Shown here: piece by piece, positions 1 through 64,000 of the stretch | Layout: each line of letters begins with the position of its first letter | How positions within the stretch are numbered: position 1 is the first letter of the stretch | NCBI GenBank assembly: GCA_039621445.1 | Contig: CP154954.1 | Span: 49,765,847-49,829,846, forward strand | DNA length: 64,000 nt | Reading direction: 5' to 3' | Source: Euglena gracilis | Lineage: Eukaryota | Program-made: the position numbers and the translations under genes | Notes under the pieces: model-generated | Seen by the model: the letters and a program-made list of their open reading frames with translations, nothing else | Databases searched by the model: none | Told to the model about the DNA's origin: nothing

Positions 1-2842
1 CGCGCCGGGACCAAAAATTTGGTCAAACCTCCGAAAAGGTGTCCTCCGACCGGGGGGGTGGTCATTGGACATAGGGGGGTCGTTGGACATAGGGGGGGGG
101 GGTAAGAAAAGGAAAAATTTCAATACCAAAAATAGCGATGGCAGCTCGGTGGCAGAACACGTGCTTCCCGACCTGTCAGACGCCGTTTTCTGCCCATTTT
201 CTCCAGTCACACAGAGGAAAAAGAAAAAGAAAAAAGAAAAAGGAAAAAAAAAGAAAAAGAAAATAAAAAAATTCATTTGCAAAAAAAATCCCACGGACGT
301 TGGGCTTGAAAACCACCCCGAATGTGAGGAATGTTCAGCAGAAGAAATGACCAAGCCCCACCAGAGGCCAAAATTGTACCGAAAATTGTTATCCCGCTGG
401 GATTCGACTTCGGTCTACCAGGTGAACCAACAATCGCTTTGGGGGGGTTTGTAGGCGAACTGTACGACAGCAGGGATGTCATAATGCAAAGAAACGGTCA
501 CGTGAAATCCAAAGCGGCGTCTTTTTCCCTTTGGATGTGCCCGGGGGGTGAGGGGAGGGGGCAGGGAGAGGGGAACAGCAACCCCTCCCTCCCCCTGGAC
601 CCCACCCCCCTTCCCCGCTCTCCCCTACCCCCACCACCTCCCTGATCCCCTGTTGTGTGGACAAAATGGCATTTTTTTGTGGCAAAGGGGGGTTGTGGGG
701 GCCTGTGAGCGGGCAAATTATTTTCCAAGGGAAGTCCAAGGGCCATGCCGGCATCTAATGGGGGTCCAAAATAAAAACGTCAAAAACCCCACTTTTCAGA
801 TAGACAGTGTTCCAGCGATGCCAGCAATCATTCCCCCCCCCCCCAGAGTTGGCTTGTTTTTGCCGAGATTTTGCGACCTCATTTTCGGCTCGAATTTCGA
901 AAATATTCCCAGAAAAAAATTTTAAGGTATTTTTGGGCCTTTGAAGGCAATTTGGTGGGTCCCACCAAATGTGAAATCTTAACTTTTGGTTTTTACCTTA
1001 GCCTCCACGGAGGCTAGTTACCTGAGCCTCCGCGAGGCGGTTACCTAACCTCCATGATACCTCTGCGGATCCTGGTTACCTCGAGCCTCCCTCTGCGCAG
1101 AGGGGATTCTTTCACAACTTCACACTCACCCCCAAACACCCTCTACATCGGAACCCCCCTATGGTGTGGGCATATGGGCAAAAATGGCTGTTTTTTTGGC
1201 CCTTTTTGGGCAATTAATCACACCTCTCGCTATTTTTGGCCCATTTTTATTGAACGCCCCCCGTTCCTACAACCGTCGACCCCTGACCTGTCGCAACCCC
1301 CGACCGGCGGTGGTTGTATACAGGGGTGGTTGTTGTGCAAGGGGGGGGGTACCCCCGGGACACTGATAAATCAGCGAGTACAGAGGTACCCCCCCCTCAC
1401 GTCTACAACTTGTATGACGCGTGCCCTCCCCGCACCCCATGCTATTGATTTTGCGTTCATTCTGCTGTGCCGGGTTACGAGTAAGTCGGAATAAAAGTAA
1501 TTTTTTTTTGTTTTTCGCAGCTCCATGTACTTGTGTTTTTTTCTTGACCCCCCTGACCGGGTCAGACCTGACCGGCATCCAGATGAGAATGACACGGGGT
1601 TCGTATTTCCTACCCCCGAGTTCACTCTGCCCTTTTTTCCCTCACTCCTCGCCGTGGTTTAACGAGACGGAACGTGGTCGTTCTAATGAGGGTGGTAAGG
1701 TTTTTTATCTTGTGGCCTTTTTTTCGCCCATAGTTTTTGAACCACAGGCACTCATTCTACAAGTCACCCTTTTTCCAACTTGCCATGGTGGTTTGTTATT
1801 TTTGTGGATTTTTTTTTTATAGCCCTTTTTTTCTGCACGCCTTTTCCCTCCCATTTAAAAAATTGCACCCATGGTCTTTGATCGAGGCCAAATTTCAGCA
1901 AAATGGCAATTTTTTTGCCCCATGACTTTTTGGCATTAACGTGGCCCACGGAATGGCTGGCCCCGATTTCATCTGGTTCCTTGTGACCCCTTCCCGTTCT
2001 TTTCCACCAAAAATAACGGTCTGGGAGGTGCATTTTTTTTTGTTTTGGCCTGCCGGACCCCACCTTGTTCCGCATGTATGTGATTTTGCATTAGCCTGGC
2101 CTCTTTAGGCTGCAGAGAATTTCTGGTTTACTCACCTCTAATGTACAGAATACATTGTATGCATCCCTTCGCCCCCCATTTGTATGTTGGTCACACCATC
2201 TGTCCCCCGGCACCCGGCTTTAGCCCGATTTTGCGTCGGCGTTTTTGCCCTACGGGGCCCCGTGGCTTCTCCAATTTGCATGTGGTTTTGCGTGCATTTT
2301 TTCGCCATTTCCCCTGGATGTCACTTGGGATCCCCCGGTCTGCCTCTGCAGGGACTGGTTCGCGGAGGACCCCCGCCGCCTACATACGCCTCTTTGTGCA
2401 TGCCTCCCTTCCCTCCCCCCCCCCGCCCCCCCGCGTGACCTAGAGGGACCAGGGGGGGGGAGGGCAGCGGTCCGGTCACCAGGTCCAGTGCAAAACCCAC
2501 AACCCCAATACCACAAATGGCATGATTGGCAGTTTTATAGGCATTTTGCATCGATTTTTGATCCCGATCGACCCAGCTTTGGATCGGGGCCCAAGATTTT
2601 CAGCCCCAAAAAGGTTCGCGCTGCAATTTTTTGCATGGCAAATTTTTGCCCAAAAAGTGCCCAAGATAGCACTTTTGGTCGTTTTGGGGGGGTCAAAAAA
2701 ATCAAAAAATTTCCTGGTTAAAATCCCCGTTTTCCAAAAATTGGTAAAAATGTTGTGGTGGGTGGGGGGGGGTCGACCCCCCCACCAGGCCTTCCCGTTG
2801 CCCTGCCCCCCCCCCCCCCCCCAATCGGTAAGCACAAGTCTG

Positions 2843-3010
2843 ATGTATGTATGCATGCATACATGCATGTATGTATGTATGTATTTGCATGCATGCATAT
2901 GTATGTATGTATGTATGTATGCATGTATGTATGTATGTATGTATGTATGTATGTATGTATGTATGTATGTATTTATGTATTGTATGTATGTATGTTTGTA
3001 TGCGTATATA
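2843..3010. repeat. (TATG)n microsatellite
   Basis: Read directly from the sequence. Confidence 0.95.
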
Positions 3011-4154
3011 CATTTTTAGATCGCGAAATAAAGACCTGGGTCGGGGGGGGGTCCCGGGTACCCCCCCAGGGTTGGTCCGGACCCCCCTGGCAGGTGGGGG
3101 GGGGGTGGTCCGGACTCCCCCCCTGCGGGCCGGGAGGGGGGGGGGGTGGGGGGACAACCCCCCCCCAAACCCCCAACACCCTCTTTATATCAAACCCCGA
3201 CCTTGCCTCCCCCCCCCGCGTGGTCCTAGACGGACAGGACAACCATCCATTGTCACAGGTGCAAATGTGCAAAATTCACAATACAAAATACCACATGCGA
3301 GGGAAAATTTTTTTCCGTTGACAAACTGATAAATTTTGTAAGTAACTCATCATTATGAAGATGGCCATGCTATTTGAACACGGTCTCTGTCGCTGAATGA
3401 AGTCGTTGAGAACATGCTGCAATTTTTCTCTGACATCAAAATTGGGCCCTCATCCCAGCCAACCCCAATATACATCTGTGAAACTACAGTTTTCAGTATT
3501 TGGTCCCCCCCGTGCGTCGACCAAACAAATCCAGCCCATTGCATACAGACACATCGCATATGGGACTGAGGTGCCAGGATTCTGATCTCCTCCGGTGCAG
3601 TGCACCTCGTGACGTATGGAGGCCAGAGGCTGCCATCAAAAAAGGCCTCCTTTCTCAGAGATATCTTTGAGGGTAATGAAAAAGCAATGGGCCAGAGGAC
3701 CCAGGACCCAGGGGAGGGGGGTCCGGACCTTCCCATGGGGCAGAACTACCTGGGGGGGGGGCGCTGGGGGACCACTTTTGGGGAATTTGATTGGGGAAGT
3801 TAATTTTGGGGTCCAAAAGACTATTTTTGCGCCGAAAATAGGGATAAACAGCGGGGTACCCCTCAGCCTGACCCCTGAAACCCATGACCCCCCAGGGTTC
3901 GATATAAGGACAGGTGGGGGGGGTGGTCCGGACCCCCCCCTGCGGGCCAGGAGGGGGGGGGGGGGGGGGGACACCCCCCCCCACCTAAACAGTGGCGCGG
4001 TCCGGGTGACCGAAAATTTTTGACACCCCAAAACGACCAAAAGTGCCATTTTGGGCACTTTTTGGGCAAAAATGTGCCAAAAATGCAAAAAAATTTCGGC
4101 GCGAAGCGCCAGGGTCCCGGGTACCCCCCAGGGTCGGTCCGGACCCCCCTGGCA

Positions 4155-4185
<31 letters not shown>

Positions 4186-6756
4186 CGGGCCAGGAGGGGG
4201 GGGGGGGGGGGGGGACACCCCCCCCACCTAAACCATGTACGCCCTCCTTATATCAAACCCTGCCCCCAGGGGTGCGGGGAGGGGGGGGGGGCTCAGCCTG
4301 GAGCAAACCCCGGTCACCAAACAAAGAAAAAATATCTATGGTCCAGCTACACCTTTCTTCACAAAGCTTCCCAAACAGGGGCAACATGGACCCTGCAAAA
4401 AAAGGGGGAAAAAACGCAAATTGCATTAAAATCCTTTTGCTGGACAAGGGGTCAAAAAGTTGGCGGGCACCCCCCACAAAAGCAATTTCTTCCTTTTGGG
4501 CCGAAAAATCTGGCAATTTTTTAAAAAAAATTGCCTGAAATGTGTCAAATTTTTTTCATTTTGGCCAATTTCCCCCCCGATTTTTAGCGCAAAAACTTTC
4601 GGCCCGGCGCTTCGCCCCGGGCCAAAAATTTGGCCAAAATTCCAAAAAGATGTCCTCCAACTGGGGGGGGGGGATCGTTGGACATAGGGGGTTGTTGGAC
4701 ACACGGGGGGTTATTCACCAAACATGGCGATCTATTTCACACATGTTTGCCTTGTACACATTTTCAAAATAATATTTAGAACTAAGTAAACCCCCCCACA
4801 GAAAAACAAAAAATGCCTCGCCAAAAGCAAGCACGGTGCAAACTTGAATTGTGGCAGGTTTTCCTCTCTTCCAAAGGGAAAATTATTGCATCAAAAAGAA
4901 AAGGATTGTATATATTATATGGGGGTGCATACTACCACTACCCACCCAAAACCCGACCCCCCCCCCCCCAGGGGGGGTTGAAAACCCCTGCCTACCCATA
5001 GCACCCCCCAGGAGGTGCGCACTTCCTTCCGAATTTTATCAGGCAGCTCTTTTTCAAGATTTTGGCTTCTCAAAAAAAACTCCCTGCATACTTAATATTT
5101 GTTGAGTATTTTTCCAATGGAGTATGTCTCTCCTTTCATGGAAAAAGATGGGTGTAGATGGGGGGAGATATACACCTGGAGGGAAGCGGCGCTTCGCATC
5201 ATCTGAGGACGTACTCTCCAACAAATATTTATGATTAATTTTAAAACCTCTGAACAGACTTTCTCAATTGTTGGCAAATAAAGCACATGGGAAAAAAACG
5301 TTTTAAAAGATGATTTTAAAAAATACATGTGGACAAGGGTTAGACGAAGGTCGTGCCTTGAACAAGGTAAGGGCATCCATTTAACTGTTTAAAGTTGAAC
5401 AGTTTAAGGTGATTTTTTATTTTATCCTGTTTGCGTAAAAAGTCAGGGTCATAGATTCACTTGGTGACTCCCCGGGGGGAACTTTTCCCCGGGCCCAAAC
5501 CCACCCACCGCCCACTGCTGTAGACCAACCCAACCCATCCATGACACCCCCCCCCCCCAGGTCAAAAAGCCAACCCACCCATTCACCCAAAACCAAGCCA
5601 AAATCGGGTGTAAGCCCTTGAGAAAAAATGTCCGGCCTGGCCTTGGGGTGGGCAGAAACGTAACCTCGTGGCACACCCCACCGCACGGCCCCAACCCACC
5701 CAGCCCGGGGGTCAGCTCGAAAACTCACAACCCGGGGGGGGGGGGGGTCAGACCGTCAGACACGTGTGAAAGGAACCCACGGTCAGGGTGCTCAAGTTTG
5801 AGTCTTTCACACTTGTCTCGTTGTCCAAGCACCAACCTTAGCAGTATTTCTTGGTGGGATATTGGGAGGTACAACGTTCTCTATCAAAAAATCCTTGCCT
5901 TTGCCGACAATATCAAATGTGTCATGCCAAAGCTGTCAGGCTGCACAGACGCCTGAAGGGTGAAGCCAAGAAGAGCAACACCCAAGAGATTGTTTGCCCC
6001 CGCCACCCTGACAAATGCAGGCAGTGAAGCACTCCTCAGTCCAGCCAGAGAAAGGAGGCCGGCAGCCAACGACAGAGCCGAGAATCCACTGAGGTATAGG
6101 GGGTTTGCCACGATGCGGATATAGCGGGCACCGGAAGCCCAGGCAATGCCGAAGTGCCCCGGGGCCCATCCCTGAGCCATCGAGGAACGGCGGGAACACC
6201 TTCGCCTGGCAAGGTCTCACCGGCAACCCAAGCCAAGCCCCGGGCACACGCCGCTTTTCCGTCCCTTTGGGTGAGGCTTCCGGGAAGGCAACCGATCATC
6301 AGGAGGTCACATTCCATTGAAAATCCAAGAAGGCTGATAGCATGACCTTCAAACAGCCTTCAAAGGGACGTCCACATCGGGTGAACACCAGAAATTTTGA
6401 TTGTTTGCCAGCATCGGCCACTTAAGACAATCAAAGCCCATTTTTAGGGATCCAGGGCCCTCTGGTGAAGGAAAGGGGGAATGGTTGAGGGGGAACGTAG
6501 ATTTGGCACCGGGTTGGGCTGACGGAAAAAAAACACGGGATTAGGCATGTATTCCCATCGGTCTTTGTGGCTCATCCCCTCGGGGGGGGGGGGGCGCCTT
6601 AAACAAAGCCCGCGAGCTTTAAAAAAAAACACAACACATTCAACTCACAGCACAATCCCTGCACACAGAACAAAGAACCACATGAAAACACGCCGGAAAA
6701 ACAGTCCAGAATTGTCGGGAAAGCAGGCTGGAAAATTCCACCCAAAGAAAAGAAAG

Positions 6757-6936
<180 letters not shown>

Positions 6937-9900
6937 AAAGAGAAAAATAGTAAATAGGTGTCCCTATCCTCATGCACAAATTCTCAAACCCACAAAGGCA
7001 CGATGGGACAGGCAGGCAAAAGTGTGTGGCATTGGCCAAAAGATGGGAAAGGCACGTGGGCCGTCCCTGCCTTTTGGTGCCGGTTGGTGGCGTGGCTTTG
7101 GCTGGGGGCATGCCTCAGAAGAGGAGGGCGAAATTTTGCACAGATCCGACGGAGTGGGTCTGTCCATTTTTGGTCAGCTTTTGGCTTGGCAGAGAGAAAA
7201 CAGGGACGCAGCATTGGACCCTCGAAAATGCAACAGAAAAAACACTCGAGCACACACCCACCCACCCACACATACACGCACGCACGCGCACAAACCACAA
7301 ATAAGCACAAAAAAACAAAGAATTCATCTTTCTCCATTTTTGGTGGTCTGAATGTAACAAAAATATCAAAAAACAAGGTTTCTTTTTGCAATTTTGGATA
7401 TGCTGATTACAAAAAAATGCCGGTGATTGTGCTAAAATTCCAAAATAGCAAAAATAAACCAAAAATTTTGTCAAATTTTTGTCACGTTTGATTTTTTTTG
7501 TTCAGCAAAATGCTTGTTTTCATGCAAAATGGAAAATTTTTCTCAGTCCTCTCCAGTGGAGAAATGTACATCCCGGGAGCTCCTAAAGAATATTGCAATT
7601 TGCTTTTTTGCACTTATTTGCATTTCTGTGTGTTTTTTGTGTTTTTTTTGCTTTTTTGCATCGCGTTTTTTGAGGGTCCCCGTGTTGTCCCCCCCCCCCC
7701 CCGACCAGGGGTTTTGTGTATTTTGGGATATTTGCTTTTTTATCCCGGGGTCAAGCCAGGTTGAACATCGACACACGGAGAGCCAACAGCAACCAGCAGT
7801 TCAAAAATCTGGAACCTGAATGTGAAAAGAACACACAAAAAACCTCAGGTGCGGATTGGCCGCCTGCCCCCCCCAGGTCCAAAATGCAAAATGAAATACG
7901 CAGGAGACACAGCAGAGGTCGAAATTGTACATATCAAAACTATTAAAAATGAAATATGGCAAAAGACCCGTCTCCTGGCAGGAAATACAGTGGTCTATGC
8001 AGTCATGGTGTGAAAATAGAGGTCAGTCCCCCCCCTCGGGAAATGTCTCCTGACAAATCAATGAATACAGAGGTAGGTGACAGGTCCCTATGGTGACAGG
8101 TCAGGTGACAGTTTCCCGGGCGTGTCTGCGTCAGAGGAAAACATATTTGTTTTTCAACCCCCACCCACCCAGACATACAAAAAGGCGATTTTTTAAAAAA
8201 CAAATTGTCGTCAAAATTCCAAAATTCTGATCTCATTCTAAAAACGAGATCCCCTCAATTTTCATTTTTCTTAAAAAAAATGCATTTTCGGAGACAAAAA
8301 TCGAAATTTCTAGAAAATTTTGTTAGGTGACAAATCAGTGAGAAGGAGAGAGAAATCAGAGAGAGGTAGGTGACAGGTCCCTAAGGTGACAGGTCAGCGA
8401 GTACGGGGTTTAGGTGACCTCAGGCGCGCCGCCTGCCCCCCCCCCCCCCGCCCTGGGAAACTGTCACCCTTGGGAAATAGAGGTTCCCATGGTGACAGTT
8501 TCCGGGGGGCTCAGAGAAAATTGGGGCAAAATGAGGACTTTCTTCATTGTCAAAACTTTTCCAAAAAAAAGCCAGGAAAAACAAATTGCCAGGAAAAAAA
8601 ATTCAAAAAACTGCCAAAAATGCAAAAAAAACCAGTTTCCGTTCCCCCCCCCTGCCCTGGTTCTACGTATCTACGTAGTCAGCAACCTTAATATAACTAA
8701 CTTGGGTGACAGTGTGATGCTTCTGGCACCCATTTGATGACTCTGTGAATTCTGTGTCATTTTCAATCGTTGTAGATGATATTCGGGACGACAATCTGGC
8801 ATCTTGTCTTGCTGCAAGGAACAGGGAGGGAAGAATTATGGTGTGTTGGACAAAGCTCACTGTTAGATGGCAGTCAGGGTACACATATAGGGCGGCAGAT
8901 GGTGAAAAGCACATCTCCTGAATTTCTCCCCAGACCCCAACACTACAAGGTCAGGTGCTGGTTATTAGAAGGGAGGGTTCACATTGGAAAAAGCATCCAT
9001 GGCTTCCCATAAAATCTTCAGCCGAGTGGGAAAACTGGTGACAATATTGCTTGTTGACCCAACTGTGCCATCTTTAGCAGAATCATTAGGGAATGAATGA
9101 ATGGACCCAAAATGAATCGCCACCCTCCCCCAAAAAACCCAGAATTGCTGGGGGCAATGCCTTGGCCATCAGCAAGGCGTACCTTTACCTTTGCTCGAAC
9201 GGAAGAGACAAAACGGACAGCGAAGGCTGCCTCAGCAGCCGTTGGACGATGCCAGCGGTGGAAACGATGCGCACCAGCATATACATTGGGGGGGGGGGTT
9301 GGGACGACAGGTCGGCAGGATGGGGGGTGACTGGAGCCACCAGGAGGGCTGTACGGAAGGCATAGTGTGGGGGGGTTGACCAGTACCCGGGAGGTGGGGT
9401 GGGCCAACCCCAGCCACCAGATAGGGTTCGATATAAAGGTAGGTAGGGGGGGGGGTGGCAAGGTTCAGGCGACCAATTTTCAGCCTGGCGCTTTGCGCCA
9501 GGGCGAGAATTATTGCCTCCACCAAAACGGCCAAATATACTTTTTTGCCGTTTTGGGCAAAATTTTCGAAAATGCAAAAAAATTCGGCGCAAAGTGCCAG
9601 AAGGAAAAAAATTGACCTTTTCATGGGGGGTCCAGGTATCCCCCAGGGTTGGTCCAGAACCCTGTGGTCTTTAACCCATCAGTCCGGACCCCTCCGGTCC
9701 GGGGGGGGGGGGGGGAGGGGGCTAGGGGACACCCCCTAGGGGGCTAGGGGGGCCTCCTAGCCCCTCCCACCTAAACCCTATACACCCTCCTTATGTTGAA
9801 TCCTGGTCGACCCCCGAACCACCCACGGTGCCGAAAGAGAATCATGACCTAAAAATTTGCGCCCCGGGCAATACGGGAAGGCCGGGTGGGGGTCGGACCC

Positions 9901-10559
9901 CTCCCACCTGCCAGGATGCCCCTGACCCCACCCTGAACCACCACCACAGGGTTTCAGGGGTTCCTGTGCAGCCCTGGCCACCAGAAGGTGGGCAGTCAGG
10001 CGGGGGGGGGGGGAGGGTTTGGCCAGGGGCAGAAGGTGGAACAGAACGTCACCACAGTTGGGGAGGGATGCCCTGCCCCCCCAGGGGGGGGGGGAGGTGA
10101 GGGCAATGGTCGGGGGACTCCTCAAATCCCTGGCCAACCCAATGTAGCACTTTCGAGGGTTTCCGCTTTGGATGTGGCCAGGCAGGGACCCTGCGAAGCC
10201 CAGAATGTAGCTGTGGCGAGGGTGAGCTGACAAGGAAGGTTGGGCGGACCTCGGGGAAAGCATGGGCTGCGTCACGTTAGTTGGGACTGCTCCCGTGGCT
10301 TTGGGCGGGTGTTACCAGGGCTGCACGGGAAGGGCTTGTGGGCAACCCCAACCCACTCATTGGCCGCCACACAAAAAAAATGAAAATTGAAATTGAAACG
10401 AAATGAAATGAGATTGAAAAATGAAAAAAGATGCGAAACAAACCGTGAAAGGAACCTAACCAGCGACCTTAAGCCAGAAGGGGTGGGGGGATCTCCCCCC
10501 AGTGGTCTCAGATGAGGTTATGTGGGGAGTCCCGGTCAGCCAGGTCCCCTTCGCACTGC

Positions 10560-13500
10560 TCAGCAGGACACGAGGTCGAGGTCGTGGAAGATGTCGATGA
10601 GGACGCTGTCCAGTCCCAGCACCGACTGCAGGAAGTGCCGTGCCGCGGAGCACGGCGGCGCCCCCAGGCTTCCTTTTACCCGACCAAAGGGGGGTGGGGG
10701 AGGGGGGCCGGGTGCACTGTGGGGTGCCTGCCCATAGCAGGCAAACCCCCCTGGGGGGTGGGTCGGTTTGGGTCCCGGTGCCTGCTGACCCAGGCAATTT
10801 CCTGTTCTTGAAAATGGCCATTTTCGGATGTGCTACAGCCCTCACCCTCAAAACCCAACCCCCTGAAAATACCCCACCCCCCCTGCCTGCCCATAGCACC
10901 CATCCCCCGAGGTGGGGGGGAGGGGGGCGACCTTCCTTAAAAAGAAACCTGGGCACCTCGTCGGCCTCCGCCACGTCCTTCCAGGCCACCGCCTTGCCGG
11001 AGGGCTGGCCCCAGCGCTGCTCTCCCGCCAGCGGACTGGAAACAGCCACGTGGCTGAAGAGGGGAACGGTGGCTTGGTTTGAGGTGTGTTGGTGCAGTGA
11101 GGCGGCGCATGGATGGCGGCGGCACCACCACCACCACCAATGCCAACACAAAGAATACAAACAAGATGTCACTGGGGGGGGGGGGGGCTAGTGGGAACCC
11201 ACTTTTGGGGGGGTCAATTTTGGGCCCAAAAAGTTTTTAGGCGGTTCGCACCAAAATAGAAGAAAACGTCACATCTGGTGGGGTACCCACCCAGCCTGAC
11301 CCCCGGGCTCGGCTGGGACCCACCCACCCTACCGGGTCACGAAACTAAAAAAAATATCTGTCCATCCATCCATCCATTTATGAACAAAAAAAATGTGACC
11401 CAAAACCAAATCAGCCCCCATGGGGGTGCGCCTGCTGTCGGCAGGCACCCCATCCTGGCGGGGTAAAAATTGGCAAAAATGCAATGGAGGAAAATGGAAA
11501 AGAAATCCCGCCAAATATTTTTGGACTGTTTTGGCCGAGATTGCCTAATTTCCCGATGCTTTTTGGAAATATCCAAAACATTGCCCCCTGCCGTTCAAGC
11601 CCATTTCCCCTTGAAAATAGCATTTTTTTGGTTTATTGGTGTGCTGACCCCAGAGGGAGGATCAAATATTCCCAACCCCCCTGCCTGCCTGCACCCACGC
11701 CACAATGAATCAATGAAGCCCCCCTGCCAGGTTTTTACCGAGGGTTGTGCTCCTTCCTATCGCTTCCTGCGGTGCAGAGCTAACAGAGCCACGCTGTTCG
11801 CCAGCAGAGCTCTTCCTCTCCCTTCTCTTCCTCTGCCAACGTCTTCCGCATGCACTCCACAAAATTCTCAAATTCCGCTGTCAAATCCGGGGTGGCGGAA
11901 GCAGCGTCCACAAGGGAATCGGCGGTCGCTGGGGCCTCAACGGGCGGCTCAGGCAAGCACCTCCTTCCTCGGACCCACCCTGATTCCAATTGTCACAACC
12001 ATCTTAAAAAGCTGTCCATTTCTTCTGTCCATTTCCACACTTCAGAGCTTGCACAGAATCCACTACAACAGGTAGCATCCCTCAGAATTCCACATACAGG
12101 CAGGCAGGTGGTGGGTCGGACACAATGGAGGGGCACACCCTCACCAAAACAGATGTGCGACCAAAATGACTGATTTTTCAGCAGGTGCAAAGTTCTGGGC
12201 CGAAAAGCCCCCCCCCCCCATCGACCGAAAGCGTGACACCCTCCTTTTATGAAATCCTGATCCCCCTTCGAAACAGCAAAACTGTTGCAATTGAAAAAAA
12301 CCTTGCACACCTTTGGTGGTTTGGTGAAAAAATGCTGGGCCATAAATTTCAATGGCGGCCGCGGTACCTGCCTGGTTGTGGGGGTGTTTAGGAGAGCGAT
12401 GTTGTGTGCCGCTGGGGGGACGGCGATGGCCTGGCCTGCTGTCTGGGACACCACGATGGGGCCACAGCCGCCCAACGCGGTTCGCAGTTCGCTCCTAACA
12501 CACCCCGCCATGAGGAAATAGCTTGCATGGGAGTGATGACTGGCGCGGGTGTCAAGAATAGAATTTGCATTGCAGCTCTGGGCGGTCCTTAAGCAAGTCA
12601 AAAAAAAAAAAACCTCACCCATCCCAGCGCAGTCAAAATCCACAGGGAAAAAGCCCCCAAAAGGCCATCTTTTTGGCGAAAACGGGTCAACCACGGGGGG
12701 AACAGTGCTTTCTGGCTTGCATCTAGAGCGTGGCTCAAGGCAGTCTGTAAGTAGGAGTTCTTAACGGAGAAAGAAAATAAAATCCTGTCCTGTTGCACAG
12801 CCCTCTTGCACCGTCACACCAGCCCTGGGGGGAGAGCACAATAGAAAGCGCGGGCCCTGGTCGGGGTGCAGCTTGTTGCACTTGGCGCCGAACTTGCACT
12901 GGCCGGTCATGGCCCACACCTCGCAGATCTCCCGCCCGGCCTGCGCCTCCACCGCCTCCGACAGCTGCTGGTACGCCGTGAGGTCCGGGTGGACGAAGCG
13001 GCACTGGGAACACTGCGGCCGGCTGGAATTGATGTTATCCCCAGACCAAAAAGACAAGGCTTTATTTTTTAAGCCCCACCCAGCCCAGCCCGGAACCAAA
13101 CACCACTGGTCAGCCATGCTCTTGGGCCCAGCACTGCCCAGCATCGCCCAGCATCGCCTTTGAAGCCCTTGGGACTCTTCCTGTTCCTACACCCCCTGAA
13201 ACAAACCCTCCCCCAAATAATACCCCAGCCCTCAGGGTACGACTTCTGCGACCGGGTTAATACCCCCCCCCCGTTTCAGGCCAAAGGCCCGGATTTTAAC
13301 CTGAAAATGTTGGTAAAAATCACAATCTCTGACAACAAATTACGAAAAAAAATCATCTGACCTCCAAAAAATGGTAAACTTCATAAACACAAAAAATGAC
13401 CCAAAAGAGGGTCAAAAGGCGCTATTTTGGCTCCTACGGGACTCCGAAAAATTTGGGGTGTTATTCAGGCCGGGACTTCGGGCAAAAAAAATAACCCCGG

Positions 13501-16500
13501 GGGGTATTATTTGGGGGGGGGGGGGTTACCTGCTTCCACAGCAGAAACTCCACTTTTGTCATTTGCCTACAAAACAAACAAATTGATGAAAAATCCTTCA
13601 GGAGCTCACCCGGGATACACAGATTTCACCTTCTCCGCAAAAAAATTATGCAACCATATTTTAATATATTTTAATTAGATTTTGGGAAAATCATGATTCC
13701 AATCAGGGGTTTTTTTAAGACCGGGGGGGGAGGGGGGTCCCCCCACCCACCCGCCTTTGGCGCCGAAAAGTTTATCCCCCCCCCCTCCGGGGGGGACCGC
13801 TGGAGTGGGGGGGGGGGGAGGAGGGGCTCGGCAGGACCCCCCCGGGGGGGGGGTCTACGACTAAAAAAAAACCCCGATTCCACTTTGTTGGCCAAAAAGA
13901 ATCAAATATTGGGCCAAAATGAGGAAATGTGAAATATAATTTTCAACCAAAAAAAACTTCCGCTGAAAAAAATTGTAAAAAACCCACAAAACTTGCGAGC
14001 AAATGGGCGTTTGCGATCCCCCAGGGATGTATGGGAAACCTTGAGGTGCGTAGGACCCCCCTCAACCTCAAAACCGAAATGGGCCGGGAAAATTTTCGGT
14101 TTTTTTTTTGGGAAATGCAACAGGTCGGATACCAGGCCAAAATTGTTGGAAAACACCCGATTTTCCTTTGAAATAATCCAAAAATGCTCATTTTTCAAAT
14201 TTTCTTGAACACCTTTTCACGTGGAAAACACCAAAACATCAAAAAATGGGCGACATCTTCAAAAATGAGGCATAGGGTTTTATTGCTCATTTTCTGGAGC
14301 ACAATGCCAGAAGATTCGCCATTTTTGGAACCTGCTGAGGAGGGCGGGTGGGGGGGTCCGGACCCCCCTGCCAACATCCAGGGGAGGGTCCGGACAGGTT
14401 TTGTGTAGCGCTGAGCTCTTTAACTGCCCGATCGTGCCATGCAACCCACCCGGCCTGGCCCGGCCCGGCCTGGCCAGTGGCCCGGAACAGGCGCCCAGCT
14501 GGCCCTGGACGTCTGTATGGGTTGACAGAGGGTGACCAAGGCTTTATTTTAGGTCCCCAATGACTTCCTTCCATTCCCCACCATTTTGGAGATATATTGA
14601 AATTTTTCGATTTTTGACCCATACCGGCCCCAAAATGGCTCATCAGCTCATGGACGCACCGTGCTATGTGCACTCTTCCAAAAAGAAAATGGCGTTTTGG
14701 GTATGGGAAAAATGCGGTTGACATGGGGGGTGTTGTGGACCAGCCGCAGGCTTGTATGGGATGTATGTGGTAGGGATCGCTGAGCTCTTATCCCTTTATG
14801 GGAAAGAGCGAAGCTTACCCCTGACGAAACCCCCCATCCCCGCCCCCGCCCCCGCCCGGGTCGGGGCCACCTTGGGAACCGGCGGATTATCACCATGATC
14901 CCGGCCCGGTTCCCGAATTTTTTTTTCCAGTCGCGAGCGACTGGATTCCTAGTTTCCGAATCACCTGGGTTTGACCCCCAACTCCCCGCCAGGCCAGAGT
15001 TATTCACGCGCGAAGGGGTCTAAACTGGGTATGATCGGCCTGCCCCTTTTTTTTAAGGCCATTTCTGGCAAAAAAAATGTCAATTTCAAAATATCTCCAA
15101 AATGAAGCCAAATCAAAGGAAATGTCCGGAGACCTAAATTGAAGCCCCTGGAATGCCCCATCTACCGGTATTTTGATTTCCCCACAACTCCCCTCCTTGC
15201 CCGAGTTACGGCCATTTTCCCGCCAATTTGGGACATTTCGTACCCTTTTTCCACTGTCAGACTTTTCGGATAAAAAGTCGAAAAAAATGCAAAAACTCGA
15301 AAAACTTTTTTGCCCGAAACGATGTTTTTTGGCCCCCCGGACCCGGAAAAACTGTTTTTGAGCCGAAAACGATCGCTTTTCGACCCGCCAGCGCCCCGTT
15401 TTAGGCCGCCAACCCATTGACTTTGGGTCAAACCCGGGTCAAAAAAGTCGAAAAATCGAAAATTTTTTTTGCCTGAAACGATGTTTTTTTGGTGTCCCGG
15501 ACCCGAAAACCTGTTTAGGAGCCGAAAATGAGCGTTTTTTTGACCCGCCAGCCCGCCAGTGCCCCGTTTTGGGCCGCCAATCATTTTCGGGTAAAAAAAA
15601 TTGAAAAAATCGAAAAAAAATTCCCCGAAACGATGTTTTTTTTGCCTCCCAGACCCGGAAAAGGTGTTTTTTTTTGAGCCGAAAATGAGCGTTTTTTTGA
15701 CCCCCTGGCCTCCCGTTTCGGGCACAAAACCTTGCATTTCAGACCAAAGAGCTCCATGGGCTGGGCCGGTTTATATGGGGGGGGGTCAATGAAGGGGTGG
15801 GGGCACACTTATTCAGAGCTCAGCACTATTTAAAACCTGGTCCCCCCACCCCCCAAATTTCGGAAGGGGGACCTCCCACCCCCCTTTTCCTCCTCAGCGG
15901 GGGCAAAAAATAAAATCTTCCAGCACTTCGCGCCGGTTGTGTATCTTGAGGCTTAATATGAAAACCCAAAATTGGTCAAAAAATGGCCGTAACTCGTGCT
16001 AGGTGGGGGGTTCGGAGAAGAGGGAGGGGGGTGGGGGACCCCCCTCTTACCTCCAGTTTTCGGTCACCAAACTTTTCGCCGTTGAATGCAAAATTTCGGC
16101 CCTTATTTTGGGGGGTCAAAAAAACCAGTTTTTCTGAAATTTCTCAAAAATGGTGGGGAATCAAATGTCCAGAGACCTAACTTGAAGCCCTTTAAATGCC
16201 CCATCTGACCATATTTTGATCAATTGTTATATCTGACAAACAAATAACCAAACAAATAAGTGCAAACGTGAACCTCGTGTTGGAAACCCTGGGGAGAGCC
16301 CGCCCAACAATTGCGTGAAGGTCCCTCCCAGATGGATAAAGACGCAGCCAATTTCTCTTTGGTGAAACAATACAACACAGAGTCCAGAGCCTGCCGCAGG
16401 GTGCTCTCGCGTACATTTCCCCTTGAGGTAGTCCACGCCATGCCACTGCCCGGCACTGACGTTGGGAACACAAAACACCCCCTTTCAAACAGGTGGAATG

Positions 16501-16721
16501 GAAGGGATCAACAGAGCACCTCCCTTTTCTCCTCGCCTTGGGATACTGGGGGATTTAAACCCGCAGCGGACCAAACGCTGCCACCCACTCTGTGGGCACC
16601 CTTGGCCGACACCCCCCCACCGGGCGTCTTGGGCGGTGGCATGGGCCAGGCAGACGTTCAGCCCGGTGTCTGCCTTGGCCTTGCGGCCTCGCTTAGCCAT
16701 TGGACGAGTTGCAGGGGCCAT
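10560..16721 (-). CDS. Tandem CCCH zinc-finger protein, paralog D (208 aa, 7 exons, two transposon-derived introns)
   Basis: Exons 16647..16721, 16403..16433, 12863..13005, 12378..12457, 11800..11945, 10955..11006, 10560..10659 = 627 nt, open frame MAPATRPMAKRGRKAKADTGLNVCL|DYLKGKCTRE...LIDIFHDLDLVSC*. Both zinc fingers are intact after splicing. The acceptor at ~11945 has only 4 nt after CTG and is less certain. Confidence 0.8.
10665..10951. mobile_element. hAT-like MITE family 3 in the last exon of paralog D (predicted intron 10660-10954)
   Basis: Ends CAGGCTTCCTTTTA...TAAAAAGAAACCTG. TSD on the minus strand is GAGGTGCC / GGGGCGCC (6/8). Absent at this site in A, B and C. Confidence 0.85.
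13704..13876. mobile_element. Short MITE related to family 3, inside an intron of paralog D
   Basis: Ends CAGGGGTTTTTT...AAAAAACCCCG. TSD ATTCCAAT / ATTCCACT (7/8). Confidence 0.7.
16439..16643. mobile_element. Older TIR insertion in exon 1 of paralog D (predicted intron 16434-16646)
   Basis: 13-bp inverted ends CATGCCAC(C/T)GCCC. TSD on the minus strand is GCCTGGCC / GCGTGGAC (6/8; ancestral GCCTGGAC within the C-L-D codons). Absent in A, B and C. Confidence 0.8.
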
Positions 16722-18496
16722 TGTGCACAAACAAAAAGCTGGGTGTGAAAAATGGCAAAAAAAATGCACCCCCCCCCGGGTGCCTGGTCTGGCAGGCTTG
16801 AGGGCAAAACCGGGGGCCAACCACAAGGGGTACATTTGCATGTTATGAACTTCGCGGGTTCTGCACAAAATGGCCACAAAAAGCTACAAATGGGGCTAAA
16901 AGTTGCAAAATCAAGCCGAAAGCCAACGCTGGGGAGGCCAAGAATGCATCAAAGGGCGAGGGGGGGGAAACAACCAGTAAATACAAGCGTTGCTTCAATC
17001 TCCCAAAAAAAAATCTCGCTAAATCCCCAAAATCTGGGAGAATGACACAAATTACCTACCCATCGACCAGGCTACTCTTTAAAGACCCCGGGGGGTCCAC
17101 TGGCTAGCCATTTTGCTGGGCACTGGGAAAAATGGACTAGCTAGACCCCCCCCCCCCCCGGGGCTAGCAGGGCTAGCTAGGGGAAAATATTTCAACTGAC
17201 CGGCGCAAAGAGCCCCAAAAAATTTTTTTGGACGTCCAAAATTGGCCAAAAATGCCAGTTTTTGGCCATTTGGGTTTTTTTTTGAACAAAATCAGCCAAA
17301 AATGCATTTAAAATATCGTTTTTACCTCAGCCCACAGCGCTGGAGGAAAATTTTTTTCCAGTCGGGGGAACCCTGGCACACTCCCCCACCGGGGGAGGGG
17401 GTCTACTAGAATTTCCGCTGGCCAAATTTGGACCAGACCACTCCTCGATGTGTATCCAAGATACACAGGAATAGACAAATTTTCTTTTGGCGATACACAA
17501 GGGAACATAATTTTTTTTATGGTGATACACAGGGGAACACAAAATTTTTTTTGGTGATACACAAGATACACAAACATTTTTGTGGATACACAAATCCGAT
17601 TTCGGAATAGACAAAAAAAAACAAAAAATTGTGGGTTGATCTGTTGACACCATTGCCACAAAATTCTGTGGACATTGGCCCCGGCTCAACCCCAAATGTG
17701 GCAGGGAATCTCACCCTGCTACTGTGGTTGGGGGAGGGGCACCACTTCCTCGTGTGGCGTTTGCAGAGCCCTTGATACAATTGCCGCACCCATACCCTGG
17801 ATTTCCTGTTTTTTTTGTGTTTTGCTTTTTTGTTTTGTTTATTTTGTTTTTTATTATAATTTTTTATTTTGTTTTTTTGGGTTTTTTTCAAAACAGGTGC
17901 AAAAACCGACGAAATGGACAATAGGAAATCAACACGTGCTAGAGGCAGGCTCGCCAAATTGCCTCTGCATCATCCAACAAACGTCTCACGCCAGGAGGAA
18001 ATCCCATTCTGGCCATGTCTTCCAATATCAAAAATGGAAATGCTTCCTTGCTGCCGAAGCCTTCCTTTTGTAGAACTGGGAGCCACTGATTGAGAATGGG
18101 GTTGTGGCGATGTATTTCTGAAACTATGAGCAAACATAAATCACCTGATCATCAGAATTTTTCCACAGGTTTTTGCTCCGGGGGTAGTGGCACGGAAACC
18201 CTGATGGAGAACGATGCAGCAGACGTTGAAGCTTCAGAACCTTCAAGGGCGGAAGAGTTCGAAATCAAATCGCATTCATCAGAGGAACTGTCCTCCGTTT
18301 GGGACCCACTTTCTGATTCTGATGGTGAAAATCCCTCCGAGGAGGAATCCGCCTCAGCAGCACGGGACTGTCGCAGCTGCCGCTGTGCCGTCCCCCGCGG
18401 TCACAAGCATTGGCCATAACAAGTAAGCGGCGGCGCCAAGATCCTCGTCGCCACAGACGGAAATCCGCACCACCACTTCATCGGCAACACGGTTCC

Positions 18497-21400
18497 TCAA
18501 CCAAGGTTCTTTGGGTTTTGAGGTGGACTTACAAGCCCATGAAGCCCAATCATCAAACATCCAAGAAACCCTGTGCTGGACAGAGTTGAGCGTCGGGGAT
18601 GACAGACCGGCTTGACAATCGAGTTAAATGCAGGTTGTTGTGGCGCGGCATTTTCAAACGAGGACAAAATTTCTTCCAAATAAAAGTCGGTGCACAAAAA
18701 GCTGCTTGTTTTGCCGACAGACAAGGCGTAGGCGGAAAGGTTAGAGAGATGGTGGGTTAGAGGCGAACAAACAAACAGGAAGGCATGCATTCTGCAGCCT
18801 GTTGCAGCACATCTTGGAACAATATATCAAATGAGTGGGAACAAATTTACATCAGCCTGGTAGAGTTGCTCGCAATGTGTTTGGCTCAATGGAACTGTGC
18901 ATGACCTAGATGGGAGAATATGAAAATGAATGCAAATGAAAATGAAAATGAAAACGGCCACTCCATCTAAACCTGATCACAACTTGGTGGCGCAATCCAG
19001 AATCGGGGCAAAATATCATTAAAAAAAAAACGCAGAGTTAGGATACCTTGGTTGTTTGCCACTCTTTTGCCTGCAGACGACTGGCCGCGAACTCCCAGGC
19101 ATGCTTTGACGCAGTCAGCAACCGTTTTGAACAATGTTGGGAGCACCCCCCCCCCCATTGTGCTTGAGTGGAAAAAGAAAATGTAGTGAGGATTGCTGCC
19201 CAGCGCTCGTAAATCGCCATTCCTCCAACAAGCAAAACACTCTGCGATTTTTGAGAAGGCTTTCTGCCTTTTATGCTGTTTCTTTGCGAACTGAAATCGG
19301 GTCAAAAACTCTTGAAATGATTTCAAATTGTTCAACCAAGCGTGCGCTACCCATCTTTTCCAAAACACATAACGGGTTTGTTGAACCTTCTTTGAATTTC
19401 AACAATCGGTTGGAAGAAGCCGGCGCTTACCCTTGATTAACGTGAAAGCCCAAATCTCGGGCGACCCTCTGCAGCGCAGCCCATCGCTTGGTGGACATGC
19501 TGAACAGCTGTGAAATTGACAACAAAAATCAGCACTAAATGGGCTGACTGCTGGGCTTTGAGAGAAGCGAATTCAAGCGCTTCGACAAAGATCGGACCGA
19601 GAGGGCCTCCGGATCAGTCTGATCCGCCTTGGGAACACAGGTCACGTCAAAATCAACATGTTGCGTTCTTTGGGAGGCACAATACCATTGTATTACATTG
19701 GGTGCTTCTTGGCGGATATCCTTGTGCAAAGAGGACAGGAGAACTGATGCACCATCGACATAGAGAGCTACTAAATTGGCATCAAGCCAAGCACTGACGT
19801 TGACCTTTTCGAAAGCGGTGGTGATGGCCGTTTTAATGGCATTTGCATCCCTTCCCTCACCAACCATTTTTTCCACTCCGATAAAGCTTTGGAGCAGGCT
19901 TTTGCCACTGAATTTCCGGGCTGTCACAGAGGCCCATTGACCGCCGGCCTCCTTCACCTCATCCACCATAATGGCGCGCGACGAGGCCAGCGCCCACAAT
20001 TTCCGCAAATGCTCCCTAGCTGCATCCGCAAAGAATTTTGAGACCACTGGAGTGTATCGGGAGGCGTACCGCAAAATCGTACTCCACCACCCCATTGCTC
20101 TTTTGCAGCTCCAACAGTGGTCGGAGTATTGTGTTGGCAAAACCGTTCTTGGCCATGAACAAAACAGTGCAGAACATCACCTTACCTTTCGGAATCAAAG
20201 AATTCGGCAATGCGATGATCGCCTGGGGCATGGGCGCATTTGATCGATTGGATAAACCTTGTGCAGCAATATGGTATGCTCCATTCTCGTGTGATTTGAC
20301 ATTTCAGAATGAATACACTTTCGTTGGGAGAGCCAAAACATTTTTCTTTTTGCCACTGCCACTCACCTTGGGGTGTTGTCGAAAAGCATGGCACGTAGCA
20401 CACCACATTCCAATCGCTGGGTCAAAACCACTTTCGATTCGATTTCCAACTGGACTGAAACCTCTTCTCCTTTTTCTCTCTTACGTCCAGGCAATTTGAT
20501 TTTCTTGTTCGGTGGGGGGTTCAAAGAACTGGATGAATCTCCAGGGAGCGACTGGGAGCAGGCACCTATGGTCACTTCCCATTTTGGTGCTCTGGTCGGC
20601 CCTGGTCGGCCCTGGTCGGCCCTGGTCGGCCCTGGTCGGCCCTGGTCGGCAAATAGTCGGCCATAGGTGGGGGTATCGTCACAGGAAAAAAGATTGTGAA
20701 AAATGACCCAAAATTACCAAAAGGGCGTAAAATGGCCAAAATGCCATAAAATATGCTCACATTGACCCAAATTAGCCCAATATTTGCCAAACCAGTGACA
20801 AATGGCCCCCAAGTGAGCAAAAACTGATCCGTAATGGCCAAAATGGGTGTAAAACTGGATATTTGTGGGGAAATTATCCAAAAATGGGTTGAGTTATTCA
20901 AAATATACAATATACTGGCACAAAATGCTCAAAAATGGTCAAATTGGACCAAAAAGAGACCAAAAAAATGGGCAAAATAACAAAAAAAGGTCGAAAATGG
21001 CTTTAAATGGTCAAAAATGGCCCCAGAGCAGGACAAAATGGCCCAAAATTACAAGAAGTGCGCAAAAAGTGGCAAAAAATGGTCAAAATAGGTCGAAATT
21101 GGTGAATTATGGTGACAAATGGGCCAAAAGGGGACAAAAGCGACCTAAAGTGGCCAAAAGCGGCCAAAAGTAGCCAAAAGTGACAACATGAGCCAGACGA
21201 GCCAGAAAAATCTCAAAATCTGGGATAAAATTCCTCATTCTCACTGAAAAAATGACATCAATCAGAAAAAAAGTTGCACAGTCGGCTGCGGTCGGCTGCG
21301 GTCGGCTGCGGTCGGCTGCGGTCGGCAACCCACCTATGACAGTCCTGAAACCCGCGGTAACCCGCGGTCGATGCTGCCGGGCCAGCATCGTCCTGCATCG

Positions 21401-21726
21401 CCCAGCACCGCCCAGCATCATCAAAGGAGCTTGGTTCAGAGGGAAAGCTGCCTAAGTCCTTCATCCATTCCCCTTCGGTCGGCCAATCACATGCAAGTCG
21501 GCCCTGGTCGGCCCTGGTCGGCCCTGGTCGGCCCTGGTCGGAACCCCCACCTACGGGGGTCCTGAAAATCATAGTCGGCCCTGGTCGGCCCTGGTCGGCC
21601 CTGGTCGGCCCTGGTCGGCCCTGGTCGGCCATAGGTGCCTGACTGGGAGCTGCCACTGCTAGAAGAGTCCTCCGTCTCCGCTCGCTCCCAAGAGGAAATG
21701 AAAGAAGACAAGCACATTTGCTTCAT
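18497..21726 (-). pseudogene. Decayed hAT-superfamily transposase (ZNF862-like), interrupted by a family-1 MITE
   Basis: Fragments read across stops and frameshifts: MKQMCLSSFISS...; a TTF-type zinc-finger remnant (RFQSSW...MWCATC...KSHENGAYH); and a DDE core with IMVDEV, LYVDGASV and WYCASQR (the CxxH position). GATACAC subterminal repeats occur at 17450-17595 and 21765-21870. A probable left terminus CAGACC lies at 17434; the other terminus was not found. The 3' boundary is approximate. Confidence 0.75.
20559..21641. mobile_element. hAT-like MITE family 1, second copy, inserted in the 5' part of a transposase ORF
   Basis: Same TIR CAGGCACCTATGG and similar internal sequence to 43435-44327. 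Perfect 8-bp TSD ACTGGGAG (20551-20558 and 21642-21649). Confidence 0.93.
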
Positions 21727-23554
21727 GGCTGCGGAGGGGAGGACAATTACAAATAACAGAAAATGGGGATACACAGGAATGCTCAATTTTTTTTGGTGAT
21801 ACACAGGGGAAAACAAAATTTTTTATGGTGATACACAGGGGAACACAAATTTTTTTTGCCGATACACTCATATACTCGCAGTGTGTCCGAGGCGTCCGAG
21901 GCCGTTCGATGAGGCTTTTTTTAAGCCCCCCCTTCCTGAAGAGGGGGGCTTAAAACGTTTGAGCGGGCTCGAGCTTGAGCCTCCTGCTATGGTAACCCCC
22001 CATTGTCCACCAACCTGTCCCACGTATATCAAATCAAAAAGACCTGGTGCAGCTTGCGACTTGGCACACTTGAGATGCCCTCAGGACATTTGGCAGTAGA
22101 CCAATAAGATGCACTGCCACGTGACTCGTCGATAACCCCTGCACTCTCGCCTGGAACTGAATGGTGGAGGTTTGCGTGATACTTTAATGTGGCAACAGTG
22201 CGATTTTTAGCGCTTTGTTGCATCAGTGCATGGCGTTATCCAGGGTCCATTCCATGATCGCCCCCCCCCCCAAACCGCCCACCCACCCATGTAGGGTGTC
22301 CAGGCTTCCTGTGCAGCGCTCACAGCCATTCAACCCCCCCTCCAGCCTCCTTCAATGGTGCCGAGCCTCCCCCCCAAGTTGCCCCACAGCAATGCCAGGG
22401 ATCCGCCTGCTGCCATCGCTGTAGGACTCCCCCCCTTCCCCCTTTTCAATGGAGCCAATGCAGTGGAAACAGATACAAAAAGGGCGACCGCCACTCAGGA
22501 CAACGGTCCAGGGGGTAAGAGACAAACAGCCCTCCCGTGACGTGCTCATTGCGGCCTGCGGTGGACTCTCGGGGGAGCCCTTAATGGCAGCAGAGCAGGG
22601 ATTCCTCATCGGGGCCAACAAATTGTGTGGCGTTGCCTGAGTTGTTTGGCCCATCACGAGCACAGGGCAGTCCGTAAACAGCAAACAAATGCCGCCTCAC
22701 GTTCCATTGATGCACTAAAGCAAGGAAAAAATAGGCGAGAAACTCGACAATTCTCAAGCAGTCATTATCAGAAAAAAAACTGATTTTTGGCACCCTTGGA
22801 CCATTGCCCATGTACCCAAAATCGTCGTTAACTCAAAGAAATACCCGTCTCTTGAATTCCTGTGAGCTAGTAGGGTGCACAAAAGAAACAAACAAATGAA
22901 CGAACAATGCCCTCCAGTGGACACAAAACCAGGAAAACACCAAATGGTCACCTCAAGGGACAGGTAAAAATTGCACAGAGAAACATGCACAAAAAATGCA
23001 TGCAACTGCAAAAAAATGCAAAACAATGAAAATTCTTTCAAGAATAAGCAATATGAATCAGAAATCTAAAATCACAACTTGTGTTTCCAGTATATTTTTT
23101 GCTGAAAGAGAAAAAAGCAAAAAGCTCAAATATTGCTTTGTCATTCCCCCAAAAAGCGGGCAAAACCCCCGCAACTACAAAAAAAATTCTGTAGCAAAAA
23201 ATAACAACTGGCAAACAGCTCTTTGAAGATAATTTCAATGCACTCAACAGGGTCTCCACAGCAGACGTTTGGTCTATAAAAAAGAGAGCTATATTTTTTT
23301 ATAAAAAAAGCGACATATGTGACAAGATACTGATGGAAAAAAGGGGATATTGTTTGTCAAAATTCCATAGCAAGGGGAGTCCCGGATGTGAGATGAGCGA
23401 TCTGGTGAGCTGGAAACTTTCACAGTGCTGCAGAATAAAAATGCACAAAGAGGTCACTCGATATATTACTTTTATACGTTCAAAAAACAATATATCATAA
23501 TTCTCTCGCAAAAAAATAATAAATAATCTCGCAAAAAAAAACGACAACACCAAA

Positions 23555-23660
23555 TAATATATATATTATATTAATAATTATATTAATATATATATATATT
23601 AATATATATTATATTATATATATTATTACATTATATATATATTATATTAATAAAAATATA
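23555..23660. repeat. AT-rich (TA/TTA)n low-complexity tract
   Basis: Read directly from the sequence. Confidence 0.9.
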
Positions 23661-24034
23661 CCCTCTTTCGGAAATATTTACATTCATCGCACCCCCCGTC
23701 TAAAGACTTGTCTAGGGGTCTGTGATGTTTGTCCTTCGATGGGGGGGGCGTTGGATATGGGGTTCTGGCCAAAAAGGTGCCCTCCAACCGGGGTTGGTCG
23801 TTAGACGAGGGGCCCAAAAAAAGGGGTGGTCATTCATAGGAGGTTGGGTGGCCGGCGGTTGGGCCGCGGCCCAACCAGGAACAAATTTTAATGATAAAAC
23901 TTTCCACTGGTTGGGCCGCGGCATGCCGCGGCCGGCCGCGGCCCAACCAGATTACAGTCAGAATTAGTTTGGTTGGGCCGCGGCCGACCGTGACCCAACC
24001 CAAAAAAAGAAAAGGTTGGGTCGCGGTCGGCCGG

Positions 24035-24185
24035 CCCAACCCTAACCCTAACCCTAACCCTAACCCTAACCCCAACCCCAACCCCAACCCCAACCCCAAC
24101 CCCAACCCCAACCCAAACCGTAACCCTAACCTTAATCCTAACCCTATCCCTAACCCTAACCTTAAACCTAACCCTAACTCTAACC
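24035..24185. repeat. Interstitial telomere-like (CCCTAA/CCCCAA)n tract
   Basis: About 25 degenerate hexamers, embedded among GTTGGGCCGCGGCC palindromic repeats (23850-24035, 25108-25360). Confidence 0.85.
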
Positions 24186-27100
24186 CCCATCCGAGCCTCA
24201 AATGACAAAATCCCTTCTGTGTTGGCAACATACTCGGGGGCTAAGTCGTTTTTGTGGCTCACTTTGGCATAGGCGGGGGGGCTCCGCCCCCCCCCCCCCG
24301 CACCCCCCCCCTCGAATACCAAAATCCCTTCCATGTTGGCAATATACTTGGAGGGCTAAGTCTTTTTTTGTGCAAATTTTGACTTATATTGAAAATCCAA
24401 TGGGGAGAGGTGCTTTTGGGTTCGCTGGGAACGTTGTAGAGACCAATCTAACACCGTTGAGCGGGAAATAATCTGCTGTTTGGACAAGAATTGTAACCCT
24501 AACCCTACTCCTTCAAATAACCTCATAAACTCTGTTTGGCCACAGTGAAACGACATCATGAAATCCTTTGCCAGCAATAAAAAACTGAAAATTAAAAGAA
24601 TTAAAAAAAAGAATTAAAAAATAAATAAACCAAAGAATAAATAAAAACAACCAAAACACAAAAAAAAACAAAAGAAAAGTCATGTATAATGACATCATCT
24701 GGGGCGTGATAAATTGGCCCCTACAAGGTACCAGCTACCCCAAAGAGCCGCCCAACTAGGGCTAATACACATGGGGGGACCCTCGCTCGGCGCCTTCGGC
24801 GCCTCGCTTGGGTCCCCCCATGTTTTAAACCCTAGTTGGGCAGCTCTTTGGGTTCGCTGGGTACCTTGTAGAGACCAATCTAACAACGTTGAGCGGGAAA
24901 TATTCTGCTGTTTGGATAAAGATCGTAACCCTAACCCTACTCCTTCAAATAACTCATGAATTATTTTTGGCCACAGTGAAATACAATCAGGAAATTCTTT
25001 TGCAGTAATAAAAAAAATAAAAAATTAAAAATTAAAAAATAAATTAAAATTAAACAATAAATAAATAGAACGGTGGTTTGCAGAACAGTGCTCGGACAGT
25101 CATGGGAGGTTGGGTCGCGGTCGGCCGCGGCCGGCCGCGGCCGAACCACATCGATTTTTTGACGATAAAAAATTCGGTTGGTTGGGCCGCGGCCGGCCGC
25201 CCAACCCAAAAAAAAATTTGATTGGGCAGCGGCCGGCCGCGGCCCAACCAATTTAAAATTTTGAAAACCAAAATTCGCCGTGGTTGGGCCGCGGCATGCC
25301 GCGGCCCAACCAAAATTCTGTTTTGGTTGGGCGACGGCCGGCCGCGGCCGGCCGCGGCACCCACCTCCCACAGACCAACCTCCCGTGACATCCCACCCCC
25401 AAAAAAAGCCTGCGGTCTGACGGGGGACCAGGATTGCGGTGGGGGGGTTTGATAGACATAGGGGGGGGGGTTGTTGGACAAGGGGGGGCTCTATGATGAT
25501 CCGAGACAAAACTGTATTTGAAGATGGAAATGCAGTCAAAATTGTTCAGACATTCTGAAAACTGTCCACACAGAACACCAAACTTCACTCTTTGCCCCGT
25601 TCAATTCAGTTCAGAACAGCAGCAGCAGCAGCAGAAAAGAACGCAGGTCAACAAAAAGAGAGGCAGATTTCTAATTAAGAGGTTGCAGGTGCTGCTGTTG
25701 TGTTGGTGAAAATGGACCTCTGAAAAAAAAGCCAAAATATCATTGGAAAACATAGCTGGCGTTTTTTTGTGTTTCTTTTTTCAAAAAAAAATGCTTTTTT
25801 AAGAAAATGGTTAAATTCGGTGGTTTCTCAAGAACCACGGGGGGGAGTAAAGGGTAGCAACTGGCTGGCTGGAAAAAGGTGGCTTGAAAAAAGGTCCTGA
25901 CTGGACCCCACCAGGGGGTGGGGTGAAGGGGGTTACAAGGACGGATGCAGATACGGGAGTGGATGCAAATACTGAAGCAAGGCAGATGACATCTCCACAG
26001 ATGACACCTCCTCGAATGTCGTTAAAACACATCCGAGGAGGTTTGAAAGCATCCTCCTACGGAGCCTCCTCCTACTGTGCCCAACCCTGCCGACTCCCCT
26101 CCTCCCCTGGGGGTCCACTGATATAAAGTTTATGCAGGCCCGGCACAGCTGGGCAGAGTCAAAAATTTTTGAAAATGCACCCAAGAATGGCCGAAAATGG
26201 TGTTTTTTGAGGGTTTCTTGGGGATTGCACCCCAAAATTTTGGCTGAAAAACTACAAATCGGCAGGACTTGGCCGTTTCTGCCGAGCATTGGGTGCCATT
26301 TTGGGTGCCTGCATCCACTCTAATACTTCCAACAACTCAAATACCTGCATCCACCACATCCACTGCAATACCTCCATCCACTCCAGTACCGTACCAACCT
26401 CACACCCACTCCCATATCTACATTCACTCCATCCACTCCTGTTCTTGCATCCACTCCATCCGTCAATGGTACCTTGCCCCCCCCCTCATTCCAAAAGAAC
26501 ACCCCTGTCCAATGACGGACAAGGGCATCCTGACCATCTAAATTGTCACCAGACACTTTTTGTACACAATCGGTGAACACAAATGCTCAATGAACGTCCG
26601 GTCTGATGGCCACAATAATATTTGTTGGGTTGGGGGGGTACCAAATGCTGGGGGGACGCCCTTTCCCCCCCATACGCAGTGCTGTGCAGCGCCCTGGACT
26701 TTCAGCTGGTGGACGACGGGTATAAGAAGCCGGCACTGGCAGTGGAGCGGCTGAAGGGAGGGCTTGGCTGGAGGGTTGGGGGGGCTGACAAAGGCGGGGC
26801 TGCCCCAGTCCAATCGGTGCCCCGGACACACCGGACTCCAAATTGGCCGCCTCCACACATGGTGGCGGGACCGTCTGGTCACCTTGCTAATGGATGGGTC
26901 GAGGGCAGTGGCATTGGGAAAACATGGGTGGAAATCCCTGTGAAAGACTCAGGTGGGGTGCTTTGCTTGGGCCTGCCTGCCGAAAACGGCGGTGTGGCGG
27001 AACAGCAAACAGCTTTGGCAAAAAAAATTGCTTTTTTGATGGCCACATGGGAGGTGGAACACACAATCGTTTTGCGACTCCTGAAAACAAATGGCCCCCC

Positions 27101-27691
27101 ACCCCCCTCCCACGGGTTTTTTTCAACACCAGAGGGGGCATGCTTGTATGGGAATCTCAGAGGAGGGGGGTGGGGGGACCCCTCCAAAACTAGGGGGGGG
27201 TGGGGGGACCCCCCCTCCTACCACCAGTTTTCGGTTGCCGAACTTCTCCCCGTTGAGTGCAGAATTTCGGCCCTTTTTTGGGGGTCAAAAAATCAATTTT
27301 TTTTCTGAAATTTCTCAAAAATGGTCAGGAATCAAAAGAAATATCTGGAGACCCAAATTGAAGCCCTAAAATGCCCCATCTTACAGTGTTTTGATTTCCC
27401 CGCAACTTCCCGCCTAGCCCGAGTTAGGGCCATCTTTTGACCAATTTTGGCCATCTTGCCAAAATTTCACATTAAGCCTCAAGATACACACCCAGTGCGA
27501 AGCGCCAGAAGATTTTTTTTTGCCCCTGCAGAGGAGGAGGGGGGTGACCCCCTTGTAGGGGTAAACTGGGGGGGGGATCCCCCCCTGGTTTCAATCATCT
27601 CCATTTCACCCCAACTCATCACCAGGCCCGACTTATCCAGCTGCGAAGGGGTCCAAACTGGTAGGATTGGCCTGCCCCCCCCTCTTCCGAC

Positions 27692-27977
27692 CAGGCTTCT
27701 TTTTAAGTCAGCAGAACCCCCCCCCCCGGGGGGAGGGGGGGTCGGTGGGGGGGTACGGGCCGGACCCCCCCGGGGGGGGTGGGGGTCCCGCGCCGGAGGC
27801 GCTGGGTATACCTTTTCGGCGCGAAGCGCCGAAAATTTTTGGAAATCGCCTTTAGCGGGCCCGATTTTGGGGGGGGTCCCGGCCCCCCCCCCCCAGGGGG
27901 GGGGGTCCCGCGCCACCCTGGGTGGGTGGGGGGGGACCCCCCCCCTCCCCCCCCCGGGGGTCTTAAAAAGAAGCCTG
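27692..27977. mobile_element. hAT-like MITE family 3, free copy
   Basis: Perfect TIR CAGGCTTCTTTTTAAG and perfect 8-bp TSD CTTCCGAC. Confidence 0.9.
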
Positions 27978-29017
27978 CTTCCGACTCTGCCATTTCGCCG
28001 GGGTCCAAAAATCGGTCAAAATTGATTTTTCAAAAATATCTCGAGAAAGTGTACATTATTTCTGGAAATATCGGTCTGGTGAAATATACCCTCTATCACC
28101 CCCCATTCACCGCCTGGCGTGTTTCGGCGCGCTTTTGCGGCCCAGAACGGCCATTTTTGGGGTGTTTTTTTGGCAAAAAAATCGATTTTTCAAAAACATC
28201 TCTACAATGAAGCAAAATCAAAGAAAATGTCCGGAGAGCAAAAATGAAGCCCTTGGATTGCCCTTTCCAACCATGCTTTACCTTTCCCCTAACTCTTCGT
28301 GTAGCCCGAGTTTACGGCCATTTTTCGGCCAATTTTTGCCCACTTTTGGGGCCATTTTGGGCTGTTTTCGGGGTCCAAAATCGAACTGTCCAAAATATCT
28401 GGATAATGAAACAAAATCAAAGGAAATGTTCGGAGATCTAAATTGAAGCCCTTACAATGCCCAACCTAACAATATTTTGATTTCCCCGCAACTCCTCGCC
28501 TAGCCCGAAATATGGCCGAAAAATCGAAAAAAGAATTTTTGCCCGAAACTATGTTTTTTTGGCCTCCTGGACCCGGAAAAGCTTTTTTGAGCCAAAAAAC
28601 AAGCGTTTTTCGACCCCCCGGCCCCTGTTTTAGCCCCGAGGGGGGGGGGTCGGACCCGCCCCCCCCCCCCGTCGGGGCCACCTCAGGAACCCGCGGATTA
28701 TCACCATCATCCCATCTCCGTTCCCGGATTTTTCTTTCAGTCGCGAGCGACTGGATTTCTAGTTTCCCCATAGGTTTTGCCCAGGGGTAAGCTTCGCTCT
28801 TACCCATAAAGGGATAAGAGCTCAGTGACCCCTGCCGCCACCTACCTCACTTCTGCGCGGCTTCCCATACAACCCTGCCCGACAAGCCCGGTCATTGGAC
28901 AAGGGGGGGGAGGGGTCGGATCGGGAGTGCCTTGGAGTGGCTGCCCAGGCAAGCAACCCCCCCCCCCCCCGAGGTGGGGTCGGCACCCGACTAAAATACG
29001 GCCTGCTCAGGGTTCCC

Positions 29018-29510
29018 CAGGGCAGAACAGGAAGGCCTGGTGGGGGGGTTGACCCCCCACCTGGGAGGTGGGGGGGGTAGGTCGTCGACCCCCCCCACCC
29101 ACCACAGCATTTTCACAAATTTTGGGAAACGGGGATTTTGGCAGGGGAAATTTTTGATTTTTTTTTTGAAAAATGAACCCAAAATACATTCTTTAATTCT
29201 TTCGATGGACCACATTTTTTCACAAAAAAAATCTCAAAAAATTTCAGGTTTAAAAATTGGTAATTCGGAGGAGAGGGGTGAAAAAAAACGAAGGTCAAAA
29301 AACTGGACCAAATTTTGGCACAGTCAATTTTTACTGACATTTTTTCAAAGGCGCCAGGAAAATTTCTTGGGGTCCAAAAATTGGTGCTCCTGGAAATACG
29401 GGAAGAGGTGGTGTTGGAACCCCACCCCCCCCAACATGCAGGGGGTGGGGGGTGGTCGACCCCCCCCCTCCCACCAGCCTGGCTGTTCGGCGGATTCCCG
29501 TTCTGCCCTG
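29018..29510. mobile_element. hAT-like MITE family 2, free copy
   Basis: TIR CAGGGCAGAAC(A/G)GGAA and perfect 8-bp TSD GGGTTCCC. Internal sequence is similar to 39283-39844. A shorter relative lies at ~33858-33982. Confidence 0.88.
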
Positions 29511-30599
29511 GGGTTCCCTGGATTGCCTGGGAACTACCAGGCAGGCACCCCCCTCCCCCCAGGGGGGTCGGTCCTGCCTGGTCGCGGGCCAATAAGCGCC
29601 CAAAAATGGCCTTTTCTGGGCTTCCGGTGCCTTCGGCACCAGAAGTGCCTGGCCAAATGCCCAGGCACTTTTGCCATGTGCCCCCCCTCCGGGGGGGGGG
29701 GGGTTGATTTGGGTGTTTTGGAGTGCCTGCCCTGGTGGGCAGCCCGTCCTTCCCCGGGGTGGGGACGGCACCGCCTTAAAATTCAGCCTGCTTTCGCTGT
29801 GGCGCGGGCATAATTTTGCCATTTTTTCCCCTGAAGAAATATGGAACAATATCATTTTTTCAGCGGTCTTTCAGCAATTTTTCAAAGAAAAAAATGTTGG
29901 AAACATCCAATTGCTTTTGGGGCGTTTTTTAGGGGGGCCATGATAAAAAATTGTGACCCCCAGGCAGGGAGGGGGGAGGGGGGCAGTCTCAATGCGAAGC
30001 CTAACATATCGGCTGCTCTTGGCGGGGCTCGGGCTGGTCATTGAAAACACACCACAGTTGTGAGGCACCGAAGCTGGACTGGGTCGATCCAGTTTCAATT
30101 CGAGGAGCGGGTGTAGTTTGCTGAGCAACGCTGGGGAAAAAAGCGCCGGGGATGGCCCGCTTTCCCAGAGACCCTTTCAAACTTCCGCGCAAGATTTGAT
30201 TAGGTCACCAATTGTGGTCCCCCCGTGGAAGCTCTCAGGTAGCTGCAATCTTAAAACTCTCCCCACCATGCTTGTGCTTACCGACCGGGGGGGGGGGGTG
30301 CTATAGGGTGCCTGCCCCTAGCAGGCACACCCCCCCCGGGGGGGATAGGGGTCCGGGGGGGACCCAGAAAATTTTCATTGAAAATGGCCTTTTCTGGGCC
30401 CCTGGCGCCTTCGGCGCCGGGGTCAGAGGGGGGTGCCTGCTAGGGGCAGGCACCCCCCAAAACCCTACCCCCCTAGGGGGGGGGGGGTTGGATTGGGTGC
30501 TATGGGGTGCCTGCCCCTAGCACCCCCCCCGTGGGGTAGGCACCCGACTAAGCACAAGCCTGCTCCCCACAAAACTGATCTAAAAAACAAAACAAAACA

Positions 30600-31040
30600 A
30601 AACAATTCTTTGGCAATACATTTGACATTGTTTGCCGAAAAAAATGGTGCCCATTTGGATTTTTGCAGTGACAACCTTTGCCAAAATGATGCAGGAATAT
30701 TTAGGTTTTCGTTTTGGGAATCCAAACGCTTCAAATGTGGCCCACCCACAAACAACGCCGATGCAGGGAGAGCAGCCCGGCCACCAAACAGGGTCGGAAA
30801 ATATTGGAGCTATAAATACGGAGGCCATAATACGAAGCCCAATTGGTTGTTGATTTGGGACGCCAGAGGGACGAGGCGGGCGTCTTGGCAAAGCCAATGC
30901 ACCCGCCAGTAGCCCGCTTCTGAGCGTGCGGGTGCGAGAAGATTGACGCAGTGGCAGAGGAAGCAGTCCTTCGCTTGGTTGGCAGAAACACTGCAGAACT
31001 TCCCCCCCTCCAAACCCAAGCACGGCAACACCACAGTCAG
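30600..31040 (-). pseudogene. Possible hAT transposase fragment
   Basis: The peptide KFCSVSANQA...CFLCHCVNLLA resembles the SDNA...CxxHxxNL region of hAT transposases. It is short and frameshifted. Confidence 0.3.
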
Positions 31041-32669
31041 TGAGGCCGATTATTGACATGGCAAGAGGATTTCTTACAAACCCGAGGTTTTGGCAGGGGG
31101 GAGGGTTCACTTTTATCCTGCCAGCTGGATGGGAAGGGCACTGGTTGGACCTCATCGGGGGGGGGGGGGGGGCAGGTGGGGACCTTGCTGGTTCCCAGGG
31201 CCCAACAAAAAGGCACATCTCCAGACAAGTTGGAATTTGTTTTCAAATTTCAAATTTCTGAAATAAACCCCCCATGTCGTTGACACCGTTCCTCGTGTCA
31301 ATGGCACATTTCCAGAATATAAATGTGTCTTGTACAAAAAGGTGGGGAATAATGACGGGGCGGTTGCTAAACAAAAAAAAAACCTCCCATCCCAGCACAT
31401 CCACTCACAAGAAAAATGGCGCAACGCAACCACCATCTTTTGACCATATTTTGGCAAAAAAAAATGGTCAACATTGAGAGAAAAAAGTGATTCCTGGCCT
31501 CCTTGGGTCATCGCCCAACCACCCAACAGGTAAAAAAATGCGTATTTTCGACCTTTTTAATTTTTTTTTGACTTGGACCCTCGGACCTACCGGCGACTGG
31601 TGGGGGGAGTGAGACCTCCCCCCTACCACTGGGATGGGGGTGGGGGGTCGACCCCATGTCTGGCTCTCTTAGTGATGTTAAAGGCCTACGCGTCTTCCTT
31701 TTTGTTCGCGGTTCAGATGAGTCCCAAATTCCAGAGAAGGAAACGTGGTGCGATGCCCTCCACAAGTCCTCGTCAGGGGGGTGGGGGTCGGGCTGAGTGT
31801 GTACCCCAGAGGGGTTTTTTGCGAAGCACCGATTTTGACCGCAAAATTGATCCCGATAAAGTTGGTCCCCCGGAATTCCCTTCCCCGGGGATGGGGGATG
31901 GGGTTACCTCCTGCGTGGGTCACCCCCCCCAGAATTTAAGAAAGTCCCTGTTTGGGACCCCAGATTCCAAACAGCTTGAACATTCCAACAACATAATGGA
32001 AAGACCCCCTCCAACCAGGATCACCCTCTAACCCCCCCAAAAAACCTGGCGGGGTGGAACTAACGTTTGGCCTTGCACCCCCCCCCCACCAGGCTTTTTG
32101 GGCCCTTTTTTCAGCGTCGTAAGGGAATTTTGCCCAAAAAAGGGGGGGTGCCAATTTACTGGAACCATCTCCCCCCCCCCCCGCTATGGAAGGGGGGTTT
32201 TATTTCCAAGGGACAATACCAATCTGAAAGACCCTCGTGTGTTTCAATCCCCCGGGGGAGGTTAAAGGGGATGCCCCGCCCCACAGCAGTTGGCATCGAA
32301 CAAGCGAGTGGCTTGGTGGCAACCTTCTGTGCTTCTGGGAGGGGGCCCGCAGTGGACTTTCCAACGTCACAAGTCGGCGAGGGCCCAAAATGACAACTTC
32401 TCTGGGGCCTCATGGACTTCTGGGGGGGGGGCAAAGAATTTCGGTACTTTCTCGTCAACCAGACCGCCGGGGGGGGGGGGGGAGCCCCCCAAAACCAGTC
32501 AGCAGGTTGAAAAACAAATGTGGGTGAAAGACACACAACGGAAGGATGGACACTGGCCTGAATCTTGGTGGCAAGCGAAATCCAGCGAAACAACAAGAAA
32601 GAGGGGCAGAAAAGCATTCTGGGTTCAGGGTTCTCTTTGTTCTCTTTGTGCACAACAATGGTTTGTGCT

Positions 32670-32865
32670 AGTGTGTGTCGGTGTGTGTGTGTGCGTGGGT
32701 GGGTGGGTGGGTGGGTGGGTGGGTGGGTGTGGGTGTAGGTGTGGGTGTGTGTGTGGGTGGGTGGGTGGGTGGGTGGGTGGGTGGGTGTGTGTGTGTGTGT
32801 GTGTGTGTGTGAGTGAGTGAGTGAGTGAGTGAATGAGTGAGTGAGTGAGTGAGTGTGTGCGTGTG
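32670..32865. repeat. Compound (GT)n/(GGGT)n/(GAGT)n microsatellite
   Basis: Read directly from the sequence. Confidence 0.95.
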
Positions 32866-34788
32866 TACGTCGGCAGGTTGCCACTAGCGAGGGTTAGCAT
32901 CTGGAGGGTCCAAACATCTTATGAGCCTCTGTGCCCACGGGATCTTGGGGTCACACCATTGCTTACTGACTTTCTGGCGAGAGGGGGATCACTCCCCAGT
33001 TTCAAAACACCACTCACCCACTTCACCCCTGGAGTGAGGCGTCGATCACTCTGGCCACTCGTGCCATCACGTGGGGTTTTCAGCCAGTACTGGCTCCAAT
33101 GGAGGGGGGATCTGAGCCAAAAACTTATCAGTCACTGTGAAAAAGCAGCCCGTCACCCCCCGGACACACATTGAGCAATGGTGTGCTTGGGACCCTCGAG
33201 ACCATCCCTTCGAGAGGATTAAAACCTTCGATGGGGCGGTTGGGTTAGAAAAGATTGCTGAAGCGTTGGCGGACACTGCCAACAAACACAACATTGGTTG
33301 GGGATTGCCCAGGTTCAGGGTGATGCAGTGCCCAATGACCACCAGCGCACAAGGAATTAAATGATTGACATGATGGTGACTGTGAAGACCAACCATACAT
33401 TTTCTATTTGGCACCTGTGCGTTTTGGCCAATTGAGAATATGATCCAAAGGCAGCTCTTTGCAACAACCAACAACTGCCACAGCCACAACTACGTACATG
33501 AGCGCCGCTGGGGAAAATGGAAAAACCTGCAAAAAGGCGGCATACATGGATGCATTTTCATACAACCTCAAAAAAAACCAGCCTCATTTTGGTCCTGACC
33601 TGCAAGCTGCGACCAGGGGGGTGGTCGTTAGACCCCCCCCTCACTTGCAACCTGCGACCGGGGGGTGGTCGTTAAAGTGGGGTGGTCGCACGACAAAGGG
33701 GGGAGCACTTACCAACAACTAATGATAACCAGTGATTGTGTCCAACCAACACCCCCCTCTGCTCTTATCCCTATGACCAATGACCACCATTTGACAAAAA
33801 GTGCAAAAGAGGGGGAAAATTGACCTTTGGGGGGGTCCCAGGAGAACCCCCCCCCTCCAGAGCAGAACCGGGAAGGCCTGGTGGGGGGAGGGTGGTCGAC
33901 CCGGGAAAGATTTTTGGGGGTCGAAAATTGTTGCTCCGGAAAGACGGGGGCTGGCCGAATGGCCGATTCCCGTTCTGCCCTGCCCCTGCCCCCCAGGTCC
34001 CCCCTGGCCTCCACCCATGTCGCAACCTCGACTTCTGTGTGGGGTCGGGGGGCTGAGCAACCCCCACCACAGCAGGCACGGGCAGCTGGTCAGCCCAACA
34101 ATATACAGCCTGGGCTGGGGGCAGTGCCCATGTCGCCTCTGCAATGCTTCCGCTGGGACGCGCCACTGTGTCACGGTGGGGCATGCGGACCCCGTGGAGC
34201 CCTGCGGCGTCTATATCTGGGCGGCACCGAAGGTCACCTCCGGGCAGCGGCTCACCCCTCCCCCAAGACGACGAAAAGGAACCGTCCTGGCTCAGGAGGA
34301 CTTGGCATCCCCGAGCCGACCACCGGTGTGGGCGGGACACAGTGCTGCGGTGGCACTGGCGTGCTGCGTTCCCACCGGGATGCAATGCAGTGGGAGGCAG
34401 CAACAGTGGACGGGTGGGGAGGGAGGGGAGGGGCGGCGGCCCCAGGTCACAACTGTGGGGGTGGCCGCAAACATGGGACGAATTTCGTCTGCCAAATTAC
34501 AGAAAATGAAAAAGAGTGCTGAGCCCCGGCAGGGCTGCAATCCAGGAGGCCGTATTCTGGAGCCCCTCTCTGACGAGAGTGGCTCAAATTCCTCAAATTT
34601 GCCATGGAGCCTGCTCGAGCAAAAGCTTCTTCTTAAAACCCCACCATCCGGGGTCCCCCCTCGACCAGGGTGGAACGGGACCCCCCGTGATTTTGGGCTG
34701 TTTGACGGCACTTGTTGAAAAATTTCCGGTGCAATGCGCCGGAAAAATTTAAGCCCCCCTCAGGGGGGTTCTTACAGTTAAAACGAAG

Positions 34789-37337
34789 CATGCCCTTAGG
34801 CGGCGCATCTCGCGCTTAAGCTTTTTTTCGTTGTCGATGTGCGCTAATGCGCACATCGACATTCTTTACGAAATTGACAAGATGTGATCCCAATAACCCA
34901 AAAATGTGAGCAGGATGTGATGGGGTGCAGGCTTTTTTTACGAACCCCGGGGAAGCCTTCGGCGCCGGGGTTGTGCCAGGGCACTTTTGGCCGTGTGCCC
35001 TACCCCCTGGGGGGGGTCGGATTTGGAGTGCCTTGGAGTGCCTGCCCAGGCAGGCACCCCCCCCCCCGGGGTGGGGTCAGCACCCGACTAAAATACGCGG
35101 GCCCCTGGACATGGAGATGGAAGCAGGGGCTTTGGCAAATAAGGTGCCTGAGGGCAAGCGTCAATACAGCACATGGTATACACAACACCCAGCAGGCGTG
35201 TTTAGAACCCTGCAATGGCTGTTTCATTAGCTCAGGACATTGACTGAACGATTTGGTGAGGTGTGCCCAGGCCTGAAGCGATACCCTGAAATTTGGCTGT
35301 GTCAGAAATTGGTGGTCGTTGTGGCAAACAAGCAGATGGACGGTGTGCGCAAATGCGCACACCAACCGTTTGTGCACTTGTGAAAAGGACCACGTCTGCC
35401 AGCTGCATTTGATGTGTTTGTAAAATTGTACAAGTGGTTGGGTTGTGCAAATGCGAAAAACAGTCTGTCTGGCGGGTTTGCTCATCTGCACAGAACACTC
35501 ACTTGTGCAACTGAACACACGTGACATTCAGAGGGTGTGGCACTACTGCAGTTTGGAAATACTTAAATGCGAGGTATTTTGTAGAATTCAAACACAACAA
35601 AAGGACCAGCTTACGGGCTCGAATTTGGGCATCGGCAATTGAAGCTGTGAAAACCTTTATCTTAGCCCCTGCAACATCAAAACAACGTTTCCAGGGTTTA
35701 TCCTGCAAAACTTACCCCGCCCCCCCCCCCCTATGCTCAACGACCGGTAACCTCTGTCCTCTGACCGGGGGGGGGGGTCGTTGGACATAGGGTAATGACC
35801 AAAAAGGGGTCCTCTGACCGGGGGGGGGGGTGGTCGTTGAACACAGGGTCGGGAAAAAGTTTGCCGAACCCCCCCCCCAAACAGGTCAAAATTTTCCTTC
35901 CGGCGCTTCGCACCCCCATTTCCAGCCCTGTCAACAAATATTTACTCAAATAGCACCCAAAACTGGCATCCTTGGACGATTTTGTTGCGGAGATCAAGAG
36001 AATATGCAAGGAAAGTGCAAACCATCTTCACTCCATCATACAACCTGGCAAACACCTGAAAGTGTCACGGTGGAATGTTGGGAGTGTGGTGAAGCTCCTT
36101 CAACAACCGCAGGCACTATCTCCCCGGTGGAGCGCTCATGAGGGAACATTTTGGACGATGGGCTGCGGGGTAGAGGACAAGCGGGGAAGAAAAGCCTTTC
36201 AGGGCTGGCAAACCTCCGGTTTTCGCACCTGCAAAAAAACATCAAACCTCCGAAAAGGTGTCCTCTGACCGGGAGGGTGGTCGTTGGACATAGGGGGGTC
36301 GTTGGACATGGGGGGGGGGTAGTTTAGAAGGGCCCTTCACATCCAGCATTTTAATCCGAAGATGAGGCACAGTACATTGGCTGAAAATGGATGCGTCTGA
36401 TGATTTGGAAATCCTGTGTACACGGGGACATGTAATGCAATACACTTCATTAGACCTTCTCAGACATACCTTACAACACCACCACCTTGAACACAACATC
36501 TATCTGCTGTCCTCCTGTCTCGATCCTTCTCTTTGTCTCATAAGTCCCTGTTGCCAAGGCTTCAAAATGAAAAAGAATTTTGGTTGGTGCCCGCAATTGT
36601 GAAACACAACAATTTTAATGGTTGATGTGCGCATTTGCGCACACCAACCACCCAAACATACCACCAGCATTCAACAGAGGGGGTCCAGCACCACAGGAAT
36701 AAAAGGGAGGCGATATCACAATGATGTCACATTCATTTTTCAGGTCAAAACACAATGCCATTGGAGCCGCTTGGTTGGTTTTAAAGTGGTTGGTGTGCGC
36801 AAATGCGCACATTGTCCATGTGCACATTTGCACACACCGACATCATTTACTGTTGTGTGGGTGCCAGAAAGCCTTAAACAGCAGTGGGGCATTGATGGGC
36901 AACTTGCGACCGAAATCAACAGGAACTGGTAGCAGTCCTGCTGTGTTCTGTATCACCCTCATCAACCCCCAGTGGCAGAATTCTCGAGCAGTCCATTGGG
37001 GACAGGAATGGGGGGGTGGCAGTACTGGGGTGTTGATGTTTTTGTCGGTGTTTTGTTCACTTTGGGGGGATAAATCCGGGGGTTTTCGTGGCATTCCGAC
37101 CTCAAAAAAACAGCAAAAAGCACGTAGCTGCCGGGAGAGCCGGTTCCCAAAAAGAGAATTTGCCTGTATTTTGTCCAATCCTGCTCCCTCTCGCTCTTAC
37201 CCCTAGTAACGCCGGTGCTCAAAATGGTTTTTGGTCGATTTGCACAAATGCACACATCGACAAAAAGCTTAAGTGCGAGAGAATTGACACATCCAAAAAA
37301 AAGCTTAAATGCGAAATGCATCGCCTAAGATGCTCGA
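34789..37337 (+). mobile_element. Degenerate hAT-like element with transposase remnants
   Basis: Imperfect inverted ends (CTTAGGCGGCGCATCTCGCGCTTAAGCTTTTT vs AAAAAGCTTAAATGCGAAATGCATCGCCTAAG) and repeated GTGCGCAAATGCGCAC palindromes. Peptide remnants KVSRWNV (TRWNS-like) and YLLSSCLDP. Boundaries are approximate. Confidence 0.5.
35715..36319. mobile_element. TA-flanked MITE, same family as 40293-40705
   Basis: C-run/G-run termini with TATG..CAACGACC / GGTCGTTGGACATG, and TA on both sides. Confidence 0.6.
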
Positions 37338-37908
37338 GCGGACCAAAAAAAGCACACCCGTTGATATTTTTTTGAGTGAACACTTTTTATTCACATTTGC
37401 GTCTCGATATTTCACCGCACCGGTTTATCTTGCTTTCCTATGATTTCTCTGCATTCTGGGGATAATACCTTTTGAGTGCCGTCCATTTACAAGACTTGCC
37501 CCCCTCCCCCACAAGCAGTTGGCAGAACATTTTATTTCATTAACCTATTTTGGACTGTCTGGGGTTTTAAAAACCTGGGGATTAAAAATATTTTCTTAAA
37601 CAATAGATGGTTTCTCCAAAGTTGGAGAAGAACTTAAATATGGGGGGTCTGTAACTTTCTTCACAGTGGAAAAGTTTTTAAACGGAAATGATTTAAAACA
37701 TTAAAAACATTGGAGCAAAAAAGCTATTACCGTGACCTTTTTGGGTGCCTGCCTTCCTTCACAATTGAAGGGGGTCAAGTCCACGCTGCGACCTGCACAA
37801 CAGCTGTGGCCAGGTCAATGGACGGTTGGCTGAACGGTTGAACGGAAAAGAAGGCAACGATGGCGGCCTCTCAGTCAGCCGCGGTCCCGGGCCAGCCTGG
37901 GCCACCAC

Positions 37909-40900
37909 TCAGCAGGCGACCAGGTTCAGGTCCCGGAAGATGTCGATCAGCGCGCTGTCCACCCCCAGCCCCAGGGAAGAACGGGAAGGCCTGGGGCAGG
38001 GGGGGGGGGAAATGCAACTTGGCCCTTCAAATTATGCAAGTCAAAAAAATGCAAAAAAATGCAAAAAAATGCAAAAAAAATGCAAAAAAATGCAACTTGC
38101 AAAGAAAACCCTGAGAAAACCCTGAGAAAAGGCTGGAATGTAACAGAGTTGCTGCCTATAATCCATAGGCATGTGACAATGCCGGTGTATACCTGTCAAT
38201 GATTCACAAAGAAGACCTCCTGGACATATATTGCAAAAACTGGCTCCTACACTAGACAAGTGTGGGGGGGTGTGGGGGGTGTGGGGGGGGTGTGGGGGGG
38301 TGTGGGGGGGTGTGGGGGGGGGGGGGGTGTGGGGTGAATGGGGGGGCGGGGGGGGGTGGGGGAGGGGGGGGGGGCGGGCGCAGCCCCCCCCCCCCCTCCC
38401 CCCCCCCGCCGCGGTGGCCGTAGGCCACCGGACCCCTCATCGGTGGCTGTGGGCCTGGATAATGTCTATCTGGGCTCCAATTTTTCACGGAAAAAAACAT
38501 ACATTTTGATGAAAAAAATTCCAAAATTCTCAGGTTTAAGTTGTTTTCAGGAGTGGTGATAAAACTGCAAAGTCAAAAAAACTGCCCCAAATTTTGGCAC
38601 ACTCAAATTTTATTGACATTTTTTCTCTTGGCAAATTTTTGGTATTTCAACCATTTTTTTGCTTCAAAAACCTCCGACATTCAAACCTTTGAGAAAATTG
38701 TGCAATTTGGACGGTGAGGAAAAAAATGTGGTCTTGGGCGGGTTTTGGAGGGACCTCCAATTTGCCAACATAGGTCCCAAAATGGGACCAAAATACACCC
38801 GGTGCCGAACCCACACGGGTCAAGTGTGGGGGGGGGGGGTTGTGGGGGTGTGTGTGGGTGTGGGGGGTGGGGGGTGTGGGTGTGGGTGTGGGGGGTGGGG
38901 GGGGGGGGGTGTGGGGGTAAATGTCTAGTGTAGGAGCCAGTTTTTGCAATACCTCCTCCTGGAAGACAACAGCAAGCACTGAGACCCCAAAAACCCCAGG
39001 CAACTGCAGAGGGACCAGAGACAAAACATGACATTGGCGACCAACTGCAAAAAAGTTTTCCAGGACAAAATATTTTATGCAAAAAATGCAAAAAAAATGC
39101 AAAAAATGCAAAGAAAATGCAAAAAAAATGCAAACATATGGCGACCAACTACAAAAAAATTTTCCGGGTCAAAATATTTTATGCAAAAAAATGCAAAAAA
39201 ATGCAAAAAAATGCAAATTTCGGAAAAACCCGATTATGCAAAAAAAATGCAAATTATGCAAGTTGCATTTTTTCCCCCCCTGCCTGGGGGGGGGGTCGAC
39301 CCCCCCACAGCATTTTTTTTTCCACCAATTTGGGAAAACGGGGATTTTGGCTGGGAATTTTTTTGAATTTTTTTGAAAATTGGACCCAAAATACATGATT
39401 TTTTTTGATGGAAAACCACACTTTGTTACAAAAAAATCTGAAAATTTTTAGGTTTAAAATTTGGTATTTTTTAGGAGGGGGGTGAAAAAAACGAAGGTCA
39501 AAAAATCGGACCAAAATTTGGCACAATCAAATTTTACTGACAGTTTTTCTCTTGGATTTTTTTTGGATTTTCAATGGCACTGTTCGCTTCAAAAACTCTC
39601 AAAATGAAAATTTTGAAAAACGTTGATATTTTGGAAGGTGTGGAAAAATGGGGTTCTTGGGGGTTTTGGGGGGACCTCCTTCACGGGTCCCAAAATGGGT
39701 CAAAAATGCACCCGGCACCAAATAAAAATCTTTTTTGATGTCCAAATTTTTGGTGCTCCTGGAAATACGGGAAGAGGTGTTGGGGGGGGGGTCGACCGCC
39801 CCACCCACCACCCTGGCTGTTTGGCTGATTCCCGTTCTGCCCTGCCCAGCACCGACTGCAGGAACCGCCGCGCCGCGGAGTACTGAGGCGCCGCCTCATC
39901 CTCCGCCAGCTCCTTCCCGGCCACCGCCTTGCCAGAGGGCTGGCCCCAGCGGAGCCCACCGACCTGACTCCAAACCCTGAAGCAAAACACCGTGGTGGGC
40001 TGTTACCTGTAAGAATCTAGGACCCTAACACATTTCTATCATGGGCGGTGCTGTGATCCTGACAAGTTGTTAGGCACATGAAGGAATGCAACTTGTTGGC
40101 GCCCGGGGGGAGGGGGTAGGTCAGCCACTGCCGGTAACCTGCAACAGTGTTTGGACATGACTGGCAAAACTGACAGGTTGGCCGGCAGTTCCCCAGAGGG
40201 GACCGCAGGAAAACATGGTTGCTAGCAGGCTTCGTTTGACTAACCCCGGCGGGGGGTGCCTTGAGCTGTGGGATTGTGCCCTGCCCATAGTACCCCCCCC
40301 CCCATGTCCAATGACCGGTAACCTCTGTCCTCTGACCGGGGGGGGGGGGGTGGTCGTTGGACATACGGTAATGACCAAAAAGGTGTCCTCTGACCGGGGG
40401 GGGTGGTCGTTGGACATGGGGTCAAAAGAAAGTTGGTGGGTACCCGGGTCCCTACCCACCCAAAAATGCCCAAATTTTCCCTTCCGGCGCTTTGCGCCGA
40501 AAATTTTGGGCAATTTTGACAAATTTTTGTCCAAAAAGTGTCAAAAATGGCATTTTGGCCAAATTTTTGGCCAATTTTTGGGCAAAATTTTTCGTCCCGG
40601 CGCTTCGTGCCGGGACGAAAAATTTGGTCAACCTCCGAAAAGGTGTCCTCTGACCGGGGGGGTGGTCATTGGACATAGGGGGGTCGTTGGACATAGGGGG
40701 GGGGGTAAGCACACTCCCCTGGGGCTGGGGGGTCGGTTTGGAACCCCGGTGCCTGCCGACCAAGCCAGTTTTCCCTTGAAAATGGGTGTTTTCCGCCCCC
40801 GGCCCCTTCGGTGCTGGGGTGTGTGCAGGAGCACTACCCACCTCAAAGCCGACCCCCCCCCCGGGGGCAGGGTTACGGTAGGAGGATGTTCCGTAGGAGA

Positions 40901-43900
40901 ATGCTCTAGAGCATCCTGTAGGGTCCGCTCGAGGTCGCTCGAGGATGCTCTAGAGCATCCTCGAGGTCGCTCGAGGATGCTCTAGAGCATCCTCGAGTGT
41001 CGCTCGAGGTCGCTCGAGGATGCTCGAAAACATCCTCGAGTGTCGCTCGAGGTCACTCGAGGATGCTCGAAAACATCCTCGAGTGTCGCTCGAGGTCGCT
41101 CGAGGATGCTCTAGAGCATCCTCCTGCGTACACACATGCACGTATAATGAGACTCAGAACAGATTTCGAACAGGGCACTTTGTTGGATTGGCATTGGCAG
41201 TGGGGGACCATGAATTGAGCAACCCTTGCAGGCACCACACAGCAGGCACCCCTCGAGCTGTAACTCAACTGTTCGAGGGCCCCAAAATAACAAAATCCCT
41301 TGTGTTTCCAAGTCGTTTCGGGGGCAAATCCCTTGTGTTTCCAAGTCGTTTCGGGGAGCAAATCCCTTCTGTTGCTCAACTGTTCGAGGGCCCCAAAATA
41401 ACAAAATCCCTTGTGTTTCCCAGTCGTTTCGGAGCAAATCCCTTCTGTTGCTCAACTGTTCGAGGGCCCCAAAATAACAAAATCCCTTGTGTTTTCAGTC
41501 GATTCGGGGTGCAAATCCCTTCTGTTGCTCAACTGTTCGAGGGCCCCAAAATAACAAAATCCCTTGTGTTTCCCAGTTGTTTCGGGGGGCAAATCCCTTG
41601 TGTTTCCAAGTCGTTTCGGGGAGCAAATCCCTTCTGTTGCTCAACTGTTCGAGGGCCCCAAAATAACAAAATCCCTTTGTGTTTCCCAGTCGTTTCGGGG
41701 GGCAAATCCCTTGTGTTTCCAAGTCGTTTCGGGGAGCAAATCACTTCTGTTGCTCAACTGTTCGAGGGCCCCAAAATAACAAAATCCCTTGTGTTTCCAG
41801 TCGATTCGGGGGGCAAATCCCTTCTGTTGCTCAACTGTTCGAGGGCCCCAAAATAACAAAATCCCTTGTGTTTCCCAGTCGTTTCGGGGGCAAATCCCTT
41901 GTGTTTCCAAGTCGTTTCGGGGAGCAAATCCCTTCTGTTGCTCAACTGTTCGAGGGCCACAAAATAACAAAATCCCTTGTGCTTCCAAGTTGTGTCGGGG
42001 GGCAAATCCCTTCTGTTGCTCAACTGTTCGAGGGCCCCAAAATAACAAATCCATCGTGTTTCCAAGTTGTTTTGGGGGACATACATGCATGCATATACGT
42101 AGGAGGATGCTCGAGATGTCGTTCGAGGTCGCTCGAGGTCGCTCGAGGATGCTCGAAAACATCCTCGAGCTCGCTCGAGGAGCTCTAGAGCATCCTCAAG
42201 TGTCGCTCGAGGTCGCTCGAGGATGCTCTAGAGCATCCTCGAGTGTCGCTCGAGGTCGCTCGAGGATGCTCTAGAGCATCCTCCAGCGACGCTCGAGGTC
42301 GTTCGAGGATGCTCGAAAACATCCTCGAGTGTCGCTCGAGGTCGCTCGAGGTCACTCGAGGATGCTTTTTAAGCCCCCCCCCTGGAGGGGGGGGCTTAAA
42401 AACGCTCGAGGATGCTCGAGATCGAGCGCTCGATCTCGAGCATCCTCCTACGGTAACCTCCCCCCCCCCCCGGGGTTGAAAATGCCTTCCCCCCCCCACA
42501 CACTCCTGGTTGATAGACCGGAGGGAAAATACTGCATCAATTTCTGCGCAATGAAATTGGAAAAGAAACACCATGACATCATTCGCTGTCACAGGGCGCC
42601 GCTGCCTGCCAGCAGAACTCTTCCTCATCCTTCTCCTCCTCCGCCAGCGTCTTGCGCATGCACTCCGCGAAGTTCTCAAACTCCGCCGTCAGGTCCGAGG
42701 GTCCAGCCACAGCCTCCGCAGGGGAGGCATCGGCCGCTGGGGTCTCGTCGCGCGCTGTGAGAGGCTGCACACAGGTGCCCACCAGGCAACAGTGGTCGTT
42801 CCAGTGCAGGACTGCAAACCAAACTTCCAAACAGGCTCCAAACGCATTTGACTCTGCGGCCCACCCTGCCCACCCTGCATACGCCATCGGAGAATCAGTC
42901 GCCCAGGATTGGCGCAAACGAGGAGATGCACTTCTCTCATCAAAACAGAAGCAACCATTTTGATGAGCAAATGCCGGGTGATCAAGCATAACCCATTGGA
43001 AATCCTGTGGAATCATGGTGGAAACACACAGGAAACAAGACAATCTCTGGGGGAGGACAGTTCCCCGGGGGGGATACACATCCATATAATTTAATGCTTC
43101 CATTCATCGAGCAGATTGAGCGCCCGCCTAGCCGCAGCAGTGTTGAGGAGGGCGACGTTGTGCGCCGCGGGGGGGATGGCGATGACCTGGCCCGCTGGGT
43201 GGGACACCACGATGGGGCCACGGCGGCCCTGGGGTCGCCTCCGACACATCATGACAATGGGAAATGGTATGCATGGGACTGATAACCGGACACAACAAGA
43301 AGAGGCATTTACATTGGAGCACCACCACCACAGCCATCACAGCCCAGGAAGCAAGAACAATGCAATGAGGGGTGGCCATGGGCGGGGTGCAGCTTGTTGC
43401 ACTTGGCGCCGAACTTGCATTGGCCGGTCATGGCCAGGCACCTATGGTCACTTCCCATTTTGGTGCTCTGGTCGGCCCTGGTCGGCCCTGGTCGGCCCTG
43501 GTCAGCCCTGGTCAGCCCTGGTCGGCCCTGGTCGGCAAATAGTCGGCCATAGGTGGGGGTATCCGTCACAGAAAAAAAGATTGTGAAAAATGACCCAAAA
43601 TTACCAAAATGGCAAATTTGCCAAATCAGTGACTGCGGTGGGCTGAAAATGGTTAAAAATGGCCAAAAGTGGGCAAAGGCCAAAGAAAAGCTGTTTTGGC
43701 CACTACTTTTGCAAATCCAGAAGTTGCACCTGGCGCAAAATGCTCAAAAATGGTCAAATTGGACCAAAAAGAGACCAAAAAAATGGGGAGAATAACAAAA
43801 AAAGGTCGAAAATGGCTTTAAATGGTCAAAAATGGCCCAAGAGCAGGACAAAATGGCCCAAAATTACAAGAAGTGCGCAAAAAATGGCCAAAAATGGTCA

Positions 43901-44813
43901 AAATAGGTCAAAATTGGTGAATTATGGTGACAAATGGGCCAAAAGGGGACAAAAGCGACCTAAAATGGCCAAAAGCGACCAAAAGCAGCCAAAAGTGACA
44001 GCCAGATGAGCCAGAAAAATCTCAAAATCTGGGATAAAAAATGAGCCTAATTCCTCATTCTCACTGAAAAATTGACATCAATTAGAAAAAAGTTGCGCGG
44101 TCGGCTGCGGTCGGCTGCGGTCAGCTGCGGTCGGCTGCGGTAACCCGCGGTCGATGCTGCCGGGCCAGCATCGCCCTGCATCGCCCAGCATCGCCCAGCA
44201 TCATCAGAGGTGCTTGGTCCAGAGGGAAAGCTGCTGAATTCCTTCATCCATTCCCCTTCCGTCGGCCAACCACATGCAAGTCGGCCCTGGTCGGCCCTGG
44301 TCGGCCCTGGTCGGCCATAGGTGCCTGGTCATGGCCCACACCTCGCAGATCTCCCGCCCGGCCTGCGCCTCCACCGCCTCCGACAGCTGTTGGTACGCTG
44401 TGAGGTCCGGGTGGACGAAGCGGCACTGGGAACACTGCGGCCGGCGTATCAAACGTTCCAGCCCTCCCCGCAAGAGGATGAAGCACCAATGTAATACCAA
44501 TACTCCAGGTCATTGCGTGCACACGCAGCACAGCAGGAACAGTGGCATTCAAATTCATTTCACATTTATGCCACAAGGCTTTAAGATCTGAATGGAGCAG
44601 AGGCACAAGGTATTTCTGAATGACCAGTTCTTCAGACTAATGCACTGCGGGAATTTCATACTTTGCCCACAACACCTCGCGGACGCCGGGCGCAGGGCGC
44701 TCCCTGGTGCACTTGCCCTTCAGGAAGTCGAGGCAGACACTGAGGCCGGCCTCTGCCTTGGGCTTGCGGCCCCTCCGGTGCACGGTGGTCGAGGCGTTGG
44801 TTGTGGGGGCCAT
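37909..44813 (-). CDS. Tandem CCCH zinc-finger protein, paralog C (214 aa, 7 exons, two transposon-derived introns)
   Basis: Exons 44699..44813, 44331..44427, 43384..43429, 43134..43213, 42608..42762, 39848..39941, 37909..37966 = 645 nt, open frame MAPTTNASTTVHRRGRK...LIDIFRDLNLVAC*. Exons 97+46 nt sum to the 143-nt exon 2 of the other paralogs. The acceptor at ~42762 is uncertain by a few nt. Confidence 0.82.
37997..39282. mobile_element. Nested CAG...CTG TIR element inside the family-2 MITE
   Basis: Ends CAGGGGGG..AAATGCAACTTG / CAAGTTGCATTT..CCCCCCCTG, flanked by CCTGGGG(G) repeats. ATGCAAAAAA subterminal repeats. Confidence 0.75.
38229..38951. mobile_element. Third-level nested inverted-repeat element
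   Basis: Perfect 30-bp inverted repeat TATTGCAAAAACTGGCTCCTACACTAGACA (38229-38258 / 38922-38951). A CCTCCTGGA 9-mer lies near both ends (38216-38224, 38955-38963). Confidence 0.65.
40293..40705. mobile_element. TA-flanked MITE (Tc1/mariner-pogo-like)
   Basis: TA|CCCCCCCCCCATGTCCAATGACC ... GGTCGTTGGACATAGGGGGGGGGG|TA. The same family occurs at 35715-36319 and at the window start (1-102). Confidence 0.75.
40868..42459. mobile_element. Foldback-like TIR element with CTCGAG/TCTAGA-rich arms
   Basis: Ends CAGGGTTACGGTAGGAGGATG / CATCCTCCTACGGTAACC. The arms (40900-41125, 42100-42445) are built of palindromic GCTCGAGGATGCTCTAGAGCATCCTCGAG units. A related end lies at 21900-22000. Confidence 0.65.
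41263..42075. repeat. Minisatellite, 9 units of ~76 or ~112 bp
   Basis: Nine occurrences of CAACTGTTCGAGGGCC, each followed by one or two copies of an AAATCCCTTGTGTTTCCAAGTCGTTTCGGGG subunit. Confidence 0.9.
43435..44327. mobile_element. hAT-like MITE family 1 inserted in exon 2 of paralog C (forms predicted intron 43430-44330)
   Basis: Perfect 13-bp TIR CAGGCACCTATGG...CCATAGGTGCCTG, perfect 8-bp TSD GTCATGGC (43427-43434 and 44328-44335), and (GGTCGGCCCT)n subterminal repeats. The site is empty in paralogs A, B and D. Confidence 0.93.
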
Positions 44814-47800
44814 TGGATTGCGGTGAAAGGCTGGGGAAAGAAGACTGTGCGGCACAAGGGGAGGGGCAAAAGAGCGACAACGTGCGTTGGGCGGCACTAG
44901 GGCCAAACTTGAAATGGGGGACAAATATCGAGCAGCGCTGATATTCTCAGCAAACAGAAGAAAAGACAGAAAAAATCAGCAGGTGGAAAGGATTGTGTGG
45001 ATATCATCCTTCAGTGATTGTGTGTGTGCCATGCGTGCGTTTCCTTTCAATCTTCGATTATTGAACAATTTCAAAGCCGATGGGAAAAATATAATCCCAT
45101 GCCAACTTCACCTCCCAATCCACCATGTTTGGCACTTTCATTCAAAATACCTGCTCTTGTCAATTGTCAAAATGGGTGGGGGAAGGTGGGTGGCAAATTG
45201 GCTGGAAATAGGACAGATTGCCGAGCGGGGGCTTGATAAACACACACAATCCGACTCTAATGTGGGGACTTAGCAAGCAAGCACTGCTGCAAAAAAAAAG
45301 CGTTTGCAGCGCGACAACACTGGAAGGCAATTCATTGGGGGAGTGGATGGATGGCTCAAGGAGCCCAGGGGCGTCTTGGCAACGCAGGCGGCCGCCTGGG
45401 GCCGCGGCACTGGACGTTGGAGGAGGGATGGGAGGGCCTGGGGTGGACTGCCATGCGGCTGCCCCATCCGGAGAGTTCACGCCATCGGTTCGGGAATTGA
45501 GGGTATCAATGGATGACGTGGAAAGACCAATTCGACGCTTTTTCTGCAAAAGCACTGTGATAAGAATTCGGAAGAAATGGGGGGACTCTGCTGTGACAAG
45601 TGGCAGCGGCTGTCAAAGTGCCGGGGCAGGAATATATACCTGGAATTGGGTTTGGACCCGTAACACCATACCTCCCCCCCCCAAGCCCAATGAACACTAA
45701 GGTGACAATCTAGATGGTCCGAACGGGGGGTGTTCATTGGGCATGGGGGGGGGGGGAGGTACCATTGTTTATCACCCCCAGGGATGATCACTTTCCACTT
45801 TCAAAAAACCAGTGTCAGTCACCTTTGGGGTCGGTCACTCTCACTCAGTTAGGGTGGCAATAGACAGAATTGCTTGCCAAAGTGTAAAGAAAAATGCGCA
45901 CGTTGAAACGACATGGGATGGGCCAGGACAGACAGGGATCCTTCAGGCTGCTCTGGCGTCTAAGGTGCAGAATGGAGCACCCTGGCGACGTTCCGGGACG
46001 GTTTTTGATGGCCAAAGGTCACCAGCAGTTCCTGCGTGCAACTGCTCCTACCTCGCATGATCACACCCTGCAGAGGGGTTTCGTGCGCACACATGTGTAG
46101 GTGTGCGCCATGGGTTGCATGTTCCACGCTGCATGTGTATGTGTTGACGTTGGTCCGTTTCCAGTGTTCTATTGTTGCAGAAGAAATTATAATCTTCGGA
46201 GTGTCTGCCTGATTTTGACCTTGGATGTTTGGATAATTTTATTTTTTTCTTACAAAAAGGGTGTACGCACACACACGCACACGGACATATGCAAGCATGT
46301 GCATCACAAACATATACACCTACCCTTTGTTTGGTTAGAGATGGGTTTGGTTGAAAAAAAAATCGGACCTTTCCTCTATTGCCTTAGAAAGAGCATGGAA
46401 AACAAGATTAAGCAGTCAAATCAGTCAATCTACCTCTAAAATGTGGCGGAAACCACATCAAGCAACTGCATGACAGAGCTTGGTCAAAGCGACCGAGGGG
46501 GGCTTTGAGGATATTGGGGGTAGGAGGCTTCAAGCAGGGTGGCCCATCCTTCCTTTGCCTCTCCGTGACCGCTCGACAGCTGGATGGAGGAGGGGAGGGA
46601 AGCCCCCCACACCAGTTTAATATTTGGACATCTGACGCTCCATCAGGCGGACTCCCAACCCATGGCAATGTTCAGGGATGTTCACGCAGCGCGTGCGAAC
46701 ACCTCACTCTGTCAATGGCATGGGATGACAAACGGACGGCAATGACGAATCAACTCCTTTTGTTCAGGACCAGGCCATTGCTGAAGGACCCCGGGGGGTC
46801 TAATGGAAAAAATGGACTGGTTAGACCACACCCTCCCCCCCACGGTGGGGTCGGGGGTTCCCCCAACTGGAAAGAAATTATTCCTCAAGCACTGCGCGCC
46901 GAGGTGGAAATGAGGTTTTTAATGCATTTTTGGCTGATTTACTCAAAAAAAATCCAAAGCTGGCCGAAAATGGGCATTTTTTTGGCCAGTTTTGGCGGTC
47001 CAAAAAAAATTCGGTGCTTCGCACTGGTCACTGGAAAAAAATTACAGGGGGTCTGCTAGGATTTCCGCTGGCCAAATTTGGACTAGCGGCAGTCCAGCCC
47101 CCTCACCCCCCCCCCCCCGGGTGCTGCGAACCCTTATGCAAAGGACTGTTCAGGATCTTTTTGATTTTGGGGTGACATTGGCCAAAGACAACGGGGGATT
47201 CCGAAAAAAAAAACATAGCACTCACTCCCCTGGGGGGTCAGACACCACTCAAGCAAAATTGAAAAGATCAAATAACCCTCCTACAAAAAATATCAGGGGT
47301 TGAAAATATGTTGGAATATCCAAAGAAAATTAAACTATTCCAGAAATATGCTGTGGACAAAGGAGTGAGTGTCAATGACATGAGTTGCAAAATTTGGCAA
47401 AACACGCAGTTTTTTTTTGCCAGAATATAGCAAAAAAACACACCCCCATTTGAGGAATGAAACCCTCCATTGTACATTTATGTGGACTGAAGGAGAAAAA
47501 GCATTGCAGAAAATCCGCAGAAATTTGCAGAAAACTATGATACGAACTCACCCCGTTTGCATAATTGTGGTCACGAGACCAAACAATCGCCATTTTATCC
47601 CAACATTGGAACATGAGCCGAAAAAATAAATAAAAAAGCCTGTAAAAAATCTTCATTGGACAGGTGAGCAAAAACAAGGGTATGAGACAGGTCCCTATGG
47701 GACATGTTAGCAGTTTCAGAGGGCAGAGAAGACAAATTCCCGTAGGGGGGTATGCCGGTTCCATTTCATTAATAAATGCAAATGGGGCGACCATGACAAG

Positions 47801-48327
47801 AAAGGGTCAATTCTTTTAAAGCAACATGCCACCAACCGAGCGAAAAGATGAGCCTTGTGAGTGTGAGACACCGAGCCGAAAGCCAAGGTTTTGCGAGCCG
47901 GAACGCCAGGAGGGAGAAATTGAGGGGGAAAAAAGCAACTTTGAGACTGGTGGCGTGCAAAATAATATCCACAAAAAAATCATCAGAAAAACGGCGCATG
48001 AGAAAAGCGAAACAGGATTTTTATGAGGTCGAAGTCAAACGACGGGAAAAGAGGTGGAAGGGTCAGAATGGAGAAACGAGATAAAGCACATGCCATTGTC
48101 ATCCTCCAAAAAGTTTGTCGAGAACGGCAAGCTGGCAAGCACAAACTGTCGCACCCTCCCACAATCGGGGCACCACCCAGACGACACCAAGTTGCCCTTG
48201 CCATACGGCAGCCCACGCATGGGCTGCGCTCGGGAGCCGCAGGGCGGCGAGGGGGCAGAGAGGGAACACTTACGCAGCGGCGGCCATGCGCGGTGCCTCC
48301 GGACGCGTGGGCCGGCGCACGGGCTCT

Positions 48328-51300
48328 TCAGCAGCCGACGAGGTTCAGGTCGCGGATGATGTCCAGCAGCGCGCTGTCGACGCCGAGCACCGACTGCAGG
48401 AACCGCCGCGCCGCGGAGTACTGAGGCACTGCCTCCTCCTCTCCTCCGCCAACTCCTTCCCGGCCAGCGCCTTGCCGGAGGGCTGGTGCCAGCGCGGCCC
48501 CGCTCCGTACACCCATGGCCAAATAGGCGGAAGGAGTGGGGCGGTCTCTACCAGGCTGTTTTTTTTTAACCAACCCCGGGGGGGATGGGGGGTCCGGAGT
48601 GCCCTTGATTCAGGGGGGGGGGAATTGATATCGGAGGCCTTCGGAAAAATTGCGGAAAAATTGCGGAAATTGCGGAAAAATTGCGGAAAAATTGATATCG
48701 GGAATATACACATTTCTGCTTGGGGGGACTTAGAAAATTTTCAATTGTGAGGTTCAGAACACCGCAACACCCACGTCGATGCACGCGAGCACAAATCAAC
48801 ACGCTTGATGTTCTTTGCACAGGTGGGACGCACCCAATCCTGTGACCAGTGGTGCACATGTGAGAAAAATTGGTAAACTGGGGGGGGGGGAATTGATATC
48901 GGAGGCCTTCGGAAAAATTGCGGAAAAATTGCGGAAATTGCGGAAAAATTGCGGAAAAATTGATATCGGGAATATACACATTTCTGCTTGGGGGGACTTA
49001 GAAAATTTTCAATTGTGAGGTTCAGAACACCGCAACACCCACGTCGATGCACGCGAGCACAAATCAACACGCTTGATGTTCTTTGCACAGGTGGGACGCA
49101 CCCAATCCTGTGACCAGTGGTGCACCTGTGAGAAAAAGTGGTAAACTGGGGGGGGAACAACAAAACACAATAGCACACCTGTTGATCCATTTGAAGAATG
49201 GCTTGAACTCATTGCATCTTCCATCTTCGGTGGTGGGGAAAAAATTCTTCAAAAAAATGGTGAAAAAATTGCGGAAAAATTGCGGAAATTGCGGAAAAAT
49301 TGCGGAAAATTGCGGAAATTGCGGAAAAATTGCGGATATCAATTTCCTCCCCCCCCCTGCTTGAATGCCGGCCCAGGCAGGCACTACCCTTCCCCCTGGG
49401 GGGGTCGGATTTCGGCCTGTGCCCAGGAACTTTCCTCAGAAAATAGGCCATTTTTGAGCCTTCCGGCGCCGTAGTGCCCGCCAGGCACATCTGGCTGAGT
49501 CCTACCTCCCCCCCGGGGGGGTCGGATTTGGAGTGCCTTGGAGTTCCTGCCCAGGCAGGCACCCCCCCCTTAGTTGCACTAAGGCTTCTTGTCTGTTTAT
49601 GGCCGGCGCGTTTATGGCAGACACCCCCCCCCCCCCGGGTGGGGTAGGCACCCGACTAAAATGCCGCCTGGTCCCCACAGGAGCTGGGTTGAAAGAGAAC
49701 CCCCAACGATTCACGGAGGGGGGGGTGCCGAGGAGAGGTTACAAGCATTTTGGCTGGGAGCAGCCAACCAAGAAGTTGACTCTTTGGTTTAAAGACAACA
49801 AAAAATGACACCTCTCCATGGTTGGACGTCGTTCGGTAGCTGCCAGCCACGGCGCAAACCAACCAATGAAAAAAATGCAAAACTGTCGTTATATTGGCCT
49901 CCACAGGGTTCTGAGCGTACCAAAGAGCCGCCCAACATTGCCGTTTGCTCTAAACACACTAATTTCAGTAATTTCTCTGGTTGGAACCATGGCAGGCTGC
50001 AGCCAACCTCGGAGGCCAAACTACAATCAAAGGAAAAACTCGGGCCTCATGCTTGCAGGGGGAGGCTGCGTTTCCAACCAAAATTAATGAATGAATGGTT
50101 GTGCTGGGTATTTCTCACCACCCATGAGGCAATTTTCGGTCATTCCTGGGCTATTTAAGCTGTGTTAAGTCACTTTGGGCCTTTGGGGGTTTTGGCCTCT
50201 GCCGCCCTTCATAACAATCACGAAAAATGCACTGGTCGGCTGGATGACCTCAAATGGCGGGGCAGACCGACATTACAATCCCCCTTTGAAAGCAGTCCCC
50301 TCTCCTCTGATGACCATCCAGCACTTTTAACGTCTAGATTCTCCAGCAACTCAGAAATGAGTAAATTACCCGCCTGAAAGATGACGCACAAATACCCCAA
50401 CGAACTAAAACAAATGCATCTGGACGACATTTGGCAAAATGATGCTGGGGAGGGGATTTTGTCAGGAAATCCCCTCCCCAAAGGGTAGCGCTGAACGCCA
50501 ATGGTAGTCCTCCTCCTCTTCCTCCGCCGGCGCCGACTTGTTCCGCATGCACTCCGCGAACCTCTCCAACCCCGCCGTCACGTCCGGAGCCTTGGGACCA
50601 ACGGCCGCCGCGGCGCCGGGGTTGCCGCTGGGGGACTCCCCCCGGCGGGCCTCAACCGCCGCGGGGGCCACGACGTGCTGCACGGACCGCACGGCTGGGG
50701 TTGGCACGGGGGCCGGGGCGAGGCCTGGGGCGGAGATGGCGACGGCCTGCCGCGTCGGGCTGGCCACCACGATGGGGCCAGGGGCCGTGCCGCCTGGGCG
50801 GCGAGGGGAGCCCAACCCGGTCGGCCATGAGGGTCGGAGGCGGTCGGGGAGGCAGAACAGGCATTTGCTTAAGGACCCGGGGGGGTGGGGGTACTGGCTA
50901 CCCAATCGGCTAGACCTGGGAAAAAAAGACCTAGCTAGACCCCCCCCTCCCCCCCCGGGGGGGGGGGGTCCGGGGGTCCCCCGTACCGGAAAAAAAATTT
51001 TCCCCCGGCGCTGCACGCCGGAGGAAAAACGAGGTTTTTAATAGGTTTTTGGCTGATTTTGTTCAAAAAATTCCCAAAAATGGCCAAAAACGGGCATTTT
51101 TGGCCATTTTTGGGGTCCCCCAAAAAATTTTCGGCGCTTCGCGCCGGTCACTGGGAAAAAAATTTTCCACTTGCTACCCCCCCCCCCTAGTCGTATGACT
51201 GGGTTCCTGCAACCTGTGACCGGGGGGGGTGGTCATAACACCCCCATAACCTGCAACCTGTGACCGGGGGGGTGGTCAAAACGAGGGGGCGGTTGTAGGT

Positions 51301-52753
51301 AAGGTGGTGTTAAATTTTTCGCAACCTGCAACCTGTGACCGGGGGGTGGTCATAAATGAGGTGTGGTCATACGACTAGGGGGGGGTACCCTGCTAGCAGA
51401 CCCCCCTGGGGGGTCTGCTAGAAATCCCAGTAGCCAAATTTGGATTAGCTGCAGTCCAGCCCCCCCCCCCGGGGGGGGGTTCAGCAAATGCCTGAGGCAG
51501 AAGTTCATTTAACACTTGTCGACCACACCTCCCCGGGGCAGTGGGTGAGCTGGGGCCGCCGGACGTCCCCCCCACCCCCGCGGGTGCGCCATTGGCACGA
51601 AAGTTTCCTTTTTTCAAGGATTTCGGCCGTGGTGGTACCCCTAGGGGGGGGGGGTTTGGTTGGGAGGGTTTTCGAGAAAAAAAATTGGTCGGTGGGTTTA
51701 GGCCACGGAGGACAGTACCCACCTCCCAGGGGTCACTGCCCCCCTATGTCCAAACAACCCCCAGGTCAGAGGACAGATTGTTGAAGACATGGGGGGTAAA
51801 GGATCTATGGCTGGTAAATATTCAGCAATGACAAGAACGGAGGGGCGGCCCTGGGCGGGGTGCAGCTTGTTGCACTTGGCGCCGAACTTGCACTGGCCGG
51901 TCATGGCCCACACCTCGCAGATCTCCCGCCCGGCCTGCGCCTCCACCGCCTCCGACAGCTGCTGGTACGCCGTGAGGTCCGGGTGGACAAAGCGGCACTG
52001 GGACCACTGCGGCCGGCGTATCACACATTCTAGTTTGTGAAGAATGAAATGCAATGACTTGGCTGCAACTACTGACAAAATACACAGCCGCATCAAATCC
52101 CAAAAAAAATTCCTCAGACTGAATACCGGAAAAATGAAACAAAAAACAAAGAACAACACAAGAAAACAGAAAAATCTCTGCATCATAGCCACGCAGAATT
52201 ACCTGTGGACGAATCTGCAAGCGCTCACATAAATGAATCAATGTGCAGTGCAAATGAAACCAGCAACTGATTGGGTTACAGTATCCAAGAGCACACCAAG
52301 TTTCTTGGTGTACTTGAATATCTGGCACCTTGGATCCTGACAGTTTCCTAGGGTGGTTTACAAGGAAAAGAATTACTATTGGTTGTTTGTCTTCAATAAC
52401 GACTAACCTGTCGCATCCTGGCTGGATTTGACAAACCCCAGGGAGGGAGTGGCCTCTCGGAGTGCCCTAGAGTGCCTGGGCAGGCAAGCCCCCCCGGGGG
52501 GGGGGGGTTGGTGAATGCCTGGGAGGGTGGGGATTATTACCAATGATTGCTACTGATACCGATGCATTCAGGCCACACACACGACCCCGTTCCCAGGAAC
52601 AGTGTCACCCGGCACCCGAAACGTCAGGCCGAGCTCAGGCTGCTCCCGCGTGCACTTCCCCTTCAGGTAGTCGAGGCACACGCCGTGCCCGGCCTCCACC
52701 TTGGCCTTGCGGCCCCTCCGCACCGCTGTCGAGGCGTGGGCTGTGGGCGCCAT
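48328..52753 (-). CDS. Tandem CCCH zinc-finger protein, paralog B (near-identical to A; apparent frameshift in last exon)
   Basis: Exons 52642..52753, 51857..51999, 50497..50773, 48328..48484. The first three have the same lengths as in A (112/143/277 nt) and the same junction motifs. The last exon has 5 extra nt in the GAG run at 48433-48446, which shifts the frame (stop at 48345) unless this is a sequencing error. Confidence 0.8.
48552..49670. mobile_element. 8-bp-TSD element with nested insert in intron 3 of paralog B (absent from A)
   Basis: Ends CAGGCTGTTTT...AAAATGCCGCCTG. TSD GTCTCTAC / GTCCCCAC. A carries a single GTCTCTAC at ~60023-60030. Confidence 0.7.
48613..49155. repeat. Near-perfect tandem duplication of a ~268-bp unit
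   Basis: GGGGAATTGATATCGGAGGCCTTCGG...GGTAAACT occurs twice head-to-tail and contains AATTGCGGAAA repeats. Confidence 0.85.
50858..51494. mobile_element. 8-bp-TSD MITE in intron 2 of paralog B (absent from A)
   Basis: TIR CAGGCATTTGCT...AGCAAATGCCTG and perfect TSD AGGCAGAA. The empty site in A is near 61679. Relatives occur near 17068, 46771 and 58249. Confidence 0.88.
51177..51385. mobile_element. TA-flanked MITE nested in 50858-51494
   Basis: TIR C(n)TAGTCGTATGAC with TA on both sides. Internal GCAACCTGTGACCGGGGGG repeats. Confidence 0.75.
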
Positions 52754-53537
52754 GGCAAGTTAACAGAAAAGAATGAAAGAGACTGCGGTGGAAGGAACCC
52801 AGCGTCGCCTTCTCGCCAAGAACACCAAAAAGAAGCCCGCAGTTTCCCGTTGGGGAAGGTTTCAAGATCCCAAGGGTTCTAGGGTTTTGCATCTGCGGGG
52901 TTATTCAGACATCTGGAATCAAACATCTGAGGCCAATATCCAACCTCTCGTACCAAGTCCCGCTGGCTCATTGGCAAGCATGTTCAAGAAGCCCGGGGCC
53001 AAATTTGGGGGAGGGGGGAATGCCAAATCCAACGGCCAGAGGGGGGGTTAGTGAGCCATCGGAGGAGGGGGGTGGGGGGACCCCCTTCCAAAACTAGGGG
53101 GGGGGGGATGGGGGATGGGGGACCCCCCCTCCTACGTCCCAATTTCCGGTCGCCGAACCTCTCGCCGTTGAGTGCAAAATTTCGGTCTTTTTGGAGGGGG
53201 CAAAAAAACTAATTTTTCTGAAATTTCTCAAAAATGGTGGGGAATCCAAGGAAATGTCCGGAGAGCTAAATCGAAGCCCTTAAAATGCCCCATTTAACAA
53301 CATTTTGATTTCCTCGCAACTATCTGCCTAGCTCGACCATTTTTCTGTGAATTTTGGTCTTTTTGCCAAAATTTCATATTGAGCCTCAAGAGGGTCCTAA
53401 AATGTGCACCCGGCGAGAAACACCGGAAGATTATTTTTGCCCCAGCAGAGGAGGAGGGGGACGTTGGGGACCCCCCTTCGAAACTAGTGGGGTGGGGGTG
53501 GGGGGACACCCCCGACCTCCCCTGGACAACCCTGATC

Positions 53538-53885
53538 ATACATACATACATACATACATATACATACATACATATACATACATACATACATACATACATA
53601 CATACATACATACATACATACATACATACATACATACATACATACATACATACATACATACATACATACATACATGCATGCATGCATGCATGCATGCATG
53701 CATGCATACATACACACATACACATAAACACACATACGTGCATACATATGCATACATACATGCATGCATACATATATACATCCATACATGCATACATCCA
53801 TAGATACACACATGCATGTATGCTGCATCCACCCACCCATCCATCCATCCATCCATTCATCCATCCATCCATCCATCCACCCATA
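53538..53885. repeat. Compound (CATA)n/(CATG)n/(CATC)n microsatellite
   Basis: Read directly from the sequence. Confidence 0.95.
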
Positions 53886-56502
53886 CATGGATGCAATGAA
53901 TATTTGCATTTTTTTTAAAAAAAACGCACCGATTTTCTGCAAATTTTAACAGGTAACTCTGTTCTTTGATCCACAAAATGAGCTGTATTTTCCGTTGCAC
54001 GTCTCTTCTTGGCACTGCTGGAGGGTTGGGTGAATATATGTTTGGTCGGAAATAAAGACCCGAGGGAAAGGTTGTTATTTGATTCATGTCCATGACCGGT
54101 GGCGACCCGTCTGTATGGAGCAAAATTTGCTATTCCAGGACAGGGAGTGTTTAGCAGGGGTCCCAAAATCTTTTCTGGCGCCTAATCATTCTCATAAAAT
54201 CAGTCCCCGTGGTCCTTCTGGAACAATGGCACGGGAACTATTTTTTTTGGCCGAGATCGATGGGTCTTGATCCAGTGAGTGGATGGTGGGTTGCTGACTG
54301 GCTTTCAAGCAAGCCTCAAATGTCGGTTTTTTTTGTCAGGGTTTTGGAAAAGTTATTATTCACCTTAAATTTGGAAAATCTGGCCGACCACTGGAGCAAT
54401 GGAAAAAAAATCAGCCGGCCCTTGAAAAAAAAACCCAAACATCAACCTTGCTATCGGAACCGCCCAAAATTGATCTGGGTTGCCTTGTTTGCAATCCTAA
54501 TTGGTCCTCTGTGGCCAAAGGGTGTGTTATTGAATGAAGACACACTCTGGGCATGTCACTGATCGGCTGGCTTGGTGAAACCTATTGCCCGTAATGCAAC
54601 ATATATTTGCAAACCCCAACCCAAACCCATCATCATCATATCAATTCAGCAAAACGTCGTTTGTGGCTCTTGACAGATGCCATGGAATCGTGTGCCCCCC
54701 CCTGCCCTGAATTGTGCACGCCCCCCCCCCCCTCACAACAGAAAACCGACTCCCACTTCTTTCATTGCGTTGAAACAACTGCATAGAGACAAATAAACTT
54801 CCAGGGGCGTCTTAGCAACGCAGGCGCCGCCTGGGATTCCAGTTGCCAAACGAGATGGCGGGGGCGTGAGGTGTGAGAGGGTGCTAAGAGGTAACAAACC
54901 GATCAGAGATCAGGCCTTTTTCCAGACCCTCCAGGGGGTTCCCCCCCACCCTTTCCAGTGTGGAAAACACCCATTGGAAATATCCCTCGCAATCCTATTC
55001 TTCATTGTTCCTCTTAAGAACTTTTGGCCTTATATTTTTTGGGTTGGCCTCAGAAAAATCCCTCAAAAACCACATCACTGAATAATTATTGGCCATTTTT
55101 TCTGGTGCTTTGCGCCGGAAATGTTCGGCACTTCGTCCCCATAATGCAGGAGGGGGGGCTTGGCCTGAACACTTCCAGGAGAAAGAGGCAAAAAAAGCCC
55201 GAGTGGAGTTTATGGGAGATAGGGGCCACGCAAAGGGAGGTGGTCCGACTCGGAAGTCCACCGTGTGCCGAACGAGAGAGCGAACCTGGGTGCGTGGCTG
55301 TGTGCCGTGTGCAATGGGCCACTGGAAATGCATAGGTAAACGACCTTGCACTGGCAGGGGTGGAAAACAACAACACAAACGAGCCCCCCAAACCTTGATG
55401 GCGGGGGAGGTCCTGCCACCATTCCATTGCAGCCCCGGCACACAGCGGGGCAGATATATCCCGATACCCAGCCCGGGGGATATGGCGGCGGCCCGGACTT
55501 CCGGTGCTGGCTACGCCAGTTACGTCGCCCAGGCTGGTCCGCCTTGGGATGCAAACCCTGGGGGAGGGGGGTGGGGGGTGGGGGGCAGACCATCGGCAAC
55601 GGTCGCAGGAGGTTGGGCGTCGGTGAGGTGCTGTGGCCCCATGCGTGAGGGGAGGGGGAGGGGTGGGGGGCGAGGAACCCAACGGCTGGCTCCCACGACG
55701 ATTTTGAAGGAAAGAATACCTCAAAAAAAGAGAGGTGGATGGGGATAGCGTGCAGACACCAATATGGTGTCAATCTGTGGCAACCTGAGGATCATCCAGG
55801 ACCGTTCAGGGTGGCATAAAAGGTGACCAAAAATTACCCCTCCCACCTCCCCCCTATCCAACCCCATCCCCCTGTCCAACGGTGGGTGATCTGTAAGACA
55901 AGGATTAATTTTCAACCCGAACCACGAGGAAACCTTCGAAAAGGTGTCGGGTTGTTAATTATAGGGGTCGGTGGGCAAAGGGGGGGGTGGAAAAAAAAGG
56001 GGCATGCTCATCCAGGGTTGCGCGTGTGGTGTGTACGAGGGCAAATGGGGTGCAGCATGTGGGAGAGAGCGCCTTGGGTGGGTGGGTGGAGGTCTACCTA
56101 ACCAATCTGGGTAAACTGCACTCAAATGCCAATTCCAAAGAATGTGACATTGCGTCCGGGGCCCGAATGGGAAGTTGGAGGGGCACTTGCTTCTTGTTGC
56201 ATGCTACCGTGTGAAAAGGTGCCGACATCACCCCAATTTTTTTTAAAACCGGGGGAAGGGAGTCCCCCCAACCCATTTAGGCGGCCAGATTTGCACACAT
56301 TTTTCTTTAGAACAGGCGCACTTGCGCAAATTTACCAGAATTTCGCGGAGGTGCAGTTCAGGGATGGTCCCTGGTTGCATCAGTCAAAATCTCTTTTCGC
56401 CCAGAAATAAAACGCAGTCGGTCAGGTAATTGTACAAGTGGGACCCCAGGGGGGATCGCCGGTGAAACCCTGCCACAAACATACACAAATATTCATATAA
56501 AC

Positions 56503-56902
<400 letters not shown>

Positions 56903-59810
56903 CCCTGGGTGCAAAGCCTGGGCCACGGGGATGCCCACCCCGCAGTGCCGGCACCGCGTGGCAGTGCGTGCACTGCGTGGCACTGCGGCCGGTAAACCAC
57001 TTGGTTTTGCATCATTGGTTTTTTCGGGCCATCAGGGCAATTCTGGTTGTTTTGTGCAACTTTTTGCCCTTTTGGGCAAATTTGACCATTTTCTGGCTAG
57101 AAATGTCGAACAACGACAAAAAAATGCCTGCATAGAGCTACATCATTGAAGGTGCTTGCATGAGGGTTAAATGGGTGCCATGCAGTTCTGGCACTGGGTG
57201 GGCTTCCCCCCCGACTGAAAGTAAGGGCGGGCGGCCAACAACCTCAGGGGGCCCAAATTTAAGTTTGCATGAGGAGGATTTTGACGGGCCATTGAAAAAT
57301 AAGCCAAACACCTGAAAAACGGGGCCGAGATCGCAAGTTTAGGCAGAAGGTCAACTTTTGAGAGGCCAAATTTGCATAAAAAAGGGGGCCAAAATCCCCT
57401 GGGGGGGTCAGTAGACTAAACTGCCTGTTAAACTGCAAAGTAAAAAGCTCATGTTGAAACGACATGGGATGGCACAGGGATCTTTCAGGCTGATCTGGCG
57501 TGCCCAAGGTGCAGAATGGAGCACCCTGGCAACGTTCCGGGACGGTGTTTGATGGCCAAAGGTCACCAGCAGTTCCTGCGTGCAACTGCGCAGACCTCGC
57601 GTAATCACAATATGCGGAGGAGGTTCCCCTTTTGAAAAAAAAATCCGAACATCGAAAATCAGGCTGATGCTCCGTAGATTTCCTCTGCAAAAAAAGCTGG
57701 AAACGGACAAAAATACAACACAGATGCACAGGCAACCCATGGCACACACCTACAGACGTGCGCATGGACATATGCAAGCATGCACATCACAAACATACAC
57801 ATACCCTTCGTTTGGGAAGAGATGGGTTTGGTTGAGAAAAACACATTGCAACCTTTGCTCTATTGCCTTAGAAAGAGCACGGAAAGCAATATTAAGCAGT
57901 CAAATCAGTCAATCCACCCCTGGAATGTGGCGGAAGCCCCATCAAGCAGCTGCATGACAGAGCTTGGTCAAAACGACCGAGGGCATTTAGGATATTGGGG
58001 GGCAGGAGGCTTCAAGCAGGGCGGCCCATCCTTCGTTTGCCTCTCCGTGACCGCAAGACAGCTAACTGGAGGAGGGGAGGGAAGCCGCCCCCTCCCCCGC
58101 CGGTTTATTATTTGGACATCTGAAGCTCCATCAGTCGCACTCCCAACCCATGGCAATGTTCAGGGATGTTCACGCAGCATGCGCCAACACCTTACTGTGT
58201 CAACAAAATGGGATGACAAATGGACAGCAACGAAAAATAAACCTTGTTCAGGACATTCCATTGCTTAGGGACCCCAGGGGGTTCACTGGCTAGCCATTTT
58301 GCTAGACACTGGGAAAAAATGGACTAGCCAGACCCCCCCTACTGGTGCTGGGGTCATACAATTTTTTTACCGACCCCGGGGAGGGAGGCGGGGGTTGCTC
58401 CACTCTTCGAAAAACCAGTCAGTCACTTTTTTCGGGAAACCAGTCAATCACTATCCCCCCCCCCGGGGGGTCGGCCACTCAGAAAAACCGGCCACTTTCC
58501 AGTCACTTTAAGCCATTTTAGGCCCACAAACTCCCCTGAGGTCACTCAAGCCACTTTTGCCCACCCCTGGCCGACACCCCCCCCTGGGGGGGGGGAGGGG
58601 GTTTGGGCCCAAAACCAATCAGTCACTCTGAAAAAATCAGTCAGTCACCCCCCGGGGTGGGGGTCGGACAGTGACGAAGTGTATGTCTGGGGTCCCCCCG
58701 ACTGGAAAAAACTCTCCTCCGAGGCTGCGCATCGAGGTGGAAATGAGTTTTTAAATGCATTTTTGGCTGTTTTTGTTCAAAAGAAATTCCAAAACTGGCC
58801 AAAAATGGGCATTTTTGGGCCAGTTTTGGCGGTTCAAAAAAATAGCACCGATCAGTGGAAAAAAATTCAAGGGGGTCTGCTGGGAATCCTGCTGTCCAAA
58901 TTTGGACGAGCTGCAGTCCAGCCCCCCCCCCCCCCCCCCCCCGGTACTACGAACCAAGCAACAGACTGTTCAGGACCTTTTTGAATTTGGGGGGAACATC
59001 GGGTGGTTGGAACATTGCAGAAAATTAGCGGAAATTTGCATTTTGAAATTTGCAAATCACGATATGAATCACGCTCACTTGTCCACTTAAGATTTTTTGC
59101 AGGCATTTCATTAATGTATTTTTTTTTAAACAGCTCATATTCCAAGTTCTGAAAAAATGGCGATCGTTTTCGGGCTTGTGGCCACAATTATGCAAATGGG
59201 GAAAACAAGGATATGAGACACGTCTCTGTGGGACATGTTAGCGGCCCCAGAAGTCATAGAGGACACTTTCCCATAGGGGGATATGCAGGTTCTATTTCAT
59301 TAAATGCAAATGGGGCAACAGGCCCATCAACTGAGTGAAAGGATGAGCCTTATGAGTGTGAGACACCGAGCCAAAAGCCAAGCAAAGTTTTGCGAGACTG
59401 GAACGCCAAGAGGGAGAAATTGAGTGGAAAAAAGCAACTTTGAGACTGGTGGCGTGCAAAATAATATACATCAAACAGTCATAAGAAAAACTGCGAATAA
59501 GGAAACAAAGCAGGATTTTGATGAGGTCGGAGTCAACAACAGAGAAACGAGATAAAATACTTGCCATTTGTCAACCTCCAAAAAGTTCTTCGAGAACAGC
59601 AAGCACAAACCAAGGATGAGTCACTCGAGTTGCTGCCCCCTCCCATCAGGCACACCTCTCAGACGACACCAAGTTGCCCTTGCCATACGGCAGCCCACGC
59701 GTGGGCTGCGCTCGGGAGCCGCAGGGCGGCGAAGGAGAAGAGAGGGAACACTTATGCAGTGGCGGCCATGTGCGGCCGCCTCCGGACGTGTGGACTGGCA
59801 CACAAGCCCT

Positions 59811-62800
59811 TCAGCAGCCGACGAGGTTCAGGTCGCGGATGATGTCCAGCAGCGCGCTGTCGACGCCGAGCACCGACTGCAGGAACCGCCGCGCCGCGGA
59901 GTACTGAGGCACTGCCTCCTCCTCCGCCAACTCCTTCCCGGCCAGCGCCTTGCCGGAGGGCTGCTGCCAGCGCGGCCCTGCACTGTACGCCCACGGCCAA
60001 ATAGGTGGAAGGAGTGGGCGGGGTCTCTACAGGAGCTGAAAGAAAACCCCAGCGATTCAGCAAGGTCACAAGCATTTTTGGATGGGCGCAGCCAACCAAG
60101 AAGTGAAATTTTTCTTTTAAAGACCACAAATAATGACACCTCTCCATGGTGGACGGCGTTCGGTAGCAGCCAGCTGCGGCGCAAACCAACCAATGAAAAA
60201 AAATGACAAAAATTGATGAGGTTTTTTTACAAGCATGAGGTAAGGGTTGATATTCTAATTCAAACAGTTGACCAGTTTACCCAAAAGCCACCCAACATTA
60301 CCGTTGCTCCAACCACACTAATTTCGGTAACTTCTATGGTTGGGACCATGGTAGGCTGCGGCCAACCTCAGTGTCCAATCTACAAGCAAAGGAAAAATTC
60401 GGCTTCATGGTTCGCAGTGGGAGCCAGCCGTGGCCGGCCGCAATTCCAACCAACATGAATGAATGCTTGCAGTGGGCATTTCTCACCACCTATGATGCAA
60501 TCTTCCGGGCTGTTTAAGCCATCTTACCCCCCCCCCCCGGGCAATTGCCACGTGACAAATTGGGCAGCATGGAGGGGGTGACAATTTCCCGTGGGGTGAC
60601 AATTTGGTCGGCACAGAGGGGGGGTGACAATTGCCCGGGGGCGTCAATTGCCCACCCACATAGGCCACATTTAAACCAAATGACCAAGAACACCATCTGA
60701 AACAAAAGTGAACACAGGAAAAATGCAGCTATGGTCATGATATTGTGCAGCGTTTGGTATGTGAAAGTTCTTTGCACGTTGTAGCGAAATAGAAGATTAA
60801 TCGAGTCATGTCAGCAAAAAGAAAATTCACAGTGCAATACTGCAAACAGGGGGTGACAAATTGGGCAGCACGGAAGGGGGTGACAATTTCCCGGGGTGAC
60901 AAATTGGCCGGCACAGCCAGGGGTGACAATTGCCCGGGGGTGTCAATTGCCCGGGGGCGTCAATTGCCCGGGGGGGCGCGGGTAAATCACTTTTGGTAAC
61001 CATGTGGGTTGTTTTGGCCTCTGCCACCCTTCATAACAATCGGAAAAAATGCGCTGGTTGGCTGGATGACCTTGGATGGTGGGTCAACCATTTCAGCCAC
61101 CTTTGAAAGTGACCACGCGACATTTTTAAAGAACTCGTCTGGATTTTCCAGCAACTCAGAAATCAGCAAATCACCTGCCTGAAAGAGGAGGCACAAATAC
61201 CCAAAAAAACTAAAAAGATGACTCTGGACGGATTTAGCAATTTGACACCGGGGATTTTGTCAGGAAATCCCCTCCCCAATACACAGATGGGGGGGGGGGC
61301 AAGTTCGCCAAGGGTAGCGCTGAACGCCAATGGTAGTCCTCCTCCTCTTCCTCCGCCGGTGCCGACTTGTTCCGCATGCACTCCGCGAACCTCTCCAACC
61401 CCGCCGTCACGTCCGGAGCCTTGGGACCAACGGCCGCCGCGGCGCCGGGGTTGCCGCTGGGGGACTCCCCCCGGCCGGCCTCAGCCACCGCGGGGGCCAC
61501 GACGTGCTGCACGGACCGCACGGCCGGGGTTGGCACGGGGGCCGGGGCGAGGCCTGGGGCGGAGATGGCGACGGCCTGCCGCGTCGGGCTGGCCACCACG
61601 ATGGGGCCAGGGGTCCTACCGCCTCGGTGGCGAGGGGAGCCCAACCCGGTCGGCCATGAGGGTCGGAGGCGGTCGGGGAGGGAGAGATTCATTTAACACT
61701 TGTCGACCCCCCCCCCGGGGCAGTGGATGGGTGGGCTGGGGCCGCTGGACGCCCCCCCCCCCACCCCCCCGCCGGGGGTCGGGTGCGCCATGGATCAGCC
61801 TTTGGCCCGAAAGTTTCCTTTTTTAAGGATTTCGGCCGTGGTGGTGCCCCTGAGGGGGGGGGGGTTGTGGTTGGGAGGGTTTTCGAAAAAAAAAAATTGG
61901 TCAGTGGGTTTGGGCCACGGAGGACAGTGTCCACCCTCCAGGGGTCACTGCCCCCCTATATCCAAGGGGGGGAGGTAGGTGGATATATGGCTGCGGGTTC
62001 TGGTGAACATTCAGCAATGACAGGACCGGAGGGGTGGCCCTGGTCGGGGTGCAGCTTGTTGCACTTGGCGCCGAACTTGCACTGGCCGGTCATGGCCCAC
62101 ACCTCGCAGATCTCCCGCCCGGCCTGCGCCTCCACCGCCTCCGACAGCTGCTGGTACGCTGTGAGGTCCGGGTGGACGAAGCGGCACTGGGACCTCTGCG
62201 GCCGGCATATCACACATTCTAGTTTAACTCTGTGAAGAATGAAATGTGATGACTGCCGCATCAAATTCCAAAAAAAATCTTCAATAAAAAGTCTTCAATT
62301 ACCGACTAAACCCGCCCCCCCCCCTAATAGAAGTGCAGGGCTGCCACAAGCGCAGGGTCAAAATAAAAGCGCACCCCCCGCCGTCGAAGGCGGCGGTCCA
62401 CTACAAGTGAACACCCCATTTCGATGGAATTCTTAAAGGAAATCAACCGGGCAGGAAGGGTCCAAATAGAAGCGCATCCCCGGCTGCCAGCAATCCGCTA
62501 TGAGCGCACCCGCGCTTCTATTAGGGGGGGGTTAATCTGTCGGTCAAAATCCATCGATCCTGGCTCAATTTGACCAATCCCAGGAGGGAGGGGGGTCTCA
62601 GCACCCAAGAGTGCCTGAGCAAGCAACCCCCCCCCCGGAGGGGGGGCGGTGAATGCCTGGGAGTGGAGGGGGTGGTACCAATGATTGCTACTGATAACAA
62701 TATGTTCAGACCACACACACGACCCCGTTCCCAGGAAAAGTGTCACCCGGCAGTCCGTCATCGGAAACGTCACGCCGAGCTCAGGCCGCTCCCGCGTGCA

Positions 62801-62899
62801 CTTCCCCTTCAGGTAGTCGAGGCACACGCCGTGCCCGGCCTCCACCTTGGCCTTGCGGCCCCTCCGCACCGCCGTCGAGACATGGGTTGTGGGCGCCAT
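59811..62899 (-). CDS. Tandem CCCH zinc-finger protein, paralog A (intact, 227 aa, 4 exons)
   Basis: Model: complement(join(59811..59962,61326..61602,62046..62188,62788..62899)) = 684 nt, open from ATG to TGA. Translation begins MAPTTHVSTAVRRGRKAKVEAGHGV. ZnF1 is CLDYLKGKCTREQCRFVH (C-x7-C-x4-C-x3-H, muscleblind-like) and ZnF2 is CEVWAMTGQCKFGAKCNKLH (C-x8-C-x5-C-x3-H, TIS11-like). These are followed by an Ala/Pro-rich linker and an acidic patch, ending ...FLQSVLGVDSALLDIIRDLNLVGC*. Introns are non-GT-AG with paired ends (GACCAG...CTGGCCCC; GTTCAGCGC...GCGCTGGCAGC). The intron-1 acceptor could alternatively be 62194, adding RS. Confidence 0.88.
60527..60982. mobile_element. TA-flanked MITE in intron 3 of paralog A (absent from B)
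   Basis: Ends C(n)GGGCAATTG...CAATTGCCCG(n) with TA on both sides. GGGGTGACAA repeats. The empty site in B is near 50165. Confidence 0.75.
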
Positions 62900-62945
62900 G
62901 GCAAGTTAACAGAAAGGAATGACAGAGACTGCGGTGGAAGGAACC
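62900..62945 (-). promoter_or_regulatory. Candidate spliced-leader trans-splice acceptor upstream of paralog A
   Basis: The minus strand reads TTCCTTCCACCGCAG|TCTCTGTCATTCCTTTCTGTTAACTTGCC-ATG and is conserved in B (52754-52800). C has a pyrimidine tract plus CAG at 44830-44875. The function is inferred from euglenozoan biology. Confidence 0.4.
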
Positions 62946-63088
62946 CGGCGTCGCCTTAACCTTGCTTTCCACGCCTCCCTCTGGCAGAACATCAAGAAGA
63001 AGCCAGACAGTGATTTACTGTTGATGGAGAAGGGTCGCCACTCCCTCGTATCGCACATGCAGAGCCCCATCACATGTGCGACACCCAT

Positions 63089-63373
63089 CAGGCTTCTTTT
63101 TAAGACCCCCGGGGGGGGGGGGAGGGGGGGTCCCCCCCACCCACCCAGGGTGGCGCGGGCCACCGCCGGGGGGGGGGGGTCTGGGGACCACCCCAACATC
63201 GGGCCCGTTAAAGGCAATTTTCAAAAAATTTCGGCGCTTCGCGCCGAAAAGGTATACCCAGCGCCTCCGGCGCGGGACCCCCCCCCCCCCCCGGGGGGGG
63301 GGGGACCGGCCCCCACCCCCCCACCCACCCCCCCCGGGGGGGGGGGGGGTCAGGTGACTTAAAAAGAAGCCTG
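63089..63373. mobile_element. hAT-like MITE family 3, free copy (inverted relative to 27692-27977)
   Basis: Perfect TIR CAGGCTTCTTTTTAAG and perfect 8-bp TSD ACACCCAT. Confidence 0.9.
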
Positions 63374-63837
63374 ACACCCATACACCAGAGTAAATTGAGA
63401 GGTTCGCACGGGTTATAAATATACACCACTACTTTTTCGAGAACTGTGTCCCAGGCACCGGCTTCACGCCCGAACCGGCGTGGGATACATACATACATAC
63501 CTCCCCCCCTTGTCTAAGCACCGGAAAAGATGGGTAAGAACTGGGGGGGGGGGGGTGCTTAGACAAGGGGGGGGAATTTGACTGCAAAAAAAAAATCCGG
63601 CGCTTCGCGCCGAAAAGGAAAAATTCTCCTTATTTTGGAGGTCCAGTGTTGAACTTACACACATTTGGATGCAGAAATCAACAATACCTCACCAAATCAG
63701 GTCTCAAAAGTGAAATTTCGAGATTTTTGAGAAATTTCCCTTAAAAAATGGACACAAAATAAACCTCCCCGTGACGATGACCTTTAAAAAGATGGGTAAG
63801 AACCGGGGGGGGGGCTTAGACAAGGGGGGGAGGAGGT

Positions 63838-63935
63838 ACATACACAGATACACGCATACATACATTCATGCATGCATACATACGTACATACACATACATA
63901 CATACATACATACACGCATGTATACGTACATACAT
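63838..63935. repeat. (CATA)n microsatellite
   Basis: Read directly from the sequence. Confidence 0.9.
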
Positions 63936-64000
63936 AACCCCCCCCCAATAATAAACCCCCCGGTTTTTTTTTGGACACCTGAAGTTGGGGTCCAGGGGGG

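Follow-up and report, generated by a model that had tools for sequence, protein, structure and literature searches.

The intervening sequences closest to those described here are the nonconventional introns of euglenids, which account for 71.8% of all introns in E. agilis (PMC12501133). A code for their removal, N3-CDG...CH'G-N5-6 followed by a purine (R), has been defined by knocking natural and synthetic introns into E. gracilis, and this code is sufficient for splicing in a foreign exon; the donor spacer is strictly 3 nt, while the acceptor spacer is 5 nt, with 5-6 nt tolerated (Nomura et al. 2025, PMC12501133). According to a review summary, the introns are released as circular RNA (PMC11282704). 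In the main text of the 2025 paper their origin is called unclear and MITE-like elements are mentioned as no more than one possibility; in that text "TSD" and "hAT" occur zero times, and the single occurrence of "target site" has an unrelated meaning (PMC12501133). The initial annotation of the DNA studied here mentioned an earlier hypothesis of transposon origin, and such a hypothesis is indeed in print: an origin from MITEs, with CAG/CTG as the terminal inverted repeat (TIR) and with repeats resembling target-site duplications (TSDs), was put forward by Milanowski et al. 2014 (PMC3935182; reviewed in PMC11282704). According to that paper, euglenids had until then yielded no identified transposable element (PMC3935182). 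In 2016 a young intron with an 8-nt repeat was described, and the repeat was interpreted as break repair (PMC4770533).

Introners, known from Micromonas, dinoflagellates and others, are a second comparable system (PMC11282704). There, too, introns arise from multi-copy DNA transposons that have TIRs and TSDs, and part of the splice geometry comes from the duplication. Introners differ in having spliceosomal GT/GC-AG or relaxed sites and TSDs of 3-5 nt (PMC11282704), whereas the elements described below have ends that fit a non-GT-AG code, counted from a CAG:CTG stem, and a duplication of 8 nt.

Here we analyze a 64,000-nt stretch of DNA from E. gracilis (the window). Similar to the nonconventional introns of Nomura et al. 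2025, three of its four exon insertions have paired ends and read N3-CAG...CTG-N5 followed by G, and two older introns share the spacing; unlike those introns, they are members of repeat families with 8-bp duplications, and the fourth insertion is off the code. The MITE-origin hypothesis is matched in several respects: intron ends carry inverted repeats, junctions carry TSD-like repeats, gains are lineage-specific, and a young intron has an 8-nt repeat. In contrast, PMC3935182, PMC11282704 and the available sections of PMC4770533 hold neither a statement that 3+5 equals the duplication nor same-family copies outside introns. Neither the 3+5=8 arithmetic nor an example with several families turned up in the literature searched, although Fig. 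1B and the supplementary datasets of PMC12501133 may already contain a sliding-distance distribution relevant to the 8-nt claim.

Private insertions in a CCCH zinc-finger gene family

The window is nuclear DNA of the Euglena gracilis type. Self-BLAST of the window identified four paralogs (A-D) of a small CCCH zinc-finger gene, all on the minus strand:

Paralog D: 10560-16721, minus strand, small CCCH zinc-finger gene
Paralog C: 37909-44813, minus strand, CCCH zinc-finger gene
Paralog A: 48328-52753, minus strand, all four insertion sites empty
Paralog B: 59811-62899, minus strand, all four insertion sites empty

Paralogs C and D carry two private exon insertions each. Their ends and junctions are quoted in transcript sense, with a slash at the predicted splice junction:

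Element 1: 43430-44330, minus strand, 901 nt (TIR element 43435-44327), in exon 2 of C only
Element 2: 37967-39847, minus strand, 1881 nt (TIR element 37972-39844, 1873 bp), in the last exon of C only
Element 3: 10660-10954, minus strand, 295 nt, predicted nonconventional intron (N5 10660-10664, TIR element 10665-10951, N3 10952-10954), in the last exon of D only
Element 4: 16434-16646, minus strand, 213 nt (N5 16434-16438, TIR element 16439-16643, N3 16644-16646), in exon 1 of D only

Element 1 interrupts the second CCCH finger of C, between WAM and TGQC; its TIR (CAGGCACCTATGG) matches at 13/13 positions and its flanking 8-mers (GCCATGAC/GCCATGAC) at 8/8. Element 2, which contains internal duplications, has a TIR match of 15/16 and flanking 8-mers (GTGCTGGG/GGGCTGGG) that agree at 7/8. 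The corresponding values are 12/14 and 6/8 for element 3 (GAGGTGCC/GGGGCGCC), with the junctions GAGGT/GCC CAGG...CCTG GGGGC/GCCG, and 12/13 and 6/8 for element 4 (GCCTGGCC/GCGTGGAC), whose ends, CATGCCAC...GTGGCATG, start with CAT and not CAG. The initial annotation had an 8-bp direct repeat flanking every insertion; near-repeats do flank all four, but only the one at element 1 is perfect. Its statements on distribution, family membership and restored codons held. Each occurs in one paralog, and the other three have the uninterrupted site with a single copy of the 8-mer; the elements belong to four different families, with no mutual similarity beyond the CAGG start; and cutting 3 nt before and 5 nt after the TIR element (removal of N3, element and N5) regains the frame and codons of the paralogs.

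After the predicted removals the exons of C are in frame, and D has an intact predicted CDS of 627 nt (208 aa) once six intervening sequences are taken out. Wherever a TSD mismatch could be polarized by the paralogs, the derived base was in the half predicted to be intronic under a 3/5 cut (3/3; chance 1/8). Pairwise dN/dS among the paralogs is 0.14-0.52. Compared with B, C and D, the last exon of A contains 5 inserted nt that break the frame, and thus members of this gene family do decay.

Repeat families and duplication length

A scan of the window for CAG...CTG inverted-repeat pairs with a TIR identity of at least 10/12 returned 158 pairs. Six of these had perfect flanking repeats of length 8 and none had perfect repeats of length 6, 7, 9, 10, 11 or 12. 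No perfect 8-mer arose across 40 windows simulated with a Markov-1 model. The signal is specific to a length of 8 bp and exceeds chance. The six pairs represent four families and include second copies of families 1 and 2 and two copies with the family 3 TIR:

Family 1, second copy: 20559-21641, unstranded, 1083 bp, perfect 8-bp TSD ACTGGGAG
Family-3-type TIR copy (CAGGCTTCTTTTTA): 27692-27977, unstranded, 286 bp, perfect TSD CTTCCGAC
Family 2, copy: 29018-29510, unstranded, 493 bp, perfect TSD GGGTTCCC
Fifth family, TIR CAGGCATTTGC: 50858-51494, unstranded, 637 bp, perfect TSD AGGCAGAA
Family-3-type TIR copy: 63089-63373, unstranded, 285 bp, perfect TSD ACACCCAT

Families 1, 2 and 3 therefore are mobile, as their further copies in the window are each flanked by a perfect 8-bp duplication of their own, and this supports the view that the insertions are real transposable elements. 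The copies occupy unrelated sites and have no flanks in common, so they are not segmental duplications. The copies at 63089-63373 and 27692-27977 are 86% identical, and element 2 and the copy at 29018-29510 have the TIR, the 3' end and 258 internal bases (80%) in common. The second copy of family 1 sits within the part of the hAT-like relic that codes for the N-terminus (see below), and the fifth-family element lies within intron 2 of A and is missing in B. A second copy of element 4 was not found in the 64-kb window.

Several candidates were rejected. Opening the scan to any terminal sequence returned 7422 pairs, mostly tandem and poly-G/C repeats, and the CAT, CGG and other length-8 matches were discarded because they lie inside such arrays. 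The pair at 35357-36798 has a perfect 8-mer and consists of two near-palindromic motif copies with no element. A 10-bp duplication for family 1 (G-N8-C is possible in both copies) was rejected because elements 2-4 fail G-N8-C.

Fit to the nonconventional splice code

Elements 1-3 fit the code in full (3/4), reading N3-CAG...CTG-N5/G. CDG stands at +4..+6 of the donor in these three (GAC CAG, GGG CAG and GCC CAG), and their acceptors combine CH'G with a 5-nt spacer (CTG GCCAT, CTG GGGCT and CTG GGGGC). Element 4 fails at the donor (GCC CAT) and has ATG GCGTG at the acceptor; its CAT...ATG ends fall outside the tested CDG/CH'G code. The first downstream exon base is G, a purine, at all four insertions. 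Duplex energies for pairing of the two ends, compared with 300 shuffles each, gave z-scores of -5.6, -3.5, -4.8 and -2.3 for elements 1-4, respectively. With an acceptor spacer of 5 nt, code-based splicing would take out the element and a further 8 nt, the length of one duplication. The proposal that the N3-CAG...CTG-N5 motif matches TIR ends plus one TSD stands for elements 1-3 but does not extend to element 4 (CAT...ATG). Based on their sequence, we predict that elements 1-4 are spliced out of the mRNA.

The initial annotation also gave the older introns the same spacing. Two of them, one following exon 2 and one preceding the last exon, do have 3/5 spacing, and the A/B form of an older intron reads C/GACCAG...CTGGCCCC/A. 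On the other hand, intron 3a of D would be 3/4 and intron 1 of D would be 3/7 if the junctions of the transcript-derived protein P0004 apply, and the 3/5 rule would then not be universal in this gene. A strict 3/5 cut of D intron 3a gives a frameshift. For intron 3a of C, the code-conforming splice pairs that we listed include dozens in frame and do not discriminate.

Superfamily of the elements

The elements had been described as hAT-type. What stands of this is the 8-bp TSD and the presence of a hAT-like relic within the window:

Decayed hAT-like transposase gene: 17963-20519, minus strand, with in-frame stops and frameshifts, homolog of P0012-P0014

A transposase sharing these TIR ends was not found in the window. 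Of 297 TIR pairs around the relic (17963-20519), not one had a convincing duplication. Pfam Dimer_Tnp_hAT scored above cut-off in 4/10 scanned long homologs of the relic; Pfam returned nothing relevant in the six window ORFs at 18152-20713 and no match in P0012, P0013, P0014 or P0022. In the search on hAT identity, phmmer against PDB gave 0 matches, and of 75 pattern matches for relatives of P0013 in metagenome contigs, 0 were confirmed. The elements resemble non-autonomous hAT elements in their 8-bp TSD, short CAG-start TIRs, length of 0.2-1.9 kb and nearby hAT-like relic, and differ in that no autonomous partner with matching ends was found in the window and that the only Pfam hAT domains were those of remote homologs of the relic. 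The terminal pattern of hAT elements is YARNG. Family 2 (CAGGG) alone conforms; families 1, 3 and 5 have CAGGC or CAGGT and element 4 has CATGC. The terminal C and A belong to the elements because copies at different sites have them in common. With nTnnnnAn as the target-site consensus, about 6-7/16 half-sites match, which is indistinguishable from base composition.

A hAT identity is plausible. It is possible, though on balance doubtful, that these are real transposon-derived introns whose mobilizer was not hAT but another one making 8-bp duplications, such as Merlin or P. The lack of a transposase with these ends in the window, the CATG start of element 4 and the at most weak nTnnnnAn tendency of the target sites are all consistent with this. 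The Merlin transposase domain is DDE_Tnp_IS1595. Two Merlin families with 8-bp TSDs have been described in E. gracilis itself, but Merlin TIRs have a terminal 5'-GG (PMC8101967), whereas the elements here start with CAGG (all of the CAG families) or CATG. The hAT-like transposase relic within the same window also argues against a non-hAT mobilizer.

Transcripts and the state of paralogs C and D

The comparison set consisted of 11 transcript-derived protein matches. One of these, the D-like P0004 (EG_transcript_23849), is identical to D at 170/173 residues over aa 38-210. Across the site of element 3 it reads ...ADEV/PPCSAARHF..., which corresponds to the predicted junction GAGGT/GCCG and not to the alternative GAGGCGCC. 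The first exon of P0004 is A-like, and together with the 3/173 differences from D this suggests that its source gene may lack element 3; P0004 may be a chimeric assembly or the product of a copy without that element. Paralog C is not among the 11 proteins, and none of them carries exon 1 of D.

These data bear on the view that the elements are ordinary insertions that killed C and D, or hit them when already dead, and are not removed from any functional mRNA, the fit to the code being incidental. In its favor are the absence of C and of D exon 1 from the 11 proteins, the off-code ends of element 4 (PMC12501133) and the frameshift in D intron 3a under a strict 3/5 cut. The 5-nt frameshift in A points the same way, and element 1 (TIR 13/13, TSD 8/8) is too young for decay to be visible. 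Nevertheless, the frames remain intact after the predicted removal (208 aa in D; exons of C in frame), dN/dS is 0.14-0.52, and the polarizable TSD changes are confined to the intronic halves. Further, elements 1-3 fit a code that is sufficient when knocked into a foreign exon, and the predicted junction is present in the D-like transcript (P0004). Taken together, we regard dead copies as an unlikely explanation. That the 8-nt repeats are scars of double-strand-break repair accompanying intron gain, as the 8-nt direct repeat at the young gapC intron of E. agilis was read (PMC4770533), and not transposase-made TSDs is disfavoured and very improbable here, where the same element families occur at unrelated sites, each copy has its own perfect 8-bp repeat abutting conserved TIR ends, and neighboring lengths give no signal.

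A possible origin of the splice geometry

We consider it probable that the insertions in C and D are transposons removed as nonconventional introns, each together with one duplication. In this explanation, at least four unrelated families of non-autonomous cut-and-paste DNA transposons entered coding exons of C and D, and every insertion led to an 8-bp target duplication. Their inverted repeats start with CAG(G) and end with (C)CTG (in one family, they start with CATG and end with CATG). These repeats would pair in the pre-mRNA, with CAG opposite CTG at the base of the stem. Nonconventional splicing is known to cut 3 nt before the CAG and 5 nt after the CTG, ahead of a purine. As 3 + 5 nt equals one 8-bp duplication, the spliced mRNA would have the pre-insertion sequence. 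That the code suffices for splicing in E. gracilis is taken from the literature (PMC12501133). We infer a historical link, and not a chance match, between the 3/5 geometry and the 8-bp duplication.

More tentatively, and with rather more doubt than confidence, we suggest that nonconventional splicing is an RNA-level reversal of insertion for CAG...CTG transposons with 8-bp duplications, that the offsets 3 and 5 exist because their sum is the duplication, and that nonconventional introns, which number in the hundreds of thousands, mostly descend from such elements. Any of these elements inserting into an exon with a purine at position 6 of the duplication would then be born as a scarless intron, and the excised RNA circle would contain the element together with one full target-site copy.

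In conclusion, the window provides a filled- versus empty-site demonstration of multi-copy transposon families exactly where such introns would be, and it suggests a concrete origin for the nonconventional introns of Euglena. The relation 3+5=8 offers a simple numerical reason for code spacers of 3 and 5 nt, and with it the decade-old hypothesis of a transposon origin becomes specifically testable. It would also account for the tolerance of a genome to a massive transposon invasion of coding sequence.

Results

The window has a G+C content of about 50% and many repeats. Self-comparison located four paralogs (A-D) of a small CCCH zinc-finger gene.

Paralogs of the zinc-finger gene
10560-16721, minus strand: paralog D
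37909-44813, minus strand: paralog C
48328-52753, minus strand: paralog A
59811-62899, minus strand: paralog B

The gene product is about 210 aa long with two CCCH fingers, and pairwise dN/dS between paralogs ranges from 0.14 to 0.52. With translated exon 2 as the query, 11 proteins out of 14 candidates were obtained, all from a single source, EukProt (seven with EG_transcript names and four from the GGOE transcriptome). CCCH zinc-finger Pfam families were present in all 11, and the best five matches were 96-100% identical to the query, from which the source of the window is taken as Euglena gracilis or a species very close to it. The last exon of paralog A (48430-48450) carries a 5-nt insertion relative to B, C and D that breaks the frame. 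It is a GAGGA-type duplication within a GAG-rich run and marks paralog A either as a recent pseudogene or as the site of an assembly error.

Pairwise BLAST alignments of the exons were interrupted at exactly four places, each private to one paralog.

Elements interrupting exons (ends and 8-mers read in transcript sense)
43430-44330, paralog C: element 1, 901 nt; TIR CAGGCACCTATGG, 13/13; flanking 8-mers GCCAT+GAC and GCCAT+GAC, 8/8
37967-39847, paralog C: element 2, 1881 nt; TIR 15/16; flanking 8-mers 7/8
10660-10954, paralog D: element 3, 295 nt; TIR 12/14; flanking 8-mers 6/8
16434-16646, paralog D: element 4, 213 nt; TIR 12/13, CATG start; flanking 8-mers 6/8

At each site, the uninterrupted paralogs have the 8-mer once. 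When 3 nt, the element and 5 nt are taken out (the 3/5 cut), the codons of the other paralogs are recovered; D then has an intact 627-nt reading frame, and the exons of C stay in frame. The initial annotation had described four private TIR insertions, each of a different family and flanked by an 8-bp direct repeat. The insertions and codon restoration were borne out, but just one insertion, element 1, has a perfect repeat. The families do differ, as the similarity of the elements to one another is limited to the CAGG start.

The window contains 158 CAG...CTG pairs that are separated by 40-4000 bp and show complementarity at 10 or more of their 12 terminal bases. Perfect direct repeats abutted the ends of six pairs at length 8 and of none at lengths 6, 7, 9, 10, 11 or 12. 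Forty simulated windows (first-order Markov; mean 99 pairs) gave no perfect 8-mer in total. Two of the six pairs are copies of family 1, the family of element 1; its second full copy (20559-21641) has the same first C and last G and a different perfect 8-mer, ACTGGGAG. When up to two mismatches were permitted, elements 2 and 3 joined the list, and no second copy of element 4 was found in the window.

Further elements with a perfect flanking 8-mer
29018-29510: TIR, 3' end and 258 internal bases in common with element 2
27692-27977: element-3 TIR; 86% alike with 63089-63373
63089-63373: element-3 TIR
50858-51494: fifth family, 637 bp, TIR CAGGCATTTGC...; duplication AGGCAGAA; in intron 2 of paralog A

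The fifth-family element is missing from paralog B, where a single, diverged 8-mer occupies the site (about 61678-61685); it is a nested insertion within an older nonconventional intron of A. The insertion pattern is real and far beyond chance. Because the families recur with perfect repeats at length 8 only, these elements are shown to be transposons that make 8-bp target-site duplications. A 2016 study reported an 8-nt repeat at a young intron of E. agilis and interpreted it as break repair (PMC4770533). Applied here, repair scars would leave unexplained the recurrent families, each copy of which has a different 8-mer.

Several other repeats were noted. The interval 35342-36813, which had the look of a TIR element flanked by a perfect 8-bp repeat, was rejected as an artefact of two near-palindromic GGTGTGCGCAAATGCGCACA copies 1.4 kb apart. 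An intron of paralog C (40892-42366) contains long tandem arrays that yield false TIR and duplication matches; a unit of about 112 bp is repeated across 41258-42081, with inverted arrays built from a CATCCTCGAGG-type unit on its flanks. (ATGC/ATGT)n and CA-rich arrays (2843-3010, 53537-53895, 63837-63936; 32659-32870, 56473-56905) are found in both orientations, and the CA-rich units read THTH... in one frame.

Discussion

Nomura et al. defined a nonconventional intron code through knock-in experiments in an E. gracilis gene (PMC12501133). CAG and CTG, or in general terms CDG with a CH'G complementary to it, are needed, with exactly 3 nt ahead of CAG, 5 nt after CTG (6 is tolerated and 4 is poor) and a purine as the first base of the following exon. 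Introns bearing this code, natural and synthetic, were spliced from a foreign exon. Elements 1-3 match the code in full, as would the second family-1 copy when read on the minus strand (N3-CAG...CTG-N5|A). The corresponding triplets of element 4 are CAT and ATG; they pair but lie outside the tested motif. Three of the four elements are thus shown to fit the code, and paired ends are present in all four (z = -2.3 to -5.6). The initial annotation had equated 3+5 with one 8-bp duplication, and this arithmetic is right for a TIR that starts with CAG and has an 8-bp duplication. For such an element, a 3/5 cut takes out exactly one duplication, as follows from two independently established numbers.

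Are the elements spliced? From exon 2 to its end, a D-like transcript-derived protein, P0004, is identical to D at 170 of 173 residues. Across the element 3 site it reads ADEV|PPCS, as expected from the 3/5 cut, and lacks the alanine that would result if the left 8-mer were cut after 2-4 nt. If the predicted junctions hold, the mismatched 8-mers of elements 3 and 4 would jointly narrow the cut to 5 or 6 nt of the left 8-mer. Since its first exon is A-like, P0004 may be a chimeric assembly or the product of another copy. In addition, when mismatches between duplication copies were polarised against the other paralogs, the derived base lay in the half made intronic by the 3/5 cut in all three polarisable cases (chance 1/8). 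The dN/dS values of the paralogs (0.14-0.52) are further indirect evidence for splicing. Among the 11 transcript-derived proteins, none is a product of paralog C and none contains D exon 1.

Two other D introns would have 3/4 and 3/7 spacings if the P0004 junctions apply. Between exons 3 and 4, C and D have extra intervening sequence (43117-42749 region and 11946-12377, respectively) where the exon of A and B is continuous. That of D has TIR-like ends (CAGGCAGGTACC / CAGGCAAGCACC, 10/12) and would yield the P0004 protein only with a 3/4 spacing (sum 7); that of C has TAG as its 5' motif. D intron 1 (13006-16402), which is dense in repeat copies, is 3.4 kb long; its counterparts in A, B and C measure 0.2-0.6 kb. 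Its ends pair (CTGCGGC/GCCGCAG), and its 7-nt acceptor spacer places it outside the published code. These D spacings, the frame break in paralog A and the lack of C and D exon 1 among the 11 proteins count against splicing. We predict that elements 1-3 are quite probably spliced; for element 4 the prediction is close to a coin toss.

hAT transposons, the origin named in the initial annotation, combine CAG ends with an 8-bp duplication. Duplications of 8 bp are made by other superfamilies too. One report describes Merlin families with such duplications in E. gracilis (PMC8101967); it gives GG as the Merlin end, whereas the elements described here start with CAGG or CATG. A hAT-like transposase gene survives as a relic at 20519-17963 (minus strand); it is homologous to proteins P0012-P0014 (40-46% identity) but decayed by in-frame stops and frameshifts, and the second family-1 element lies in its N-terminal coding part. 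Among 10 long homologs scanned, of 150 listed, Dimer_Tnp_hAT was above the Pfam cut-off in four and the C17orf113 zinc finger was present in seven; Pfam gave no match on the closest homologs. A language-model atlas offers, as a lead, ZBED-type RNase-H-like families for the relic. No TIR or duplication bounding the relic was found. Because remote homologs of the relic bear Dimer_Tnp_hAT, hAT-type transposases have been in this genome; no link from one of them to the ends of these elements was found. The chance that the elements are hAT is about even or slightly better. Splicing, hAT identity and generality are what we infer here.

A MITE origin of nonconventional introns was proposed in 2014 (PMC3935182). 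A 2024 review equated CAG/CTG at +4..+6 and -8..-6 with TIRs and described TSD-like repeats at junctions as frequent (PMC11282704). In 2025, the code paper still called the origin unclear (PMC12501133), and a diplonemid study considered a MITE origin merely plausible (PMC12621601). Full-text searches, with subscription journals and supplements outside their reach, found no earlier statement that 3+5 equals an 8-bp duplication, no naming of hAT as the source of these introns and no intron elements whose families also have free copies. With a MITE origin already published and these specifics missing from the papers searched, the finding refines that hypothesis and gives it a first concrete example; it is not a new kind of system.

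Follow-up and report, generated by a model that had tools for sequence, protein, structure and literature searches.

Our data indicate, with a probability of roughly 80%, that the interval interrupting the last coding exon of paralog C, one of four tandem CCCH zinc-finger paralogs (A, B, C, and D) on the minus strand of a nuclear region of Euglena gracilis, is a nonconventional (NC) intron derived from a family-2 transposon that inserted in that exon. The whole stretch of DNA analyzed, 64,000 nucleotides, is referred to here as the window, and positions are numbered from its first nucleotide. The original prediction, made from the DNA letters alone, had proposed a MITE-derived intron present in C only, removed in one particular register and tolerant of nested elements, and our analysis supports this interpretation.

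The interrupted exon of paralog C

We found that the conserved CCCH exon encodes a zf-CCCH domain (Pfam, E = 3.3e-07) and retrieves eight EukProt proteins, five named 'EG_transcript_*' and three named 'GGOE01*'. Identity of this exon to the five EG_transcript proteins is 82-100%, with four of the five at 98-100%, and exons of the window match EukProt 'EG_transcript' proteins at 96-100%. In the portion of the E. gracilis Z1 transcriptome paper drawn on here (PMC6366073), 'EG_transcript' is the naming scheme; three transcript names had no occurrence in the supplementary files of that paper that were searched. An Rfam scan of the whole window gave 0 matches. The parts of paralog C that bear on the interruption are the following:

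42606..42761, minus strand: exon 4 of paralog C, specific to this paralog and used as the query for its transcript
39848..39941, minus strand: exon 5a of paralog C (…PSGKAVAGKELAEDEAAPQYSAARRFLQSVL), starting at 39941 in the NC register and at 39939 in the GC-AG register
37967..39847, minus strand: putative 1881-nt NC intron of paralog C, interrupting a Leu codon in phase 2 (CT|G)
37909..37966, minus strand: coding part of exon 5b of paralog C, G-VDSALIDIFRDLNLVAC plus the stop TGA at 37909-37911

The last exon of C is split, as had been proposed: its halves, 37909-37972 and 39844-39957, align to contiguous stretches of A (48328-48391 and 48382-48500, with a 10-nt overlap at the break) and of B (59811-59874 and 59865-59978). 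Paralog D is likewise uninterrupted at the site of the insertion in C. Since A, B, and D are without the interruption, it is a gain in C. Paralog A, the neighbor of C, carries a 5-nt frameshift.

The outer element and its target-site duplication

The interval 37964-39852 consists of a duplication, a family-2 element and the second copy of the duplication. Its components, together with a free copy of the same family, are listed here:

37964..37971, no strand: TSD copy, CCCAGCCC, in gene sense GGGCTGGG
37972..39844, no strand: outer family-2 MITE, 1873 bp including the nested elements and ~580 bp without them
37972..37987, plus strand: left TIR arm, CAGGGAAGAACGGGAA, in gene sense the 3' arm ...UUCCCGUUCUUCCCUG
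39829..39844, minus strand: right TIR arm, CAGGGCAGAACGGGAA, in gene sense the 5' arm
39845..39852, no strand: TSD copy, CCCAGCAC, in gene sense GTGCTGGG
29018..29510, no strand: free family-2 copy, 493 bp, with TSD GGGTTCCC at 29010-29017 and 29511-29518 (8/8)

The 16-nt TIRs of the outer element match at 15 of 16 positions (CAGGGAAGAACGGGAA versus the reverse complement of CAGGGCAGAACGGGAA), and its 8-bp TSD is 7/8 identical. In gene sense, GTGCTGGG at 39845-39852 is identical to the uninterrupted site in paralog D, while the first five bases of the copy at 37964-37971 are intronic and the last three exonic. The sole mismatch between the copies (GTGCTGGG versus GGGCTGGG) is the second base of the 3' copy and falls within the excised N5 spacer, which agrees with the original prediction that this mismatch is intronic. 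The free copy at 29018-29510, also predicted, does carry GGGTTCCC on both sides; once the nested block is subtracted, the C element aligns with it end to end, with 340 identical positions in 468 aligned columns.

Allowing ≤3 mismatches, we count 10 occurrences of the TIR 16-mer in the window, compared with 0.96 expected, and 0 of 100 shuffles reach 10; family-2 copies in the window lie at 29018-29510 and 33858-33982. As a control for chance, we took all CAG...CTG pairs in the window with at least 12 of 14 matching termini (n = 34). The match between their 8-bp flanks is bimodal: 8/8 in six pairs, 7/8 in one, which is the outer C element, and six or fewer in 27.

From the duplication length and the terminal bases we take family 2 to be hAT-like; P elements too make 8-bp target-site duplications. 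The element shares with hAT-type non-autonomous transposons and MITEs (e.g., Ac/Ds-like) the 8-bp TSD, short TIRs starting CAGGG..., sub-kilobase size without coding capacity, several diverged copies, and mutual nesting. It differs in that no transposase was detected around it: a Pfam scan of 15 long ORFs in the window returned no transposase domain and no other relevant match.

Splice register and the NC code

In the part of Nomura et al. 2025 drawn on here (PMC12501133), the NC splicing code is defined by knock-in mutagenesis, and fully synthetic introns with only the features of the code were spliced. Eight splice registers are compatible with the protein, and exactly one of them fits N3-CAG...CTG-N5|purine, with the intron running from 39847 to 37967. 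In gene sense this register reads T|GGGCAG...CTGGGGCT|G and is the one that had been predicted. It places GGG-CAG at intron positions 1-6, with the CDG 3 nt inside the border (39848|39847), ends in CTG-GGGCT with an N5 spacer (the code has CH'G followed by 5-6 nt), and is followed by a purine, G at 37966. In the intron, the composite element is preceded by 3 nt contributed by the 5' duplication copy and followed by 5 nt contributed by the 3' copy. Since the spacers of 3 and 5 nt together equal the 8-bp duplication, excision exactly undoes the insertion.

We consider it very improbable that the conventional spliceosome removes the element through cryptic GT/GC-AG sites. Euglena does have conventional introns, according to the passages of PMC12501133 used here, and the neighboring C intron 4/5a can be read as GC-AG. 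Against this, 0 of the 8 registers that reproduce the protein are GT/GC-AG, and the nearest GT...AG pair (CG|GTGCT ... GGACAG|CG) deletes 17 nt and shifts the frame. Intron 4/5a itself is common to all four paralogs and keeps N3-CAG...CTG-N5|A; in A, B, and D it is not GT/GC-AG yet fits the NC code, and beside the motif it shows a compensatory change (A and B have C-G, C has G-C, and D has U·G). We also considered an introner of the dinoflagellate type, bordered by GT/GC-AG, and rejected it, the organism being Euglena gracilis and no canonical register being available.

The code does not account for every intron of this gene: C introns 2b/3 and 3/4, two of the four that are transcript-verified, follow neither GT/GC-AG nor the NC code. 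As far as the cited parts of the two papers go, proof of the code comes from short cassettes, e.g., 50-bp synthetic introns (PMC12501133), and kilobase-sized NC introns have been reported descriptively (PMC11282704).

The ends of the putative intron can pair, with arms forming 5 + 10 bp around one mismatch. Between the first 30 nt and the last 30 nt, the duplex energy is -32.0 kcal/mol; no interior window (n = 256) was as low, and two of 300 shuffles were. In the MFE fold of the whole 1921-nt precursor, the two TIRs are unpaired with each other and the 5' arm pairs with a sub-terminal complement ~95-110 nt in. This fold did not recover the TIR helix and was dropped as support for it; we rely on the end-duplex energies with their controls instead.

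Transcript evidence for the junction

A search with the C-specific exon 4 retrieved EG_transcript_27420 (P0009, 144 aa) at 100% identity, the next best match being 68%. All 144 of its residues are reproduced by C exons 2b, 3, 4, 5a, and 5b, including the junction SVLG|VDS. The protein has C-specific residues on both sides of the junction, where it reads ...RRFLQSVLG|VDSALIDIFRDLNLVAC. It had been stated that C transcripts failing to join to 37909-37966 would speak against the proposed intron; at the protein level, EG_transcript_27420 does contain this join. The evidence that mature mRNA lacks the element comes from a protein predicted from short reads assembled de novo.

P0009 starts at an ATG inside the duplication of the upstream C insertion. 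A search with C exon 1 for a full-length C product found no protein of at least 73 aa containing this exon. In addition, the 36 residues that surround the junction (AAPQYSAARRFLQSVLG|VDSALIDIFRDLNLVAC) recur unchanged in P0002, an expressed paralog outside the window, and it is therefore conceivable that P0009 is a chimeric contig; an origin from an insertion-free allele or duplicate is likewise conceivable.

These observations would also fit a plainly disruptive insertion, with C at this locus a dying gene. Its transcripts would then read into the element (...SVLGRAERESAKQ..., with a stop after ~45 foreign codons) or be degraded, and the source of the spliced protein would be an allele free of the insertion, an identical duplicate, or a chimeric Trinity contig that had borrowed the 3' end of a P0002-type paralog. 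The precursor fold that leaves the TIRs unpaired also fits this account, and the two exon insertions in C together with the frameshift in A indicate that decay does occur in the array. We nevertheless regard it as unlikely. The element has every tested feature of a code that, in the part of PMC12501133 considered here, suffices for the splicing of synthetic inserts. Both halves of both split C exons are still in frame, code-spliced exon 2 encodes the same amino acids as in A, B, and D (0 differences), and the dN/dS of exon 5 is below 1 (~0.25 for C versus B, 0.45 for C versus D); coding has been kept despite time enough for a TSD mutation and two nested insertions. The complete agreement between P0009 and C extends to the segments that are most divergent between paralogs, and the same architecture in D is matched by a transcript.

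Other proposed MITE-derived introns in the window

Two further insertions in the array show the same geometry as the NC intron proposed in the last exon of C, and both are CAGG...CCTG elements:

43435..44327, no strand: second C-specific insertion, 893 bp, TIR CAGGCACCTATGG, TSD GTCATGGC (8/8)
10665..10951, no strand: 287-bp MITE intron specific to paralog D, in its terminal exon

The insertion at 43435-44327 splits the CCCH exon, fits the NC code as GAC-CAG...CTG-GCCAT|G, and has a free relative at 20559-21641. It belongs to a different MITE family from the outer element, as anticipated. The TIR of the D-specific element, CAGGCTTCyTTTTA, is also found on free copies at 27692-27977 and 63089-63373; its code register is GCC-CAG...CTG-GGGGC|G, and its 8-bp flanks match at 6/8 positions. 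P0004 reads ...DEVP|PCSAARH..., as code-splicing of D predicts. It is not an exact D transcript, given that residues 86-90 and 127-130 differ and exon 1 matches in part, and we use P0004 as supporting evidence and no more.

Nested elements and the order of removal

Two elements lie inside the outer element, one within the other:

37997..39282, no strand: level-2 nested element, 1286 bp; its termini are CAGGGGG...CCCCCTG, and AAATGCAACTTG forms sub-terminal inverted repeats
38225..38955, no strand: level-3 nested element, 731 bp, with a perfect 30-nt TIR at 38229-38258 / 38922-38951

The mobile nature of the nested elements is suggested by their TIRs, their flanking repeats and, for level 2, the interrupted family-2 alignment. 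The level-2 element breaks the alignment with the free copy at a 7-nt repeat, CCTGGGG (an eighth base is ambiguous), and no other copy of this element was found in the window. Its own CAG...CTG ends, noted in the original prediction, are borne out, and in gene sense they fit the NC code as AGG-CAG...CTG-CCCCA|G. For the innermost element, the perfect 30-nt TIR stands, and the bounds probably need to be shifted: an 8/8 direct repeat, CTCCTGGA, lies at 38217-38224 / 38956-38963, 4 nt outside each arm, so 38225-38955 are more likely its bounds than the 38229-38951 given earlier. Its termini, CATA...CCTC, do not fit the NC code, and a search of the window for its TIR returned only its own arms.

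The level-2 element raises the question of whether removal could be stepwise. In this scenario, which we regard as possible and on balance doubtful, the level-2 element (39285..37992 in gene sense, 1294 nt) would leave first as an NC intron of its own, and the recreated family-2 intron of ~587 nt would then be excised. The fit of the level-2 element to the code speaks for this order, as does its end duplex, which at -43.3 kcal/mol is the strongest measured (no interior window of 172 and no shuffle of 300 is as low), and its excision would bring the outer arms, now 1.85 kb apart, to within ~0.55 kb of each other. One-step and stepwise removal would leave an identical final mRNA, and protein-level data are blind to intermediates. 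Since the termini of the innermost element fall outside the code, three-step removal is unlikely. Moreover, the passages on nesting and twintrons in PMC6221363, PMC3935182, and PMC4770533 make no mention of nested NC introns.

The composite resembles the twintrons of Euglena plastids (group II/III) and fungal stwintrons in that an intron-like element is nested in an intron. In those systems the inner intron must go first to reconstitute the outer one, whereas the outer ends of the C composite are intact, inner removal would be optional, and the nesting appears to be that of a transposon inserted into a transposon.

Discussion

We propose that a non-autonomous DNA transposon of ~0.55 kb (CAGGG... 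termini, 8-bp TSD, hAT-like) inserted into the C exon and that two later insertions into this family-2 element would have expanded it to 1.9 kb. Transcription would run through the whole composite, and the TIR-derived 16-nt arms would pair (CAGGG/CCCUG, one C·U mismatch, then AGAACGGGAA/UUCCCGUUCU). Pairing would bring together a donor point 3 nt upstream of the CAG and an acceptor point 5 nt downstream of the CTG, before the purine G, and the NC-splicing machinery would then join ...TCGGTGCT to GGGGGTGGAC.... Excision would remove the element and one duplication equivalent, restoring the pre-insertion reading frame exactly, and since only the ends would matter, interior nested insertions would be tolerated. 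NC introns are released as circular RNA and removed after conventional introns, according to the sections of PMC11282704 consulted. By extension from the literature, the C intron may share these two properties, along with end pairing in vivo and the chemistry of excision.

The C intron shares with known euglenid NC introns, as described in the portions used here of Milanowski et al. 2014/2016 and PMC12501133, borders that are not GT/GC-AG, CAG at +4..+6, CTG at -8..-6, and an acceptor exon that begins with a purine. Motif-adjacent complementarity, direct repeats that make the border 'slidable', and a position found in one gene copy are also common to both. It differs from them in its assignment to a repeat family of which a free copy, bearing a perfect 8-bp TSD, lies 8.5 kb away, and in its three-layer, 1.9-kb composite structure. 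Introners (Micromonas, Aureococcus, dinoflagellates, fungi) and the introns created by maize Ds are likewise exon-inserted DNA transposons that are removed from RNA, belong to many-copy families, and draw their splice signals from termini and TSD. Those introns are spliced by the spliceosome at GT/GC-AG or co-opted canonical sites, whereas the C intron has no canonical register and would follow the euglenid non-GT-AG, structure-dependent pathway, with exact restoration of the pre-insertion sequence.

The origin of euglenid NC introns has reportedly been called a mystery since 2014. The MITE hypothesis has so far rested on inverted repeats at intron ends and on the frequent direct repeats at junctions. 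In the excerpted text of PMC12501133, MITE origin is treated as a hypothesis and the 'origins ... remain unclear'. Both NC introns and their suspected MITE origin were already known, and the C intron is an unusually clear new example. The locus unites an intron found in one paralog, a repeat family with a nearby free copy and a perfect duplication, and a matching spliced transcript.

In this window, the same geometry holds for three NC introns that are lineage-specific, come from three MITE families, and each have free relatives. On this basis, we lean toward the view that the NC code is the RNA image of the insertion scar of one transposon superfamily. CAG and CTG would be the TIR termini and the helix would be the TIR, and the 3-nt and 5-nt spacers would be fixed because their sum is the 8-bp target-site duplication. 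A CAG...CTG MITE with an 8-bp TSD that inserts in a transcribed exon, in either orientation, would be born as a precisely excisable intron, provided that the sixth duplicated base is a purine. We found no statement of this 3 + 5 = 8 link in the main texts of the open-access papers searched.

The relation 3 + 5 = 8 offers an arithmetically simple account of why both spacers of the code are fixed, and it makes the question of origin directly testable, both genome-wide and with the existing knock-in assay. If true, the proposal would account for the fact that nonconventional introns are the majority in Euglena and that many are 'slidable', and it predicts that layered insertions create optional nested introns. 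The C intron offers a concrete example of a transposon turned intron, and its layered structure suggests that NC introns can lengthen through additional transposon insertions and still function.

A tandem family of zinc-finger genes

Self-comparison of the window revealed four paralogs arranged in tandem, each on the minus strand.

Paralogs in the window
coding exons ~10560-13023, minus strand: paralog D (probable first exon near 16400-16720)
37909-44813, minus strand: paralog C
~47671-52811, minus strand: paralog A
~59202-62957, minus strand: paralog B

A conserved exon (51845-52018, minus strand) matched eight EukProt proteins at 76-100% identity, three named GGOE01* and five named EG_transcript_* (four of these at 98-100%), the latter being the naming used for the Euglena gracilis Z1 transcriptome in the text of PMC6366073. 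The protein family contains CCCH zinc fingers (Pfam zf-CCCH, E = 3.3e-07). Short repeats are dense across the window, and long ORFs are absent, the maximum being 307 aa; no relevant Pfam domain was found in the 15 window ORFs scanned, and an Rfam scan of the whole window gave 0 matches. Several tandem arrays and satellites occur inside the paralogs or in the stretches separating them, at 41258-42081, 40892-41123 and 42098-42366, 56473-56904, 53536-53895 with 2843-3010 and 63837-63936, and 48613-49155; one array is a 275-bp tandem duplication, 99% identical, in the last intron of A.

A mobile element splits the terminal exon of paralog C

The terminal exon is uninterrupted in A (48328-48500) and B (59811-59978), and in C its sequence lies in two pieces (39844-39957 and 37909-37972) whose matches to A have 10 nt in common where the exon is broken. 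Paralog D has no interruption at this site, and its target, GTGCTGGG, is identical. The original prediction assigned the split to a miniature element of a family (family 2) with a free copy between perfect target-site duplications (TSDs), and the terminal inverted repeats (TIRs), duplications and alignment bear this out.

Family-2 elements
37972-39844: outer element of C, termini CAGGGAAGAACGGGAA / CAGGGCAGAACGGGAA, 15/16 matching
flanking 8-mers of the outer element: CCCAGCCC and CCCAGCAC, 7/8 matching
29018-29510: free relative, 493 bp, GGGTTCCC on both flanks, 8/8

Without its nested block, the element in C aligns end to end with the free relative (340 of 468 aligned columns identical). The family-2 TIR motif occurs 10 times in the window at three or fewer mismatches against 0.96 expected, a count reached by 0 of 100 shuffles. 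A window-wide scan for CAG...CTG pairs with at least 12/14 matching termini yielded 34, whose 8-bp flank identity is bimodal: 8/8 in six, 7/8 in the outer element of C and 6 or fewer in 27. The elements with high flank identity are genuine insertions of transposons whose duplications measure 8 bp; going by duplication length and terminal bases, the element in C is putatively hAT-like. A 125-bp element at 33858-33982 with both family-2 TIRs (CAGAGCAGAACCGGGA / CAGGGCAGAACGGGAA) is probably a deletion derivative of the family, and its flanks are C-rich without a clear duplication.

The element is probably a nonconventional intron

As described in the text of Nomura et al. 2025 (PMC12501133), knock-in mutagenesis in E. 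gracilis defined what nonconventional (NC) introns require: a CAG (CDG) motif set precisely 3 nt in from the 5' border, a CTG (CH'G) motif and, after it, a 5-6 nt spacer, a downstream exon that begins with a purine, and complementarity adjoining the motifs. By the same account, 50-bp synthetic inserts with only these features are spliced, and 71.8% of the introns of E. agilis are of the NC type.

Using the most paralog-specific exon of C (42606-42764) as query, we retrieved EG_transcript_27420 (P0009), a 144-aa protein, with 100% identity; the runner-up reached 68%. Exons 2b, 3, 4, 5a and 5b of C reproduce P0009 exactly, reading ...AVAGKELAEDEAAPQYSAARRFLQSVLG|VDSALIDIFRDLNLVAC across the outer element. 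We enumerated all donor/acceptor pairs reproducing this sequence and found eight protein-compatible registers, none GT/GC-AG and exactly one of the form GGG-CAG...CTG-GGGCT|G. This register is the one predicted from sequence, T|GGGCAG...|G.

Intron in the terminal exon of C
39847..37967, minus strand: NC intron, 1881 nt, phase 2, the only code-fitting register

This intron carries all four published sequence features, and its first and last 30 nt form a duplex of -32.0 kcal/mol; 256 interior windows gave no value as low, and 300 shuffles gave two. The minimum-free-energy fold of the full 1921-nt precursor lacks the TIR helix, which counts against the intron reading. The transcript evidence is at the protein level, P0009 having been predicted from a de novo assembly, and the 36 residues around the junction are identical in P0002, a protein from a paralog outside the window, so P0009 conceivably stems from a contig that is chimeric or from an allele free of the insertion. 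We regard the C intron as a genuine, well-supported addition to the known NC class.

Spacer geometry and lineage-specific introns

The CAG and CTG of the outer element are its own terminal bases, and the 3-nt and 5-nt spacers come from its two TSD copies, each 8 bp long (3 + 5 = 8), so that excision from the RNA takes out the element together with one duplication equivalent. The sole mismatch between the copies sits in the excised 5 nt, in agreement with its predicted intronic position. Two other lineage-specific introns have equal geometry.

Further insertions with this geometry
43435-44327: second C-specific miniature element, TIR CAGGCACCTATGG, TSD GTCATGGC 8/8, free relative 20559-21641
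10665-10951: D-specific miniature-element intron, 287 bp, in the terminal exon at a position different from that in C, flanks 6/8

The first fits the NC code (GAC-CAG...CTG-GCCAT|G), with a duplex of -33.3 kcal/mol; it interrupts the zinc-finger (CCCH) exon after ...EVWA and before MTGQCKF. The second (end duplex -26.7 kcal/mol) shares its TIRs (CAGGCTTCyTTTTA) with two free 285-286-bp copies that carry perfect 8-bp duplications (27692-27977 and 63089-63373), and P0004, a near-cognate of D, reads DEVP|PCSAARH across it, as the code predicts.

P0009 begins at an ATG inside the TSD of 43435-44327. In-frame sequence upstream through this insertion is open with an earlier Met, and a retained insertion would start the open frame at least 9 codons earlier, at MGSDHRCLAMTG...; since this would have given a longer ORF, retention in the P0009 transcript is unlikely; the assembly may be truncated on its 5' side, or the transcript may have an internal 5' end. 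No protein of at least 73 aa with exon 1 of C was found. No amino-acid difference separates code-spliced exon 2 of C from its counterparts in A, B and D, and dN/dS for exon 5 is ~0.25 against B and 0.45 against D. In A, the acidic stretch of the terminal exon (~48436-48445) has five extra bases (GAGGAGAGGAGGAGG versus GAGGAGGAGG in B) that throw ...VPQYSAARRF out of frame with PSGKALAGKELAEE; paralog A may accordingly be a pseudogene or use a different junction.

Older introns of the paralogs

The intron preceding the terminal exon (4/5a) is old and common to all four paralogs.

Intron 4/5a sites, minus strand
42606/39941: C
50498/48482: A
61327/59960: B
11801/11004: D

It keeps N3-CAG...CTG-N5|A, and next to the motif is a compensatory pair, which is C-G in both A and B, G-C in paralog C and U·G in paralog D. 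Only in C is a GC-AG reading also possible, which makes that intron a 'hybrid'. Two transcript-verified introns of C, 2b/3 (43214-43383, 170 nt) and 3/4 (42762-43132, 371 nt), obey neither the GT/GC-AG rule nor the NC code as published, and their end duplexes are unexceptional (29 and 84 of 300 shuffles as low). Paralog A, not B, carries a 637-bp miniature element (50858-51494; TIR CAGGCATTTGCT, TSD AGGCAGAA 8/8; empty site at 61678-61685 in B) within intron 2/3, ~80 nt upstream of exon 3; this is an insertion into a pre-existing intron.

Nested elements and possible stepwise removal

Nested element of C
37997-39282: level-2 element, 1286 bp, termini CAGGGGG...CCCCCTG

The level-2 element, which has its own CAG...CTG ends as predicted, breaks the family-2 alignment at a CCTGGGG repeat. 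Inside it, the level-3 element has a perfect 30-nt inverted repeat (38229-38258 / 38922-38951); its limits are likely 38225-38955, because a direct repeat, CTCCTGGA (8/8), can be read 4 nt beyond each arm. Without passengers the outer, level-2 and level-3 elements measure ~580, 547 and 731 bp, and the window holds no further copies of the inner two. In the gene sense the level-2 element is code-compliant (AGG-CAG...CTG-CCCCA|G), and its end duplex (-43.3 kcal/mol) is the strongest measured; neither the 172 interior windows nor the 300 shuffles include one as low. Judged from sequence, it could be excised alone, regenerating a ~587-nt family-2 intron. The level-3 ends (CATA...CCTC) do not fit the code. 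G-rich (GTGTGGGGGG)n arrays flank the level-3 TIRs. The level-3 interior (38512-38802) is 73-76% similar to family-2 interiors (39430-39715, 29217-29346) despite unrelated TIRs, which suggests that miniature-element families in the window share internal modules.

Relation to published work

NC introns, their code and the idea of an origin from miniature elements are in print, with the origin termed a hypothesis or 'unclear', in the texts of PMC3935182, PMC4770533, PMC6221363, PMC11170887, PMC11282704 and PMC12501133; according to passages of the cited NC-intron literature, transposable elements were not yet identified in euglenids as of 2014. Full-text searches covering the main texts of openly available papers, with term searches inside PMC12501133 and PMC12455990, turned up no text in which the spacer lengths of 3 and 5 nt are tied to a duplication of 8 bp, and none showing an NC intron with free family copies. 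Term searches gave no description of nested NC introns in PMC6221363, PMC3935182 or PMC4770533: 'nested' and 'twintron' have 0 occurrences in the text of PMC6221363, and 'twintron' appears in the other two only within plastid references. The C locus provides direct locus-level evidence for a transposon origin of NC introns, and evidence that NC introns tolerate nested insertions.

Follow-up and report, generated by a model that had tools for sequence, protein, structure and literature searches.

A transposon insertion in a zinc-finger exon of Euglena gracilis, removed exactly from RNA and probably as a nonconventional intron

Introduction

Can a transposon that enters a coding exon become, at that very moment, an intron that is exactly removed? 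A family of CCCH zinc-finger genes in Euglena gracilis raises this question. In the stretch of DNA analyzed here, 64,000 nucleotides of contig CP154954.1 (hereafter the window), an 893-bp element interrupts zinc finger 2, of CCCH type, in a gene on the minus strand, paralog C. The best explanation, to which we assign a probability of roughly 0.8, is that a non-autonomous transposon inserted into an exon of C and is removed as a nonconventional intron.

The consensus of nonconventional introns has been described by Milanowski et al. (2014/2016; PMC3935182, PMC4770533), and their code by Nomura et al. (2025; PMC12501133). As set out there, the code places CDG after a 3-nt spacer at the 5′ end and, at the 3′ end, CH′G, a 5–6-nt spacer, and then a purine as the opening base of the exon; cassettes built to it are spliced out of a foreign exon. 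The same work reports that 71.8% of E. agilis introns are nonconventional and that 84% of introns carry junction repeats (PMC12501133). Excision of these introns as full-length circular RNA is summarized in a review (PMC11282704). A MITE-like origin was proposed in 2014, with no element named. The discussion of PMC12501133 calls the origin unclear, and where PMC12501133 and PMC12621601 (2025) take up the MITE-like proposal it is still treated as unclear or merely plausible. Our literature search found no paper naming a source transposon family.

The element and its target site

The interrupted exon and its uninterrupted counterparts are laid out as follows.

43435..44327, unstranded: non-autonomous transposon with terminal inverted repeats (TIRs), family 1, 893 bp, from TIR and target-site duplication (TSD) geometry
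43435..43447, plus strand: left TIR, CAGGCACCTATGG, exact match
44315..44327, minus strand: right TIR, reverse complement of the left one at 13/13 positions
43427..43434, unstranded: left TSD copy, 8 bp, GTCATGGC
44328..44335, unstranded: right TSD copy, 8 bp, GTCATGGC
44331..44427, minus strand: upstream exon piece of C, 97 nt, covering the last part of zinc finger 1 and the first part of zinc finger 2; from RNA joints and open frame
43384..43429, minus strand: downstream exon piece of C, 46 nt (remainder of zinc finger 2), from RNA joints and open frame
12853..13023, minus strand: paralog A, uninterrupted exon (empty site), Pfam zf-CCCH E = 7.7e-9
51847..52017, minus strand: paralog D, empty site, from alignment to the C exon and Pfam
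62036..62206, minus strand: paralog E, empty site, from alignment to the C exon and Pfam

A first, sequence-only reading of this DNA had described an 893-bp element with perfect 13-bp TIRs and an 8/8 TSD, and exact matches at both ends bear it out: the two TSD copies agree at 8/8 positions, and the insertion in paralog C extends from TSD to TSD over 43427–44335. The 13-mer CAGGCACCTATGG has four exact sites in the window, which are the ends of the two family-1 copies and nothing else; allowing up to two mismatches gives nine matches (four of them exact) against 1.71 expected by chance. The direct repeat at the element can also be read as 10 bp, GGTCATGGCC, since by coincidence the TSD is prolonged by the terminal C/G of the TIR. 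A parse into a 12-bp TIR and a 10-bp TSD was set aside: both family-1 TSDs would then need G as their first and C as their last letter, and 8 bp fits the six remaining CAGG-ended elements of the window. The 13-bp TIR with an 8-bp TSD is preferred since all eight such elements fit it.

The body of the element consists largely of arrays with a 10-bp period. Three open reading frames (ORFs) of at least 130 aa overlap its ends, and the single scanned ORF of at least 150 aa that overlaps it has no Pfam hit. Rfam, searched over 42400–45100, returned only three weak matches to microRNA or lncRNA models, far under their gathering scores and outside the element. Metagenome scans with two 21-nt stretches from the element ends gave zero matches each. 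The leaf-litter metatranscriptome X20 contains only a small share of the words, an observation with no bearing on habitat.

With the element and one TSD copy taken out, C is colinear with A, D, and E with zero indels. The split exon is 96–98% alike among the paralogs. Outside it, none of the four diverges as far as C (75–80% identity). The earlier description of the exon pieces as 97 and 46 nt is exact, their outer ends being fixed by RNA joints, and its statement that C differs from A only synonymously also stands: within the split exon three sites differ, and 3/3 are synonymous.

Exact removal from RNA

The surrounding exons and introns of C were delimited by RNA reads.

44699..44844, minus strand: first exon of C, first ATG at 44813–44811; loose read end at 44845 (46 reads in X21)
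44428..44698, minus strand: upstream intron, 271 nt, lacking GT-AG; RNA joints in 175 X21 and 19 X24 reads
43214..43383, minus strand: downstream intron, 170 nt, lacking GT-AG; RNA joints in 145 X21 and 9 X24 reads
43134..43213, minus strand: next exon, 80 nt, from RNA joints
42763..43133, minus strand: further intron, 371 nt, lacking GT-AG; RNA joints in 102 X21 and 9 X24 reads

The RNA-seq data come from two studies, runs X21 (a cDNA library) and X24 (stranded), in which reads at least 98% alike were counted; these runs share only the species label with the window DNA, and the strain may differ. An AG acceptor (44846–44845) follows a pyrimidine-rich run 5′ of the first exon, and reads at the start of that exon bear a T-rich, leader-like extension. 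The downstream intron lies at the same position in D and E, with ends CAT..GTG in C versus CAG..CTG in D and E.

A joint from 43425 to 44327, slidable over 10 nt, skips exactly 901 nt, that is, the element plus 8. It is carried by 275 reads with 148 start places in X21 and by 46 reads with 30 start places in X24; a further 48 (X21) and 7 (X24) reads halt at 43435 and continue in sequence that starts at 44337. The strandedness of X24 assigns the RNA to the minus strand. Mean depth in X21, by arithmetic from the depth table, is about 2.2 over the element body versus 84–200 on C-type exons, so that element RNA is nearly absent from the cDNA library. In X24 the reads over the element body are sense-only and stand at about one-quarter of exon depth. 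No back-joint, as a circular form of the intron would give, turned up among the RNA joints of these runs, in an analysis that was not built to detect one. Once spliced, the frame stays open across two CCCH fingers, and the unspliced one meets a stop about 47 codons into the element.

The earlier prediction had staked itself on two checks, for the lack of a spliced C transcript and for a cryptic junction, and neither went against it; inside the element there is no cryptic GT-AG joint. Just one further RNA joint spans the element; it occurs in three reads, has nine extra letters, and is also present in DNA contigs, and therefore belongs to a different paralog. At 43420 the reads with T, a letter specific to C within the window, number 204 out of 391 in X21 and 14 out of 61 in X24. 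At this position 187 X21 reads show the paralog letter, a number that agrees with the 192 (166 + 26) running off at 43384/43383, and the main consensus of those run-off ends is the following exon of D and E without a mismatch. The 80-nt exon at 43134–43213 marks C-type transcripts because it is only 75–78% like its counterparts in A, D, and E, and it is this exon that the 145 X21 reads join to 43384. The spliced reads thus probably derive from the C locus, an assignment made through the C letter, with read-level phasing not visible. Taken as a whole, the data support exact removal of the element from RNA as an intron.

The fit to the nonconventional-intron code

The sliding of the joint leaves 11 equivalent cuts, none of which has GT/GC-AG or AT-AC ends. 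Only one of them, 43430–44330, conforms to N3CDG, CHG-N5-6, and R.

43430..44330, minus strand: nonconventional intron, 901 nt, composed of the element flanked by TSD sequence, 3 nt from the upstream copy and 5 nt from the downstream one; from the RNA joint and the code

At this cut the 5′ end reads GAC + CAG and the 3′ end CTG + GCCAT, followed by the exonic purine G. This is the intron that the sequence-only reading had predicted as T/GACCAGG...CCTGGCCAT/G (slashes marking the cuts), so that the 901-nt joint and the code converge on the prediction. In nonconventional introns, pairing just inside the CAG and CTG draws the two ends together; the ends of the intron in C pair through the 13/13 TIR, and a ViennaRNA fold, computed without a shuffle control, likewise pairs them. 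The code spacers of 3 and 5 nt sum to the 8-bp TSD. Cutting is probably the work of the nonconventional machinery.

The most serious challenge to this reading grants the insertion and denies the splicing: the C copy, as a disrupted allele, a pseudogene, or a source of degraded transcripts, would go unspliced, and the joint reads would come from an empty, near-identical allele or duplicate elsewhere. Such a copy has some claim to existence. A share of the X21 reads departs from the window letter at 42705 (58/75), 44709 (97/278), and 44356 (69/355), so that one or more further copies or alleles nearly identical to C are expressed; together with 42696, these variants point to other expressed copies with a likeness to C of at least 98%. 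At 42705 a minority of X21 reads, 17 of 75, has the window letter, and a young insertion could be heterozygous. On an empty C-type site the DNA contigs give no verdict either way: those of X1 contain the joined form at a depth of 596 with the paralog letter at 43420, no filled or empty site with the C letter was seen in the contigs examined, and holes in them carry no weight. Against this, had the haplotype with the window letter at 42705 (17/75, about 23% of a C-type depth of about 140) retained the element, X21 should show a depth of about 30 there, where it has about 2.2. Moreover, the locus carries the whole code reported to suffice in a foreign exon (PMC12501133), and no empty C-type site was seen in the window or the examined DNA contigs. 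We regard an unspliced C as unlikely, although it keeps more weight than either of the alternatives considered below.

Related elements in the window

Seven further elements in the window have CAGG...CCTG ends and 8-bp TSDs, and two of the seven split paralog exons, so that three of the eight CAGG-ended elements split exons of the CCCH gene family.

20559..21641, unstranded: second family-1 copy, 1083 bp, TSD ACTGGGAG (20551–20558, 21642–21649)
20559–20571, plus strand, and 21629–21641, minus strand: TIRs of the second family-1 copy, CAGGCACCTATGG, exact match
37972..39844, unstranded: older insertion specific to C, family 4, 1873 bp; TIR 13/14 (15/16 by eye), TSD 7/8
10665..10951, unstranded: older insertion specific to A, family-2-like, 287 bp; TIR 12/14, TSD 6/8

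The insertion at 37972–39844 interrupts an exon that stays contiguous in A, D, and E, and that at 10665–10951 one that stays contiguous in C and D. The earlier claim of a second copy of the family holds as to relatedness and a different TSD (ACTGGGAG), but "closely related" was too strong, the two copies being 89.9% identical (783/871 ungapped columns; 234 gap columns). At the rebuilt empty site of this second copy, open frames cross on both strands. Likewise, the insertion in C had been called the youngest, which is right among the three exon-splitting insertions (TSD 8/8 versus 7/8 and 6/8) but not across the window, where other elements are equally perfect.

The geometry departs clearly from chance. 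Of the 31 CAG-headed TIR pairs in the window, 8 are flanked in register by an 8-bp TSD that agrees at 6/8 or more positions, against 0/31 in an off-register control. Among CAG-headed perfect 12-bp inverted pairs in the window, five of seven have a perfect 8-bp TSD, compared with none among the approximately 40 pairs per shuffle in 50 first-order shuffles. The shuffles and the off-register control are the valid controls for this geometry; a reversed-sequence control is uninformative because reversal preserves it. A further five perfect 12-bp inverted pairs, also flanked by 8-bp repeats, proved to be G/C runs or palindromic low-complexity sequence and were rejected.

In several respects the elements are MITE-like: TIRs are combined with a TSD of fixed length (8 bp in all eight), copies occupy unrelated sites with different TSDs and empty sites exist, and the scanned ORFs of the window include no transposase of their own. 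A Pfam search of the 91 ORFs of at least 150 aa across the window found zf-CCCH in paralog D only and no transposase domain. The family-1 copies (893–1083 bp) are at or above the usual MITE size. Summed depth in the DNA contigs is 1e5–8e5 over the element in C versus 28–69 on its flanks, a figure that is not a copy number.

Merlin and hAT are DNA transposon superfamilies with 8-bp TSDs, and hAT ends commonly start with CAG. The window elements resemble both in their 8-bp TSD and short TIRs. As for hAT, the 8-bp TSD and CAGG termini recur in 8/8 window elements, and the terminal and target-site consensus of the superfamily is only partly matched by eye. Merlin families with 8-bp TSDs are reported in E. 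gracilis, Merlin being characterized in the same source by 8–9-bp TSDs, TIRs ending in 5′-GG-3′, and a DDE_Tnp_IS1595 transposase (PMC8101967). The C element has CAGG termini, with CA outermost and GG at positions 3–4, which do not match the Merlin terminus as worded there.

Polarity of the difference between paralogs

The difference between C and its paralogs could also be read backwards, as the precise loss of an ancestral intron from A, D, E, and the other copies by cDNA recombination or gene conversion. C is the most divergent paralog outside this exon, one loss before the split of A, D, and E would be equally parsimonious on copy number alone, and the 96–98% uniformity of the exon hints at gene conversion. 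The TSD (8/8) and TIRs (13/13) in C are nevertheless undecayed when set against the 7/8 and 6/8 TSDs of the other exon-splitting insertions, and the joined form reaches about 10 times the single-copy flank depth in the DNA contigs (596 vs. 28–69), so that most copies are empty. We infer insertion rather than loss and consider the reverse highly improbable; even then, the intron would still have begun as a transposon insertion. Least credible of all is a repeat copy misplaced into the exon by the assembly, for although the family is highly repeated and the DNA contigs give no independent exon-to-element junction, a misjoin would not leave 8 bp of the exon perfectly duplicated and abutting the outer end of each TIR, and the same geometry recurs in all eight window elements.

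A proposed mechanism and its relation to known systems

In the sequence of events that we propose for the insertion in C, a non-autonomous cut-and-paste transposon of a highly repeated family would have entered the zinc finger 2 exon of C, one member of a tandem family of CCCH zinc-finger genes. The insertion would have duplicated 8 bp, and the element would have brought CAG...CTG ends and 13-bp TIRs able to pair in RNA; ends, pairing TIRs, and duplication would therefore place every signal of the code at the new locus, namely, a 3-nt spacer with CAG, a paired stem, CTG with a 5-nt spacer, and the purine of the downstream exon. The two spacers would be the halves of one TSD copy (3 + 5 = 8). 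The nonconventional splicing machinery would then excise the element together with one TSD copy (901 nt) and bring back the original frame.

As nonconventional introns are portrayed in the sources on their code and consensus (PMC12501133, PMC3935182, PMC4770533), the C intron resembles them in having no GT-AG, CAG at +4..+6 and CTG at −8..−6, paired ends, pyrimidine/purine at both junctions, sliding direct repeats, and exact removal from mRNA. Unlike the introns described there, it is a recognizable repeated transposon with intact TIRs and TSD and with empty paralog sites. Intron 4 of gapC in E. agilis ACOI 323, a recent strain-specific gain, is flanked by eight-nucleotide direct repeats (PMC4770533), a length equal to the TSD in C; the account given of it there reads the repeats as a trace of double-strand-break repair and identifies no TIR element or family, in which it differs from the C element.

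A closer functional parallel is provided by the introners of Micromonas and Aureococcus (Huff et al., 2016, cited in PMC11170887) and of dinoflagellates (PMC11282704), in which the ends of DNA transposons and the TSD supply the splice signals, so that insertion into an exon yields an intron at once. As these sources present them, introners leave the RNA at spliceosomal sites, whether of GT/GC-AG type or another, and the TSDs of Amoebophrya are 3–5 nt long. The C element, unlike introners, has CAG/CTG inside the TIR, fixed 3- and 5-nt spacers, and an 8-bp TSD. It works like an introner, yet with no conventional ends it stands outside the Micromonas/Aureococcus kind.

Implications for the origin of nonconventional introns

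The C locus unites an intact-ended repeated family, an insertion in a zinc-finger exon, empty sister sites, and exact removal from RNA, and provides a direct example of a Euglena-type intron arising from a transposon, an origin that has been open since these introns were first described. The experimentally defined spacers of 3 and 5 nt gain a simple arithmetic reason, their sum being one copy of an 8-bp TSD. The transposon-origin hypothesis, now 12 years old, thereby becomes testable genome-wide.

It is tempting to extend this to the whole class, a step to which we give somewhat less than even odds: the nonconventional code may be the RNA image of CAGG...CCTG transposons with their 8-bp duplication, most such introns may be decayed insertions, and the 84% with junction repeats may carry worn TSDs. 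If so, the fixed spacers would be the two halves of one TSD copy, and an exonic insertion in either orientation would therefore be born as an exactly removed intron, with a purine at TSD position 6 as its sole requirement.

An insertion within a zinc-finger exon

Among the four tandem minus-strand CCCH zinc-finger paralogs A, C, D and E, paralog C has one exon split by an 893-bp transposon with perfect 13-bp terminal inverted repeats (TIRs) and an 8/8 target-site duplication (TSD). This insertion, proposed by a sequence-only reading, is confirmed: the exact 13-mer CAGGCACCTATGG occurs at four sites in the window, arranged as two inverted pairs (9 window matches versus 1.71 expected when up to two mismatches are allowed), and the same octamer, GTCATGGC, stands on both sides of the element.

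Repeats of the two family-1 copies and the uninterrupted counterpart exons
43435-43447 / 44315-44327, first inverted TIR pair, exact 13-mer CAGGCACCTATGG; TSD GTCATGGC at 43427-43434 and 44328-44335
20559-20571 / 21629-21641, second inverted TIR pair, exact 13-mer CAGGCACCTATGG; TSD ACTGGGAG on both flanks
12853-13023 (A), 51847-52017 (D), 62036-62206 (E), minus strand, uninterrupted counterpart exon, 96-98% identity

The second copy (20559-21641) indeed has a different TSD and is related, as proposed, with "closely" qualified by an identity of only 89.9% over 871 ungapped columns and by 234 gap columns. In a window scan, five of the seven CAG-headed perfect 12-bp inverted pairs carry a perfect 8-bp flanking duplication, which none did in 50 first-order shuffles with about 40 pairs each. 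Five non-CAG matches of the same scan were discarded as G/C runs or palindromic low-complexity sequence.

Both flanks of the element are parts of a single exon, in a gene on the minus strand, and C without the element and one duplication copy aligns with A, D and E with zero indels. The exon product is a C-x8-C-x5-C-x3-H finger (Pfam zf-CCCH, E about 1e-8), interrupted between cysteines 1 and 2. Within the exon, C and A differ at three sites, all synonymous, in agreement with the sequence-only reading; two letters set C apart from the other window paralogs, T at 43420 (plus strand) and T at 44390. The zinc-finger exon together with the ~28 nt ending the preceding intron is 96-98% identical among the four paralogs (12853-13023, 43384-44427, 51847-52017, 62036-62206) and the neighboring exons just 75-80%, a contrast pointing to gene conversion or to uncommonly strong constraint on that exon.

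The element consists mostly of 10-bp-period arrays, the period of one DNA helix turn; five different units cover nearly all of 43435-44327 and could represent subterminal transposase binding sites or a structural feature. The window (G+C ~50%) contains no long ORFs in an ORF scan and no transposase: among 91 ORFs of 150 aa or more, zf-CCCH was the only Pfam domain recognized. Transposons of the hAT superfamily generate 8-bp duplications. Merlin families with 8-bp duplications are reported from E. gracilis, but with Merlin ends given as 5'-GG-3' (PMC8101967). The duplication length of the element would fit either superfamily.

Probable precise removal of the element from RNA

Raw RNA-seq from two studies (runs X21 and X24) and two DNA contig sets (X1 and X14) were placed on 42400-45100 at 98% likeness. 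The RNA, which is minus-strand in the stranded run X24, contains an exact joint, 43425 to 44327, that skips 901 nt and is supported by 275 reads with 148 start places in X21 and 46 with 30 in X24. Additional reads ending at 43435 (48 in X21, 7 in X24) continue with the letters from 44337 and are thus short-overhang reads of this joint. No cryptic site within the element, including the GT-AG pair raised by the sequence-only reading, appeared among the X21 and X24 joints in this interval; the sole other joint across the element, 3 reads, derives from a different paralog, since it is present in the DNA contigs too and has 9 extra letters.

The cut slides over 10 letters, and because of this 10-nt repeat 11 cuts are equivalent. 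The published nonconventional signature, 5'-N3-CDG ... CH'G-N5-6 followed by a purine, was derived with E. gracilis knock-ins by Nomura et al. (2025); synthetic cassettes following it were spliced out of a foreign exon, and pairing beside CAG and CTG was required (PMC12501133). Just one of the 11 cuts agrees with it in all three parts, namely, intron 43430-44330 (GAC + CAG, CTG + GCCAT, then G), the cut predicted from sequence. Its CAG and CTG are the opening three bases of the two TIRs, its paired stem in the fold is the TIR itself, and the 8-bp duplication supplies both spacers, its final three bases the 3-nt one and its initial five the 5-nt one. With the signals borne by the TIRs and the spacers drawn from the duplication, the nonconventional machinery would remove the element plus exactly one duplication copy, restoring the pre-insertion sequence. 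Splicing leaves C with a frame that stays open from its first ATG across the two zinc fingers; without splicing, a stop comes ~47 codons into the element. The intron reading is supported.

Mean X21 depth is ~2.2 over the element body versus 84-200 over exons (our arithmetic from the depth table). Across 43492-44310, body depth is 1-2% of exon depth in X21 (cDNA) and about one quarter in X24 (stranded, size-fractionated), where the reads are nearly all host-gene sense; these could be a stable excised intron or reads from other family copies. Circular excised forms have been reported for nonconventional introns.

GT-AG ends are missing from all four RNA-defined introns of C, whichever compatible cut is taken. 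Reads from the 5' gene end leave the sequence at 44845 with a short T-rich extension; this adjoins an AG acceptor with a pyrimidine-rich run ahead of it and resembles the 3' terminus of the euglenid spliced leader. From the introns lacking GT-AG and this leader-like extension, we infer nuclear DNA of a Euglena-like organism. At the first intron (44429-44710), a rarer joint skips 280 nt rather than 271 (18 X21 reads, 4 X24); either alternative nonconventional splicing or an unseen paralog could account for it. Intron 43214-43383 reads CAT...GTG, with CAG...CTG in D and E, so that both end triplets have changed and a G-C pair has become U.G; it lies outside the published CDG/CH'G wording, yet is spliced in 145 X21 reads.

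Assignment of reads to paralog C

Reads from A, D and E appear spliced when placed on C, because their messages carry the uninterrupted exon. At 43420, X21 (391 reads) has the paralog letter in 187 and the C letter in 204; X24 (61 reads) has 47 and 14. At 43384/43383, 192 X21 reads run off, their main consensus (166 reads) being identical to the end of the D/E next exon; the C-type next exon (43134-43213), only 75-78% like other paralogs, is joined to 43384 in 145. The X21 counts thus match, at ~190 paralog-type and ~200 C-type reads. A joined-form DNA contig (X1) carries the paralog letter at depth 596 versus 28-69 on single-copy flanks, as would be expected with some ten or more empty paralogs genome-wide.

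Of the 391 X21 reads at 43420, no fewer than 323 can be shown to be joined, which leaves a minimum of 136 C-letter reads across the joint; their assignment to the locus is unphased, since the tabular data do not link C letters and joint on single reads. These reads are at odds with the refuting outcome named in the sequence-only reading, a lack of spliced C transcripts. Expression also comes from further C-like copies or alleles, as seen in X21 reads that depart from the window letter at 42705 (58/75), 44709 (97/278) or 44356 (69/355) and are otherwise identical. An empty, near-identical allele or duplicate might supply the C-type joined reads, since no placed DNA contig, joined or unjoined, covers the C letter at 43420; we consider this unlikely, given that 17 of 75 X21 reads do carry the window's own letter at 42705 and that retention of the element in those transcripts predicts an X21 body depth of ~30 rather than the ~2 seen. 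That this very copy of C is spliced has, in our estimate, a probability of about 0.8.

Related elements in the window

With the scan relaxed to CAG-headed TIRs matching at 12/14 or better and spaced 60-4000 bp apart, 31 pairs emerged. An in-register 8-bp duplication matching at 6/8 or better flanks eight of them and is perfect in six; off register, the same 31 pairs have none. These eight elements fall into four families, all with CAGG...CCTG ends, and three split exons of the zinc-finger gene family.

Further elements with duplications
37972-39844, splits an exon of C, 1873 bp, TIR CAGGG[A/C]AGAACGGG, TSD CCCAGCCC / CCCAGCAC (7/8)
10665-10951, splits an exon of A, 287 bp, family-2-like, TIR 12/14, TSD 6/8
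50858-51494, within an intron of D, 637 bp, TIR CAGGCATTTGCT, TSD AGGCAGAA (8/8)
27692-27977 and 63089-63373, third-family copies, 285-286 bp, perfect 16-bp TIR CAGGCTTCTTTTTAAG, differing perfect 8-bp TSDs
29018-29510, relative of the 1873-bp element, 493 bp, perfect 8-bp TSD

The exon split by 37972-39844 is contiguous in A (10585-10650), D (48350-48420) and E (59833-59903), and that split by 10665-10951 in C (39865-39920) and D (48405-48460). By eye, all three exon-splitting elements (43435-44327, 893 bp, TSD 8/8, included) agree with the spacer-and-purine rule in gene orientation, the minus strand for 37972-39844. Read evidence covers 42400-45100, and the introns at 37972-39844 and 10665-10951 are predictions from sequence; the latter looks like an older gain of the same kind. 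The graded TSD decay (8/8, 7/8, 6/8) argues for gain rather than loss as the paralog difference and supports 43435-44327 as probably the youngest of the three. The epithet "youngest" holds within this trio, six of the eight window elements having perfect TSDs. The insertion at 50858-51494, with its empty counterpart in E near 61685, enlarged an existing intron of D and created no new one.

Implications for intron origin

A MITE-like origin was proposed when no euglenid transposable elements had been identified (Milanowski et al., 2014; PMC3935182); the eight-nucleotide repeats at the junctions of a new, strain-specific intron were interpreted as a trace of break repair (Milanowski et al., 2016; PMC4770533); a 2024 review noted TIRs and TSD-like repeats and an origin "likely from MITE elements" (PMC11282704); and papers of 2025 call the origin of nonconventional introns unclear or plausible (PMC12501133, PMC12621601). 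In searches of full-text literature comprising few subscription journals and no supplements, no repeated element family was found named as the source, nor the 3 + 5 spacers tied to an 8-bp duplication. The locus behaves like an introner, with the difference that the euglenid nonconventional code takes the place of GT-AG rules.
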